64,000 nucleotides of DNA from Stegostoma tigrinum (Eukaryota): contig NC_081355.1 of NCBI RefSeq assembly GCF_030684315.1, forward strand, positions 31,451,141 through 31,515,140, written 5' to 3'. Numbering within the stretch: the stretch's first letter is position 1; every line of letters begins with the position of its first letter. The translations under genes were made by a program, and so were the position numbers. The notes below the pieces were generated by a model. It saw nothing but the letters and a program-made list of their open reading frames with translations, made no database searches and had not been told where the DNA came from. Below, one piece after another: positions 1 through 64,000 of the stretch.

Positions 1-96
1 TTAGCTTTTAGTCGTCCTGGCAAGTAATGTATGGAGAAACTGGGTGATTAATTCTGTTTACTTGAAGTAATCATGCTAATGAGCAGGCAGCACCAA

Positions 97-319
97 TGTC
101 GTGATTGTAATCAGGTCAGCCAGGTAAATCTCACAGAATATGAGCCCCCTGATTGAGGCTGTTAATCTGGCCCAATAAGGGAGCCCTGGCTGACGCACAC
201 AAACAGGCACCTTAGACATCCTGTTCACTGAGCAGGCTGTGAGGGACATGGAACTGTGTCAAGGACTTTCCACGTATAAGTAAAAGGTGACGGGATACTA
301 GCCTCTGGAGTTATTTCCA
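97..319 (+). mobile_element. Probable solo LTR (Gypsy-like)
   Basis: Begins TG (tgtcgtg, 97), ends CA (318-319), flanked by direct CCAA at 93-96 and 320-323; internal CCAAT and an agtaaa polyA-like motif. Confidence 0.6.
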
Positions 320-2174
320 CCAACATAGCAGCCCGCATGCTGTGTTACGGAGGTAAGGAGTAATATTTATTTACAATGTCTGCGCCTGTTTTTCAAGGAC
401 CATTCGTTTTAGCCCCTAGTGATAGTCAAATTTTAATATGTTGTTTCTTTGTTTAAAAGTTTGCTCAACATAAGCATGATGAGTTGGACAGTCTGCTTTC
501 TTGAAGGGAATTAACAAAATTTCAAAATTTAACCTGAAAAATGTCTATCAGAAGTCATCCTGTTTTGATACTGTTTAGAAATTCTACGTTTTTGTTTTTC
601 AAAAAATTATTTTCCTCAGACGTTGGTGAGGAGAAAAGTCATCTTTGGAAGATTACCAGTATGGCTTTGCTTTTCTCCTTTTCTTCCCAGCACTTTCCAT
701 TTTTGTTACATGATATCCCTATTGGAGAGGCGGGGTGACCTGCCATTTTCCTGTTCAGTGTTGGTACTGCTTTGTATATAAATGTTTATACAGACTGGTA
801 ATTTAAGAATATAAGAATGTAGAAACAATAAATATTCCTTCAGCATATATACTTTTTGGATTTCATTTCATGCCATAGTTGGTCATTGTTTTCACTTTTC
901 TTCCAGACTCACTTGTTTCCCAGGTCTCTCTTGAATGCTGTTTATACTTGCTATTGTAATTAATTGGCAAATTAGGTGTTTGATGGATTATAAGTTTTGT
1001 TCCAATGATTTCCAACTTCACATAGAAGTGTACAGCACAGAAGGAAGATTTACCTGTGCTAACAGTTTGAAAAAATTGCAAATTTGTACCATTCCCTTGT
1101 CATTGTCCCAAGTAGATCTACATATTTTTCCTTTTTTTTTCTTTTGAAGTTCATATTGAATCTACTTTCCACCACACCTTCCAACAGTACATTCCACACC
1201 ACAACTCTCAGACGCTGGCTCATTTCTGTAAATTTGGAACGTAAGCTTTCCTAGCTTTTGTGGGAATTTCACACAGAACTTCCTTCTGAGTTCCTCTAGT
1301 GCCTCATAAAATGTCACCACTGAATTGTCCACAAGCTGTAAATTATATATTGCTCTTTCTTTTCAGAATCAAGAAACATCCCTGAGGTAGGGATGTGAGG
1401 AATGCAGCCAAAGTAATAATTTATAGGCATCCAAATTACAATTACTTCATTCAGTACTTGGCCGTTTTGGTACCTTATCTAGTACCTTCAGAGGAATAGG
1501 CTGATGACTGTAGCTGGACATATAGCAGCACCTTGTGTTTATATATTAGCCTTAACATATCAAGGAAGTGTTGAAATGAAATTTGTCATTGGTCAACATA
1601 ACATAATATTCAGGCAGGTGACCTATTGATTGGTCAGAGATTTTGAGGAGCCTCTTGAAGGGAGTGAGGTGTGGAGTGGCTAAAGATGCCAGTTGAGGAC
1701 CTCATGACATAGGAAGTTTGTTAACTCACAGAACTGTTACATTGCAAAAGGAAGCAGTTGGCCCATCTTCTGTAATGGCTCTCTGACTATCATAACTCAA
1801 AACAAAGCAGTGTTTTTCAGCACACCTTCTAAGAACAGCGTCTCAGTTTTTACTTGGAAACCTTGGTGCCTCTACATTTTAAGGTCAATAACTTTTTAGA
1901 ACCTGATTCTATCCTGCCATATTTTATTACCCACCCACGCCCAGCACTGTTATGACAAGGGTTGCTTTAAGCACAGCTCACCCATTCTCTCCTTTTAGCT
2001 CTTATTATCACTTATTCCAGCTTTCCTCCTATCCTGGCTCACTACCCATAATCTTGTTTACCTACTCCTTTCATATCTCTTCTTCTCTGGAATCCAACTC
2101 GACGGGCACACACAGACATCTTCCCTCCCACCTCAACCTCACCTTCAGCGTAAGGACTACATTTTTCCTAGCAG

Positions 2175-2275
2175 TTCACAGTTCCGATAAAGAATCACCA
2201 GACCCAAAGTGTTGCGTCTGCTTTCTTCCCACAGATGCTGCCAGATCTGTTGAGTTTCCCCAGCAATTTGTTTGT
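2175..2275 (+). mobile_element. Degenerate 3' end of an older PLE-like family (tail-less sense arm)
   Basis: agttccgataaagaatcaccagacccaaagtgttg...cacagatgctgccagatctgttgagtttccccagcaatt matches the right arms at 30350-30445 and 36650-36720. Confidence 0.55.
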
Positions 2276-5200
2276 GAGCATCATGAATTATTTCAAACCT
2301 CAGCTGAACCTGACTTCACCATACTTTAAGTAGTATGGTTGTTGATTCTGTGATTCTTTACTTAAAATGGGCAGTCAACATTTTACAGCAATTTACCCAA
2401 GTTTATTGAGTTTGACAAAAAGAGCAATTTAGTTAATTAGAGAACAACTATGACAGCTGTCGTAGTTCACTGATATCAGAGGATATATAGGCTATCGGCA
2501 TGAAATATGTCAGTCTCGTTAATGTTTCAGAGGTACCATCCTGCTCTCTAGCCAGAGTATTAACAAATTTTTCCTTGGGTCTTCCTCTTTGACTTGTGGT
2601 CTATCCTTCATCTGGAGAAAGCAGTTTCCTGATGAGGACTGCCACTTACAAGGGCTGTCTGAAAAGGACTGCCCTCTGCCTTTGAGCACTTGTTGATAGA
2701 TCCTCTTTTTAGGGGCTGGTAGTTTATGCCATCTCAACAAATTTTCTGAATGCTTCTGGCCATTGACTATGGTGCAGCTACTTATGACATTAGATAACTG
2801 TTGTTTCCTTGCTCACCTCCATTTGAAAGTTAGTTTTAATTCCATCCAACAACAAAAACTTATTTTTCAAAACACTGCATTCCAGATATGACAGAGTGGC
2901 ACCTGATAAATCTTTTATTTATACCAGCAGAAGACTAGTTTCAACAGTAGCACTGTTAAATGTGGTCAAATCCTCCTCAGGAAATGCTACATATGGAATA
3001 CAAAAAGCGCATTGTAATAAGGTCCCCAATTTCCACATGCTCCACACCATAACTATTTGCTGTGTGAAAATGTTTTTTTCTCACTTTGCACTTGCTTATT
3101 TTCCAAATTTCTTTATATCTGTGCACTTTCTCCCTATGTACTCTGCTACGCTATCTAATCTTCTCTTAGCCCTCTCCTTTCCAAAGAAAACAGTCCCACC
3201 TTCTCTGATCTACCTTTACACTGGAAGTTTCTCATGCCTGGAACTATTCTTCTCTATTTCTCAAGCATTTGTCTTTCCTCAAGTATAGTCCACAGCGCTA
3301 TATACAAAATACCCCAGCTAGCTCAGATCTAATAAGTGTCTTATACAAATATAGCATAACTCCTTTGCTGTTGTACTCGACACCCCTATTAAGAAAGCCT
3401 TGAATACTGTATGTTTATTTGTTTGTTTTTCTTTGTTTCAGATGCCCTTTGTTTTATATAGCATCTCCATCTTCTTGCTACCCAAAAAAATCACCTCACG
3501 TTTGTGTTGAACTTCGTCTGCCATCTAAATGCCCACTTCACCAATTTGCCCGTGTCTTTTAGTAGTTTTACACTATCCTTCACACATTTTACAGTGTTCC
3601 CTAGTTTTGTATCCTCTGGAAATTTTGGAAATTGTTCCCTACATGACATGTATGTATATAAGGTATATATACATGTATATAATGTGTGTCAGAAAAAGGA
3701 TCCCAAAATGACCTCCGGAGAACTGGATCTCAATCCTTCCTCCAACCTGAACATTATCTATTCAGCATTACTTTGTTTTCTATCTCTTAGCCGATACTGC
3801 ATCCATGTTGCTAATGTCTTGTTTATTCCATTATCTATAAAGTTTCTCACGTCTTCTATAGAGCACTGTTGCAGGCAAGGCCACAGATGGTAGAGTGAAA
3901 ATTGGGGATGTGTAAGAGGGCATAATTGGATAAGTGCAGTGATCTCATTGGTTGTAGGGCTGGAAGACAGTTGTGGTGAGGCCATGGACAAATCTAAAGA
4001 TAAGGAGGAGAGCTTTACATACCTTTTTAGTTTTGAGGACATAAAGTAGGAGGCCAGTCAGGAAATCGAGATAAAAATTTTAAGGTCTGTTTTAAATTGT
4101 AACTTTTATTTGGAGCAACAATGGTGCAAGTGTTCGGTGCTTACTGGCTCACTTTGGAGGAAAAGTATGGATTGTGTTTTTGGGATGTGGCTCTCGCAGC
4201 ATCCCCAAAATAAAGTCTTAATTCATTGTAAGCTAACTGCAGTTTTTCATTAATACTACTGAAGTGGTAAATTTGTTTTTTCTTTGTGCTTTTTCGATTT
4301 TCGAAACAATTCTCAAAAAATGTAAGGATCTGAGGAGAAAATTAAGCATTTACTTGTAGGGATATCAGTATTTGCCTTTGTACAAGGATCCAATGGTTGG
4401 TCATTGATTTATGACTTGAGTTTTTTTTGTACTGTGGACAACTTAGTGATTTAACATTTAAACTATGGTATACTATGTACATGTATTATGAATCACAATG
4501 GTTTATTTTACATGAGGACAAGATTTGTTTCTCTTTTGAAAAATGCCATGAAACTGGTGTAACCTGAAATACAGGCTGCTGTTGGCTCAGATAGAAACGT
4601 GAAGCACAGTAGGAGTATTGCCCTCATTCAGGTCAGAAAATAATGGCTGAGAGTTAATCAGTCTGTTCTTCCTTCTGTAGTGCTCCCCTTTGATTTATTA
4701 ACCAAGACAACTTTAAAGCAATTTCTACAGTCATCTGTCATTCCCCAAATGGTTACCCGGGCTATCCATAGAAATGCATGAAATTCAGGACCTGCTCTTA
4801 TGAGGTGTAAATTGTGCACATTGTGTTCCAGACGTGAGATTGAAATGTAACATTCATGGAGGCAATTGCTGATTTATGGAAGCAGTTTCTTCCTGCCCCT
4901 TTCCTATTCCAAATTCTACATACATGGGAAGTGCTGTATTTGGGAGCAGAACTTGTGATTTCCAGGTACAGCCACTATTTTGCCACAGTTGAGAAACTCA
5001 ACATTCTTGTAAAAACCCAGGTCCATGTTTCTGCTTTTTCATCTAAGGAAGCCTACCAGTGATTTTTATAGGTCTTGACTTTTTATTTTAACTGTTTTGG
5101 CCTACACCCTGAAGTTATGTTCCTAAAACTAATGTTCTATTCAAAATGTATGACCCATGAATGAGCTACTGTCAACACTCCCAACGTATTTGGGTAATAT

Positions 5201-6844
5201 GGCTATCATGGTTGAGTAGCTGGCAGTGCAGGCAATCAGTGAGTATGGAACATTAAGTGTAAGGATGAGTGAGGTAAGGCAATGAATGAAAGATTTGAGT
5301 TGTTGGTAGATTAGTAACAGTGGCTGTATGGTGAATTTAAAAATGTGAGACTTATTTTTAAGGATACTGTAGTTGAAGACACATTTACTGATCTTGATGA
5401 ATCAATCATGTGAGCTTATTCAATTTTTTTGAGCTCTTCAACTAGGTTTTCTGGTCTGGAGTACTGGTGTTGACTGTGATGAGTATCTGCTCCCAGTACA
5501 TTTTCAGTACCTGTCTTGTGGGTGTGCTGGCCCATTTGAACGGAGAGTCTTTCAATCCACTTAGAATGTTGAGGTTTCTAGTGCTATATATGAGAAACTA
5601 GAAGAAAATGGTCTGCACTCTTTTATCTTATTTTTATTCTTGTAGTTCTGACAGTGTTCTCCAGTCACTTCCAGCACCTGAATCAGCCCGAGTACTCCTA
5701 TTTGGAAGATGTAGGCTGGCTGTAACAAATGTAAGCTTGCACAAAGCAGCATCAGCTTCATTTGAAACTGACCTGAACCTCAAAGCATTAGCCTGAGTCT
5801 TTGGTTTACTAGTCCAGTGACATTACCACAATGCCACTGTCTCCCCATTTTGCTAACGGACCATGGGTAAAAGTGTTGAAAGTGAAGCATATGGTCGGCT
5901 TATGAGAATGCTGAAACATTTAAACTTCGGCCATTTGTACATTTTCTGGGGCGAGAGGACGGTGGCAAAATAGCTAAGATTCAGAACTCCTTGTATTGGA
6001 ATTATTGGCATGAAATCTTGTTCTATTAAATAATGGCTCAGCCTTCAGTTTCTTTTTTGTTGCATTCCTGACTCTTCAGTTTCATTCCTATACATTTAAG
6101 TCTTCATTTTTCTTTTTCTCTTCAGAGTTTATGAAAATATTGCTGTTCACATTGTGTTGAATGCCGTGATATATAAATATACACACGCAATATGCAAACA
6201 GCCGAAATCACTCTGAAAACAATTGCCCATTTTGAGATTTAACTTTTAATTTTTTAAAATAAGCTGCCATAATGGAACTTCCTATGAATCATTTTATTTC
6301 AAATAGTTTTACTCCACGCAGCGATATATCTGGGCAGTAAAACTGGTAGATTCAAGCATTAGAGTTCCAAAGATCATTTGCATGCAAGAAAAAACTGTTT
6401 TAAAGAATGTTTTAGCAACATTCTAATCCAAATGCTTTTTAAATTCAAAGGTAAAAGTGACACCTTGGCATATCGCCAGGGGGTGAACTCACTTAGGCCT
6501 ACTAGTCAATCGTAACTTACTTGACACATTTGATATTGTCGACCAATGAATGTACTCCACTGTCAGGAAAGGTGGAAGATTTGTGTTTGGGAAGGTGGTA
6601 TGCTCAGGGGTTGGGAGCCTCTGTTTGAGGTCAGGAATATCTAAATTCCGCATTTGTACCTGTCACTTTCAATCATTTAAGCTTTGACTAGCATTTCTGG
6701 AATTTGAGTTCTGCATCCCTCTTAATGGAGTATAAAACAATCTTTATCAGAGTTATTGGTTGTGTTAGCACTCTAATTTTAACACTACACACGTACCAGC
6801 CACTTCCATTATCAATTGGTCAAATTTTTTATAACTTTGAACAG

Positions 6845-6899
6845 GACTGGGACGTAAAGAGGAAGAACTCACTACTGAACAGCGCCGTCTTGCTGTTAG
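6845..6899 (+). CDS. MBOAT1: MBOAT1-like exon, 55 nt, (G)LGRKEEELTTEQRRLAV(S)
   Basis: cag| acceptor, |gtaggt donor; resembles MBOAT1 GLGRRAEDLSAEQHRLAI; phase joins next exon. Confidence 0.88.
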
Positions 6900-9142
6900 G
6901 TAGGTTAACGAAACCTGCACTTGATTTTCCTTCCATATATTTAGATGTTAAAAGTTACTTCTAAGTTAATACATCATAATTTTTTCTTAATGATTTACCG
7001 ACTGTAGTCGAGTCATTGATAGAGTATTTTGTAAATGGATTAGTGTTTTCTGAGAGGTTATTTACTTGGATAATGTAAATAATAGTCATGATGGCACACA
7101 TTTTACAAAGGAAATGAAAGAAGATGGATTGTATGTTCTATTGCTATTTCTCAAGCAATAGGTCACAGTATTAAATTCCACCAGGAGACTGTTGGGGAGA
7201 CTGTTGTCATTTACATTTGAGGAGACATGCCTTAAATTACTACCAGTGCTAAAGCATCTTGGCAGCATATGATATAGTCCCATATCTGGCAATCAGTCTG
7301 AAAACAGCAATGCTTGAAGTCGGACATGTTCCTCACAGCCTCTTCGTGAACATTATTTGCATGTGATTGTATTTTCAAATAAAGGGCTGACATGAATGCT
7401 CATCCTGTCCTTGTGAATAGTTGTACTTTTGAATGTCACTGTAGCAATATAACACAGGTTGCTTTCTTTCTTTTAAAACTTCCAGCTTCCTTCCACTTAA
7501 CACAAGGCAGAATATTAGGAAATCTATAGCCTTAAGTGAATATGAACTTTCATGGCTGTCCTTGGGGTGGCATTGATAGTCTGGGCTGAGAGCAAGTGTT
7601 TTCTTGCCTTTGTGTTTGGAAACTGGAGTGAGATTGAGGGAGAGATGAGTGAAAAGAAAATTAAATCAATATCAATTTAAATGTTCTGTATCTTTCCCTT
7701 TTTTCTTCTTTGGTTTTTCCTCTGCCTTGCATTTATTTTAATGGGGACAGAGCACTCGAGTACTGCCATATAAGTTGAGAGAAATTCAGCTCATTGTTTT
7801 TGACCATCCATGTGCATTCTTGGTTCTCCCGTCTATACACACTTTGAGAAACTGTTTCTACCCACCTAAAGTAGATTGGATGATCTTGGGTCTTTTGTTT
7901 GTTGTATTCATCTGTGGGACCCGAGTTTCTCTGTAAATCTTTTCTTGTCCTTTACTGCCTGTCCATAATTGCCCCAGGTTGTGGTGGTGATGAGCTGCCT
8001 TGTTGATTCACTGCAGCCCTTGGAGTAGAGGGACACCTACAGTCCAGTTAAGCAGGGAGTTCCAGGATTTTAAACCAGTAATGTTGAAGAAACAGCGATT
8101 TGTAGTGCCAAGTCAGGATAGTGGCGTGGAAGGGAATTTGCAGGTGATGGTGTTCCCTTGCATCTATTGCCTTTATTCTTCTGGGTGGCAGAAGTCACAG
8201 ATTTGGAAAGGGAGAAGGTTGTGTGAAACATATTGATGTTACATCATAATTTTAAATTGTCTGCTTCATTTTCCTTGCTCACTTTGTTATTTCTGACTTT
8301 CTGGTTTTGTTCTCCCTACGTCTGTGTGACCGGTGTGTCAGAGCTTGCCCTTTGACTTATGCCAATATTAGAATTATGCCTTGGAGGAGGAGCACAGAAT
8401 TCTGCATCTTTGACCTACAGCTTAACTTTTTGTTTTGCAACTATGGAGTAAGAAATAGACCTCGAATGGTGCAGTCAAATTTTGAGCTCACATGTTATAG
8501 CTCAGTTCAATAGAACTGAAAAATTAAATGTTGTATTTGAAGCTAGTTCAGATCTGGGGAGAAATATTGGGGGTGGTGTTGAGCAGAAAGAAAAAGTGAA
8601 GTTACTTGCTTCCTAAACTCCCACCAGTCTTTACAACTCAGTTTGTTCTGTGATATCATGAAATGGCTAAACACGTGGACACAGCAAAGGCCACAAGTCC
8701 CAAAAATATCCTGAGTGTTTCTTAAGATTGTGCTCCTGAATTAGCTGCGCATCTAGCCATATTGAAAATTACCTGATTTGTGTCCTGTTCTTTAAAACAA
8801 AAAGCTGGATAAGTCTCATTGCCCGGTTACTGCCTCAACACCTTACCCTCAATTGCGTTCAATTATCAGCCAAAGTGAGCAGTACTTCATGGCTGTTTGA
8901 TTTGACTTTTGCTCCTCTTCACGTTCCACAAGATCTATCGATGTTGAATTAAACTAAACATTAATCCAAGACTGTTGTTCCAGATGGGTTATATAATACT
9001 TGATGGCTGTCCCTTCTTACTTTGAAGATGGTACAAAATGTGTGCTCAGGATTGAATATGTATATGATATTTTTACTCTTATGTAAATATGATTGTTCAC
9101 TACATTGCACTTATTGTGATGCTTTCTTGTTTATGTTTACAG

Positions 9143-9326
9143 TTCAAGACCTACTCTACTAGAGTATTGCAGCTATCACCTGAATTTTCTTGGTATTTTG
9201 GCTGGACCTGCCAGTAATTACAAGGACTATATTGCTTTTATTGAAGGCAACCACATAGACATGAAACTAATAGAAGAACATTGGAAGCAAAAAGGCTTCA
9301 ACAAATTTCCCGATACTTCCCCATTG
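9143..9326 (+). CDS. MBOAT1: MBOAT1-like exon, 184 nt, SRPTLLEYCSYHLNFLGILAGPASNYKDYIAFIEG...PDTSPL
   Basis: tttacag| acceptor, |gtatgt donor; LEY.SY..NF..I.AGP...KDYIAFIEG motif of MBOAT1/2. Confidence 0.93.
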
Positions 9327-9365
9327 GTATGTATATAATGACAATAACTATATTCATGGTATATT

Positions 9366-9675
9366 GGGGTGGCATGGTGGCTCAGTGGTTATCACTGCAG
9401 CTTCACAGCACCAGGGACTTGGGTTCGATTCCAGCTTCGGGCGACTGTCAGTGCGGAGTTTCCACGTTCTCCCCGTGTCTGCGTGGGTTTCCTCCGGGTG
9501 CTCCGGTTTCCTCCCACAGTCCAAAGATGTGCAGGCTAGGTGGATTGGCCATGCTAAATTGGCCATAGTGTTTAGGGGGATGGGTCTGGGTGGGATATAT
9601 CAAGGGGTGGTGTGGACTTGTTGGCCGAAGGGCCTGTTTCCACACTGTAGGGACTCTAACCTAATTTAATCTAAT
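9366..9675 (+). mobile_element. tRNA-derived V-SINE (HE1-like)
   Basis: A box tggctcagtgg, B box ggttcgattcc, V-domain gtgggtttcctccgggtgctccggtttcctcccacagtccaaaga, CR1-like tail gccgaagggcctgtttcc. Confidence 0.85.
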
Positions 9676-10561
9676 TGCTGGTAAAGAAGCCAAATCATAA
9701 TCAGGTTGCTAAATGGACTTTTGGGAACTAGTATACAATGACTTAGATACTGCATTTTCTCATCTGGGACTAGGGTTTAGATTCAAACCAGATTGATTGG
9801 CTGAAAGACCATTTCGTTTGCAGGCTGTGAAAATCCTATGTGAAGTGAGTTACGGTAATCTTAATTCAGTTCTTAGTTTTCAAAGATCAATAGTTTAAGG
9901 CTACCCCTAAATTTCTGCAACTTCGACAAATCTATGGCTCATTGATGTAGGAAAATTGCCACCGTCACAGTAAGAGAGATTCAAATAAAATTGAGGTGCT
10001 AAATCCATGTGGAACCAAAATGTATTGCAGTACACAATATTAATGTCCCAGATGAACAGACACAGACCCACAAAGGCACACACGTGCATAACACTTTGCT
10101 GAAATACTGACTAAGGGAAAATTAGCATCATAAAGGGAAAATGCATGTTAATGTGTTCGTACTAAATTCTGACTAAGAATGAAATCATCTTTTCCTTTGT
10201 GGGAAGAACGTTAGCTTTTTCACAAATTGCATTGTAAAATATAAGGGAAGTGCAATCCATGGCGGTTTAGTTCATCCTTTTGTAATTTTGCACTTTACTG
10301 CTCCAATGTCTTTCTCCTCCCTATCATGGTAACCCCTTCAGCTCTGTTACCCTCTACCCTCTAAAATTACTCTGTGACTCCAGTTCAAACCTCTTGTGTA
10401 TTTCCCCCCAATTCGCATCTGTGCTTTCACCTGCCTTTGCCTAAATTTGGTAATTGTGTCCCTCAACCTCACCACATCTCTACCTGACTTGCCTTCAAGG
10501 AGAAAGAAAAAATGGTTGTGCTCGTTGGAGTACACTTCTGTCAGTTGTGGTAGGATGGGAC

Positions 10562-10725
10562 ACTGACTCACTTTAGGGAAGGAAACTGCTGTCCTCATCT
10601 GGCCTGGCCTGTATGCAGCTCCAGATGCACAGTAATGTGGTTGTCTCACAACTGCTGTCTGGGCAATGAGAGACAGGCAATAAGTGCTGGCCTAGCCAGT
10701 GGCACACATCCTGTGAATGAATAAA
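10562..10725 (+). mobile_element. 3' half of second shark SINE family
   Basis: tttagggaaggaaactgc...ggcaataagtgctggcctagccag...gtgaatgaataaaa, as at 38120-38286. Confidence 0.7.
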
Positions 10726-11149
10726 AGACTTACAAGTACAACCATCTTCAGCTTCTTCACTGATTGTCATAAGTGAGTCATTATGGTATCTAAGTGGACC
10801 AGAGCATTAGAGGGATTTGGAAAAAGGATACAGTTCAAAATCAAATTATCAAGTCATCAGTGTTTAAGATCATAACATGTCAAAATTTTTCTTTTAGGAT
10901 TTTGGTTGTGCAGTATTGTCCCTGAATTTTCTTCAACACTTTGTGCCACAGTGTTAAAACAATCACACATCAGGAATGGCAGCAAGTAATAAACAGGACA
11001 TATTCAGAATGAGTTGTCATGGCAGAAAATCCCATTATCTAACCCTGTGTGCTGGAGCAATAGCATCTTAATCAGTCAGTATGGTCCCATTAATGGATCA
11101 AATTAATACCTTGAATGCTTTGTCATTTAAAGCTGGAAATGTTGCACGT

Positions 11150-11282
11150 AAGAGCAAAATAATGCAGATGCTGTAAATCTGCTACAAAAATAAAGTGCTG
11201 AAAAAAACATTACAGGTCTGGCAGTATCTGTGGAGAGAGAAACAGTTAATATTTCAAGTCCAGTATGACTGTTCTTCAGAAG
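11150..11282 (-). mobile_element. Older PLE-like 3' end, tail to the left, decayed hammerhead
   Basis: gcagatgctgtaaatctg...caggtctggcagtatctgtggagagagaaacagttaatatttcaagtccagtatgactgttcttcag. Confidence 0.6.
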
Positions 11283-11324
11283 ATAGCTGTGTGTGCCAAA
11301 GTTTAAAAACAAGAATGGTAAAAT

Positions 11325-11612
11325 GTTGTGGTCGGTTGGCTCACTGAGCTGGTTCATTGTTCCGCAGACATTTTTACTCTGGGTAACATCATCACTGCAG
11401 CCTCCGATGAAGTGCTGTTGTGTTTCCCACCTGTTGTTTAAACTGTGGTGTCTATTGAGCTGGATTATCTCACTTTTGGTTTTCCTTCACCGTGGAGTGT
11501 ATATGGGTTCTAGTTTTGTGTTTATTGATGGCTTTCTTAGTGGAGTACTGGGCTTCTAGGAATTCCCATGCTTGTCTCTGCTTTCCTTGTCCCAGGATCC
11601 TGGTATTGACAC
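11325..11612 (-). mobile_element. Relic of a different PLE (Penelope/Poseidon-type): GIY-YIG C-terminus plus 3' UTR
   Basis: Minus frame 11610-11521 reads VNTRILGQGKQRQAWEFLEAQYSTKKAINK; downstream cagtgatgatgttacccagagtaaaaatgtctg is a decayed hammerhead-like motif. Confidence 0.6.
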
Positions 11613-12919
11613 TCGTGTCACCTGAATGCTATTTACTTAAGCTTGGATGCTGTCCAGTCCTTTTTGAATATGGACTTTTGTCATTATCAGAGGAGTCATG
11701 AATGGTGCTGAACATTGCGCAATCGTCAGTGAACTGCTGCAATTATGATGGAGGAACGGTCATTAAAGATAGTTGAACCTGGGGCACTACTCTGAGAAAC
11801 ACCTTAGACTGGGATGATTGAATTCTAACAATCACAGCCGTCTTCCTATGTGCTTGGTATGACTAGCTAGTAGAGAGTTTTTCTCCCTGTTCCCACTGAT
11901 TCCAGTCTTGCAAGGCTACTGTGCTTATTGTGCAGAGACCTTTTGGCTCACCATGTCTGTGCCAGACCTTTGATGGAGCTATCCAATTAGTTCCAATTCT
12001 TTGCTTTTTATCCCTCGTGATATTGTATATTTTTTTCCCTTTTTCCAGATCCCTTCCAAATGCATTTAATCTGCTTTCAATATCCTTTCTGGCAATCCAT
12101 TACACATCATCACAAAGCCTGGTGTGCTTTTTGAAAAATGTTTGCTTTTTATGCTTTACGTCCTCCAAGTGTGAAATTTCGGACCATGCATTACATAAAC
12201 CAGGTGTGGGGTGGATGCCCGCTGCACTGTACCCCCCTAAAACCGTGGTAGCTGCCACCCTCCTATCAGGGCTGTAAGGTTACACACAGGTCAGTATGGA
12301 TTGATAGCTTTGTTCTGAGCTTAGGCAGGGAGGAACCTTTCAGCTTGTAAAGTGAGCCAATTTTTCATTAGTCTTACAAAAACAGCATGCTGCAGATGTT
12401 GGAAATTTGAAATCAAAATAAAATATTCTGCAAGTGTTTAACTTGTCAGACTGTGTGTGCGTGCGTACGGTGTCTATGTGTGTATATATCACAAGTCATC
12501 ACGACCTGAACCCTTATATCAACCTGCGTCAGTACCCTATCGTCTTTCAACTGTTTGGATATAAAATAGAAATTTTGCAACTCAAGTCACGTACAACAGC
12601 ATCAAAAATCTAACAAGTGTGTCACATTCATGGCCTGTCATCAGAATTTGTTTCATTCCTGATTAATTAATGGATTTAAGAAGCATTGTTGTATACTATG
12701 AAATTAATAAATGCGTGGACTGTTCTGAACATGGTTTCTTTCACTTATCTTTAACTACTCAAATTTTTTTTGTTATTGACATAAAACTGCTTAGTCCTTA
12801 TTTCATTGTTATAAATCACTTTTGCCTGTTGTACTACATTCTGGATATTTTGTTACTGATGCAGTACTGACACATATCTAAACATCATGTATTTTGTGGG
12901 GTTTGTTTAATTTTTCTAG

Positions 12920-13112
12920 AGAGCTGTAGCAAACAAAATGGTTATCACCTTTGTATGTCTAGTTTGGTTTATGCTCATCACGAAGAACTTCCCGATCTCC
13001 TACAATGTGGATGACAAGTTTATAAGTGAAGCCTCGTTCTTCAGGAAACTCTGCTATCTCTTTCTCTCAGTCCATGCATCTAGACCCAAGTACTACTTTG
13101 CGTGGACTTTAG
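12920..13112 (+). CDS. MBOAT1: MBOAT1-like exon, 193 nt, RAVANKMVITFVCLVWF...SRPKYYFAWTL
   Basis: tttttctag| acceptor, |gtaaag donor; PKYYFAWTL signature. Confidence 0.95.
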
Positions 13113-14408
13113 GTAAAGTAATTTGCTGTGAATTCTTAACTGTACATTAATGCCATATTTTACACTTTTTTATGGTTAAATAAGGCTTCATGACTGATTC
13201 ATAAAGGAAGTACTTGTAACAAATTAGAATAATAAAGGATTTAATGAATATTTTTAAATTTAATTTTGGTTTGCTTGAACCTGTTGAATATTTGACTTTT
13301 TAAATTTTCATTCATGGATGATGGATCTGATTAAAGTTAGGAAAATTTGATTTGGATTTGCATTAATGATTCCTCAGTATTCGTGGAGAACCCTCATTGC
13401 TCCAGTCCGTCAATACTTTCAGTAATTTTGGTGATACTCTTAATAGCCATTGCTATTTAGTTTCTTGTTTCTCTTTTCTTGCCTGTTCTCTTTCTAACGT
13501 TGATAATCAAAAATTCTGGTTATGTGACTGCTTTTTTCAAAGAGGAAACTAGTCAAGCTTGGAGCATGAAATTTACAATAAATTACAAATACCTTTTGAT
13601 TACCTTAAATTGCAGGCTAGCTTTCGCTTGTTTAGAGGCACACTTCAGGTTAGCAGATAAATATCAAACATGTCTGCCACCATAGAGAAATACTCGTGAA
13701 CAACATCATGGGAGATCTAAATGATCAGAAATGTATTGGGCTGTGTTTCTGAAGCAGTACTTCATGTTCTGCATATTGTTACATATGTTTGTGGATCATG
13801 TTTTGAACCAGTCATTTCCTTCTGGGTTCTGTGAAAATCATTCCAACTGTATTTGAGCTTGAAAGGTGGCTTTAAACAGCAATATGACTGTAAATCTTAA
13901 AGCAGCAGAATAACACCTTGTTTGCAAAATGGTATAGTATACCTGTTATTAAAAAACCCTCAGATTAACTGCAAGTGACTGATGTTAATATGTTAAACAC
14001 ATAGACAAATCGCATCTAACCATTTATTTGAAGCATTATCAAAGTAATTTGTTGTTTCAAGTCAAGACTCGGTCAACTTCGATTAGGCTCGTAACTTCAA
14101 ATGCCCCGAAGATTGAAGACTGTTCTTCTTTAGTCCTCTTGTCCATGTAAAACTAGGTACCGTGTCACTTGTTCTACACTTACTATTTTAGATTTCCTAG
14201 GTGCTCTAGAAGTGAAAATTAGAATGCTACAGATTTACAAAGCAGAAGATGGTGAACTGACAAGATCTTTCAGAAAGTCTGTTTTCATTTCAAAACTGAG
14301 GACCGCCTCTCATTGATTCAAAACTGTTAAAGTGGAAGGTGTTGAGATGCCAAGTTAGACAGACAAAGTGTGTGTGAGTGTGTGTGATGCATTGGAGTAA
14401 TCCATCCT

Positions 14409-14424
14409 GGGGGGGGGGGGGGGG
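14409..14424. repeat. G16 homopolymer
   Basis: 16 consecutive G. Confidence 0.9.
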
Positions 14425-15460
14425 AGAAAAAATCACTGGGCAATAATTTGATTAGAATCTAAGATGTTTGTTGAATATTGTAGGAAGAGCTCTTTGTCGC
14501 TGTCATAAAGAAGCTCTTGCACCAATTTCCTCAGCTGTCAAACACAGACAGCAAAGGCTACTGTCTCTGTCAAGGGTGTGCCTCTTGTACAAGTACTGAA
14601 GCACGACATTGCTAACTCAGATTCTGGATGGGAAGTGGGGGTTGAACTGCTGATACATATGTCAACCAATCATCTGTAAGTTAAATAGGATGCCCAAGGA
14701 AGTGATAAGTCACAAGATTGCTTCTGATGGGGGAGAAAAGAGTGACCTTGAATTTATCTGTTTTGAATTGAAAATTGAATAAATGATTGGAAGAATCTTT
14801 TTAAAAAAAAAAGGGTATTTCAATAGACTTTTGAAGGGAAAAGCAACACTTTGGATGGAAAGAAAGCTCTTGAATTGAACCAGTGCTGGCTGCAACTTAA
14901 CATCTCCAAAAAGACACAGAAAACTTAATGAAGTCCCCCTTCAAACCCTCGCCGGGGATCATAAAGGCCAACAGCAAAGAGAGGGCACTACTGTTGGCAG
15001 ATGGACAATAGACCGTCCCTTGGGGTGTGTAGATCATCTTCATCTGTCCTTTTATCTAATCCCTGAATATTAAGCCATTTTGGAGAGATTGCCCATGTTG
15101 GCTACTTAGATCAGCAAAACCCTAATCCCTTCACCCTTCTAATTCAGGATCAGTAAACACACACATCTATGATAAAAACCAAAAGAACTGCAGATGCTGT
15201 AAATCAGGAACAAAAACAAAGTTGCTGGAAAAGCTCAAGCAGCATCTGTGAAAGGAAAAAACCGAGTTAACGTTGAACCTTTTGTAATGTGGGTGGTTGA
15301 TTGGCAAATTCAATCTTGTGGGCTATCTTTTAAAATTAGCTTGTGATTTAAAAACGTAAGCAGTACAAGGTTGTTATAACTACTGCTAAAATTTTTGTAT
15401 ATTCTTTTGAGAAATTAAATTGAGCAATAACTGGTTATTTGCTTCTCTTATATCTTTTAG

Positions 15461-15564
15461 CTGATGCAGTCAATAATGCAGGTGGCTTTGGCTTCAATGG
15501 CCTTGATAAAAATGGGAACATACGATGGGACTTAATCTCAAACCTAAATATCTGGAATATTGAG
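15461..15564 (+). CDS. MBOAT1: MBOAT1-like exon, 104 nt, (A)DAVNNAGGFGFNGLDKNGNIRWDLISNLNIWNIE
   Basis: ttttag| acceptor, |gtgaga donor; ADAVNNA.GFGF.G.DKNGN..WDL.SNLNIW.IE conserved. Confidence 0.95.
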
Positions 15565-15780
15565 GTGAGAATTAATCTCATAAGTACATGTGTAGGTTCT
15601 GAGAAGAAAAAGTGATGCAATCTCTATTGTCATGTCGAGGATCTCAATGAGGTTAAAACCGTACATAAAGGTGATTGTGTGAAAAATAATTGTTGTTAGC
15701 TGAAACAGACAAAGTTGGAGATTTATTTGAATCAATACATTCAAAGTTTCTCGTCTGTCATCTATTTAAATTTGGTTAAC

Positions 15781-16130
15781 AGAATCCCTACAGTGTGGAC
15801 ACAGGCCAGTCAACCCAATAAGTCCACACAGCCCCTCTGAAGAGCATCCCACCCAGACCCATCCCTCTACCCTTTCCCTGTAACCCTGCATTTCCCATGG
15901 CTAACACACCTAATCTACACATCCTCTGAACACTATGGGCAATTTAGCATAGCCAGTCCCCCTCGCCTGCCCATCTTAGGACTGTGGAAGGAAACCGGAG
16001 CACCCAGAGGAAATCCACGCAGACGCTGGGAGAATGTGCACAATTGACACATTCGCCCGAGGGTGGAATTGAACCCTGGTCATTGGCACTGTGAGGCAGT
16101 AGTGCTAACCACTGAGCTACCATACAGCCC
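15781..16130 (-). mobile_element. V-SINE (HE1-like), full length
   Basis: Reverse complement of the 9366 element including A/B boxes. Confidence 0.85.
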
Positions 16131-18624
16131 AATATACCTTGGTTTGTGCTGAATTCACAGTGCTAAAGTTACAGTTGAGCATTTTAAAACAGTAAAGAAG
16201 ATTAATTGAAAGACCATATTTTATATTGTAGAACTTTATGACTGCAATCATTCAGTTCAACTTGATTGCTTTTCGATTGCACAAGAGTTAACGAAGCATG
16301 AGTTTTCCTTTAAGCAGGCTGCTTGTTTATTGTCAGTGTTGTATCACGCAATGTCTTTCTAATGCATTTAATTTGTTGGACCAAATTACTGCTAGGGAAA
16401 TAATTGAATGTTTGACAAATACAAGATTTAAGTGACTTGGTGCTGCTCCGGGCTAGCTCAATCAGTTGATGTTGTGGAAAGAAATATGGATTGCCCTGCT
16501 GGTGCTGGTTATTAAATCATGCAAAGGAAGTCCGTGTTTCCATGGCAGATTAATAAACTAGAAACCTCAAATTTGTAGTACTTGAAACAAAGGTATAAAA
16601 GGAAATTTTCACAATTTTAACACAATATGTGACTTATTTGAAACTACACCAGTAATTTAGAGTATAAAGGACTTTTAAAGGAAATCAGTTCATAGAGCTT
16701 CAATAATAAATTTGCTATTATTTTTGTCTTGAAGTTAGTGAAAATCGGAAGAACATTTTCCAGTCATTAACACCAGATAGTATGAATACTATACTATTGC
16801 TGTTCAAATAATACTAAATTATTAGTATTCTGTTTAACATCACAAATACATGTTTCAGAAACAATTTCTAACATCATAATCAATAAAATATTGTCTTTTA
16901 AATAAAAACTTATTTTTCTCCGATTATCTGGTCAGAAATCGGAATCTTACATTTAAGTATGTTTAGCTATGGGAATAATTTGAAACCCCAGCTGCTGTTC
17001 ACCTTTCCCATATTCAGCCCCCTGAAGAATCTGGTAGTGTGCTCCTGCTCCGGCTGTCATGCTTTTTCTTCGGCAATGCCAATAGAGCAATTCTCGTCGA
17101 GTTGAGAGAGATGGGGCAATGCAAAATATACTATCATATTTAGTAACTGTCTAATTATTGGGTGAAAGGACAATAATACAGATAAATTTACATGTTATAA
17201 CAAAAAACTTGTTTGCTGGTCATTATTTATAAATGAAGCACATATTCTGAAGTTGAGATAATAGGATTTTGGTCATCCATTTTGGATGGGAGATGCATAT
17301 CTGTTAAAAGTTCAGCCTCTAGACTATTTGTACTTATTCTTAATTGTTCTAATATAGGAGCAGGAGGCCATTTAGTCCCTAGGGCCTGCTTTGCCAGCTG
17401 ATAAGATTATGGCACATCTGATTGGATCTTAACTCCACTTTCCTGTCGGTTTCCCCCCCCACCCCACTATAGCTCTTCACTCACTTGCTAATCAAAATTA
17501 GCCTAACTCTGCCTAGAACGTATTCAGCAATTTTTATCTTTCGCTGCCCTGTGGGGGAAAGGATTTCCACATACTTGCAAATCTCTAAAGGAAAGATTCC
17601 TTCTCATTTCTGTCGTAAATGGGAGACCCCTGTTAAACTGTCTGTGGTGTAGATTCCCAAGGAGGGGAATCATCATTTCAGCATCTACCCAGTCACACCT
17701 CTGAATATTTTATCTTTCGTTTAAGATTCTCTCTCATTCTGTTGTCAGGGAAAAGAAAATTATTATCCATTTGTCATTACCAGCAGATGGTTCAATGATA
17801 GGAATACAGATCTGTTCAAGGTAGAAAGATCTGAAGCCTTTTTGTTTATTGCCAGAAATTGAGAGAGAGATACCACATTTTGGTGCCGTCAACATGTAAT
17901 AACGTTTGCTGACTCTTTTTTATAGTCTGAGTTGCACCTCAAAGCCTGTGATTTCCTGTCCATTCTTAGTCTTTGCCAGGTTCATGCACAAGGCTTTTGA
18001 TATTGACTTTTACTACTGTCAGACTGTCCCCTAAATTTTTGGTGCACCTTACAATCACTTACTAGATCTTTGTCAAGGGAAGAAATAAAGATTATGTTCT
18101 TCCAAAGTCTTTTGAAATTTGTGGTCAGGATGTTATTATGGGTTGATAAATGAGGGGAGAAAAAGCAGCATGGAAAATATCTTGTGCTTAGAGAGAGGGC
18201 AGTGGTATCTTGGAACTTCAAATACAAGGGGGAAGGACAAACTCTGGGATGCTTACAAATGAATTTGGTTTGAAATTTTAGTGCAGGCGAACCCCATTAA
18301 AAATGTACATAGAGTTTAAATCCTCTTTGCTTAAAATGCAAAGGATGAGGGACAGACTGGAAAATGTGACTTTTAATGGACATTGAAACTATTTGCTTGT
18401 GACCGCTGGAATTGGTTGTTCCCTGTTACCTCAGCAACTCCAAATTGTTGTTTTGCTTGTGGAATTAATATCATTTGCAGAATTCTGTTCACATTTTGAT
18501 CTTCTCTGAACAGAAGGTATGTGTTTTTAAAAATACTGTCCAAAAAATATCAAATAATCAGGAATACAAGTCAGCTGTTCTGCCCTTCAGGTCTGCTCTG
18601 TATGGGTCCATGATGTTTATACTT

Positions 18625-18927
18625 TTATTCATGGGATCTTGGCTGAAAGGGTAGTTAAGAGTCAACCACATTGTAGTGGGTCTGAAGTCTCAAGTAGGCC
18701 AGACCAGGTAAGGATGACAAATTTCCTTCCTTGAAGGGCATTCATGAACCAGATGAATTTTTCCTAACAATCAGCAATGATTCCATTGTCATCGTTAGAT
18801 TCATTTCCAGATTATTATTGAATTGAAAATCTACTTCTTCCATGGCAGGATTTCAACCCAGATCCCCAGAACATTACATGGGTTTCTGGATTTTTAGTCT
18901 AGCAATAATACAACTAGGCCATTGCCT
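18625..18927 (-). mobile_element. Second shark tRNA-SINE family, near full length
   Basis: Reverse complement of 37127-37276 plus 38075-38286. Confidence 0.7.
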
Positions 18928-19009
18928 GCTGTAAGACTGATCTTACTGTGGCCTTAATTCTATTTTCTTGCCTGTCCCTATAATCCTTGACTTATTTATT
19001 GATCTTGGT

Positions 19010-19470
19010 ACAGAGAAAATAAGAACAGGGTTAGGCCATTCAGCCTGATCCACCATTCAGTATGATCACAGCTGATCATCCAATGCAGTACCCTGTTTGT
19101 GCTTTAATTCTATACCCTTTGATTCATTTGGTCACCAAATATACACCTGTCTCCTCTTGAAAACATTGAATGTTTTGGCCTCAGCCTCTTTCTACCGAGG
19201 AAAGTTTTCCAGACTAACCACTTTCTGGATGAAGAAATCTCTCCTCAACTCTGTCCTAAAACGCCTTTTATCCTTCTACTGTAGCCCCTGGTGCTTGACT
19301 CCCTGGGCCTCGAGAACATCCTCCTTGAATTTACTCTATATGTAATCCGGTTCGGATTTTATGGGTTTCATTCTTTTAAACTCCAGTGAATGTAGTTCTG
19401 ATAGATCCAGTATCTCCCTCCAGTATGTCAGTCCTGCCACCCCAGGAATCAATCTAGTAAACCTTCCTTA
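19010..19470 (-). mobile_element. CR1-like LINE 3' fragment
   Basis: ggccattcagcctg..., accactttctggatgaagaaatctctcctc: typical CR1 3' end, decayed. Confidence 0.6.
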
Positions 19471-19660
19471 CAAAAATATCTAACTGAGCCTTATGTTTTT
19501 TGAATGATTCATCCATCAGAGCTTTTGGAGAGAAAATTCAAAAGACAAATGTCTCTCAGAAGAAATTTCTCTTTCTTTTGGTTTTATATGGGAGAGTTCT
19601 TTATTTTTAAACTGTATTCCCTTGTCCTAGATTCCGTCATAGAACACATTCAATGCAATT

Positions 19661-19806
19661 GTCAGAAGTCACGCAAACCAGGTTATAATCCAACAGGTTT
19701 ATTTAAAATCACAAACTCTGAGTTTGTGATCTTAAAATAGACCTGTTGGATTATAACTTGGTGTTTGACTTCCGACTTTGTCCACCCCAGTCCAGCATTG
19801 GCATCT
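19661..19806. repeat. ~58-bp inverted repeat with 1-nt centre plus ~30-nt one-sided extension (probable third PLE-like family)
   Basis: gtcagaagtca...ccaggttataatccaacaggtttatttaaaatcacaaactc-t-gagtttgtgatcttaaaatagacctgttggattataacttgg...tgacttccgac, then tttgtccaccccagtccagcattggcatc. Confidence 0.7.
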
Positions 19807-20094
19807 TTTTATCAAAGACCTCCAGTGTCAGCTGTCCTAAACTAGATTCTCAGGAACCTATTAGAAAATCTGCTGCTATGATACGTGCTGAGATTTCATT
19901 TTAATCTTCAAAAATTAATTGTACCATCTGAACAAAAGACATGAAGATATTTATAGAATAAACTAAACTCTGTACTAAAAACACATTCAAAGATTTTAAA
20001 CACAAAGTATTATCCCATTAATCTCAAAACACACTCTTCAATTCCTAAAAGAACAAAATAAGCTTTTGCATTGTTCTAAAAACACACCCATTAG

Positions 20095-20700
20095 GTGTAG
20101 GAACAGAATACTCTTTTTCAGCCCCTTGATTCTACTCGTCCATTCAGTAAGTTCATGGCTGATCGATAATCTTTAAATCTAATTTCTTGTTTTTCTCCCC
20201 TTAACCCTTGATTCTCTTTATTGAAATCTCATTATCCCAGCCCCGAATGTACTTAACACCACTGATTCAATGGCTCACTGTGGTAAAGAATTCCACAGAT
20301 TCACTTACCCTCTGAGAAAAAACAAAATCCTTCTCTTCTGTTCTAATTGGGCAACCCCTTGCTCTGCCATTAAGTTCTCATGTCCTAGATTCTCCCATAA
20401 CAGGAGGCAACTTCTCTGCATCCACCCTGTCAAGTCCCCTAAGAATCTTTTTGTTTCACCAAGATCTCCTCTTATTCTTTTAAATTCCAGTGAGTTCAGG
20501 CTCAACGTATTCAAACTCTCCTCGCAAGACAATCCTTCCATACCCAGGATCAACTGAATGAACCTTTTCAAGACTGCCTTCAGTGCCCATGTATCTTTAC
20601 TTGGATAAAGGGACAAAAACTAGACAGTATTCCAGCTCTGAAGAGCAGTGACTTGTATAGCTTTAGCAAGATTTCTGTATGTTTGCCCTCATTTCCCTTT
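20095..20700 (-). mobile_element. CR1-like LINE ORF2 3' fragment
   Basis: ORF track: RFIQLILGMEGLSCEESLNTLSLNSLEFKRIRGDL; ILLKLYKSLL. Confidence 0.75.
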
Positions 20701-21640
20701 TGAAAGGAAAAGTTAGTTAGTCCATTAGCCCATGAAGTCCCAAACTGCAACACGCTGCTAACAGTACCCAAAAACTCCATCCATACAGTACTCTTACAGA
20801 ATTGCTGTCCTTAACATCTCAGTGGGTTTTAGTCGTTTGTGTCTGGAACTACAGATAATAATTCAAAAAAGAAACTATATTCTTGAACCTAATTGTACCC
20901 AGCTTTAAGTAATGTCTTCAGGGTTTTATCCCAACTCTTCTGGTCTTGATCTAATACTGACTCTGTCTTAGGTAATTTAGTTTCGCGATAGTATTTCCCC
21001 AGGAAGGAAAGGATATCTTCATCCAAGGACTTCACAGGACTTCCCAAAATTCTAAATAACATTTCTTTTAGAAAATCCCTCCAGCTATGAGTGTTTCCCT
21101 CTAAGCTTCGTCAGTAACTTCCCTTGATTACTAAACTCAAGTTTGTTTATATTACTAGGTAGTAAACGCCTACCATTGTACACAAAACCCTAATTCCAAA
21201 TCCATGCCTTAAAACCTGCTTTAAAAGAAATCACTTTTTAGCTACTGATGTATTTACAAATTGATTATTAACTTAAGATGCATAAAAAAATCTTTGACTA
21301 ATCCAGCACCAAAACTTGCAGTAAATGATGTGTGTAAAGTATAAATCGCATAGTTTACATCATACCATTATAATAAAAGCAAAAAGCAATGGATGCTAGA
21401 AATATGAAATAAAAACAGTGCTGGAGAAATTCAGCAGGTCTTGCAGCATCTGTGAAGTGAGAAATAGTGTTAATGTTTCATGTTCAGTGTGTTGACTTTT
21501 TTTAGGAAGTTCTGGAAATACTGAATATATACTTTAAAATTGTTTATCTGAAGAGTCTTTCAGTCTAGTTTTTTCTTAAAAACTGTAAGAAACCTCCTCC
21601 TTTGAATTCAATGACTGCTTTTTATATGTTTCAATACCAG

Positions 21641-21705
21641 ACTGCTACAAGTTTTAAAATGTGCCTTGACAGTTGGAACATTCAAACTGGAGCTTGGCTA
21701 AAGGG
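21641..21705 (+). CDS. MBOAT1: MBOAT1-like exon, 65 nt, TATSFKMCLDSWNIQTGAWLK(G)
   Basis: ccag| acceptor, |gtaagc donor; WNIQT contains the conserved MBOAT Asn. Confidence 0.95.
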
Positions 21706-22764
21706 GTAAGCTAAATCGCTGTCATGTCCACACCAGTGGTCTTGTACAAAATTCAATACAAATAGTGCAAGATTTGTGTTGACCAAAATTCTGCGTAACT
21801 CATTTCAAAGTAACATTTCAGTTAATTCCATTGGTCTTTGTTCATTTGCATTATTGTGTATGTTACAAACTGTCATTCTACACATGCTGGCCTAGCAGAG
21901 ACACAGGTTAGGAAGTTGATGAATAACCCTTATCACTGAGCAAGCAGTCACTACCTGGTTTGACATGCTGGCTCAAACTAAACAGTGCATTGTTGCTGCT
22001 TTTGTTCTGCATGGCTGCTGCTGGGTTACAGGACATACACCTCTACAGTAAGCCAAACGTGGATGTGCACGTTCGGAGATTAGAACCTATCCCGGCACAC
22101 CTCAACATCTAGATGTAGCGCTTGCTGGGTCAAGTGTAGCCAGTCATTGATGTCCTGTGCCGTAGTGAAGTGAATAATTCTGGCAAAGCCACGTGTACAA
22201 TCCACTTGCATGTCCTTAGTCAGAGAGAAGTTAGTGTATACTCCTATCCGGGCAGTGTTAGTCAACTTATTTAATCAGCAGTGGTTGGCACAGTAAACTG
22301 GGAGATGTTACAGAACTCATTGGCTTCAAACTGAAATGATCCCTGTGCAACTAAATTTATAGCTAGTTATCTTTACAGCCATTGCCAGCACTGATCTTGC
22401 CTGTCCAGAGGCTGCAAATCTGCCTGCAAGCAGTTGCTGAATTCTGTGAGCACCTCCTTTGTAAACTGGAGAGGATGCACACACAGACATACCCTTTAAA
22501 AGGTTAGAACAGCCTAAGGTAGGTCTTTATGTGCCAAATGTAGGTACATTTTGAGTGCATTTATCAATATTCTACAGACAACACGTTTCAGTAGATTCAG
22601 CGAAGCTGTCCATCCAGTTAGAAAATGGAACACTAAATATGAAATAGTTATTTAGTGAAACAGTATTCGCAATGAATATGAGACAAACATGTTATCTGGT
22701 CATTACGTTTCACTTGCCATTGGTGGGGCTCAGCTTTAGTTTATAATTTTATTGCCAAGATTTA

Positions 22765-22990
22765 CAGCACAGTGGTTGTGTCCCTACCTCTGAAGCAGGA
22801 AGGCCAGTCACACCCACTCGAAAGGTGTGTCGTAACATCTCTGAACAGCTTGCAAACAAAATACTCACACTGCATCTCAAGAGCTTTTGTGCTTATGTAG
22901 TATCCCCACCTCTGAGCCAGATGGCCTGGGTTCAGCTCTCACTTCTCTAGATGGAAGTCATAACATTTCCGAACAAGTTTATTTAAAAAG
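22765..22990 (+). mobile_element. Two adjacent copies of a short (~110 bp) tRNA-like SINE
   Basis: tccctacctctgaagcaggaaggcc...taacatctctgaacag and tccccacctctgagccagatggcctgggttca...taacatttccgaacaag; third copy reversed at 55430-55525. Confidence 0.55.
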
Positions 22991-23288
22991 AAAACATTCC
23001 TACATTTACTGCGTTTTTGTTGTGACACATCTGAGTTGTCTTGATGAAATTTTAGAAAAAGACCTTTTCAACGTTGTTTTACTCATTCTACTTATTAGTA
23101 GCATAAGCTGTATGACTTCAAATCAGTAATGTGCATCTTTACCTGTTTATTGATAAAATTTTGGGTTAATTTAATCATACTTGTTCCATTAGGAAATTAA
23201 AGTACTAATTCTTAGTGAAGTATGATTACATAAACTGAAATGCAAGAGTCTAATTTTTTGACCCTTTGTCCCTTTCTGATTTTCTCAG

Positions 23289-23421
23289 TGTCTGCTATGA
23301 TCGAGCACCTTACTTCCCCACAGCTCTAACCTTCATCCTTTCAGCCTTGTGGCATGGCGTATACCCTGGCTATTACTTCACTTTCACAACTGCAATCCTT
23401 ATTACTCTGGCAGCAAGAACA
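23289..23421 (+). CDS. MBOAT1: MBOAT1-like exon, 133 nt, VCYDRAPYFPTALTFILSALWHGVYPGYYFTFTTAILITLAART (catalytic His)
   Basis: tttctcag| acceptor, |gtaagt donor; SALWHGVYPGYY motif. Confidence 0.97.
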
Positions 23422-24569
23422 GTAAGTACCCATTATCCATCTGCATGTGATTGTGAACTACCAGGAAGCTTTGGAATATTTCTGAAGAGCAGTTAAGAAA
23501 CAATGGAGTTCCAATTATACATTGATACCATTGTTAAGTTGGTGCTTATCCAGTATTGACTTTCCTTAACAGTGGTGTTTATTCTAGAAGTATGGCCCTG
23601 GAGCTAATCTTTGCTTGCATTATAAGCACCTTATATATAGGGATACACATCAGAAGCATACACCTCCTGACCCAACAACCACACTTCTAGTTTGCTTATA
23701 AGTGCACAAGTGAGTTATGCCCATCACATGCAAAATTGAAAGCAACTGATTTCTATCAACAGCTTACGAGCAGCATTTTTTATATTAATCTTGACTAATA
23801 GCATCCCTTGACATACCTGTAAAAAGATTTTGATAAAGAATTTCAGATGGGCTAAATGGAATAGATATACAAAAATTATGTTGTGAGTAGATTTCATTTC
23901 ACCAATTCTATTCCCTTCAATGAACAGCAATCATGCCATGGTGGTAGAAATATAACTGCTATGTTCGTTTTCTTTTTATTCACTCGTGGGATGTTGGCAT
24001 TGATGGCTGTGTAAGCACTTACTGCTCATCCCTAATTGCTCTTGAGAAGGTGATGCTGAGCTGCCGCCTTTAACTGCTTCAGTCCATATACTGTAGGTAG
24101 ATCCACAATGCCATTAGAGAGGAAATTCCAGGATTTTAATCTAGCGATACTGAAAAACGGTGATGTATCTGCTGCCCTCATCCTTGTTCGTGGTTGGGAA
24201 GTTGCTGTCTTAGAATCTTTAGTGAATTCCTGCACTGCGTATTGTAGATGGTGCACGCTGCTACTGAGTGGTGGTGGAGGTGGGAGTGGGTGTTTGTGGA
24301 TGTACTGCCATTCAAGTGGGTTCCATTGTCCTAGATGCTGTCGAGCTTTTTGAATGTTGTTGGAGCTGTAGTCATCCAGGCAAGTAGGAAGTATTCCACC
24401 ACACTTCTGACTTGTGCCTTCTAGATGAAGACAACCTTTTGAGGGGATAGGAAGTGAATTACTTGCAATATTTGTAGACTCTGCCCTGCTCTTGTAACCA
24501 TTGTTTATATGGTGAGTCCAGTTTCTTACTTGTCAGTTTTTAGCCCAGGCCTGGATATTATCCAGGTCT

Positions 24570-25816
24570 GAGATAATGGAAACTGCAGATGCTGGAGAAT
24601 CCAAGATAATTAAAGTGTGAAGCTGGATGAACACAGCAGGCCCAGCAGCATCTCAGGAGCACAAAAGCTGACGTTTCGGGCCTAGACCCTTCATCAGAGA
24701 ATGGGATGGGGAGAGGGAATTGGAATGTAATAGGGAGAGATGGGGAGGCGGACCGAAGATGGAGAGAAAAGAAGATAGGTAGGGAGGGGATAGGTCAGTC
24801 CAGGGAAGATGGACAGATCAAGGAGGCGGGATGAGGTGGTAGGTAGGAAATGGAGGTGCGGCTTGAGGTGGGAGGAAGGGATGGTTGAGAGGAAGAACAG
24901 GTTAGGGAGGCAGAGACAGGCTGGGCTGGTTTTGGGATGCAGTGGGGGAAGGGGAGATTTTGAAGCTGGTGAAGTCCACATTGATACCATTGAGCTGCAG
25001 GGTTCCCAAGCGGAGTATGAGTTGCTGTTCCTGCAACCTTCGGGTGGCATCATTGTGGCACTGCAGGAGACTGTGATGGACATGTCACCTAAAGAATGGG
25101 AAGGGGAGTTGAAATGGTGCACGACTGGGAGGTGCAGTTGTTTATTGCGAACCGAGCGGAGGCTTGGGGACCGCTTTGCAGAACACCTCTGCTCGGTTCG
25201 CAATAAACAACTGCACCTCCCAGTCGTGCACCATTTCAACTCCCCTTCCCATTCTTTAGGTGACATGTCCATCGTGGGCCTCCTGCAGTGCCACAATGAT
25301 GCCACCCGAAGGTTGCAGGAATAGCAACTCATATTCCGCTTGGGAATCCTGCAGCCCAATGGTATCAATGTTGACTTCACCCGCTTCAAAATCTCCCCTT
25401 ACCCCAGTGCATCCCAAAACCAGCCCAGTTCATCCCCTCCCCCACTGCATCCCAAAACCAGCCCAGCCTGTCTCTGCCTCTCTAACCTGTTCTTCCTCTC
25501 ACCCATCCCTTCCTCCCACCCTAAGCCGCACCTCCATTTCCTACCTACTAACCTCATCCCACCTCCTTGACCTGTCCGTCTTCCCTGGACTGGACTGACC
25601 TATCCTCTCCCTACCTCCCCACCTATACTCTCCTCTCCACCTATCCTCTTTTCTCTCCATCTTTGGTCCACCTCTCTCTCTCTCTTCGCCCCTTTATCCC
25701 AGAACCCTCCCCCCATCCCCCTCTCTGATGAAGGGTCTAGGCCCGAAACGTCAGCTTTTGTGCTCCTGAGATGCTGCTTGGCCTGCTGTGTTCATCCAGC
25801 TTCACACTTTATTATC
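24570..25816. mobile_element. Inverted, doubly 5'-truncated PLE insertion (1247 bp)
   Basis: Antisense arm 24570-25162, sense arm 25155-25816; TSD tattatccaggtct at 24556-24569 and 25817-25830; GIY-YIG remnant RRLGDRFAEHL. Confidence 0.92.
25725..25752 (+). ncRNA. Minimal hammerhead ribozyme motif
   Basis: CTGATGA-a-gggt(ctag)gccc-GAAAC-GTC. Confidence 0.7.
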
Positions 25817-27571
25817 TATTATCCAGGTCTTCCTGCATTTGAACATGAACTACTTCAGTATCTGAGGATGTGTGAATTGTGCTGAAATTGTGTAGTTATC
25901 GATGAATATCCCCATTTATAACCTTAACATGGAAGGAACGTCATTGATGAAGCAGCTGAAGGTGGTTGGGCTTAGGAACTCCTGAGGAACTCCTGTAGAG
26001 ATATCTGGGAGCTAAGATGAGTGACCTCCAGTAATCATAACCATCTTGTGTGTCAGGTATGATTCCTGCCAATGGAGAGTTTACCTTGATACTCACTGAT
26101 TCATTTTTGTGAGGGTTCCTTATGCCATACATTTGAATATGGCTATTAACTGTCACTGTCTCCTCACCTCTGAAATTCAGCCTTTTGTGTCCATGTTTGA
26201 TCCAAGGTATAATAAAATCAGGAGCTAGCGGGTCAGTAAGCAGGTTATTGCTGAGCAGATGGTACTTGATCGTACTGCTAATGGTACTTTCCATCACTTT
26301 AATGATTGAGAGTAGGCTGATGGTCTGAGTTGGATTTGTCTTGGCTTTTGTACAGAGGATCTACCTAGATGAGTGTCCACTTTATCAGGTGGATGTCAAT
26401 GTTGTATCTGTACTGGAACAGCCTGGCTAAGGGTGTGGCTAATTCAAGAGCACGTCTTCAGTACTATTGCTGGAATGTCAGGGCCAAACAGCCTTTTTAG
26501 TATCCTGTGCCTCCAACTGTTTCTTGATAACACAAGGAGTGAATTGAATTAGCCGAAGACTGGCATCTGTGATGCTGAGGGACCTTTGGAAAAGACTGAG
26601 ATGGATTATCCACTTGGTATCTCTGGCTGAAAATTGTTGTGAATGCTTGAGCGTTATCTTTTGCACCAATATTCCTCCTCCTCTGTTGCAGATGGGGATA
26701 TGCATGGAGCTGCCTCCTCCAATGAGTTGCTTAATCACAAAATGTGTGGCAGGACTGCAGAGCTCAAATCTGATGTGTCAATTCTGGGATTGATTGGCTC
26801 TAACGTGCTGCTTTTGCTGTTTGTCATCAGTTTGTTACCTCATTTTTCGGTATTCCTGATCCTGTTCCTGGCATGACCTCGTACTCTTCATTGAACCATG
26901 GTTGAGCCTTTGGCTTGATGGTACTGGTAGAGGAGCAGGTATGCTGGGTCATGAGATTGCAGATTGTGTTGGACTAAGGTTCTGCTGCTGCTGATGCCCC
27001 TCTATGCTTCATGGATGCACTTCTTGAGTTGCTGGATTGGTTCAATGTCTGTGACATTTAGCATGATGAAAGTCCCGTGCAATGCAAAATAAATTGCGAT
27101 CAGTGTGAAGGCAGGACTTCATGTCCACAATGACTTTGCGGTGGTAACTCATACTGATACTGTTTTGGACAGATCCAACTGTGACAGGTGGTGAGGATGA
27201 GATCAGTTATGTTTTTTCCCTCTTGTTGGTTCTGTCACCACCTGCAAATCCATTCTAGCAGCAGTATTCTTTAGGACTCGACCATCTCGGTCAATACTCC
27301 TGCTGTGTGTGCCTGTTCGTGGTGGATACTGAAATCCTGTGCCCTTGCCGCACTTTGTGCTTCCTTTGTCTTGTTGGAGGAGTGCTGATCCATCAGCCGG
27401 GAGGTGATAAGCAGCAGGTGGTTTCCTTGTACATATTTGACTTGATGCTTGAGACCAATGTTGGGTGCCAATGTTGAGGACTCCTCCCAGGGCACCTCCC
27501 TCCTGTCTGTATTCCACTGTGCCGTCATATCTGCTGGGCCTGTCTTCTTGATGTGACAGGACGTGACCAGA

Positions 27572-27594
27572 GATGATGATGATGATGATGATGA
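27572..27594. repeat. (GAT)7 microsatellite
   Basis: gatgatgatgatgatgatgatga. Confidence 0.9.
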
Positions 27595-29074
27595 GGGTGG
27601 AGTCTAAAAGGTATGATTCTGTGAATAGCTGAGCATTCAGTGACACATTAATTTCTTCCTTTTTTTTGAATTATAGTCAACCAAGAATTTGCATTGTATA
27701 GTGCTTTTAACGTTGTAAAATACTTGCAATATTTTACTGAAACACTATCAGAAAAATGATGACGCAAAATTTGAGTAGAGGTTTTAGAACAGATGACCAA
27801 AATTTTGATCAATAAAGTAGGGTTTAAACAGAATCTTAAGGGAGGAAGAGTGGTAGAAAGGCAGAGAAGAGTGCAAGAGATTTAAGATCTCAGTAACTGA
27901 GGGCATTACCACCAATAGCGGACTAATTTTAAAGTTGGAGATGCACATAAGGCTAGATATGAAGAAGAACAAAGATCTCAAAATTGTGTGGCTAGAGGAA
28001 TAAACACCTTGTATTGCTTTACATAAAGACAGAGTGGAGTCTAGACAAGTGTTTCTGCTTTTCAAAAAACTATTCATGTAAATGAGTCTTGCTGTTGCCT
28101 GTCTGTGTTTAACTTTGCTCACTTTGTGTATGCTAGTTAATTTCTCCCTGCATTCTAGTCAGTCTGTATTTTACAGACATGGAGCATTTTGGCAAAACCT
28201 CCAAATTGTTGTGGTCAGTGGATGCAATTTCTGATCCTTCCCAACCCATGCAAGCTAATCTAGAATGGTACATTATTTAAATTCTGTTTGCTTTACATCA
28301 CATGTAGTAAATGTAACTTGACAGGAGGGGGAAAATGTGACTTTAGACCTAAGGTTCCTATAGTCTCCCTCGTATCATTTCTGGATTTGTGGGAGACTGT
28401 TTGACAGAGAATGACTGCAGTTGGTTTGGTGACGACACTATTGTCATTAACTACTGAGGTGACAGGCCAATCAATTGGCCTTGATAATTCTGGAAGAGAA
28501 ATTTCTTTATTCCTTCGCACTGCATTGTGCTAAAGAGATTTTCTGACACACATCAGTGTGATACATCAGTACAGTTATGTTCTTCAGCCATATAAGATCT
28601 TAAACTTCTTGAATCTAATGATTTCCAAAGTCGTCTTTATCATAGAATGGCTACAATAAAGAAAGACGTCATTTTAGCCAAATGTCCATATCAGCTTTCT
28701 GCAAGAGAAACTCAGCTAGTTCCATTTCCCTGCTTTTTATCTTTAACTCCATCTATCTTATTTTTCTCTTTTCTTCTGTTAGTTATCCAATTCCCTTTAT
28801 GAATTTGCCACCGCTACGCGCTCAGGCAGTTTATTCCAAATCCTAACTACTTGTCAAGTCAGATATGTTTTACCTTCTTTCACCTCTGAATCATTTGCTA
28901 ATCATCTTAAATCATGTTTTCTGATTGTCAACCCTTCCTCCAATGTGAAGTATTTTTCCGTACCCATACTGTCTTGAACCTTCATGATTTTGAACATTTC
29001 TGTAAAATCTCTTCTTCTTATGAAAGAGTGGAGATATAGGACAACTTTCCCCTTCTCGTCTTTTGACTAATATA

Positions 29075-30560
29075 GCAAATAGAAGTAGGCCATTTGGCCC
29101 TTTAAGCCTGCTCCATCATTTGTTATGAACATGGCTGATCATCCAACTCAGTGGCCTGTTTCTGTTTTTCCTCCATATTCATTGATAACTTTAGCCCTAA
29201 GTCCTCTTCCCAACTCCTTATTGAAATTATATCATGCTTTCACCTCAACTGCTTTCTGTTGAGGCCGATTCCACAGGCTGGCTGGTGTGTGGATGAAGAA
29301 GTCTCCCTTATTCTCATTCCTCAGTGGTTTATCTGTATCTTGACTGTGACCACTGGTTCTGGATTCCACCACAACCTGGAGCATTGTTCTTGTATCTGTC
29401 TTGTCAAGTTCATTTAGAATCTCATAGCTTTCTATGAGATTCTCCCTCTTTCTTCTGAACTCTAGCTAGTATAATCCTCACTTTTATATCATTAATATGT
29501 GTTGTGAATAGGTAGGATCCTACCATTGATCTTAGTGTTATCCAATAGTTATTGCCTGCCATTTGGAAAAAGGCCCATTTATTCCTCTCTTTTGTTACCA
29601 ATTTGCTGACCAGTTTTCTATCCACTTCAATCCACTACCCCCAGTTCCATGCTCTTTAATTGTACATGCTAATCTTTTTTATGTGGGACTTTGTCAAAAG
29701 CTTTCTAAAGTCCAAATAAACCTCTTCCACTGATTTCCTTGCATCAACTCTACTAATTACATCTCTCAAAGCACTCCAGTAGATTTGTCAAGCATAAATT
29801 CCCTTACATAAATCCTATTCAATTCTGCCACTCTTTTCTAAATGTTTAACTCTTAAAATCTTTTACAATAAGTTCCAGCATTTTCTTCATGATAGACATC
29901 AGGCTGACTGGTTTATAATTGGTTTTTTTCTCTCTACCTCACTTTTTAAATAGAGTGGTTACATTAGCTGCCCTCAAACGTGTAGGAACTGTTTGAGTCT
30001 ACAGAATTGTGGAAGATGACCAGTGATACATCCACAACATCTAGAGCTACTTGCTTATATACTTGGAATGTAGATTGTCAGGCCCTGGGGACTTGCTGGT
30101 CTTCAAATCCATCAAAGCATCATTTTTCAACTCATCCTAATTTGCTTCAGTTGCTCTGAATCTCCAAACCGTGTGTTCCCCAGCATTTCTGGTTTGTTAT
30201 TTGTGTCCTCCTTTGTGAAGATGCAACAAAAGCATATGTGTAGTTGGCAAAAAAAACCCAAAAGAACTGCAGATGCTTGAAATCTGAAATAGGAACAGAA
30301 ATTGCTGGAAAATCTTAGCAGGTCTGGCAGCATCTGTGGAGAGAAGTCAGACCTGAAGAAGGGTCACTGAACCCGAGACGATAACTAATTTCTCTCCACA
30401 GATGCTGTCAGACATGCTGAGATTTTACAGCGATTTCTGTTTTTATATATGCAGATGGTCAGCCATTTCTCGGTTCCACATTATAATTTCTCCTGTTTTT
30501 GACTGAGAGACCTACGTTCATGTCTGTCCATCTTTTTCTCTTCATATACCTATAGCCCGC
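29075..30560 (-). mobile_element. Decayed, internally deleted CR1-like LINE hosting the 30250 hairpin
   Basis: gaagtaggccatttggccctttaagcctgctcc 3' end; gggactttgtcaaaagctttc (reverse of KAFDKVP). Confidence 0.7.
30250..30445. mobile_element. Short inverted PLE-like insertion, older family, decayed hammerhead in loop
   Basis: aacagaaattgctggaaaatcttagcaggtctggcagcatctgtggagagaa pairs with ttctctccacagatgctgtcagacatgctgagattttacagcgatttctgtt; loop ctgaagaagggtcactgaacccgagacgat; left tail. Confidence 0.75.
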
Positions 30561-31500
30561 TGACTGTAAATGTTTCTAACTTGCTCACAATGTTTTCCCT
30601 CCAACGTGCTCCTTGAATGCATAACAGGCTTTCTTGTAAGTTTAAATGCAAAGATAGGATAAGTGATTCTGTTGCACGATGCCCAAAATGTAATCACAAC
30701 AAATGCTCGCTCCTCATCCACCGAGACACATACAAAGGTGGATGGTCTCTAAGGTACGTAACATGCACTTTGACTTTCAGGACTTGAAAAAGAAATCTGT
30801 TATACCTGTTTCTCCAGTATGATTGCCGGAATGCTTGTAGGCCAGAACATTGCCAGTTCACTAAATTAGATGCTGAAAATGTCAGGTGATGAATTTTCAG
30901 TAGTTTGATTTGAAGTAAGAGCAGGAATCTGGTTTTTCCAGCTGAAGATGTGGTTCAGCTCCTTTTTTAAAAAACGATAACCTGCAGGTACAATCAAACA
31001 GCTCCACTTCTGTGCCTGAGTTGACGACTTCTTCGAGGCAAGATCTCTATCTGTGTGTCTGTATCTCTCTCGCTCTCTTGCTTTGGGGTACATAACCCAG
31101 ATTGACATGCCCTGGCCCATCCTTGTAAATTAGTTAGGTAGGTCCAAGTGTTCCCCCTCATAAGCAAGTTTCTATCATGTGACAAAAGTAATGATGTTTT
31201 TCCGTTAACTAAGCATTGAGTGGATTTACCACAAATTGGCAGATGTTTAGTACAATTCATATCTGCTTTTGGTTGTGACTGTTTTATGCCATTCTTTGTT
31301 AGATGCAAGTTTGCTCGTATCAAGTCTGAAATGCTTATTTTATTTGAGTTTTGGCAATGAGGCAACAGTAGCTGTCAAATTTAAAGTATTTAATTTGAAC
31401 AGAGATAATGGGAACTGCAGATGCTGGAGATTCCAAGATAATAAAATGTGAGGCTGGATGAACACAGCAGGCCAAGCAGCATCTCAGGAGCACAAAAGCT

Positions 31501-31528
31501 GACGTTTCGGGCCTAGACCCTTCATCAG
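31501..31528 (-). ncRNA. Minimal hammerhead ribozyme motif (left arm)
   Basis: Reverse complement of ctgatgaagggtctaggcccgaaacgtc. Confidence 0.7.
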
Positions 31529-31752
31529 AGAGGGGGATGGGGGGAGGGAACTGGAATAAATAGGGAGAGAGGGGGAGGCGGACCGAAGATGGAGAGCAAA
31601 GAAGATAGGTGGAGAGGGTGTAGGTGGGGAGGTAGGGAGGGGATAGGTCAGTCCAGGGAAGACGGACAGGTCAAGGAGGTGGGATGAGGTTAGTAGGTAG
31701 CTGGGGGTGCGGCTGGGGGTGGGAGGAAGGGATGGGTGAGAGGAAGAACCGG

Positions 31753-33412
31753 TTAGGGAGGCAGAGACAGGTTGGACTGGTTTTGGGATGCAGTGGGTGG
31801 GGGGGAAGAGCTGGGCTGGTTGTGTGGTGCAGTGGGGGGAGGGGATGAACTGGGCTGGTTTAGGGATGCAGTGGGGGAAGGGGAGATTTTGAAACTGGTG
31901 AAGTCCACATTGATACCATATGGCTGCAGGGTTCCCAGGCGGAATATGAGTTGCTGTTCCTGCAACCTTCGGGTGGCATCATTGTGGCAGTGCAGGAGGC
32001 CCATGATGGACATGTCATCAAGAGAATGGGAGGGGGAGTGGAAATGGTTTGCGACTGGGAGGTGCAGTTGTTTGTTGCGAACTGAGCGGAGGTGTTCTGC
32101 AAAGCGGTCCCCAAGCCTCCGCTTGGTTTCCCCAATGTAGAGAAAGCCGCACCGGGTACAGTGGATGCAGTATACCACATTGGCAGATGTGCAGGTGAAC
32201 CTCTGCTTAATGTGGAATGTCATCTTGGGGCCTGGGATGGGGGTGAGGGAGGAGGTGTGGGGACAAGTGTAGCATTTCCTGCGGTTGCAGGGGAAGGTGC
32301 CGGGTGTGGTGGGGTTGGAGGGCAGTGTGGAGCGAACAAGGGAGTCACGGAGAGAGTGGTCTCTCCGGAAAGCAGACAGGGGTGGGGATGGAAAAATGTC
32401 TTGGGTGGTGGGGTCGGATTGTAAATGGCGGAAGTGTCGGAGGATAATGCGTTGTATCCGGAGGTTGGTAGGGTGGTGTGTGAGAACGAGGGGGATCCTC
32501 TTGGGGCGGTTGTGGCGGGGGCGGGGTGTGAGGAATGTGTCGCGGGAAATGCGGGAGACGCGGTCAAGGGCGTTCTCAATCACCGTGGGGGGGAAGTTGC
32601 GGTCCTTAAAGAACTTGGACATCTGGGATGTGCGGGAGTGGAATGTCTTATCGTGGGAGCAGATGCGGCGGAGGCGGAGGAATTGGGAATAGGGGATGGA
32701 GTTTTTGCAGGAGGGTGGGTGGGAGGAGGTGTATTCTAGGTAGCTGTGGGAGTCGGTGGGCTTGAAATGGACATCAGTTACAAGCTGGTTGCCTGAGATG
32801 GAGACTGAGAGGTCCAGGAAGGTGAGGGATGTGCTGGAGATGGCCCAGGTGAACTGAAGGTTGGGGTGGAAGGTGTTGGTGAAGTGGATGAACTGTTCGA
32901 GCTCCTCTGGGGAGCAAGAGGCGGCGCCGATACAGTCATCAATGTACCGGAGGAAGAGGTGGGGTTTGGGGCCTGTGTAGGTGCGGAAGATGGACTGTTC
33001 CACGTAACCTACAAAGAGGCAGGCATAGCTGGGGCCCATGCGGGTGCCCATGGCCACCCCCTTAGTCTGTAGGAAGTGGGAGGAGTCAAAAGAGAAGTTG
33101 TTGAGTGTGAGGACGAGTTCCGCTAGGCGGATGAGAGTGTCGGTGGAGGGGGCCTGGTCGGGCCTGCGGGACAGGAAGAAGCGGAGGGCCTTGAGGCCAT
33201 CTCCATGCGGAATGCAGGTGTACAGGGACTGGACGTCCATGGTGAATATGAGGTGTTGGGGGCCAGGGAATTGGAAGTCCTGGAGGAGGTGGAGGGCGTG
33301 GGTGGTGTCACGGACATAGGTGGGGAGTTCCTGGACCAAAGGGGAGAAAATGGAGTCCAGATAGGTGGAGATGAGTTCGGTGGGGCAGGAGCAGGCTGAG
33401 ACGATGGGTCGA
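31753..33412 (-). CDS. 5'-truncated PLE reverse transcriptase + GIY-YIG endonuclease (left arm)
   Basis: RPIVS, TMDVQSLYT, GVAMGTRMGPSYA, RYIDD, CNRRKCYTC linker, VVYCIHCTRCGFLYIGET; no stops; no native start. Confidence 0.9.
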
Positions 33413-33413
33413 A

Positions 33414-35165
33414 CCCACACCCACAGCCTCCAACCTCATTGTTCCCCAACCCCGCACAGCCCGTTTCTATCTCCTTCCCAAAATCCACAAACCTGCCTGC
33501 CCTGGTCGACCCATCGTCTCAGCCTGCTCCTGCCCCACCGAACTCATCTCCACCTATCTGGACTCCATTTTCTCCCCTTTGGTCCAGGAACTCCCCACCT
33601 ATGTCCGTGACACCACCCACGCCCTCCACCTCCTCCAGGACTTCCAATTCCCTGGCCCCCAACACCTCATATTCACCATGGACGTCCAGTCCCTGTACAC
33701 CTGCATTCCGCATGGAGATGGCCTCAAGGCCCTCCGCTTCTTCCTGTCCCGCAGGCCCGACCAGGCCCCCTCCACCGACACTCTCATCCGCCTAGCGGAA
33801 CTCGTCCTCACACTCAACAACTTCTCTTTTGACTCCTCCCACTTCCTACAGACTAAGGGGGTGGCCATGGGCACCCGCATGGGCCCCAGCTATGCCTGCC
33901 TCTTTGTAGGTTACGTGGAACAGTCCATCTTCCGCACCTACACAGGCCCCAAACCCCACCTCTTCCTCCGGTACATTGATGACTGTATCGGCGCCGCCTC
34001 TTGCTCCCCAGAGGAGCTCGAACAGTTCATCCACTTCACCAACACCTTCCACCCCAACCTTCAGTTCACCTGGGCCATCTCCAGCACATCCCTCACCTTC
34101 CTGGACCTCTCAGTCTCCATCTCAGGCAACCAGCTTGTAACTGATGTCCATTTCAAGCCCACCGACTCCCACAGCTACCTAGAATACACCTCCTCCCACC
34201 CACCCTCCTGCAAAAACTCCATCCCCTATTCCCAATTCCTCCGCCTCCGCCGCATCTGCTCCCACGATAAGACATTCCACTCCCGCACATCCCAGATGTC
34301 CAAGTTCTTTAAGGACCGCAACTTCCCCCCCACGGTGATTGAGAACGCCCTTGACCGCGTCTCCCGCATTTCCCGCGACACATTCCTCACACCCCGCCCC
34401 CGCCACAACCGCCCCAAGAGGATCCCCCTCGTTCTCACACACCACCCTACCAACCTCCGGATACAACGCATTATCCTCCGACACTTCCGCCATTTACAAT
34501 CCGACCCCACCACCCAAGACATTTTTCCATCCCCACCCCTGTCTGCTTTCCGGAGAGACCACTCTCTCCGTGACTCCCTTGTTCGCTCCACACTGCCCTC
34601 CAACCCCACCACACCCGGCACCTTCCCCTGCAACCGCAGGAAATGCTACACTTGTCCCCACACCTCCTCCCTCACCCCCATCCCAGGCCCCAAGATGACA
34701 TTCCACATTAAGCAGAGGTTCACCTGCACATCTGCCAATGTGGTATACTGCATCCACTGTACCCGGTGCGGCTTTCTCTACATTGGGGAAACCAAGCGGA
34801 GGCTTGGGGACCGCTTTGCAGAACACCTCCGCTCAGTTCGCAACAAACAACTGCACCTCCCAGTCGCAAACCATTTCCACTCCCCCTCCCATTCTCTTGA
34901 TGACATGTCCATCATGGGCCTCCTGCACTGCCACAATGATGCCACCCGAAGGTTGCAGGAACAGCAACTCATATTCCGCCTGGGAACCCTGCAGCCATAT
35001 GGTATCAATGTGGACTTCACCAGTTTCAAAATCTCCCCTTCCCCCACTGCATCCCTAAACCAGCCCAGTTCATCCCCTCCCCCCACTGCACCACACAACC
35101 AGCCCAGCTCTTCCCCCCCACCCACTGCATCCCAAAACCAGTCCAACCTGTCTCTGCCTCCCTAA
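33414..35165 (+). CDS. 5'-truncated PLE reverse transcriptase + GIY-YIG endonuclease (right arm including spacer)
   Basis: Spacer continues the frame upstream of the listed ORF: PTASNLIVPQPRTARFYLLPKIHKPACPGRPIVS; remainder identical to left arm. Confidence 0.9.
   Translation, partial: PTPTASNLIVPQPRTARFYLLPKIHKPACPGRPIVSACSCPTELISTYLDSIFSPLVQELPTYVRDTTHALHLLQDFQFPGPQHLIFTMDVQSLYTCIPHGDGLKALRFFLSRRPDQAPSTDTLIRLAELVLTLNNFSFDSSHFLQTKGVAMGTRMGPSYACLFVGYVEQSIFRTYTGPKPHLFLRYIDDCIGAASCSPEELEQFIHFTNTFHPNLQFTWAISSTSLTFLDLSVSISGNQLVTDVHFKPTDSHSYLEYTSSHPPSCKNSIPYSQFLRLRRICSHDKTFHSRTSQMSKFFKDRNFPPTVIENALDRVSRISRDTFLTPRPRHNRPKRIPLVLTHHPTNLRIQRIILRHFRHLQSDPTTQDIFPSPPLSAFRRDHSLRDSLVRSTLPSNPTTPGTFPCNRRKCYTCPHTSSLTPIPGPKMTFHIKQRFTCTSANVVYCIHCTRCGFLYIGETKRRLGDRFAEHLRSVRNKQLHLPVANHFHSPSHSLDDMSIMGLLHCHNDATRRLQEQQLIFRLGTLQPYGINVDFTSFKISPSPTASLNQPSSSPPPTAPHNQPSSSPPPTASQNQSNLSLPP
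35042..35150 (+). repeat. 39-nt tandem repeat x~3 at the PLE ORF C-terminus
   Basis: ccccactgcatccctaaaccagcccagttcatcccctcc; PTASLNQPSSSPP/PTAPHNQPSSSPP/PTASQNQSNL. Confidence 0.85.
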
Positions 35166-35389
35166 CCGGTTCTTCCTCTCACCCATCCCTTCCTCCCACC
35201 CCCAGCCGCACCCCCAGCTACCTACTAACCTCATCCCACCTCCTTGACCTGTCCGTCTTCCCTGGACTGACCTATCCCCTCCCTACCTCCCCACCTACAC
35301 CCTCTCCACCTATCTTCTTTGCTCTCCATCTTCGGTCCGCCTCCCCCTCTCTCCCTATTTATTCCAGTTCCCTCCCCCCATCCCCCTCT

Positions 35390-35417
35390 CTGATGAAGGG
35401 TCTAGGCCCGAAACGTC
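35390..35417 (+). ncRNA. Minimal hammerhead ribozyme motif (right arm)
   Basis: CTGATGA 35390-35396, stem II gggt/gccc, GAAAC 35410-35414, palindromic ACGT, predicted cleavage after GTC (35417). Confidence 0.72.
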
Positions 35418-35732
35418 AGCTTTTGTGCTCCTGAGATGCTGCTTGGCCTGCTGTGTTCATCCAGCCTCACATTTTATTATCTATTTAATTTGAACATTTG
35501 TTTGTTGTGAAAATATTGAAGACAGAGAATAAAGGCAGTTTGATTGGCATTTATAACCTCCAATATTTGTTAAACCATTATTTGTGAGATTTTAAATTGC
35601 TTGGAGTAAGAAGTTTCAATTTGAGGTGGCCATTTTGATACTATGTACTCCTAACAATTAAAATTTGAAGTGTTTTTAGTTTTGTTGAATCCTGTGCTCG
35701 GTCCATTCTCATTTACTTTTCTTCTGACCTAG

Positions 35733-35884
35733 ATGAGGAGCAACTTTAGACATTACTTCCTTTCTTCCAGGATGATGAAAACTGTCTATGATATTATTAC
35801 TTGGGTTTCTACTCAACTGGCCCTCTGCTATATAGTAACACCTTTCCTCCTCCTGGGTGCAGAACCAACAATCAAATTCTACAA
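35733..35884 (+). CDS. MBOAT1: MBOAT1-like exon, 152 nt, MRSNFRHYFLSSRMMKTVYDIITWVSTQLALCYIVTPFLLLGAEPTIKFY(K)
   Basis: cctag| acceptor, |gtaagt donor; RHYFLSS...YD..TW..TQLA conserved. Confidence 0.95.
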
Positions 35885-36532
35885 GTAAGTAGACCGATTG
35901 TCTGATTTTATTTATTTGTCCCCAAGCAACAAAACTAAGCATTGAAGTTAGTCAGAAGTTGTACCTGCAAACATCATCTTCACATCGGGAGAATTTTTCC
36001 GTCTGCAGCATTCTCCAGAAGAAGTGTACGCAGTTGTAAATTTAGTTGCTAAAATAGACAGCCATTATTCATTGCTCCTTGAGTAGTATGATGGTTCAGT
36101 TTGGTGCATAACAGAAGTGAAACCTAGATAGGTAATCGAGTAACAGTTTGTCTTAGTATTGTTAATTGTTTTCGGGGTGCAGTTGCTCTTGGTAGGTGGT
36201 GGTGAGTTACTATAGTGATGGGGCTAAGTCCTTTAGGAGTTTCACTGCCACCAAACCTTGCTGGCCATAGTCTGATATCATGTGGGGAAGGATACTCACT
36301 TGAAATCTTTGGCAAGAGATGTACTTAATCATTATGAAAAGTAAACATTCATTGCATGCATTTTAATAGTTGGTTACATTACATCTCGGATGTATGATTG
36401 CTGCTTGTGAGATATCAGACTAAACTTAAGGATAAATTCCCTTTATTCCTACTACTACTACTGACATTATCGTACTGCATTGACAGCAACATAGAATTGG
36501 TTATCTCCTCCCAGAATTCCTTTGTAGCCTTA

Positions 36533-36722
36533 TAAAAGCAAAATACTGTGGATGCTAGAAATCTGGAACAGAAACAGAAAATACTAGAGAAACAACAGGT
36601 CTGGCAGCAACTGTGAAAAGAATAACAGAGAAATTCAGCTAAGTTACAAAATGTTAACTGTTTCTCACTTCACACATACTGCCAGAACTGCTGAGTTTCT
36701 CCAGCACTTTGTTTGTATTTCT
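36533..36722. mobile_element. Short inverted PLE-like insertion, older family
   Basis: Left tail aaaagcaaaatactgtggatgctagaaatctg; caggtctggcagcaactgtgaa pairs with ttcacacatactgccagaactgctgagtttctccag. Confidence 0.65.
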
Positions 36723-37126
36723 TTATATCCTGATGGGTAGCGCTTAGAAAGTGGCATCACAATACATCAACTACTAACTACCCTCTTTAACATCTTGAGG
36801 CAAGCGGTTTTCGAGATTATTTTATTTTTACAATTATTTCAAATAAATAATGTGAACTTAATAAAACTCTGTGTTTGACTTTGTAAATAATTGATTATTT
36901 GGCTTTAAACTCTACTGCTTGAGGACAAAGTATCCAAGTACAGCCCGTTGCCACAATGGAATCTTGGTAGATCTTTAATCCCAGATGCTCTTTGCTAAGC
37001 ATGTCCTCTGGTATCAGTGTTGCTGTGGAGGTTTGTTTCCTTTTGGAGGATCTTTAGTTCCCCGAATTTGTGCCAGAGAAGATAGTGTGTTTCTAATCTA
37101 ATTCTTTTTTGAATTCTTTTGGTTAA

Positions 37127-38286
37127 CGGGGAGATGATGGCCTGGTGGTACTGTCGCTGGACTATTAATCTAGAGCCCAAGATAACATTCTGGGAACACT
37201 GGTTCGAATTCCACCGTGGCAGATGGTGGAATTTAAATTTGATAAATAGCTGGAATTAAGAATATATTGATGACTGGAGATGGGCTGAGAGGTGGCAAAT
37301 GGAGTTTAATGTGGAAAAGTGGGAGAGGATTCACTTTGGAAGGAGTAACATGAATGCAGAGTACTTGGCTAATGGTAAGATTCTTGGTAGTGTGGATGAG
37401 TAGAGACATCTGTGGCCATGTACATCCCTGGAAGTTGTCACCCAGGTATATAGGGTTGTTAAGGCGTATGGTGTGTTAGGTTTTATTGGTAGAGGGATTG
37501 AGTTTTGGAGCCATGAGGTCATGTTGCAGCTGTACAAAACTCTGGTGCGGCCGCACTTGGAGTATTGCGTACAGTTCTGGTCGCCGCACTATAGGAAGAA
37601 TGTGGAAGCACTGGAAAGGGTGCAGAGGAGATTTACCAGGATGTTGCCTGCTATGGAGGGAAGGTCTTATGAGGAAAGGCTGAGGTACTTGAGGCTATTT
37701 TCATTAGAGAGAAGGAGGTTAAGAGGTGATCTAATAGAGACATAAGATGATCAGAGAATTAGATAGGGTGGACAGTGAGAGCCATTTTCCTCAGGTGGTG
37801 ATGGCTAGCACGAGGGGACATAGCTTTAAATTGAGGGGTGATAGATATAGGACAGATGTCAGAGGTAGGTTCTTCACTCAGTAGTAAGGGCGTGGAATAC
37901 CCTGCCTGCAACAGTAGTAGACTCGCCAAGTTTAAGGGCATTTAAATGGTCATTGGATAAAGGTATGGATAATAATGAAATAGTGTAGGTTAGATGGGCT
38001 TCAGATTGGTTTCACAGGTCGGTGCAACATCCAGAGCCGAAGGGCCTGTACGGCACTGTAGTGTTCTATGACTGTGAATCCATTGTCGATTGTTGGCAAA
38101 ATCCATCTGGTTCACTAATGCACTTTAGGGAAGGAAACTGCCATCTTTACCTGGTCTGGCCTATGTGTGACTCCAGCCCAACAGCAATGTGTTTGACACT
38201 TTATTGCCCTCTGGGCAATTGGAGATGGCCAATAAATATTGCCTAGCCAGCGACACCCTCATCTAGTGAATGAATAAAGAAAAAAG
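37127..38286 (+). mobile_element. tRNA-derived SINE (second family) split by a CR1 insertion
   Basis: A/B boxes tggcctggtgg and ggttcgaattcc; resumes at 38075 and ends gaatgaataaagaaaaaa. Confidence 0.75.
37277..38067 (+). mobile_element. 5'-truncated CR1 (HER1-like) LINE
   Basis: LYKTLVRPHLEYCVQFWSPHYRK...RRLRGDLIE; flanked by atgactg at 37270-37276 and 38068-38074. Confidence 0.9.
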
Positions 38287-39289
38287 ACTGTGTAATTTTT
38301 GTCAGGTTCAACCATAGTCAGTAAAGCTGACTTTGAAGTTTTAGTACAGATTCACATGAAAATGCCTTGTATTCTAAATTTTCTCCCAAACATGCTTATT
38401 GTATGGTATTAGATTTTTTGTGCACGTCAGCATTACTAATTCTGTGGTTAAGCATTTGCTTTTGATTCTTGCACATACTCTGGAAATGTTCCACTTTCTT
38501 ACAAATGTTCCGTTGGGTAATAAAGCTGAACTTTTTTTTTCCTTTTTTTAAAACTCCTTATCTGGAACAGTAAATTCAAGCATCAAATGATTTAAAGTCA
38601 TTGTGTGTTTGGCCTGTCATGATTGTTTTGGTGTTTTTAGAAAATTGAAAAGGTGTGAGTTTCTTGAGGCCAGATTGGCTTTCTTTTCCAGTCATTCTCC
38701 AGTGCTGTTTTCTAACTTTAGTTTCCACTATGATCTGGATAGCACTTTCCAATGTGAAATTTTCTGCTGTCTTCCATATGCCATATAGAAATGTAATTGC
38801 AACTTTTGCAATACTTAACTCTATTCAAGTAGATTCTGTCCTTGATCACTGAGACATCCTCTCCCATTGACATAATCAATGTTCTTAACCAGTTTCACTA
38901 CCCTGCCTCTTTCCTGCCTTTTTCCATCTTTTCTGAATGCCTTGTACCTGGAAATATTTAATATCCATCCTGCCCTCCTTTAACCAATTCTCCTTTATGA
39001 CCATATCATGTTTGAACATGGCTACCTACACCCGCAACCTCATCAGTCATATTTTGTTTACCATGCTCTGCTTATTTACATATTGTTGGTAGCTTTCTGT
39101 AATTGCCAACTTTGTGGTTCAGGAGTTCCAGTCTGGTGTAACAGTTTTGTAGAGAAGTTGCATAATTCGCTGGCCTCTGTTTTCTTTGGGCTCTCTTCTC
39201 AGCCAGCTGACAGTTTTGTTTTTGCTCAACTTTCTCAATGCCCTTCCTACAAGCAGTCCCAAGAGGTCATTGCCATTAGTGACTGTCTG

Positions 39290-39500
39290 TCAGTTGTAAG
39301 TGTTAATAACTACCATTGTCGTCACTTGCAGGTATTCTTGTAGAGGAGGCATAGACATGTGGGAGGTTGTGATCGAGTGGCTCATTCACTGTACGGAAGG
39401 CCTTTAGTAGTCTGTCGTCCGTCATGAACATGACCCAGCCAGTGCAGATGACATTGGCTCAGCTAAGTAATGAATGTGTGCTCACAGAATAGCACATTCT
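39290..39500 (-). mobile_element. RTE-clade LINE relic
   Basis: Minus strand reads LHWLGHVH...YSE*ATRSQPP...YKNTCK, like the RTE ORF C-terminus. Confidence 0.5.
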
Positions 39501-39639
39501 GGGACCTCAGAGTTGTGACTTTGTCATTATCAGAGCTGCTGAGAATATGTTTGAGAGAGTGAAAATGGAAATTGTCACCCTTTTCTCCTGCCTGGCACAT
39601 GATATCCATATCTCTCAACTGTGGAGGAGTGTACCAAGG

Positions 39640-40420
39640 ATGTAGGATTGCTGAATAGCTGCCTGATAGCACTGTTGATGTTTGCTGATTGAGGATGAAC
39701 CAAATTGGTCAGTGACAGCAAAAATTGGCATTGTCCTGCTTTTTGTGGACTGAACATACTTGGGTAATTATCTTTTTTTTTTCCCATTAGATTTTCAATG
39801 TTGTAGCAGTGTTGAAACAGTTTCTCTAGAGGTGTGGCTAGTTCTGGAGCACATATCTTCAAAGCTACTTCTGGGGTGCTCTGACCTTAGCTGCATACAG
39901 TTTGTTCACTCGTTTATTCATATAATTGGTATGAGTAAAATTGTTGGAGTCTAGCTTCTGAGATGGTGAGACCACCTGATCCAGCTGAAGTAGGCCACCC
40001 AGAAGAACAGTTCACCTACATTTTTTTCCATGCTCATGTTCTGCTGTCTACGAGATAAATGGCTGTTCCTGGAGCCGCCTCCACCCTCTGTTAGTTGTCT
40101 AATGATCCACCCCAAATTAAGTGTAGATGTGATAAGACTGCAGAGTTTTGATCTAATTTGTTGGTTGTAATTTCATAGCTCTGTCTGTAGCGTTCTACTA
40201 CTGTTGCATAACACGTATGTAGTCCTGTGTTGAAAATTCAACAGTTCAGTACTTCGTTTTCCGATATCCTTGATGCTGCTCCTGGCATGCTCTTTGGCAT
40301 TCCTCATTGAACCAGATTTGATTCCATGGCCTGAGGATAGTGGTAAAGTGAGGAATGTGCCAGGCCATGAGTTTACAAATTGCGGTGGAAAATAACTCTG
40401 CTGCTGATGTTGCGCATTGA
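39640..40420 (-). mobile_element. CR1/L2-group LINE relic (family of 23970)
   Basis: KICAPELATPLEKLFQHCYN; WFNEECQRACQEQHQGY. Confidence 0.65.
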
Positions 40421-41003
40421 ACTACAAAGCCCTCTGTACATATTGCTTCATAGTTCTCAGTAGAAACCTTGCTCACACACAGAGGCATTTTAACTTGGAT
40501 GCAGATTATTATTGCTGTAGAGTGAATTTATTCTTATGTGGCAAGTAGACCTGCATTGTATCTGTACTTCATGCTCTTTTGAAAGCTGTTTTACAGCTTG
40601 TACAGGAGAATGTAAAATGCAGAACAGCTGTAAGCAATTTAACTGCTTCACAAACAAGTCATAGAGTTGTGTTTTTATCCCTGTCTCGAATATAATTTGT
40701 GTTTTGATGACAGCTGTGTGACCTTTTCCACTTACATATCCTGTCCTGGATAAATAACTGCTAGATGTGAGTGAGAAACTCTGTTGTACCTTGGTATACT
40801 AGGTTGTTTTTATGTCCTGCCAAACTTCTTAAAAGAAAACTTTTTACTGGAGAGCAAACAGATACGTAATTATCTCAAGCAATATCAAAATGTTGCATTC
40901 CATGAAATGCCTCAGTGTTCTAAGTTGCATCCTAACTTAATTTAGAATGGAGCAGTGCAAAATAAAACCCACTGTCTATACATAACTTGCCTGTAGATAC
41001 TAG

Positions 41004-41267
41004 GATTAGATTAGATTCCCTACAGTGTGGAAACAGTCCTTCAGCCCAACAAGTCCACACAGCCCTTTGGAGCGTCCCACCCAGACAAATCCCCCTATAA
41101 CCCACACACCCCTGAACACTACAGGTAATTTAGCATGACCAATCCACCTAGCCCGCACATCTTTGGACTGTGAGAAAACCGGAGCACCTGGAGGAAACTC
41201 ATGCAGACGTGGGGAGAATGTGCAAACTCCACACAGACAGTTGCCCCAGGCTGGAATTGAACCCGGG
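41004..41267 (-). mobile_element. V-SINE (HE1-like), 5'-truncated
   Basis: Matches the 15781 element; gattagattagatt tail. Confidence 0.8.
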
Positions 41268-41689
41268 CTGCCCTTCAGGTTTACTGGCCAAAAGACTTAG
41301 CGTTTGTAAACAAAAAACAACTCTAGGTGGTGCAGCTCAGTTTTAACTGAACTGGATGCAATCAGTTCCAATTTAGATAACATTTAGTCAGATGTAGGCT
41401 CCTCCATAGCAGTTGCCAATTTAATGCTGTAAAAAGTGGACTGTATTTAGGACCAAACTCGAAATCGATTTCTTTTTTTTAAATCTATTTTTGCTAGGCT
41501 CCAATTTTGCTTTATAGTTTTCATTCGTAGGCTACAGAAAAAAGTTTTTGCATCTGGATATTAATATTCTCCACTACCCCACCCAAGCAGTAAGGTGTGA
41601 AGCACAGTCCAAAACTGCATTTTGCAATTGCACTTGAGCCACAGGCTTCAATGGCTCTTTATCTAACTGCAAAATATTCAGAACAAGCT

Positions 41690-44130
41690 AAATGTATTAA
41701 AAAGTAGAGATTAATTGGTATGGTCTTATACTCATTGAGATGTGGTTACCAGGGGATCAAAGCTGGGAACAAACTCTTCAGGGGTATAGAACTTTTCAAA
41801 AGGACAAGTAGAAAGGGAAGAGTGGTGGGTTATCGATGTTCGAATGAGATGGAGCAAGTATGATAGCAAGAATTAATCTTGAATTGAATGATGCAAGATA
41901 CGTTGGTTAGTAGTAAGAAGTAATGAGGAAAAAGACACTGGTGGGAATCTATAAGCTACCTTTAAAAATATCTGTTCTGTAGTACTGTGACCATAAAGTA
42001 GAATTTGTCATTCAGCTGGAGACTGAGAAACTGTCAGAAGCAACTGTGCGGAACTTAAATAAAAATAATTACATAGGAACGAGGGCAGTGTTAGCTGGAG
42101 TAGACTGTGAAAGGAGCTTAGCAGTAAATATGATTGAGGAACAATGGCAACAAAAATATATCCTAGTGAAGAGTTGGATGTAGGAAGGAGATAAACTGAT
42201 GTAGTTAACCAGTTAAGTTAGGAGTGGCAATAATTTGAAAGAAAAAAAAATACCATAAGGCAAAGATTAGTGGTTAGTCAGAGGATTGGAAAATTTTGAA
42301 AGCCAAGACAAAAGCAAACAAAAAAAACTATTGGGGAAATTAAGAGCTTCTTTCAGTATGTAAGAAGGAAAGGAGAGGGCACAGGGAACATAGTCTTCTT
42401 AGATAACGAGGCTGGGGAAATAAGGATCGGAAACCAGAAATTGGGCAGTGGAGGTGAACTGCATCAGTCTTTAGGTTAGAGCGCACTAATAACATTTCAA
42501 CACAATTGCATAATCGAGCTGGGAGAGTAAACACAACAAACTGTCACCAGAGACACACAACTTGTGAAACTAGTACTAAACATTGATAAGTCCGCTGGAC
42601 CAGATGGGATGCATCCTTAGATTTTAACAGAAGTAGTTCCAGAGATAGTATGTGCACTTAAATTCTGGAAAAGTCCCAAAGGATTGGAAATCTGGCCATG
42701 TAACACATTTATTCAAAGAGGGAAGGAGACAAAACAGGTAACAAGAAATGTCTATTATCATCTATTGTAAAGGATGCAATAGCAGATCATTTCGAAATGC
42801 ATAACATAATCAAGTGTAGTCAGCATCACTTCATGAACAATAAATCAATTTTATTAGAATTCTTTGAGGAGGTAACAAGTAGGATGGATAAAGAAGAAGC
42901 AGTGAATGTAATATACTTGGATTTCCAAAGGAACCCCACACACTGCTGTTTAATAAGATCAGAGATCATAGGGTTGGGTGCACTATTATCATGGATAAAG
43001 GATTACCTAACTAATACAAACAAGGAGGAGACATAAAGGCAGGCATTTTCAGGATGGCGACTTGTAACTAATAGAGTGCCTCAGGCATCAGTGCTAGAGT
43101 TACAATTATTTACATTCTATTTTGATGATTTGGACGAGGAAAGTGAATGTGCTATCGCTAGATTTGCGGATGATGCAAAAATAGACAGGAAGATAAGCAG
43201 TGAGAATACCACAAGGAGGCTACAACAGGGTGTTGATAGATTTATGAGTGGGCAAAATCTTGACACATGGAGTGTAATGTGGGAAAATGAGGTTATGTAT
43301 TTTGGCAGGAAGAATAGAAGACATAAATATTATTTAAATAGAGAAAGATGATGGAAAGCCGCAGCACAGAGAACTTTACAGGATCTCATGCATGAATCAT
43401 AAAAAAACTAGCATCTAAATTCAGCAGGTAATTGAGAACGCAGATTAAATGTTGGCCTTTATTTCAAGGGGAATAGAGGATAAAAATGGGGAGATCTTCT
43501 TAAAACTGTACAAGGTGCTAATCAGACCATACATGGAACATCATGAACAGTTTTGGTCCCCTGATCTGAAGAAGGGTCTAGGGCTGAAACCGTCAGCTTT
43601 CCTGCTCCTACGATGCTGCTTGGCCTGCTGTGTTCATCCAACTCTACACCTTGTTAACTAAGAAAAAATAAACTGGCATTGGAGGCAGTCCAGACAAAGT
43701 TCACTGGGTTGATCCTGGTTATGGAGAGATTGTTTTATGAGGAGATGTTAAGTAGATTGGGCCTCTACTCGTTGTTTCCTCTCATTCTTCTAAACCCCAT
43801 TCTTAGGGAGCTTGACAGGGTAGATGCAAAAAGTTGTTTCCCCATATGGTGCCCATCTAGGACCAGAAGTCGTCATCTCAATAGAAAGTATTGCCCATTT
43901 CAGACAGATGAGAATTTTTTTCTCTCCAAGGATAGTGAATCTGTACAGTTATTTTCTGCAGAGGGATGCTGAGGTTAAGTCATTAAGTATATTCTGGGCT
44001 GAGACAGATTTCTCATCAGGGATGAAGCAGGATAGTGGAGTAGAGGATTATCGGAACTGATGTGTTCTCATTGAATGGTAGAACAGACTCAGTGGTCCAA
44101 GTGACCTACTTTTTGCTTCTTTATCCCTCA
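41690..44130 (+). mobile_element. Decayed CR1 LINE ORF2
   Basis: LLEFFEEVTSRMDKEEAVNVIYLDFQ, FADDAKI, LKLYKVLIRP..E...QFWSP. Confidence 0.85.
43565..43639 (+). mobile_element. 75-bp PLE 3'-end fragment inside CR1
   Basis: tctgaagaagggtctagggctgaaaccgtcagctttcctgctcct...gctgtgttcatccaactctacaccttgttaact, homologous to 35389-35482. Confidence 0.8.
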
Positions 44131-44547
44131 TGGTTTTATGGTCATTTCTCAATGAGGATGAAGAGGGGTCAATAATGCATGGTTACAGGCAGAAATCCTG
44201 GTTGTGTTTCTTCGCTCTTTCAAATCAGTGTTAATTGCAGCACCACCTACTGCATGTAGCTGAGGTGAACATCATTTAATCCCACACACCTACCCACATG
44301 GTACATTTGCAAAATCTTGGTCACAAAGTGATGTGTTGCAATTAAGTATCTCCGGTTATTCATGAAAATTCTATTGTAGCATTGACCTTGTATTTCTTTA
44401 AAGAATTTACTCTACTTGGAATTCTATGGTTAGATCAGTAAAATTTCAAGATTGTTGTCATGCATGATATTATTGTGCTGAGCCTTTTGACTTTGTTGCA
44501 GAAGATGCATGAATAAATTCTCTCTCTCTTTTGCTTTGTTTTTTAAG

Positions 44548-44698
44548 GTCAATGTATTTTCACTTTCACATTCTGTGTGCCCTCGTGCTGCCAATTCTGG
44601 CAGTCAAGAAGCAGAAGAGTATTACACAAACAATTTCTTTGAAGGCCAACTCCTCTAACCCAGCACTCAGTCGCCAGCAGCCCAAGAAAGAACAGTAG
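44548..44698 (+). CDS. MBOAT1: MBOAT1-like terminal coding exon, (K)SMYFHFHILCALVLPILAVKK...QQPKKEQ*
   Basis: Polypyrimidine tract + taag| acceptor; KSMYF..HI conserved; TAG at 44696-44698. Confidence 0.92.
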
Positions 44699-45774
44699 TA
44701 ACGCAGCATTAATGAAGTATTTTGGATGGGAGAGATGCAAAAGAAAAACTTAATGTTGTACGGGTGTGGAAAACAAAACAACCAACAGTTTGTATCTGGG
44801 TGTTCTCAATCTTGAGCATTCATCTGAAGATTTAATGAATGAAATGGTTTAATGAAGCACGTTTGTTTACTATGCTGAGATCCCTGCATTGAACAACCAC
44901 TTTTCCCTGACTCTAAATGCAGTGCCTGTAGAACATAGGCTTTGCTGTCACTTGCTAACATGAGTATTTTTTCCTCAAAACAGTATGATTGTCCCATGAA
45001 TCTTTGGACATTTTCAATGTGAATTGTATATGTATATATGTATAAATGATTTGTCATTTGCTACCAGAGAATTGTTGGTGAAATTTTGATGTTGAGTAAT
45101 AATTAAAGATATTTTTGGCTAGATTGTTGAAATACTAATACTGTTGCTTTTACAATCTATAGTTATCTATTGTTATTTAAAGCTGATCAATCGTTTCTCT
45201 TTACGTACTTGCACCCCAGCCAAGTGATATTTTTTACCTCCTGCCAGCAAAGCAGTTATTTGACTGACTGGTTTTCCTATCCTTAGCAAATAACTTAACC
45301 CCTGGTCACAAATTCTAATCTTTGGATTTGTAACCTGATAGAGCTCTAAGTGGTTGGTTTGGACTGATGACAGATTGTGGATAAAAAGCTGAATGTTCTG
45401 ACAAAGGCAAGCCTCCCATCTACCGACTAGAGCCCCTTGAAGGAGTAGCATTTCACTTATACTTTAGCTAGATGAAGAACGCACACATACCAGGATGGGG
45501 AATGCATGGGGAAAATGATCATCCAGTACAATTGCGGTGGCAAATTATTTAATTGAATTGTAAAGCTGACCCCACATGGTGATTGAGGTCACAGTGAATG
45601 ATTCTACAGCTTGTGCTAAATATGAAGTAACCAAACTTGCAATAATTCATTTTCAGTTTTATGTTCGTAAAACTTTTGATAAAATCAAAACTGCTTATAA
45701 GTAAAAGCAATCAGCTTAGTTATGCTAATTGATCTTACTATTATAGAAACCTTGATATTGCCAAAGTTTTATAT

Positions 45775-45815
45775 ATTAAAATTATTTATTTCTTTTATTT
45801 AGTGTTTTGTTTATT
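45775..45815 (+). terminator. Candidate polyadenylation signal (ATTAAA + U/GU-rich tract)
   Basis: attaaa at 45775-45780 followed by ttatttatttcttttatttagtgttttgttt; alternative ATTAAA near 45102. Confidence 0.3.
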
Positions 45816-46004
45816 GCAGCCAACAATGTGTTTCTTTGTGCACCTTTGCCTGGATAATGAGCAAACTGTTCATGGAAAAGTACTGACATAAGGAGCTTGC
45901 CAAAGCCCAAGTGAAGCATTGAACTAGTAACTGCAGCAATCCCCTTTAGTTTATTACTGTCAGGTTAAAATTTGAAACACTTCAGAACTGCAGCCCGTTG
46001 GATT

Positions 46005-46400
46005 ATAGAGTCATACAGCATGAAAACAGACCCTTCAGTCCAGCTAGTCCACGCTGACCATGTTTCAAAACCAAACTAGTCCCTTAGCCCTTATCCTTCC
46101 AAACTTTTCCTATTCATCTACTAATCCAAATGTCTTTCAAATGTTGTAATTGTACCTGCATCCACCACTTCCTCTGGCAATTCATTCCATATATGAACCA
46201 CTCTGTGCAAAAAAAAAAGTTGTCCCATATGTCCTTTTTAAAAACTTTCTCCTCACACCTTAAAAATATGCTCCCTAGTTTTGAACTCTGCTGAACAGGG
46301 AAAGGACCTTTTGCTGTTCGCCTTATCTGTGTCCCACATGGTTTTACACACCTATAAGGTCACCTCTTAACCTCCAATGAAAAAGTCCCAACCTATCCAA
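46005..46400 (-). mobile_element. CR1 3' fragment
   Basis: atagagtcatacagcatg...tgttgtaattgtacctgcatccaccacttcctctggca. Confidence 0.7.
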
Positions 46401-47359
46401 AGCAATATATTCTAACTATAGTGCCCTATTCATACTATCAAAGTTCCTGCAATCATCAGAAGATGATGTTCTATCACCATTGCAGGAATGAAGCATTGTA
46501 GAATTGTTAATGTTACATCTTTTGTATCAGAAAGATCATCCTGTCTTGAGTATGGGACTGTCCATTGATTGTTCCTTATGCAGATTGCACCCAAAGATAT
46601 TTAGCTCATTGCTTTTTGTGGTTAGATGTCATTTGACTAAGAAGGGGTTTCGCATCCATATCTTAACTTCTGCCCTGGTTGTAATGCTTCTTGGCCAGGT
46701 GTCACCAGTTCAAATCAACCAGCATTACTTACGATCTAAGAAAGGAACAGTTGGTTCTTCTATAATTGATGCAAACTGGTAAAAGTGCTTTTCAGTTGTT
46801 TTTAATAACACTTAGATTCCACAGCCATTTTAAACAAATTGCAAATCTTGCTTATTTTATAGTTTCTAGATCAAAAATCTCCACACCTGTATTGCAATAA
46901 TAATCTGTAATCTAGGGCTGCAGGGTTCTTTTAAGATTGTTTTCTCGTACATGAAAAATGAACGCAAGAGCAGTAATTAGAATATCCAAGCACACACACA
47001 TACATATACGAGTCAGACAACTATACATGAATAGTCTATTTTAGGAATGTAGCTTTTCTCCACAGATGTTGATTGACATGCTCTTCATTTTCAAACCTGT
47101 CAGTTTCAGATTTCAGCATCTGTAACTTTTTAAAAACCTATTAATCTTTATAGGTAGCTCACTGGGATACCTCAGGCTTACCATGAGCTTTGACCCTCAT
47201 TCAACATTGACTTCTTTCTATTCAAGTACGAGAACTGTGGATATATTTTTATATATTTTGATACATAAACACATTTGTTTGTTCATGGGATGGGAGTTTT
47301 GCTGGAAATAGCTATCTCCCAATTTCCTTGAGAATGGGGTGGAAAGCCACTGCTACTGG

Positions 47360-47792
47360 ATACACCACTGGGGTTGAATGGTTTGAGCTATAGGGAAAGG
47401 CTGAATAGGCTGGGCTTTATTTCCCTGGAGCATCAGTTTATAAGACCATGAGATGCATGGATAGGGTAAAGAACCTTGGTCTTTTTCCCTAGGGTAAGGG
47501 AGTCCAGAACTAGAGACTATAGGTTTAAGGTGAGAGGAAATATTTAAAAGGGACCGAAGGGGCAGCTTTCTCTTGCAGAGGATGATGTGTGCATGGAACG
47601 AGCTGCTAGAGGAAGTGATGGAGGCTAGTACAATTACAACATTTAAAAGACACCTGGATGGGTACATGAATAGGAAGGGTTCAGACAGATATGGGGCAAA
47701 TACTGGCAAGTAGGACTAGATCAGTTTAGGATATCTGGTCGGCCCAGATGAGTTGAATCAAAAGGTCAACTTTGTGCTGAATAACTCTGACT
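47360..47792 (+). mobile_element. CR1 3' fragment
   Basis: ggtttgagctatagggaaaggctgaataggctggg...ctctgactc tail. Confidence 0.75.
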
Positions 47793-48599
47793 CAAGAGTT
47801 GGAAATGGAGCCCAGTCTATCACGCAAACCAGCCTTCCTTCCGTTGACTGTACTTCCAAAAATCTGACACTGTGGGGATTGATTACCACCCCCGCAAAAA
47901 AAAGTTGTATTTGTGGAGCTTGGGGCTTCCCTGATTCAGGGATGACAATTCAGGCTAATATGAAGGACTTCTTCCCAATTGTATACCACAGTGTTGCCAA
48001 CCATCTCTGGTGGGTTATGCTGCTACAGGCTGTACCCAAGGATGGTGATGGAGGAATTTAGGGTATTGGCTAAGACATATGATGGTGCCATCAGGCTGTC
48101 GCTTGACTCTTCATTGGGGCACCTTTGAATTTTTGGCACAAGTCTCCTGATGTCTGAGAGGAGAATTTGCAGAACTTCAATGTGCCTTTATCATGTTTGA
48201 AACTGACAGTTTGATAGATGTTTGGTGCAGCTGATTTTGGTTTTGTCCTAGTTTTTCATAGCAGTGACAATTCTGGTATTTTTTTTCCATATTTAGACGA
48301 TAGCTTCTTATGTTGGTGTAGGCCTCTCACCAGCACATTCTCAAGGGTAACTAGAGATGGGTAATGAATGTTGGCCTTGCTAACTGCTCACAACCCATCA
48401 AAAATAAACAAAGACAAATGGGTAAGGAGAGCAGATTTGCTTCCCTAAAATATATTATTGCAACAGTTTGGGACTGCATTGCCACCATTACCAATGATAT
48501 TTGTTCATTATAGATTGATTTTGATTTTGATGTAACCATGTGTCCAGGTGGATTCAAACTCTTGTCTCCAGATTTATTAGTGCAGGCCATTGGATTTTT

Positions 48600-49800
48600 A
48601 AAATATTTGATATGTGGGTGTCACTGACTGGGCCAGCATTAATTGCCCATCCCTAGTTGCCCTTGAAAGGGTTTTGGTGAGCTGTCCTCTTGAACAACAA
48701 CAGTCCATTTGGTGGCCATGATGCCACCAGAATTTTGACCCAGTGACTCTTCCTTTTAAAAAAATATGGGGATTATATTTTCAAGTCAGGGTGGTGAGTT
48801 GGTGGTCCACCCTGCTGCTGCTGTGGCATGGTGGTTGAAGGTGGGAGTGTTTGTGAATGTGGTGTCAATCAAATCGGCTGCTTTATCCTAGATGGTGTTT
48901 AGATTCTTGAATGTTGTGAGAACCACACTCATCTTGACGCATGGAGATTATTTCATCACACTGCTGACTTGTGCTTTGGATACATTTTGGGGGTGCCAGG
49001 AGCTGAGTTACTTATTCCAGTATTCCTAGCTTCTAATTTGCTCTCTTAGCCACAGTATCTACATGACTGATGTTACTTGTCAGCCCAAACCTGGATATTG
49101 CCTTGCTGCACTTGGGCACGGACTGCTTCATTATCTGAGAGATCATGAATGTTGCTGCATATTATGCAGTCGTCACTGATCAACCTCACTTCTGACTTCA
49201 TGATGGAGGGAAGGTTATTGATGAAGTAGCTGAAGTTGGTTTGGCCTAGAATACTACCTTGGGGAACTCCTACAGAGATTTCCTGGAGTTGATATGACTA
49301 TCGTCATTTATGCTATGTATGATTTCAACCAGTGGAGACCTTTAACCCATTCCCCCACACTCCAGTTTTGCCAGGGTTACTTGATACCACACTCTGACAA
49401 ATGTAGCCTTGATATTAAGGGCAGCCACTCTCCCCTCACCTCTGGAATTTAGTTCTTCAATCCATATTTTGGATGCAAACTATAATAAAGTCAGGAGCTG
49501 AGTAGCCCTGGCAGAATCCAAATAGAGCAATAGTAAGTAGGTTATTGCTAAACAAATGCTGCTTGCTAGCACTGCTAATGTCAGCTTCCATCACTTTGAT
49601 GAATGAAAGTAGACTGATAGGGTTGTAATTGACTAGATTGGATTTGTTCATTTTTTGTACAGGACATACCTGGGCATTTTTTCACATTGTTGGGTAGATG
49701 CCAATATTTTAGCTGCAATGGCACAGGTTGGCTAGGGGCACAGCAGGTTTTGGAGGACACGTACCCAATACTATTGCCAGAATGTTGTCAGGGCCCAAAA
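48600..49800 (-). mobile_element. CR1/L2-group LINE 3' relic
   Basis: NKSNLVNYNPISLLSFIKVME...SNNLLTIALFGFCQGYSAPD. Confidence 0.75.
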
Positions 49801-50104
49801 CTAATACAATAGCAACTGCTATGTTATTGTACCTTGTTAACTCATGAAATTTTATTTATAAACTATAGCAATAATGATTCCTGTAAGAACTCAACCATGA
49901 CTTAACTTAGGTTGTATTACAGAAGTCAACGATAATGTCAAATGCTGAAAACATAACTAAGCCAATAGCAAACTTTTCTGGATACAATAAATCTGAAATA
50001 TAAGCAAAAAATACTGGAAACATTTTGCACATCAGGCCAAGCTTACAATTCAGTCAAGACCTTTTAGAATTATATGCTGTTGCATTCTATTTTCCTTTCA
50101 TATT

Positions 50105-50460
50105 AAAAAAATCTATTCCTCCATGGGATGTGTTCATCACCAGTAAGGCCAGCATTTGTGTTCATTCATAATTGTCATTGAACTGAGGGTCTTTTTTTGG
50201 TGATTTTAGAGGGCAGTCAAGAGTTGGCCACATTTGTATTCTGGGTCTGGAATCAAATGCAAGTTGGACCAGGTAAGGACATTATAGTTCCTTCTCTAAA
50301 TGACACTAGTGATCCAGATGTTTTGTATAGCAGTCATCATGCTCACTCTTATTAATGCTTATTTTAAATTTGAGAGTTATTATTTGAATTTAAATTCCAT
50401 CGGCTTCTTTAGAATTTGTCCACCTGTTCGCCAAATGTTAGCCTGGGCCTCTTGATCCAA
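50105..50460 (-). mobile_element. Second SINE family copy
   Basis: agagggcagtcaagagttggccacatt...gaccaggtaaggac, as at 18640-18720. Confidence 0.6.
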
Positions 50461-51304
50461 CATGTGCAGAGCTTCAGCTCGGATGCACAAACCAATTGCT
50501 GTGTATTTCTCTCTTAAATAATGACAAATTTTCAGAATAACATTTCCATGTTTCTACTTTTGAATTTCTTTAATGCCTCAAGCCCATAATCATCAAGAGA
50601 CATTGACATGGTATTAATGCTACTGGAAATAATAACCCAGGAGAAGATTATAATTGCCTGTGTGATGCAGAGAGCTCCATGTTATGCCAATCTAAAAAGA
50701 TTCACTGTCAAGTGCTGTGCTGTTCCCCCAGAACCACCAGCCAGGGTAGCCAGATCCAACATACTACATGACTTCCTGTTATATGTAAAAACCTCCACTC
50801 CGCTGCAGCTAGTGGGCCTTGTTGGTTTGGCTGGATAACACCAGCATGTTGTGGCGAGAGATCCCAGATATACTGTGTGTGTCCTGGCCAGATGCAGACT
50901 CATTGTTGACTTGACATCCATCAAGTCGAGAATGGTAGGCAAAGTCAAGGTGTATGGACTGGGTACTTTGGAGTGTCCTGCGAGCAGACCCTGTGGGGAA
51001 GGTATGTGTTCCTCTTTCATCTGGGTCCTTGTCATCTTGTGGGGAAAATGCACTTTGACTGAAGTCAACGTGTCTCATCCTCCAACTAGAATGAAGTGCA
51101 AGATTGCGCCCATATTTGGCAAATACTCTGTAGAAACAGGCAAATGCACACATTGTGGAGCTAGCGTGTTAGAAATGGCATTTAACCTTCAATCCAGTCT
51201 CCCAAGTATCTCGGACAACTATGTCTGTTGTTCCTCTGTCAGTTGGTGCATTTTAACAAAGTTGTTATGGAAAGGGAAAGGAGCAGTTACCAGGGGAAGA
51301 TATT

Positions 51305-53195
51305 TAACTGGGGTAAAGGAAAGAAACTATGACGCTATCAGTCAGGAGTTGGGAAGTACAGATTGGGAACAATTGTTCCACAGAAAGGGCACAGCAGACA
51401 TGTGGAGGCTGTTTAAGCAGCAATTGTTGCAAGTGATATATAAATTTGTTCCTCTGAGACAGGTAAGAAGGGGTAAGATTAAGGAGCCTTGGATGACTGG
51501 TACAGAGGTGCTTCTTGTCAAAAAGAAAAAGGCAGCGTATGTAAGGGGGAGGAAGCAAGAGTCTAGCACAGCTTTAGAGGATTACAGGCTTGCTCGGAAG
51601 GAGCTCAAAAGTGGACTGAGGGCCAGGAGGGGGCACGAGAAAGGCTTGGCAGAAGGATTAGGGAGAGGCATTTTACTCAAACGTGAGGAATAAGAGAATG
51701 ATCAGGGAGAAGGTTGGGCCGATCAAGGATAGTGTAGGGAACTTGTGCGTGAAGTCTGAGCAGATAAGGGAAGCCCTAAATGAGTTTTTGCTTCAGTTTT
51801 CACTAAGGAAAGGGACCTTATTGTGAATGAGAACTTTGAGGAGCAGGAAAACAGGCTTGAACAGATCAAGATTGAGGAAGTTGATGTGCTGGAAATTTTG
51901 GCAAACATTAAGATTGATAAGTCCCCAGGGCCAGACCAGATTTATGCTAGGTTGCTCTGGGAAGCGAGAAAGGAGGTTGCTAAGCTGCTGGTGAAGGTCT
52001 TTGCTTCCTCACACTGCACGGGAGTCGTACAGGAAGATTGGTGGGAGGCAAATGTTGTTCCTCTTTTCAAGAAAGGGAATAGGGAAATCCCTGGAAATTA
52101 CAGACCAGTCAGTCTTCTGTCTGTGGTCAGCAAGGTTTTGGCAAGAATTCTGAGGGATAGGATTTATGACTATTTGGAAAAGCATAGCGTGATTAAAGGG
52201 AGTCAGCATGGCTTTGTGAGGGGCAGCAAATCTTATTGAGTTCTTTGAGGAAGTCATGAGACAGTTTGACGAGGGTCGAGCAGTGGATGTGGTGTACATG
52301 GACTTCAGCAAGGCATTTGATAAGGTTCCCCACGGCAGGCTCATTCATAAAGTCAGGAGGATTGGGATACAGGGTGATTTGGCTGTCTGGATTCAGAATT
52401 GGTTGGCTGACAGGAAGCAGAGAGTGGTTGTAGATGGTAAGTATTCTACCTGGAGGTCAGTGCTGAGTGGTGTCCCGCAGGGCTCTGTTCTTGAGCCTCT
52501 GCTCTTTGTAGTTTTTATAAATGACTTGGATGAGGAGATTGAGGGGTGGGTTAGTATGTTTGCTGATGACACAAAAAGGTTGGAGGTGCCGTTGATTGTA
52601 TCAAGGGCTATTGCAGGCTTCAGCGAGACATTGACAGAATGCAGAGCTGGGCTGAGAAATGGCAGATGGAGTTCAACCTGGATAAATGTGAATTGATGCA
52701 TTTTGGCAGGTCGAACTTAAATGCTGAACATAGGATTAAAGGCAGGATTCTCGGCAGTGTGGAGGAACAGCGGGATCTTGGTGTTCAAGTGCATAGCTCC
52801 TTCAAAGTTGCCACCCAAGTGGATAAGGTTGTTAAGAAAGCTTATGGTGTTTTGGCTTTCATTAACAGGGGGATCGAGTTTAAGAGCCGGGAGGTTATGC
52901 TGCAGCTCTACAAAACCGTGGTGAGACCACACTTGGAATATTGTGTCCAGTTCTGGTCGCCCTATTATAGGAAAGATGTGGAGGCTTTGGAGATGGAATA
53001 GTTTGCCAGTGGTAGTCATGGAAGCGGAGTCATTAGTGACATTTAAGCGACTGCTGGACATGCACATGAACAGCAGTGAATTGAGGGGAATGTAGGTTAG
53101 GTTATTTTATTTTTGGATTAGGAATATTCCACGGCACAACATCGTGGGCCGAAGGGCCTGTACTGTGCTGTACTTTTCTATGTTCTATGTTATGT
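51305..53195 (+). mobile_element. CR1 (HER1-like) LINE ORF2, frameshifted and internally deleted
   Basis: [54 protein letters not shown]; ttctatgttctatgtt tail. Confidence 0.92.
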
Positions 53196-53691
53196 CCAAC
53201 ACTCAGGTCATCTGGTGCCTGGTGTTAAACAGGTACCTGGTCTGAGGCAATGTTGTAAGTGCCAGCAACCTGTAACATTGTTTTTCTTGACCAGCTGTGC
53301 AGCCATGCCAGTAATATCCTCACCAGAATGTGCTCCCCAGTCTAGTCTATCTAAAGTACCCACCAAGGTGCCAGTAATTGAGCTGATGGAGAATGTAGGA
53401 GACAGCTTTGGTACTTCCTCTGAGGCGTCTGTGCCTTCCTCAAAAGTAGAGCCAGATGTGTTAGTTCAAGGGACTGCTTCAGGCTACATGCATGCCTGCA
53501 GAATGCGGGAGAGGGAATGCATTGCAAAATAGAGCATTGATTATGTTAAAAAATACATTTGCAATGGTGGTAATGAAAAGTTAGTGTAGCAGTTTGTAGT
53601 GAATCTTACTTTGATGCGGGATCATAGAGTCCTATGCTTCCCCAAATATGTAGTCTCTAGTCTTTCATGCTGAGATATGTTGATCTTGTGT

Positions 53692-54155
53692 GAGTCATAG
53701 TCATACAGCATTGAGACAAACCCTTCTGTACGACTTGTCTGCACTGGCAAGGCATCCCAATCTGACCCAGTCCCATTTGCCAGCATTAGGATCATAATTC
53801 TCTAAACCCTTCCTATTCATATATCCACCTAGATGCTCTTTTAGATGCTGTAATTGTACCAGCCTCCTCCACTCCCTCTGGCAGCTCATTCCATACACGC
53901 GCCACCCTTATGTCCTTTTTAAATCTTTGTTTCCTCACCTTAAACTTATGCCCTCTAGTTCTAGACACCCTGCCCTAAATAAAAGACCTTGTCTATTCAC
54001 CCTATCCATGCTTGACTTTATAAACCTCCATAAGTTTTCCCCTCAGCCCCTGATGCTCCAGGGAAAAAGCCTCAGCCCGTTAAATCAAACCTCCAGTTAC
54101 AGAAACATCATTGTAAATGTTTTCTGCACCATCTCAAGTTTAACAATATCCTTCC
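53692..54155 (-). mobile_element. CR1 3' fragment
   Basis: gagtcatagtcatacagc tail; RKDIVKLEMVQKTFT. Confidence 0.75.
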
Positions 54156-54458
54156 GAGTCAAGAATATGCCAAACAATGAATAAAGCACAATTCCTCTGG
54201 ATAGAATTATAAATGCAGATTTCCATTTATGTAGCATCCTTTGCAAGGACAAAACAGCCCAAAGTACTTTATGTTCAGTAAAGCACATTTACGTGATTGA
54301 GCAGATGAATGTTGGCCATCTCATCATCTGTCTTGGCCCTCTCTTTGGTGGGCTATTTTCTCCTGGAATGAGAAAAAGGGAGGAATTGGGTGAGATGAAA
54401 GTGGCTGCCATTGCTGTTTGGTGTTGGTGCAGGTAGAGAAAAGGTGGTTAGATGTTGG

Positions 54459-54751
54459 CATAGTGGTTATCACTGCTGCCTCATGGTGCCAGGGGCCTGG
54501 GATCGATTCCAGCCTCGGATGACTGTCTGTGTGGAGTTAGTACATTCTCCCTGTGTCTGTGCAGGTTTGCTCCAGTATCCTCCCACAGTCCAAAGAAGTG
54601 CAGGATAAGTGTATTGGCCATAATAAATTGCCTGTAGTGTGCAGGGATGTGTAGATTGGGTGGGCTATAGGGGGATAGGTCTAGGTGGGTTGCTCTGACA
54701 TTCAGTGTGGACTGGTTAGGCTGAAGGGCCTTTTTCCACACTATAGGAATT
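54459..54751 (+). mobile_element. V-SINE (HE1-like)
   Basis: Homologous to the 9366 element. Confidence 0.8.
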
Positions 54752-57084
54752 CTGAGAAATGTCCTGAATGAGCAGGAAGCATGGATGACGGGAAGAGTAA
54801 GTTGTACAGGGAAACCGTGATCAGTATTGGTGGGGGAGAGTTATTGAGGGAAGGCGCTGCATGCGATACTGAAAGTGGTAGAACATGAGCCTTATTTGGA
54901 AGTGAGTGTAGTAACGGAATTACAGTTAGTGTAAGGTAGCAGAGAGAAGATGGTGGCACTTAATCCTGCAGAGTGCAGAAGATCATTTACTTTGCATTGC
55001 TTAGTGTTCTTCCAGATGGTGGCTACTTCATTGACACGGATGGAAACATCAGACCAGGCTGGCAGCATTTAATACTGTGACTTTGTCTAGTGCTTCTGGA
55101 AAAATCCTTCTATAGAGGAGCACAATATAGTTCATTGTGCATTGAAGTTCAGCAATAATAGTTCAATATAGTTCAGCAGTGCATTAGAGGGGAGTGCATA
55201 TTTAGTCAGGAGCACAGAGGAGTCTTGTGAGAGAGAACTTGCTAGAGATTTCCGAGAGGAACCCTCCATTCAACTAATCAAAATTTGACATGCACATTTT
55301 TGGAAAAATTTCAACCCCTCATTTTTCCTTGCCTGGTTACTAAGCTTAATGTCATTGCCATAACTGTATAACCATAGAAAGGTTACATCATGTTTAAAAT
55401 ACCTCTGCAGGCTTTTTTTTGTTTTTTTTTCTAATTGACCTGTTCAGAGATTATTTCACATCTTAAAAGCAAGTGAGACTTGAACCCAGGCCTCCTGGTC
55501 CATTGGTAGGGACACTGCCACTTCACCAAAAGTCAATTCAGCCCATCATAATTCTGCTGGCTGAACAAACTAGCCACCTGTTCTAATCCACCTAACAGCA
55601 TCTGGTTCGTACCCTTGCAGGTTAGTGATCTTCACGTTTGCACATGCAGGTTCCTCTTAAATGAGTTGATGGTTTCTGCCTTAACCATCAAACTGGACAG
55701 CAAATTCCAAACACCAAGCACCATCTGGGTGAAAAAGGCTTTCCTTATTTTTCTTCTTTCAATCACCTGAATCATCTGTGAATCCTGATAATTGATCTCC
55801 ATTGTAAGTTCCTCATTCAGCTAAAAATACGATTTACAGAAAGAGGAAGGATAGTGGAAGACTTGCTGTGGTGTGAGCCAATTTATAATTCCCTAGTCCT
55901 TCTTTATTTGGGAGGAAGAGTCACAGACTGACCAGATGATGGTTGTCTGTATCAATTTGCATCCAGCCTGCGTTTGGCAAGTGCACACATGTATCTTGGT
56001 ATAGGAGCCACTAAATGGTTGATCAGGACTTTCTCTTCTGAAAACCCAGCAAAACTGAGACTGATTTTAGTCCTGAAGCTTCCTTAGCCAAGATCAATTA
56101 CTTTTTGTACTCTGCAGATTTAAAACTGATGTGAAGATAAAATAATTTTGCGCTAATGCTAACTTTACAATGAATTTGGTGTAGGGGTTGAAACTGACTG
56201 CAGTAGCAAGTAAGTCTGCTTTGACCTTGGTTTCTCCATCTACTACATTCTCCAACTCAGTCAAGGCTAAATTCACAGGATAACTGCAGTGTTAGTGTAA
56301 AGCAAGATAACCTCGCATCTGAGTTTACTGTTGTAATGTGAATGCACACTAACTCAAAGCCCAAATGGGCTCCAACTCTCAATGTTTGCAGATTTATCCC
56401 TACCTTCACAATACTAGCTCCAAGAGGTGGAAATTCTTCCATGTTATTCACTGACTTCAGCATGATGTTAACAACTTCTTTCAGTGCACCCAGGTGAATC
56501 AAAACAAACATAGCAACACACAGGATTGGGAAAGACCATGCAGTCCAGCACCTGATCTCATTGATAATGAAATCCCATTGTGCCATTAGTACCTTTTAAG
56601 CAAAGCTATTGTCAGCTACTCTATGTAAGCTGTCTTGAATTTGCTGAAATTTATTATCTTTAGCTTTTTCTGTAATTACATTACCTACACTTGTCACTCT
56701 CTATATAAAATGCTTAGATCTAAACCACCCTTTTTATCTTGTACTTTTCTAAATGTTTCATTATTCATGTTTCTAAAATAAAAATCAAGGACATTTCTTT
56801 TTTGTGAAACATCCAACATTTTTCCTTGTAGAAAACCATGCTGACTATCCCAAATCAATTTTTGCCTCTCTAAATGTCCATAAAACCTTCTCTTTTAAAA
56901 TCACCACCAACAATTTACACAACCAAAGTCAGCCTCATGGGTCTTTAGTTCCCTGGTTTCTCCTAACAGCGTTCCTTAAACAAAGGTACAGCATTGGAGG
57001 GTGGCTAATCATCAGACTCCTCACCCATACGTGCAGATATTGCAAATATTTCTGCAATGGGTCTCTCAGAAATATTTGCATCAT

Positions 57085-58527
57085 CAATAACTATGGGTGA
57101 GGTGCCTGATGATTGGAGGGTGACTAATGCTGTACCTTTGTTTAAGGAAAGTTGTAAGGAGAAATTAGGGAACTAAAGACCCATGAGGCTGAATTTGGTT
57201 TTGGGTAGCTTGTTGGAGGTGATTTTAAAAGATAGAATTTATGTCCAGTTAGAAGGCAAAAATTGATTTAAGGATAGTCAGCATGTTTTATGTTAAGAAA
57301 ATCGTGTCTTACAAACTTGATTTGCTTTTTTTTGAGGATGTTACCACAAAGATTGAGAGAAGAGCAGTAGATGTTGATAACTTGGACTTTAGTAAAGCTT
57401 TCAACAAGGTTCCGCATGGCAGACTAATTAGTAAAGTTCGATCACATGGGATTCAGGGTGAGCTCACCAATTGGACATGTAATTGGTTTAATGGCAGGAA
57501 AAAGAGCATGGTGGCAGAGGGTTTTTTTGGTATCTGGAGGACTGTGACCAGTGGTATTCTACTGGGACTGGTTCTGGTTCCTCTTTTGTTTGTCATTTAT
57601 ATAAATGATTTGGATGAGAATATAGAAGGCATGGTTAGTAAGTTTGTGGATGGAACCAAAATTGATGGCATAGTAGACAGTGAAGAAAATTATCAAAGAT
57701 TACAAAGGGATCTTGAACAAATGGGTCAATGGCCTGAAAAACCTGAGTTCAATCTGGAAAAATGCATTTTGGTGCAACAAACAAGGGTAGGACTTATACC
57801 TGTGATGGTAGGGCCTTGAGTAGTGTTGTAGAGCAGAGACACCTAAGGGTTCAGGTATATGATTCTTTGAAGTTTGTGCTTCAACTCGGCAGGGTGTTTA
57901 AAAAGGCTTGTCTTCATTGCTCAGTCCTTTTGAGTATAGGAGTCAGGAAGTCATGATGAGGTTGTACAAGTCATTGGCGAGGCTTCTTCTGGAATACTGT
58001 GTCCATCTCTGGTTGCCAAGTTACAGAAAGGATATTATTAAGCTGAAGAAGATTCAGAAGAGATTTACCAGGATGTTGCTGGGTATGGAAGGTTTGAGTT
58101 ATAAAGAAAGACTGGATAGGCTGTGACAGTTTTCTCTCTGCAGCATAGGAGGTTGAGAGTAGACCGGATAGAAGTTTATCAAATAATGAGGGGTACAGAC
58201 AGGGTTAATGGTAGTTGTCATTTGTCTAGGATGGGGGATTTTAAGAATAGGGCATACATTTATAAGGTGAGAGAAGAGAGACTTAAAGACGTGAGTGGCA
58301 AATATTTTATACATGGGATGGTTTGTGTCTGGATTGAACATCCTGAGGAAGTGATGGATGTGCGTGTAATTAAAATATTTGTTTAAGAGACATTTGGATA
58401 AGTACATGAATAGGAAAGGTTTACAGGGATACGGGCCAAGAGCAGGCAGGCAGGACTTGTTTAGTTGGGGATTATATTCGGCATGGACTGGTTGAACCAA
58501 AGAATCTGTTTCCGTGCTGTATGACTC
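57085..58527 (+). mobile_element. CR1 LINE ORF2 3' half, decayed
   Basis: LDFSKAFNKVPHGRL, LFVIYINDLDE, LYKSLARLLLEYCVHLWLP. Confidence 0.9.
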
Positions 58528-59113
58528 TTCGAGAGCCCAAATGCCCCTTGGGGAGTTTTTTATAACTCACTGGAGGTAATGTACTAGAAATCGAGCACCA
58601 TGATTCCCACAGTTGTCACAAAAGTTAAATATGTTAAAAATTACACAAAGTTCCCAAATTCACCTGAGTTTTAGACCCAGATTGATCAAAATCATGGACC
58701 AGGTTTCTACACTAATCAAGAATCACAAGAATCGTTACATGTAATTAGACTCTAGCTACAGGTAAATGGTTATAAACTGTTTGGCATATAACATTACTAA
58801 TTAAAACTCTAATCCTCTGACACACACTCCCCTTTTATACATATATAGACAGACAAAGAGACAAGGTAAAATAGGTTATGAACAAAGGGGAAAAGCTGGA
58901 AAGATAGTTTTTTCCTAGATTCTGTTGTTGAGATGATTCTTATGACTTTTCTGCTTGCCAGCATATTGCTTCAGTCATCTTTCTCCAGACTCTCAGGTTG
59001 TTAAGATTCACAGATGGCTGGTTCACTCATTAAAAAAATTCTCTGACTCTTTAGTTCAGTCAGTTTACAACAACTGTTGCAGAAAAGATGATAAATGGGT
59101 TTATTTCAGGTTT

Positions 59114-60022
59114 AGAGATAATGGGAACTGCAGATGCTGGCAAATCCAATACAACCAAGTGTGGGGCTGGATGAACACAGCAGGCCAAGCAGCATCTTAG
59201 GAGCACAAAAGCTGACGTTTTGGGCCTAGACCCTTCTTCAGAGAGGAGAGGGTTCAGAAATAAATAGGGAGAGGCGTACTGAAGATAGAAGAGAAGATAG
59301 GTTCAGAGGAGAGTATGAGTGGGGAGGTAGGGAAGGGATAGGTCAGCCCGGGGAGGATGGAGAGGTCAAGGGGGCGGGATGAATTTAGTAGGTAGGAAAT
59401 GGAGGTGCGGCTTGAAGTGGGAGGAGGGGATAGGTGAGAGGAAGAACAGGTTAGGCAGGCGGGGACGAGCTGGGCTGGTTTTGGGATGCAGTGGGGGGAG
59501 ATTTTGAAGCTGGTGAAGTCCACATTGATACCATTGGGCTGCAGGGTTCCCGATGCCACCCGTAGGTTGCAGGAACAGCAACTCGTATTCCGCTTGGGAA
59601 CCCTGCAGCCCAATGGTATCAATGTGGATTTCACCAGCTTCAAAATCTCCTCTCCCTCCACTGCATCCCAAAACCGGTCCAGCTCGTCCCCACCCCCCTA
59701 ACCTGTTCTTCCTCTCACCTATCCCCTCCACCCACCTCAAGCCGCACCTCCATTTCCTACCTACTAAACTCATCCCGCCCCCTTGACCTGTCTGTCCTCC
59801 CTGGGCTGACCTATCCCCTCCCTACCTCCCCACCCATACTCTCTTCTGCACCTATCTTCTCTATTTATCTTCAGTCCACCTCCCCCTCTCTCCCTATTTA
59901 TTTCAGAATCCTTTCCCCATCCCCCTTTTCTGAAGGAAGGTCTAGGCCTGAATCATCAGCTTTGGTGCTCCTAAGATTGTTGCTTGGCCTGCTGTGTTCA
60001 TCCAGCCCCACAATTTGGTATC
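59114..60022. mobile_element. Inverted, doubly truncated PLE insertion (909 bp)
   Basis: Antisense arm 59114-59551, sense arm 59552-60022; TSD ttatttcaggttt at 59101-59113 and 60023-60035. Confidence 0.92.
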
Positions 60023-60499
60023 TTATTTCAGGTTTTAGTGAGTTTTGACCATAGAGAATGTAGAGACCACTCCTGAGCTGGGGAGAAAATTCAGCAGATC
60101 TCTTTCTCAATAACTTGTCCCCAGCTTTAAGCAGTTCATTTACCTAAGAGCCAATCATACAATTGTGGCAGGTAAAAAGATCTCTGTCATTGATAACTGG
60201 TCACTTGTCCATAAATCAAACAGCCTCACAAGAACAAAAAGAAAGACAACCTTTTATTGCCAGAAGAGGCTGCATCTGTACACTTCCTTGCCTCCAAGTC
60301 ACCAACTCAAACTTTAATTACTTCTTATTAAAACAGTTGTTTAATGATGCTTGCCTTGAATGTCAGGTTACTTATTTTTCAAAATGACAGACACCTCCAG
60401 AATTGGGGTTAAAACAGCTTTCTAATTTGAATCCAATTTTTGAAATGACACAGCAAAAGTACATGGTCTTTACAAGATGTAAATGATCGAACATGTTAT

Positions 60500-60840
60500 G
60501 TTGAGGAAAAGTTGATAGGAGGTTCTCCTGGTACAATGGCCAATGTTTATCTGTTAAACAACTTCTCTAAAACAAATGATCTGGTTAGTATCTTACTGCT
60601 GTATAGAGGATGCAATAAGCAGAATTAATTGCTGTTCATTCCTTATGTGAAGTCCCTACAACAAAATAAGAAGTATCAGTGATAATGGGAACTACAGATG
60701 CTGGAGAATCCAAGATAATAAAATGTGAGGCTGGATGAACACAGCAGGCCCAGCTGTGTTCATCCAGCCTCACATTTTATTATCTCGCATAAGAAGTAGT
60801 TAGTTTGTATGAAATGCTAGGATATCCTGAAAGTCGCAAT
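60500..60840 (+). mobile_element. DeuSINE-like relic hosting the 60676 hairpin
   Basis: ggttctcctggtacaatggccaatgtttatctgttaaacaacttctctaaaacaaatgatctggtt resembles the Deu domain as recalled. Confidence 0.5.
60676..60788. mobile_element. 113-bp minimal inverted PLE insertion
   Basis: Perfect 33-bp arms 60713-60745 and 60753-60785, loop aggccca, left tail; TSD ataagaagta at 60666-60675 and 60789-60798. Confidence 0.9.
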
Positions 60841-61509
60841 GCAAATTTGATTTGTTCTTTCAGGGAATGTAGGTATCATTGTCATGGATAGCATCTATTA
60901 CCCTTGAACTGAGTGGCTTGCTAGGCCATCTAGAGGGCAGTTATGAGTCAATGGCATTGCAATGGGCCTGAAATTATACATAGGCCAGACTGGGCAAAGA
61001 AAGAATGATTTCCTAAACTAAATTAGATGAGTAACCAAAATGGGATTTTATCATAATTGATAAAAATTTTCTTTGTCACCATTACTAAGCCTATCTTTCA
61101 GTTTCATATTTGTTAACTGTTGGGGCAGGTTTGTACCATGGATTATTAGTCCAACGACATTTCAACTAGAACACTCTCCTCTAAAACATACTGATTCTTA
61201 TTTTGTGTGTACCCGATAGGATCTTGAATACTTCAATAAGCTCACCTCTTTGCTCTTTCTTATTATAATAATGAGGGAGCTTATGTACACATATATTGCT
61301 TTGATATCATTCTCTAAACCATTTCTGAAACTTTTTTTCATAACTGTACTTTTTAATAAAAATATCTTTCTATATATAGTCACTACAGCAGTTCAATTCA
61401 GTACAGTAGCATATGAAGGAATAAATGAATATTGGAGCTTGACTTTATCCAAACAAACCCAAGGCATTTCTTACTTGTGCAGGATTACATTTACATATAT
61501 TTGAGGTAC

Positions 61510-61760
61510 GGGCAGGGACCGATAACTGAATGGACCCCCATTTAACTGTAACAGAAAGAGCTCAGACTGTGGTCTTTCCCCACTGCATCTTGGTGGCAGC
61601 TGTCCCAAGCTTCAGTGCAGCCCTCAGCATGTAGTCCTGCACCTTGGAATGTGCCAGTCTGCAACATTCATGTGGGGTCACTGCTTGCTGTGGAAGACCA
61701 AGTTTTGGGCAGACCAAAGACCGTCTTTCATCAAGCTCAGTCCTCCAAGCGCAGTCACTT
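61510..61760 (-). mobile_element. Tx1-like LINE ORF2 C-terminal relic
   Basis: KDGLWSAQNLVFH (frameshift) ECCRLAHSKVQDYMLRAALKLGTAATKMQWGKTTV*. Confidence 0.65.
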
Positions 61761-62694
61761 TGTCTCTGCATGTGTCCTGTGGAACAGACTGTAGAGAACA
61801 GAATCCTGCGCCATACAGCTGCCAGAGACAAACCCCAACAAAAACCATTGCACCTTTCTCCAGACTTCCTTTGCAAAGGCATACCCCAGAAGATGTGCGA
61901 CAGTCTCTACCCTCCTGAGGCTGCTTCAAAGGCAGTATTTGGTGGAGCAGACAGATCAGGCATACAAGAAGGATCTCACGGTTAGTGCCCTCCTCACCAC
62001 CAGCCAAGTGATGTCTTGCTGCTTGTTGGAAAGGTCTGGTGGTCATTCTGCTGAATGACTTTGACAATCTGCCCCAGCAACAAAACAACAGAAGTTACTC
62101 CATCTATTGGCCAACACTAAAAAGTTTTTAAACCCATTCCAACAACTGAACATGGTGTGAAGAAAAGTATCAAAATTGACAAGTCGTACTCAATAGATAG
62201 AGCAACTATTTGCAAACACTTTAAAAATGCAAGCAATGGACAGATGTGTTGATGGGGGCTCTTAAATTACCCAAATAAACGCTATGACACCAACAGTATA
62301 AAGGGCAAAAAATAAGGACAAATTTACTTAAATGTACACAACAGCCCAACAACTGAGAAATCAGTACTGTGCAATTGGAATCCCCTCCAACTGATCTTTA
62401 TGAAGGACCCCATAAATGTGACATAAAACCCACAGGACGCAAATGCTGTGAAATCAAAGCCAACCCTTTAAGGCAGATATGCGGTAAGGGGTTAAATTCA
62501 GTCATTAAGTGAAAGACATAGGATCAGCAAGAGGAATTCAATATCGTCTGACTACTGTCATGGGCAATAGTACAAGAAAATGCCAATACCTGCAATTAAC
62601 TGATGCAACCAAGAGATTGATTACCCAGTACAATAGTATTAGAATCTGGCCATTGTTACTGTGATGAGTTTCTATTCAGGACAGAAATGGATAA

Positions 62695-63030
62695 TTCAAA
62701 AATATAAACGAAGGCTTGAGGTCACTGGAAATCTGTTGGCAAAACTCAACAGGTCCGGCAGCATCTGTAGGGAGAAAAACAGAGTTAGTGTTTCAAGTCT
62801 AGCGCCCCTTTGTCACTGATTATAGTAAAGGCCTATCTGGGTCACTAATGTCTCTTAAGGAAGGAAATCTGTCATGCTTGGCCAGTCTGGCCAACTTGTG
62901 ACTCCAGATCCACAGCTATGATGCTGATTTTAAACTACTCTCTGAAATGGCCCAGCAAGCCATTCGGTTCACCAGCAATTACTGATGGGTAACATTTTGA
63001 CCTTGCCAGTGATGGCAACATCCCTTTAGA
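62695..63030. mobile_element. Older PLE-like 3' end (tail left) abutting the 3' half of the second SINE family
   Basis: aaaactcaacaggtccggcagcatctgtagggagaaaacagagttagtgtttcaag, then tcactaatgtctcttaaggaaggaaatctg. Confidence 0.55.
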
Positions 63031-64000
63031 AAAGTAAAGGATCTCGTAAGTTTAAACAAATAAGTAATGGGGGGGGGGCATTCAAAGACAAGTTAGTTGC
63101 AGTACAAGTAAGGCACTTCTGCAGGCCGGAAAGGATGGTCATCTAAATATATGTTTCTTCATCGACTAAAGTTTGCGTTTCAAATGAGCAGGAAAGGGCT
63201 AATGACAAATGTCACATTCCTAATCTAGTGGAAAATCAAACCAAATACAGAGGCGAATAGTAAAAGGAAATCAGTGAGACAAAAATATGGAAATGTAAAA
63301 CTAAATCAAGTTTTTAAAAAATATTTTAAAAGCATGTATATTGGAAAAAAAAAATCAAGAAAGGAAGGGGCTGATTAGGAAGAAGAAAACATTATATTTT
63401 ATAAAAGGCACAGCTGAATGACTATTTTTCACTTGTCTTCACCAAAAGACAGGTTGTTCCCAATCTCATGGAAAAGGAAATGGTAGAGAAGTCGTATGGA
63501 GTTAAAAATCATTGTAATTGCCTATTATAACTGTTGCAGGAAGTTCACGAGCAGAGAGGTTTCATGCTTTCTTTGTATGTTTTGCATTTTTCCTTTTGCC
63601 TCCTATATTATATTCACTTTCAAAGTTTCAAAGTCAATGCAAACATTTTTGTGATGATTGCTGTACTTTGGGTATCTATGGCGATGGAATGGCCTAACAA
63701 CAAGATTAACACAAAGATGAAATTCAGAATTAATTATCACTTAGTGAGCCACATTGTGTTTCTCATTAAGGACAAATCTAGAGATTCCAAAGAATACAGC
63801 AGTAATTAACTATGCACAAAAGAATAACCATACTTCCCAATCTTTGGTACAATCATATGTATAAAAGTGTTACATTTAAAGTGTGAATTAAAAAATATTA
63901 AGAAGAATTCACAAGATGTAGAAATGAAACTAAATTGTTTAAATTATTCCTTTTCTGGCAGAAGTTGATTGGAATTTGATTAACAATGATCACATCACTT

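Follow-up and report, generated by a model that had tools for sequence, protein, structure and literature searches.

How can a retroelement insert as a palindrome that carries a tail at only one of its ends? This question is raised by four insertions in the window, i.e., the whole 64,000-nucleotide stretch of Stegostoma tigrinum DNA analysed here. An earlier note, made from the letters alone, had placed them at 24570, 31402, 59114 and 60676 and described a common plan. Both the coordinates and the plan are correct for all four, which are real insertions with a duplicated target, a tail, an antisense arm and a tail-less sense arm. In the following, element positions are counted from the tail end (0), with the natural copy L166 as the reference sequence.

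24556..24569: copy 1, left target-site duplication, 14 nt (right copy 25817-25830)
24570..25162, minus strand: copy 1, tailed arm, reference 0 to -690 (tail about 24570-24603)
25150..25817, plus strand: copy 1, tail-less arm, reference -726 to -34
31387..31401: copy 2, left target-site duplication, 15 nt (right copy 35482-35496)
31402..31435, minus strand: copy 2, tail, 34 nt
31436..33412, minus strand: copy 2, tailed arm body, 1,977 nt, identical to 33506-35482
33413..33505, plus strand: copy 2, loop, 93 nt (88 nt of sense element sequence after 5 extra letters)
33506..35482, plus strand: copy 2, tail-less arm body, ending at reference -34
59101..59113: copy 3, left target-site duplication, 13 nt (right copy 60023-60035)
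59114..59551, minus strand: copy 3, tailed arm, to reference -534
59552..60024, plus strand: copy 3, tail-less arm, from reference -578, first 44 nt unpaired and sense
60666..60675: copy 4, left target-site duplication, 10 nt (right copy 60789-60798)
60676..60754, minus strand: copy 4, tailed arm, to reference -75
60753..60788, plus strand: copy 4, tail-less arm, reference -66 to -34, plus 3 extra letters

The arms of copy 1 share 13 overlapping letters at a natural inverted repeat, while those of copy 2 are 100% complementary over 1,977 nt and reach -2009 (tailed) and -2097 (tail-less). The loops of the three larger copies (93 nt in copy 2, 44 nt in copy 3 and 23 nt, 25163-25185, in copy 1) are sense, as had been described, the tail-less arm reaching further each time. 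In copy 4, the tail extends a few letters into the next unit and the arms overlap by 2 letters at the junction. This 113-bp copy had been set apart for its longer tailed arm, correctly, although the difference is 9 nt (7 unpaired) and not about 5. An assembly or amplification artefact was ruled out by the unique flanks, the exact target duplications (14, 15, 13 and 10 nt), the one-sided tail and an empty allele of copy 2 inferred in two public samples.

Identity of the element

Judged by its sequence features, the arrangement is the known insertion pattern of an abundant Penelope-like retroelement, of the Neptune/Nematis type rather than Penelope/Poseidon. The coding features come from copy 2.

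33418..35165, plus strand: 5'-truncated open frame with reverse transcriptase (RT) core, linker and GIY-YIG endonuclease
33972-33983, plus strand: RT core motif YIDD
34629-34655, plus strand: CX4CxxC linker between RT and endonuclease
34740-34793, plus strand: GIY-YIG endonuclease with a CxxC between its two motifs

This frame encodes 596 amino acids, with the RT followed by the C-terminal endonuclease. The Pfam RVT_1 match is weak (E 2e-5, under the curated cut-off). For the C-terminal part, the nearest clusters are GIY-YIG (score 0.96), the family being present on 13-22% of their members. A search by sequence for a solved relative returned none. A CX2-5CxxC linker defines Neptune and Nematis, whereas the Penelope/Poseidon clade is without the linker that is present here. 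The CxxC inside the GIY-YIG motifs agrees with the definition of endonuclease-bearing Penelope-like elements in the part of PMC8557442 consulted. A pseudo-LTR arising from a partial tandem was found at locus L180, where the tail sequence continues into the start of the open reading frame. The family is large, with 68,594 exact copies of one 48-nt end, and apparently still polymorphic.

Common source and end points of the arms

Copies were collected by pattern searches of the genome. Among 190 tail ends sampled from the more than 19,000 in the assembly, 113 belonged to two-armed tailed/tail-less insertions and 63 had no inverted arm; 103 two-armed copies were used for the arm statistics. Target duplications were mostly 13-16 nt. 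A second set of 48 further copies was scored for loops and length class. An initial sample, anchored 2 kb inside the element and thereby biased to long copies, was excluded from the statistics; it showed the same mix.

The two arms of one insertion come from the same source. Their length classes agree in 102 of 103 pairs (short/short 56, short/long 1, long/short 0, long/long 46; 51 mixed pairs expected), and the 48 further copies gave 40, 1, 3 and 4 in the same order, with 10.5 mixed pairs expected. The earlier note had suggested private variants as a check on a shared origin. Counting as private those variants absent from all other sampled tailed arms, 32 non-CpG variants are common to both arms against 0.6 expected; they occur in 19 of 53 long pairs, and for 26 of them the arms of the pair are unequal. 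Between arms, lineage markers agreed 912 times and disagreed 39 times (171 discordant expected). What shared variants demonstrate is a common source locus; taken alone they do not prove a single molecule, and part of them could stem from gene conversion between the arms. Together with the excess of identical ends described below and the single tail per pair, these counts bear out the one-source part of the earlier proposal, and both arms were probably copied from the same RNA molecule. Each long junction was made afresh, because none of the 46 is seen twice; this also rules out that older palindromes were copied wholesale.

The end points present a more mixed picture. Long pairs ending at most 20 nt apart are ninefold enriched (10 of 46 vs 1.1 by permutation), and ends at most 3 nt apart were seen in 5 of 46 pairs vs 0.3. 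The general claim that both arms stop at almost the same point does not hold: in 36 of 46 long pairs the arms differ by 34-1,904 nt, the tailed arm being longer in 23 and shorter in 13. Because of these 36 unequal pairs, the signal for one molecule comes from about one fifth of the long pairs together with the short class. Loops longer than 20 nt were antisense in 26 and sense in 21 of the 103 copies (p=0.56), and 8 vs 7 in the 48 further ones. A constant sense direction, whose absence the earlier note had itself counted against its model, is thereby contradicted; three sense loops out of three, as in the window, arise by chance with a probability of about one in ten.

Arm ends pile up at two places, given here in the coordinates of copy 2.

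35386, plus strand: wall at reference -130, where many short copies stop, with an untemplated G preceding
35390..35417, plus strand: minimal hammerhead core, a motif read from the sequence
before 35418 (reference -98), plus strand: hammerhead cut predicted from the motif

At the wall, 77 ends lie at -120 to -132 and only 3 at -133 to -169. Of 24 cDNA ends at -128/-130, 17 continue with an untemplated C, vs 56 of 161 elsewhere (p=0.001), although some of these C letters may derive from the target duplication or from the other arm. The wall is likely the start of a capped RNA. Arm ends also pile up at -98, the predicted cut of a putative hammerhead whose core motif and stem II can be recognised in the pseudo-LTR; the element sequence gave no match to a hammerhead in Rfam. 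Genome-wide, 952 loop-less palindromes are centred at -130 and 595 at -98, compared with 67 places for a control palindrome at -111, a rough control only, since the pattern contains four CpGs and is lost more quickly. A weak test on the single marker -72 (12 of 82 short vs 10 of 97 long) does not point to a separate short subfamily. Three copies pair a short tail-less arm (98-117) with a tailed arm that is longer (169-300); such a combination calls for an early stop or for trimming.

Proposed two-ended priming and its rivals

With moderate confidence, we read these copies as head-to-head Neptune/Nematis-type insertions with one-source arms, in which likely both 3' cut ends prime on one RNA about 34 nt apart. 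The endonuclease would nick both strands about 14 nt apart; of the resulting ends, one would start cDNA synthesis at the tail end (positions 0 to +18) and its partner near -34. The RNA would be copied twice, the first cDNA being displaced by the second, where strand displacement by the element RT is assumed. Wherever both cDNAs run off the RNA 5' end, they would finish at the same base; this end may lie at about -130 (the capped start), at -98 (the hammerhead cut) or at a random break. In all other cases, one or the other cDNA may stop or be trimmed first, so that the loop can be sense or antisense. Finally, a few paired bases, a blunt jump or short templated inserts would connect the cDNA 3' ends, followed by fill-in. 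One-armed copies would arise where hardly any cDNA, or none, was made from one of the ends. Neither independently drawn RNAs nor pure self-priming nor a fixed trailing polymerase can account for the counts, whereas two-ended priming on one template fits them. Against this reading, a folded-back cDNA copied by a second polymerase predicts the same variant sharing, and in PMC11167929 the two strands did not differ in vitro, each of them using both start sites.

The likeliest rival, though we regard it as unlikely, is the following: an RNA-copied arm folds back, and the other end primes at a fixed RNA site and switches to the folded DNA. The second arm would then be a DNA copy of the first, a scheme that includes the published self-priming on an antisense template (proposed in the consulted part of PMC3846280); fold-back at breaks is known (PMC11724301). 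It would explain the shared variants, the length-class concordance and the near-equal ends. Microhomology of at least 2 nt is enriched at insert-free wide junctions (16 of 27 vs 13% by chance), which speaks for the two-ended reading as well, and the junction of the 24570 copy sits on its natural inverted repeat. However, self-priming needs a stem and a loop of at least about 3 nt, and 19 of 103 junctions, 4 of them long, leave a spacer of 0-2 nt, which is too tight; the earlier note had likewise held that simple fold-back alone does not fit. The more than 1,500 loop-less palindromes at -130 and -98 also speak against it, as do loops of up to 1.9 kb with 0-5 nt of pairing and the inserts at 19 of 46 wide junctions. 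Among inserts of at least 5 nt, 8 of 10 copy nearby arm sequence. Fold-back would have to be possible in either arm, and repeated restarts at a hard end were seen in the tailed or in the tail-less arm, which points to a separate growing 3' end for each arm.

Less likely still is a protein dimer with two RNA molecules from the same active locus, one per cut end. A dimer is predicted for the anole element (PMC11167929), and two RNAs would account for the shared variants and for the frequent inequality of the arms, whichever is the longer. They leave unexplained why ends coincide at arbitrary positions (the 10 of 46). Moreover, a single locus would supply templates of both length classes, yet a mixed pair occurs only once in 103, and free choice of the start site predicts many both-tailed pairs, of which one flank-bounded example was seen vs 113 tailed/tail-less insertions.

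The earlier note itself had favoured a tail-primed polymerase trailing the internally primed one by about 34 nt, with a joint stop and a sense loop, which now appears highly improbable. The sense loops of the window's three larger copies agree with it, and so does one complex copy, in which 45 nt separate the ends and each arm has restarts of 43-45 nt. Among restarts of at least 19 nt in sets A and B (those under about 19 nt escape alignment), 7 of 9 step back 31-45 nt. This is only a hint, since shorter templated inserts also occur. Host end-joining produces such inserts, and in L297 a later expansion may have given rise to the five-fold repeat. Apart from the loop directions and the 23 vs 13 split of the long pairs, a sense offset of 25-60 nt was found in just 1 of 46 long pairs (10 sense vs 6 antisense with all lengths pooled, p=0.45), and a 34-nt offset between arm ends is not the rule in the 103 copies. 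The trailing polymerase is refuted as a general rule and could survive only as a minority path.

Scarcely credible, finally, is the formation of near-perfect palindromes first and of unequal arms by later central deletions: long palindromes do lose central symmetry, and near-equal pairs make up 7 of 21 youngest vs 5 of 32 older long pairs (p=0.18), but 14 of the 21 youngest are already unequal, 7 of these without any arm-to-arm difference, and in L271 and L124 the shorter arm terminates in restarts repeated at one fixed point, a mark of where synthesis originally ended.

Two-ended priming on one RNA could be extended, tentatively and with considerable doubt, to a dimer that holds two strand-displacing RT sites about 34-45 nt apart on one RNA, each primed from one of the cut ends. 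Palindromic insertion would then be the normal route, the 31-45-nt restarts at some junctions would reflect a cDNA 3' end passed back to the second site once the template is exhausted, and the short copies would record a capped start in the pseudo-LTR together with ribozyme cutting in vivo.

Comparison with known retroelements

Published work already includes inverted copies, the tail on one side only, the two start sites of the RT and the extension of both strands of the target. The priming half of our reading is anticipated by Frangieh et al. 2024 (PMC11167929), who described cutting and extension of both strands and two adjacent RT start sites that define the tail. Their element PAc (Poseidon of Anolis carolinensis), for which the dimer was predicted, resembles the present one in its tail, which lies within the RNA and continues into the start of the open reading frame, and in the hammerhead (here putative) of the pseudo-LTR. 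PAc belongs to the Penelope/Poseidon clade, whereas this element has the CX2-5CxxC linker of Neptune/Nematis. Inverted copies are not discussed for PAc ("inverted" appears once, for a blocking nucleotide), one versus two RNAs is not asked, and no RNA reads were seen there to end at the ribozyme site.

In the consulted parts of Craig et al. 2021 (PMC8557442), Arkhipova et al. 2013 (PMC3846280, Pen2a_Av) and PMC2377424 (D. virilis Penelope), endonuclease-bearing Penelope-like units contain, as here, an inverted 5'-truncated copy joined at the 5' end, a 30-40-nt tail on one end, a target duplication, partial tandems, palindromes at the inverted junction and a hammerhead motif in the pseudo-LTR. 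Unlike those units, most two-armed ones here are without a tandem part. The same parts suggest endonuclease resolution or self-priming on an antisense template, and do not count arm end points, shared variants or the direction of loops.

L1 twin priming, the route to 5'-inverted L1 insertions, as presented in the part of PMC11702581 consulted, likewise has both target ends priming one RNA, keeps the target duplication and end-joins two cDNAs with microhomology. However, its second priming uses a variable internal site and gives adjacent segments with a 1-10-nt deletion or duplication. In our reading, the second site lies at a constant 34 nt from the first, so that one stretch is copied twice and forms a palindrome; the arms overlap over their whole shared length, which agrees with the earlier view that L1-type twin priming does not fit.

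Our literature searches returned no paper on arm end points or a shared template. The way in which Penelope-like elements form inverted structures is named an open problem in the consulted part of PMC8557442, and PMC11167929, the sole in vitro study that the searches returned, leaves this question aside. The arm counts narrow the options for how these structures form, and the two-ended model makes two mappable predictions, namely an RNA start and a ribozyme cut site. Because the family is large and apparently still polymorphic, it is a steady source of long palindromes in the genome.

The four insertions and their element

Comparison of the window against itself recovered four structures, and the plan that had been read from the sequence (target duplication, tail, antisense arm, tail-less sense arm, target duplication) was borne out in all of them. 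Arm extents were measured against L166, a natural tailed copy of 3.6 kb from the same genome, with its tail end as position 0 and upstream positions negative.

Arm extents of the four insertions, named by window start, relative to L166
24570 copy: tailed (antisense) arm to -690, tail-less (sense) arm to -726
31402 copy (4 kb): tailed arm to -2009, tail-less arm to -2097
59114 copy: tailed arm to -534, tail-less arm to -578
60676 copy (113 bp): tailed arm to -75, tail-less arm to -66

The 23-, 93- and 44-nt loops of the 24570, 31402 and 59114 copies, respectively, run in the sense direction as described in the earlier note, with 5 extra letters within the 93. The 113-bp copy is indeed the exception with the longer tailed arm, but the excess is 9 nt rather than about 5 nt. 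In the 31402 copy, arm identity is complete across 1,977 nt, and 0 of 1,835 columns differ between the arms, while the nearest of six other copies differs at 7. Differences between arms number 38 in 491 columns for the 24570 copy and 33 in 335 for the 59114 copy; both copies are older and less telling on a shared source.

A contig of 2,074 nt in runs X7 and X9, two samples from one study, aligns to the left flank with no mismatch; its continuation, 1,064 letters long, departs from the insertion. Since the length of this continuation runs to 36560, about 30 nt inside the next right-flank repeat, we infer an empty allele at the 31402 site, from the length match rather than a letter-by-letter reading. 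In two public samples, at least one haplotype appears to lack the 4-kb palindrome (31387-35496), and the family may hence remain mobile. A fifth, older piece of the element 3' end (43557-43660, about 84-87% identity) partly retains the hammerhead core and is without inverted arm or clear tail. Inverted repeats unrelated to the element at 56833-57289 (about 460 nt), 19661-19776 and 30294-30441 (76-84% identity) are probably decayed DNA-transposon remnants.

In the open frame on the sense arm, an RT core is followed by a CX4CxxC linker and then by a GIY-YIG endonuclease that carries an inner CxxC. Judged by these motifs, under the definitions of endonuclease-bearing Penelope-like elements and clades in the relevant part of PMC8557442, the element is of the Neptune/Nematis type; the Penelope/Poseidon type was rejected on the CX4CxxC linker. 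Copies L011 and L166 carry an in-frame 27-nt tandem repeat of varying copy number in the ORF stretch that separates the helical N-terminus from the RT. In the tandem copy L180, the tail passes into the beginning of the following ORF and is thus internal to the RNA, as likewise described for the anole element in part of PMC11167929. A minimal hammerhead core is predicted, from its motif, 98-126 nt upstream of the tail end; an Rfam search of the element returned no hammerhead match. Hammerheads in Penelope-like repeats are described in part of PMC4209133. The two tail variants gave 15,554 and 4,009 exact pattern matches in the 3.2-Gb assembly, and the arm-end 48-mer gave 68,594.

Common source and end points of the arms

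For the first tail variant, the first 100 places listed make up set A; for the second, 100 places were listed and the first 90 of them form set B. All are on one contig (C1), and the choice by exact pattern makes them young copies. Automatic classing of these 190 tail ends gave 99 that were two-armed and simple and 10 that were two-armed with additional pieces; 63 had a single arm, 31 of these with a target duplication of at least 8 nt. Of the rest, 6 ended in a second tail, 3 were internal and 9 fell elsewhere. Four pairs rescued by hand (L055, L132, L143, L155) brought the simple pairs to 103; L110/L111 and L144/L145 each mark both ends of one insertion. Set C, which is biased against long copies close to locus edges, held 157 additional tail ends in retrieved DNA with 59 simple pairs, of which 48 were left after 10 long-anchored pairs and one nested mis-parse were dropped.

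Both arms of an insertion have one common source. The proposed check on private variants returned 32 non-CpG variants that the two arms share and all other sampled tailed arms lack (0.6 expected), spread over 19 of 53 long pairs (46 simple, 7 complex), with 26 of them in pairs with unequal arms. Lineage markers were concordant between arms in 912 of 951 calls, where 171 discordant calls were expected. One tail per pair was found 113 times in sets A and B, where tail-free pairs are invisible, against one flank-bounded both-tailed insertion. Among 30 places anchored on the arm end irrespective of the tail and read by eye, seven were complete two-armed insertions with one tail each. The second insertion of L149 has both arms tailed, with the palindrome centred on the ribozyme site (-98/-98). 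At L169 (5250-5700, reverse orientation), the inverted arm consists of the tail alone, about 30 nt, and abuts a sense unit of nearly full length beginning directly after the tail.

The earlier note saw sense loops in the three larger copies and proposed that a trailing polymerase stops together with a leading one. Among the 103 pairs, 26 have a tailed arm that exceeds the other by more than 20 nt and 21 a tail-less arm that does so (p=0.56), the remaining 56 differing by at most 20 nt; in set C the counts are 8 and 7. Loops equally often antisense, the result named as refuting, were looked for in the genome copies and found. When both arms exceed 150 nt (46 pairs), the tailed arm is longer in 23 and the tail-less arm in 13, with differences up to 1,904 nt, and a sense offset of 25-60 nt occurs in only one, which speaks against trailing with a joint stop.

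Short/short and long/long pairs number 56 and 46, with a single mixed pair (51 expected) among the 103; in set C, 4 of 48 are mixed against 10.5 expected. Coincident ends at arbitrary positions are in excess: against 1.1 by permutation, 10 of the 46 long pairs have ends no more than 20 nt apart, and for a 3-nt limit the count is 5 against 0.3. Leaving out equal-end pairs, the arm-length correlation is marginal (rho 0.33, p=0.05).

Preferred stops and junctions

Arm ends accumulate at -120 to -132 (77), with only 3 at -133 to -169, though the element extends upstream. An untemplated C follows the cDNA end in 17 of 24 cases at -128/-130 vs 56 of 161 elsewhere. A pattern with a non-templated letter before -130 fits 7,541 genome places; in the first 100 listed, counted by eye, this letter is G in 70, T in 23 and A in 7. 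Once 13 places whose upstream sequence is intact, and about 30 whose G possibly comes from the other arm, are set aside, also by eye, G remains in 35 of 57. Part of PMC9341517 links an untemplated 5' G to copying of the mRNA cap, and part of PMC2377424 describes an internal promoter in a Drosophila element. We infer a putative capped RNA start at about -130, whereby short copies would be run-offs from the start-site pair near the RNA 5' end. Cap-copied C on both cDNAs would give them self-complementary ends, in keeping with the 952 loop-less palindromes that have their centre at -130 genome-wide.

A second accumulation lies at the predicted ribozyme cut, -98, with 595 loop-less palindromes compared with 67 at a control site that has more CpGs. 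Because the -98 site is itself a 4-letter palindrome, ribozyme cutting in vivo is only suggested. About 400-720 nt before the anchor of L060, head-to-tail units of about 99 nt, from -98 to the tail end, lie inside an inverted insertion and look like end-to-end template jumping on ribozyme-cut RNA.

An exact stem with a 0-2-nt spacer is present at 19 of 103 junctions. The junctions look like products of end-joining: microhomology of at least 2 is present at 16 of 27 wide junctions without insert (13% by chance), and inserts in 19 of 46 wide junctions, 8 of the 10 longer ones being copied from neighbouring arm sequence. In seven complex junctions the cDNA restarts behind a hard end, with nine distinct step-backs of about 31, 33, 34, 36, 41, 43, 45, 57 and 72 nt; in L044 and L124, the tail-less-arm restart coincides with the tailed-arm end. 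These step-backs may reflect how far apart two active sites lie, but host repair or hairpin formation accounts for them equally well. Junction pieces from far upstream in the element (e.g. -2530 to -2680) at L184, L190, L230, L254 and L276 point to long template jumps or capture during joining.

Two proposed start sites on one probable template

Two nicks and two start sites fit the target duplications, mostly 13-16 nt (85 of 103, overlaps counted), and the positions of the ends: 0 to +18 for the tail, and -26 to -45 with a mode at -34 for the tail-less arm. According to part of PMC11167929, a protein of this kind in vitro both cleaves and extends the two strands, starting at two neighbouring RNA sites that define the tail, and a dimer is predicted. 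Beyond these in vitro data, the genome copies indicate a different site for each end and a single template for both. In the proposed mechanism, two nicks would be made and each target end would use its own start site on one RNA.

Two RT passes over this one RNA are somewhat favoured as the origin of the arms. Copying of a folded-back cDNA after priming is a less probable route (fold-back at breaks is described in part of PMC11724301), and two RNAs transcribed from one locus are more doubtful still. The strict trailing model of the earlier note is very improbable, and deletion at the centre after insertion, taken as the chief cause, is about as improbable.

Inverted copies, one-sided tails and junction palindromes have already been described in parts of PMC8557442, PMC3846280 and PMC2377424. 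In contrast, the segments produced by L1 twin priming are adjacent, not duplicated (part of PMC11702581). Inverted units are not addressed in the passages found of a 2026 retrozyme preprint (10.64898/2026.07.22.740005), and a literature search, with older subscription papers outside its scope, returned no paper counting arm end points or testing for a shared template. The element belongs to a known kind, and what is added are quantitative constraints on its mechanism.

Follow-up and report, generated by a model that had tools for sequence, protein, structure and literature searches.

The DNA analyzed here is a stretch of 64,000 nt from Stegostoma tigrinum, referred to as the window. At 31387-35496 it carries a palindromic insert (locus B) in an intron of MBOAT1 (lysophospholipid acyltransferase 1), which lies on the + strand, and 236 bp separate the insert from the next exon (Table 1). 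Eight exons of MBOAT1 were mapped within the window. Look-ups against Pfam, PDB sequences and the Atlas (matches below 0.9 in the latter were disregarded) did not identify the exon downstream of the insert, and it was the protein search that identified MBOAT1.

Table 1. Features of the palindromic insert, its host exon and the other palindromic loci of the same family (window coordinates; TSD, target site duplication)
Feature	Position	Strand	Remarks
Older locus A, same family	24556..25830	.	TSD 14, tail on the left, turn with 8-nt microhomology and a 23-nt loop
Left TSD copy, 15 bp	31387..31401	+	exact match to 35482-35496
34-bp tail, outermost 3' extension of the element, left arm only	31402..31435	-	
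Left (tailed) arm, 5'-truncated element copy, antisense to MBOAT1	31436..33412	-	
Putative minimal hammerhead-type motif, left arm	31501..31528	-	pattern scan
Open RT/Cys linker/GIY-YIG frame of left arm, starting inside RT	31753..33412	-	
Turn point, 5-bp stem and 3-nt loop over the junction	33405..33417	.	
93-bp spacer, 5' element sequence of right arm	33413..33505	+	
Open frame of right arm, 583 codons	33414..35165	+	
Right (tail-less) arm, 5'-truncated element copy, sense to MBOAT1	33506..35482	+	
Putative minimal hammerhead-type motif, right arm	35390..35417	+	
Right TSD copy	35482..35496	+	first base common to arm end
Next MBOAT1 exon	35733..35885	+	100% identical to zebra-shark and whale-shark proteins
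Older locus C	59101..60035	.	TSD 13, tail left, 44-nt spacer from tail-less arm, blunt turn
Mini locus D	60666..60798	.	TSD about 10, tail on the left, loop of 7 nt derived from tailed arm

A previous reading of the sequence only had described the insert as a perfect palindrome of 2 x 1977 bp with a 93-bp spacer and an exact 15-bp TSD, and each of these points was reproduced. Alignment of the two arms gave 1977 complementary pairs out of 1977 in one unbroken run with 0 mismatches, and the mirror sum of 66918 was the best among 200 sums tested. The TSD is an exact direct repeat, and the first T of its right copy is also the last base of the right arm. As a chance control, at least 13 nt were found to be common to 4 of 20,000 random pairs of 50-nt windows. 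The insert is not fully symmetric: the 34-bp tail occurs at the left arm only, between that arm and the left TSD, and has no partner at the right arm. The sequence-only reading had missed this one-sided tail, as well as the hammerhead motif in each arm and the location in an MBOAT1 intron. The spacer is extra 5' element sequence; it aligns to relatives and continues the ORF of the right arm in frame, and the inverted copy nearly matches the direct copy in length (1977 versus 2070 bp). A stem of at least 5 bp, as seen over the junction here, occurred in 489 of 50,000 random junctions. At the turn point, the initial 5-6 bases of the spacer may have a non-native origin.

The arms contain mirrored frames with the same translation (33375-35165 on the + strand and 33435-31753 on the - strand), and the motifs reported for them earlier were located as follows in the right arm: YIDD at 33972, a CX4CxxC Cys linker at 34629-34655, and a GIY-YIG nuclease with CCHH, whose core with CxxC and YIG lies at 34746-34787. 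Pfam matches to RVT_1 (E 2e-5) and GIY-YIG (E 0.002) were both under the curated cut-offs. In the protein search the top matches came from zebra shark (94%), whale shark (88%) and bamboo shark (78%), followed by many unnamed or invertebrate proteins at 47-59%, and 2,851 of the 8,000 scored candidate proteins passed an E value of 1e-20. Two host proteins, annotated as a divergent kinase in stingray (P0017) and as XIAP in a snail (P0105), match the element over 78-88% of its length, which probably reflects element sequence absorbed into gene models. The ORF's C-terminus consists of three in-frame 39-bp units (35034-35150, mirrored at 31768-31884). The number of these units varies by copy, with three here, one and two in the arms of locus A, and one in locus C.

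The single ORF places the RT before a C-terminal GIY-YIG nuclease, as in endonuclease-bearing Penelope-like elements, and the 34-bp tail, the inverted truncated copy and the 15-bp TSD are likewise those of Penelope-like elements (tail of 30-40 bp, variable TSD). The Naiad/Chlamys clade was rejected, the nuclease being C-terminal and not N-terminal. Penelope/Poseidon and Hydra are excluded because a CX2-5CxxC linker lies between RT and nuclease, and the long linker favors Neptune over Nematis. Counted by eye, 23 residues separate CxxC from the next conserved Cys here, compared with 25 in the Neptune rows (n=2) and 7-9 in the Nematis rows (n=3) displayed in Fig. S2 of PMC8557442; the RT3-RT4 stretch also resembles, by eye, the DreriNep1 row of that source. 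Motifs and linker spacing support a candidate assignment to the Neptune type, as had been proposed, a clade that is paraphyletic in the phylogeny given in PMC8557442. In four full-length relatives (889-924 residues), 352-381 residues including a DKG motif precede the position at which the present frame starts. DKG is absent from this truncated copy and present in 7 of 9 aligned relatives, the other two being equally truncated. Since about 350-380 N-terminal residues including DKG are missing, the copy cannot encode the whole protein, and the comparison with the full-length relatives confirms the previous view of a non-autonomous copy without its N-terminus. No upstream repeat or promoter is kept.

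The minimal hammerhead-type motif found once in each arm by its core boxes fits the description of such motifs in the text of PMC4209133, and we regard it as a putative hammerhead in the terminal repeat on the basis of this pattern. A search of Rfam (E up to 5) returned no hammerhead match and just two chance matches to lncRNAs, and the fold of the 3' end plus tail was no better than that of shuffled sequences (z 0.62). In many contigs, the ends of the family recur at 31400-31404 and 31433-31438, which are the two ends of the tail.

Three other palindromic loci of the family were found in the window. Loci A, C and D all have the order TSD, tail, antisense arm, sense arm, TSD, and a one-sided tail is thus present at 4/4 palindromic loci of the family in the window, each with a TSD of 10-15 bp; a family fragment at 43557-43660 is single. 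Arm identity is 92.1% at locus A and 90.3% at locus C. The arms of locus C are nearer to each other than to locus A or to the present insert (85.5-87.4%), while those of locus A, which carry 23 and 20 private differences and differ in the number of 39-bp units, are no more identical to each other than to the insert at 31387-35496. A second family, older and very abundant, has the same tail-plus-hammerhead end and forms fold-backs at 30253-30446 and 36532-36721, in which the tail is on the left and the spacer comes from the tail-less arm, with no clear TSDs.

Long perfect inverted repeats are normally unstable, and the palindrome had been considered surprising. This surprise was overstated, since the layout is the published norm and similar short-spacer palindromes in the window last to about 8-10% arm divergence, with arms of at most 600 bp. 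The older palindromes in the window, with arms of up to about 600 bp and gaps of 23-44 nt, persist. Given these older loci with the same layout, the palindrome is neither odd nor an artefact.

The comparison was extended to relatives at 80 metagenome loci, which share 33-68% identity. These form a biased sample, in which a long RT match was required and whose short-read contigs cannot hold long perfect palindromes. An inverted repeat or opposite-strand match was present at 42 of the 80 loci, and none of the 80 showed a long near-perfect palindrome, as expected of short-read contigs. Twelve loci were examined by hand and six of these distant relatives were searched for a TSD, which was detected in four (16, 13, 14 and 9 bp); in all four the tail is one-sided and the arms differ by 986-1842 nt. 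By eye, the overlap of the tail-less end with the TSD is 4-8 nt in these relatives, compared with 1-2 nt in the shark loci. The tail-less arm extends further 5' at 5/6 window loci and at 6/8 TSD-bounded loci, the latter not being significant (p about 0.29, by hand). A lax tally gave 11/13 (p 0.022); it takes in two second-family loci without clear TSD, L028 (no TSD), as well as L016 and L071, whose sense arm is interrupted where the contig stops. Outside both tallies are L024, L031, L044, L049 and L067 (sense tail, no inverted partner found), as well as L041 and L045.

Several observations bear on the age of the insert. With 0 differences over 1977 positions, the 95% upper bound of arm divergence is 0.15%, in keeping with the very recent insertion suggested by the sequence-only reading. 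The CpG observed/expected ratio is 0.53 in the arm versus 0.23 in the flanks; over the last 660 bp it is 0.33, not above that of older copies. Words of the right flank were present at 85-88% in 4 of 24 listed runs, which come from two samples of one study. The contigs of four runs were compared with 29800-33530. X1 and X2 each contain a 2074-nt contig that matches 30392-31401 at 1010/1010 positions, ends its match at the last base of the TSD and continues with 1064 letters unlike the stretch. If the 1064 letters are the right flank, the contig would end at 36560, inside the next repeat, where such contigs break. In contigs of a related organism (X5 and X6), 432 and 39 letters beyond 31395 are also unlike the stretch. 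We infer an empty allele in both the X1 and X2 samples and an empty orthologous site in the relative. X1 and X2 belong to one study, and one sample is possibly the source of the assembly. Among the contigs listed, none runs across the filled left or central junction; contigs drop rare variants. These data support a very recent insertion, and the polymorphism previously raised as a possibility is probable, the insertion probably still segregating. In X1, 69,380 of 516,985 contigs were at least 99% alike, a count that takes both repeat families together and is not a copy number.

Our main reading, to which we assign a probability of about 0.95, is that the locus represents one very recent Neptune-type insertion in a carpet-shark MBOAT1 intron, made in trans by the protein of a full-length copy located elsewhere and probably segregating. 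Terminal inverted repeats of a DNA transposon were rejected, the arms being coding retroelement sequence with a one-sided tail, and two independent insertions were rejected, a single TSD bounding both copies.

As to how the insertion was made, we give roughly even odds to a route in which both strands were primed at two start sites and two long cDNAs were joined end to end. The GIY-YIG nuclease would nick both strands of an AT-rich site, with nicks about 15 nt apart, and each 3'-OH would prime reverse transcription on element RNA, with the tailed arm starting at an outer site and the tail-less arm at an inner site 34 nt upstream. For the order TSD, tail, two arms and TSD, the simplest account is priming of one nick at the outer site and of the other at the inner site. 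Both cDNAs would reach about 2 kb with their ends close together, plausibly through two enzymes acting as one dimer; host end-joining would then link the cDNA 3' ends, and fill-in would create the TSD. The anatomy and its recurrence are observed at the loci themselves, and the empty allele is observed indirectly. Extension from cuts in both strands, and a tail defined by two start sites, would apply here by analogy with in vitro results from another clade: for the anole Poseidon element, PMC11167929 (Frangieh 2024) reports cutting as well as extension of the two strands, a preference for ATT as cut motif and a tail that is the stretch bounded by two RT start sites, and predicts a dimer. ATT occurs within the first five bases of the TSDs of loci A, B and C. 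Beyond this analogy, we infer that both sites served opposite strands in a single event, that the cDNA lengths were coupled and that joining followed.

What favors the joining of two cDNAs is the combination of the kilobase gaps in relatives, the blunt turn of locus C, the lack of fold-back homology at the present locus (by eye, the end of the cDNA lacks such homology to the site as a simple fold-back requires) and comparable two-primer products of LINE-1 described in PMC11702581. In particular, two separate cDNAs are simpler than a loop because the arms of the relatives differ by 986-1842 nt. The one-sided tails at TSD-bounded loci of the family and of the relatives, the unequal numbers of 39-bp units in the arms of locus A and the inferred empty allele also speak for this route. 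Against this route stand the short gaps at all six shark fold-backs (7-93 nt, the sixth being degenerate). A toy model of independent stopping at 2 kb yields gaps of at most 100 nt in about 1% of cases, and coupling must therefore be assumed if two cDNAs were joined. Moreover, the in vitro system is Poseidon and not Neptune, and no difference in start site between its strands was found in PMC11167929. A stricter version, in which the RT subunits of the dimer start at two sites on opposite strands and advance in step, so that the overshoot of the tail-less arm is about one tail length, seems unlikely to us. By eye, overshoot and tail length are 31 versus 34 nt at locus A, 44 versus 35 at locus C, and about 40 versus about 43 at the 30253 locus, that is, within about 10 nt of each other at three shark loci; the fit is less close here (88-93 versus 34), at locus D (-9 versus 34) and in the relatives (1-1.8 kb).

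The short gaps are better explained by copy-back, a tentative second candidate that we consider somewhat less probable. Here both strands would also be primed, but one cDNA, usually that from the inner site, would be long; its 3' end would fold back and copy itself, and the new sense strand would anneal to a short tailed stub. Such a fold would account for short gaps at the six shark loci regardless of arm length, and it agrees with the longer 5' reach of the tail-less arm at most window loci. The absence of differences between the arms suits it at least as well as it suits two cDNAs. Locus A even offers a ready 8-bp stem with a 23-nt loop (8 nt were reached by 12 of 50,000 random junctions), although this microhomology is compatible with both models. 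However, copy-back fits poorly with the blunt turn at locus C, with the present locus, which has no suitable homology, and with the gaps of about 1-1.8 kb in relatives. The arm-specific number of repeat units at locus A also speaks against it, though this difference possibly arose later than the insertion.

For rotifer elements, Arkhipova and colleagues proposed self-priming on an antisense template, either ahead of integration or in the course of it; as the source of the insert this appears improbable. In that scheme the nuclease resolves the intermediate and leaves the tail. The rotifer data of PMC3846280 do include palindromes at inverted junctions, with head-to-head as the most frequent layout, and the junction studied here has its 5-bp stem. 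Self-priming alone, however, gives no account of one arm ending at each of two fixed sites, and the later in vitro data in PMC11167929 place both ends at RT starts on sense RNA.

It is still less probable that the insert is real but that the identity of its arms is technical or secondary, owing to assembly polishing or gene conversion. Short-read contigs collapse such repeats; yet youth alone suffices to explain the identity, both frames are open, the flank agrees at 1010/1010 positions with an apparently empty haplotype, and the arms of the older loci diverged freely (23 and 20 private differences at locus A). Finally, that the entire structure is a fold-back read or assembly artefact is hardly credible and was rejected, for despite the apparently empty allele in both samples and the lack of a contig across the filled junctions among those listed, a fold-back read would mirror the flank, whereas the two flanks are unlike each other here, the insert is enclosed by a direct 15-bp TSD, and its one-sided tail stops at the natural boundaries of the family, likewise at three diverged loci.

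Element type and layout are already in print, and the locus is no new kind of system; what is notable about the insert is its length, its perfection and its intronic position. PMC8557442 and PMC3846280 describe inverted truncated copies with a one-sided tail of 30-40 bp, head-to-head, as the usual arrangement. Compared with the Neptune elements described by Craig et al. 2021 (PMC8557442), the inverted copy here is nearly as long as the direct one and identical to it, and the insertion lies in unique AT-rich sequence, not in a microsatellite. Pen2a_Av of Adineta vaga (Arkhipova et al. 2013, PMC3846280) is similar in being head-to-head, with one of its inverted repeats tailed and a palindrome at the junction, and it has a 9-10 bp TSD and a 31-bp tail, for which antisense self-priming was invoked; in the copies described there, what is inverted is a terminal repeat of about 180-220 bp, next to a full-length ORF, whereas here two 2-kb truncated fragments face each other. 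PAc, the Poseidon element of Anolis carolinensis (PMC11167929), resembles the present element in its tail between two RT start sites, its ATT preference and a hammerhead upstream of the starts; it differs in belonging to another clade and having no Cys linker, and the account given in that source does not model head-to-head products. In LINE-1 twin priming (PMC11702581), a second RT acts on the reciprocal target end and the cDNAs are end-joined with little microhomology; insertions from two templates in opposite orientation keep TSDs of 12-18 bp. There, cDNAs of adjacent RNA parts yield an inversion, whereas here the same 2 kb, with fixed start sites, yields a palindrome. Our search, most subscription literature lying outside it, found no paper on shark palindromes and none tying two start sites to opposite arms, and passages from the retrozyme preprint 10.64898/2026.07.22.740005 held nothing further for this case.

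The wider question here is the integration route of Penelope-like elements, that is, the origin of the tail and of the inverted copies. Sharks have very many young copies, in which the distributions of spacer lengths and arm variants could separate two-cDNA joining from copy-back with no bench experiment. With both alleles present, the exact cut sites could be read and the lifetime of a 2-kb perfect palindrome measured. Disturbed splicing, or editing of the hairpin, could likewise be looked for with this 2-kb hairpin 236 bp ahead of an MBOAT1 exon. If synthesis in step does occur in sharks, head-to-head palindromes would be a direct read-out of the reaction, and the segregating 2-kb intronic copy would be a test case for it, including the cost of perfect dsRNA in a pre-mRNA. 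When palindromes of this kind turn up in shark assemblies, they should not be dismissed as fold-back reads.

Some further observations were made on the repeats of the window. In all 6 fold-backs, which lie within introns of MBOAT1 and downstream of it, the tail is on the left and the tailed copy runs antisense to MBOAT1 (p 0.03, one window only); this shared orientation could result from the direction of transcription, the direction of replication or chance. Single ends of the second family were detected at 11148, 12376, 15174, 21373, 49962 and 62728 on the + strand and at 2216 and 47053 on the - strand. A 460-bp fold-back at 56833-57289 (80% identical, almost no spacer, no tail or clear TSD) lies beside CR1-like RT fragments, and 19661-19776 is an imperfect palindrome of another repeat (116 bp, 84%). 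Judging from their motifs, 50839-53001 and 57253-58114 are presumably decayed CR1-like LINE fragments. On opposite strands, contig joints between 31400-31404 and 31433-31438 (with 14-43 contigs for each joint in each run) bring a tailed end beside a tail-less end, tail to tail, and possibly represent adjacent or nested insertions. In addition, many contig joints from 30344-30345 to 31400-31404 and from 30294 to 31436 link the ends of this family to the end of the second family, and these fixed joints hint at a preferred insertion site within the second-family element.
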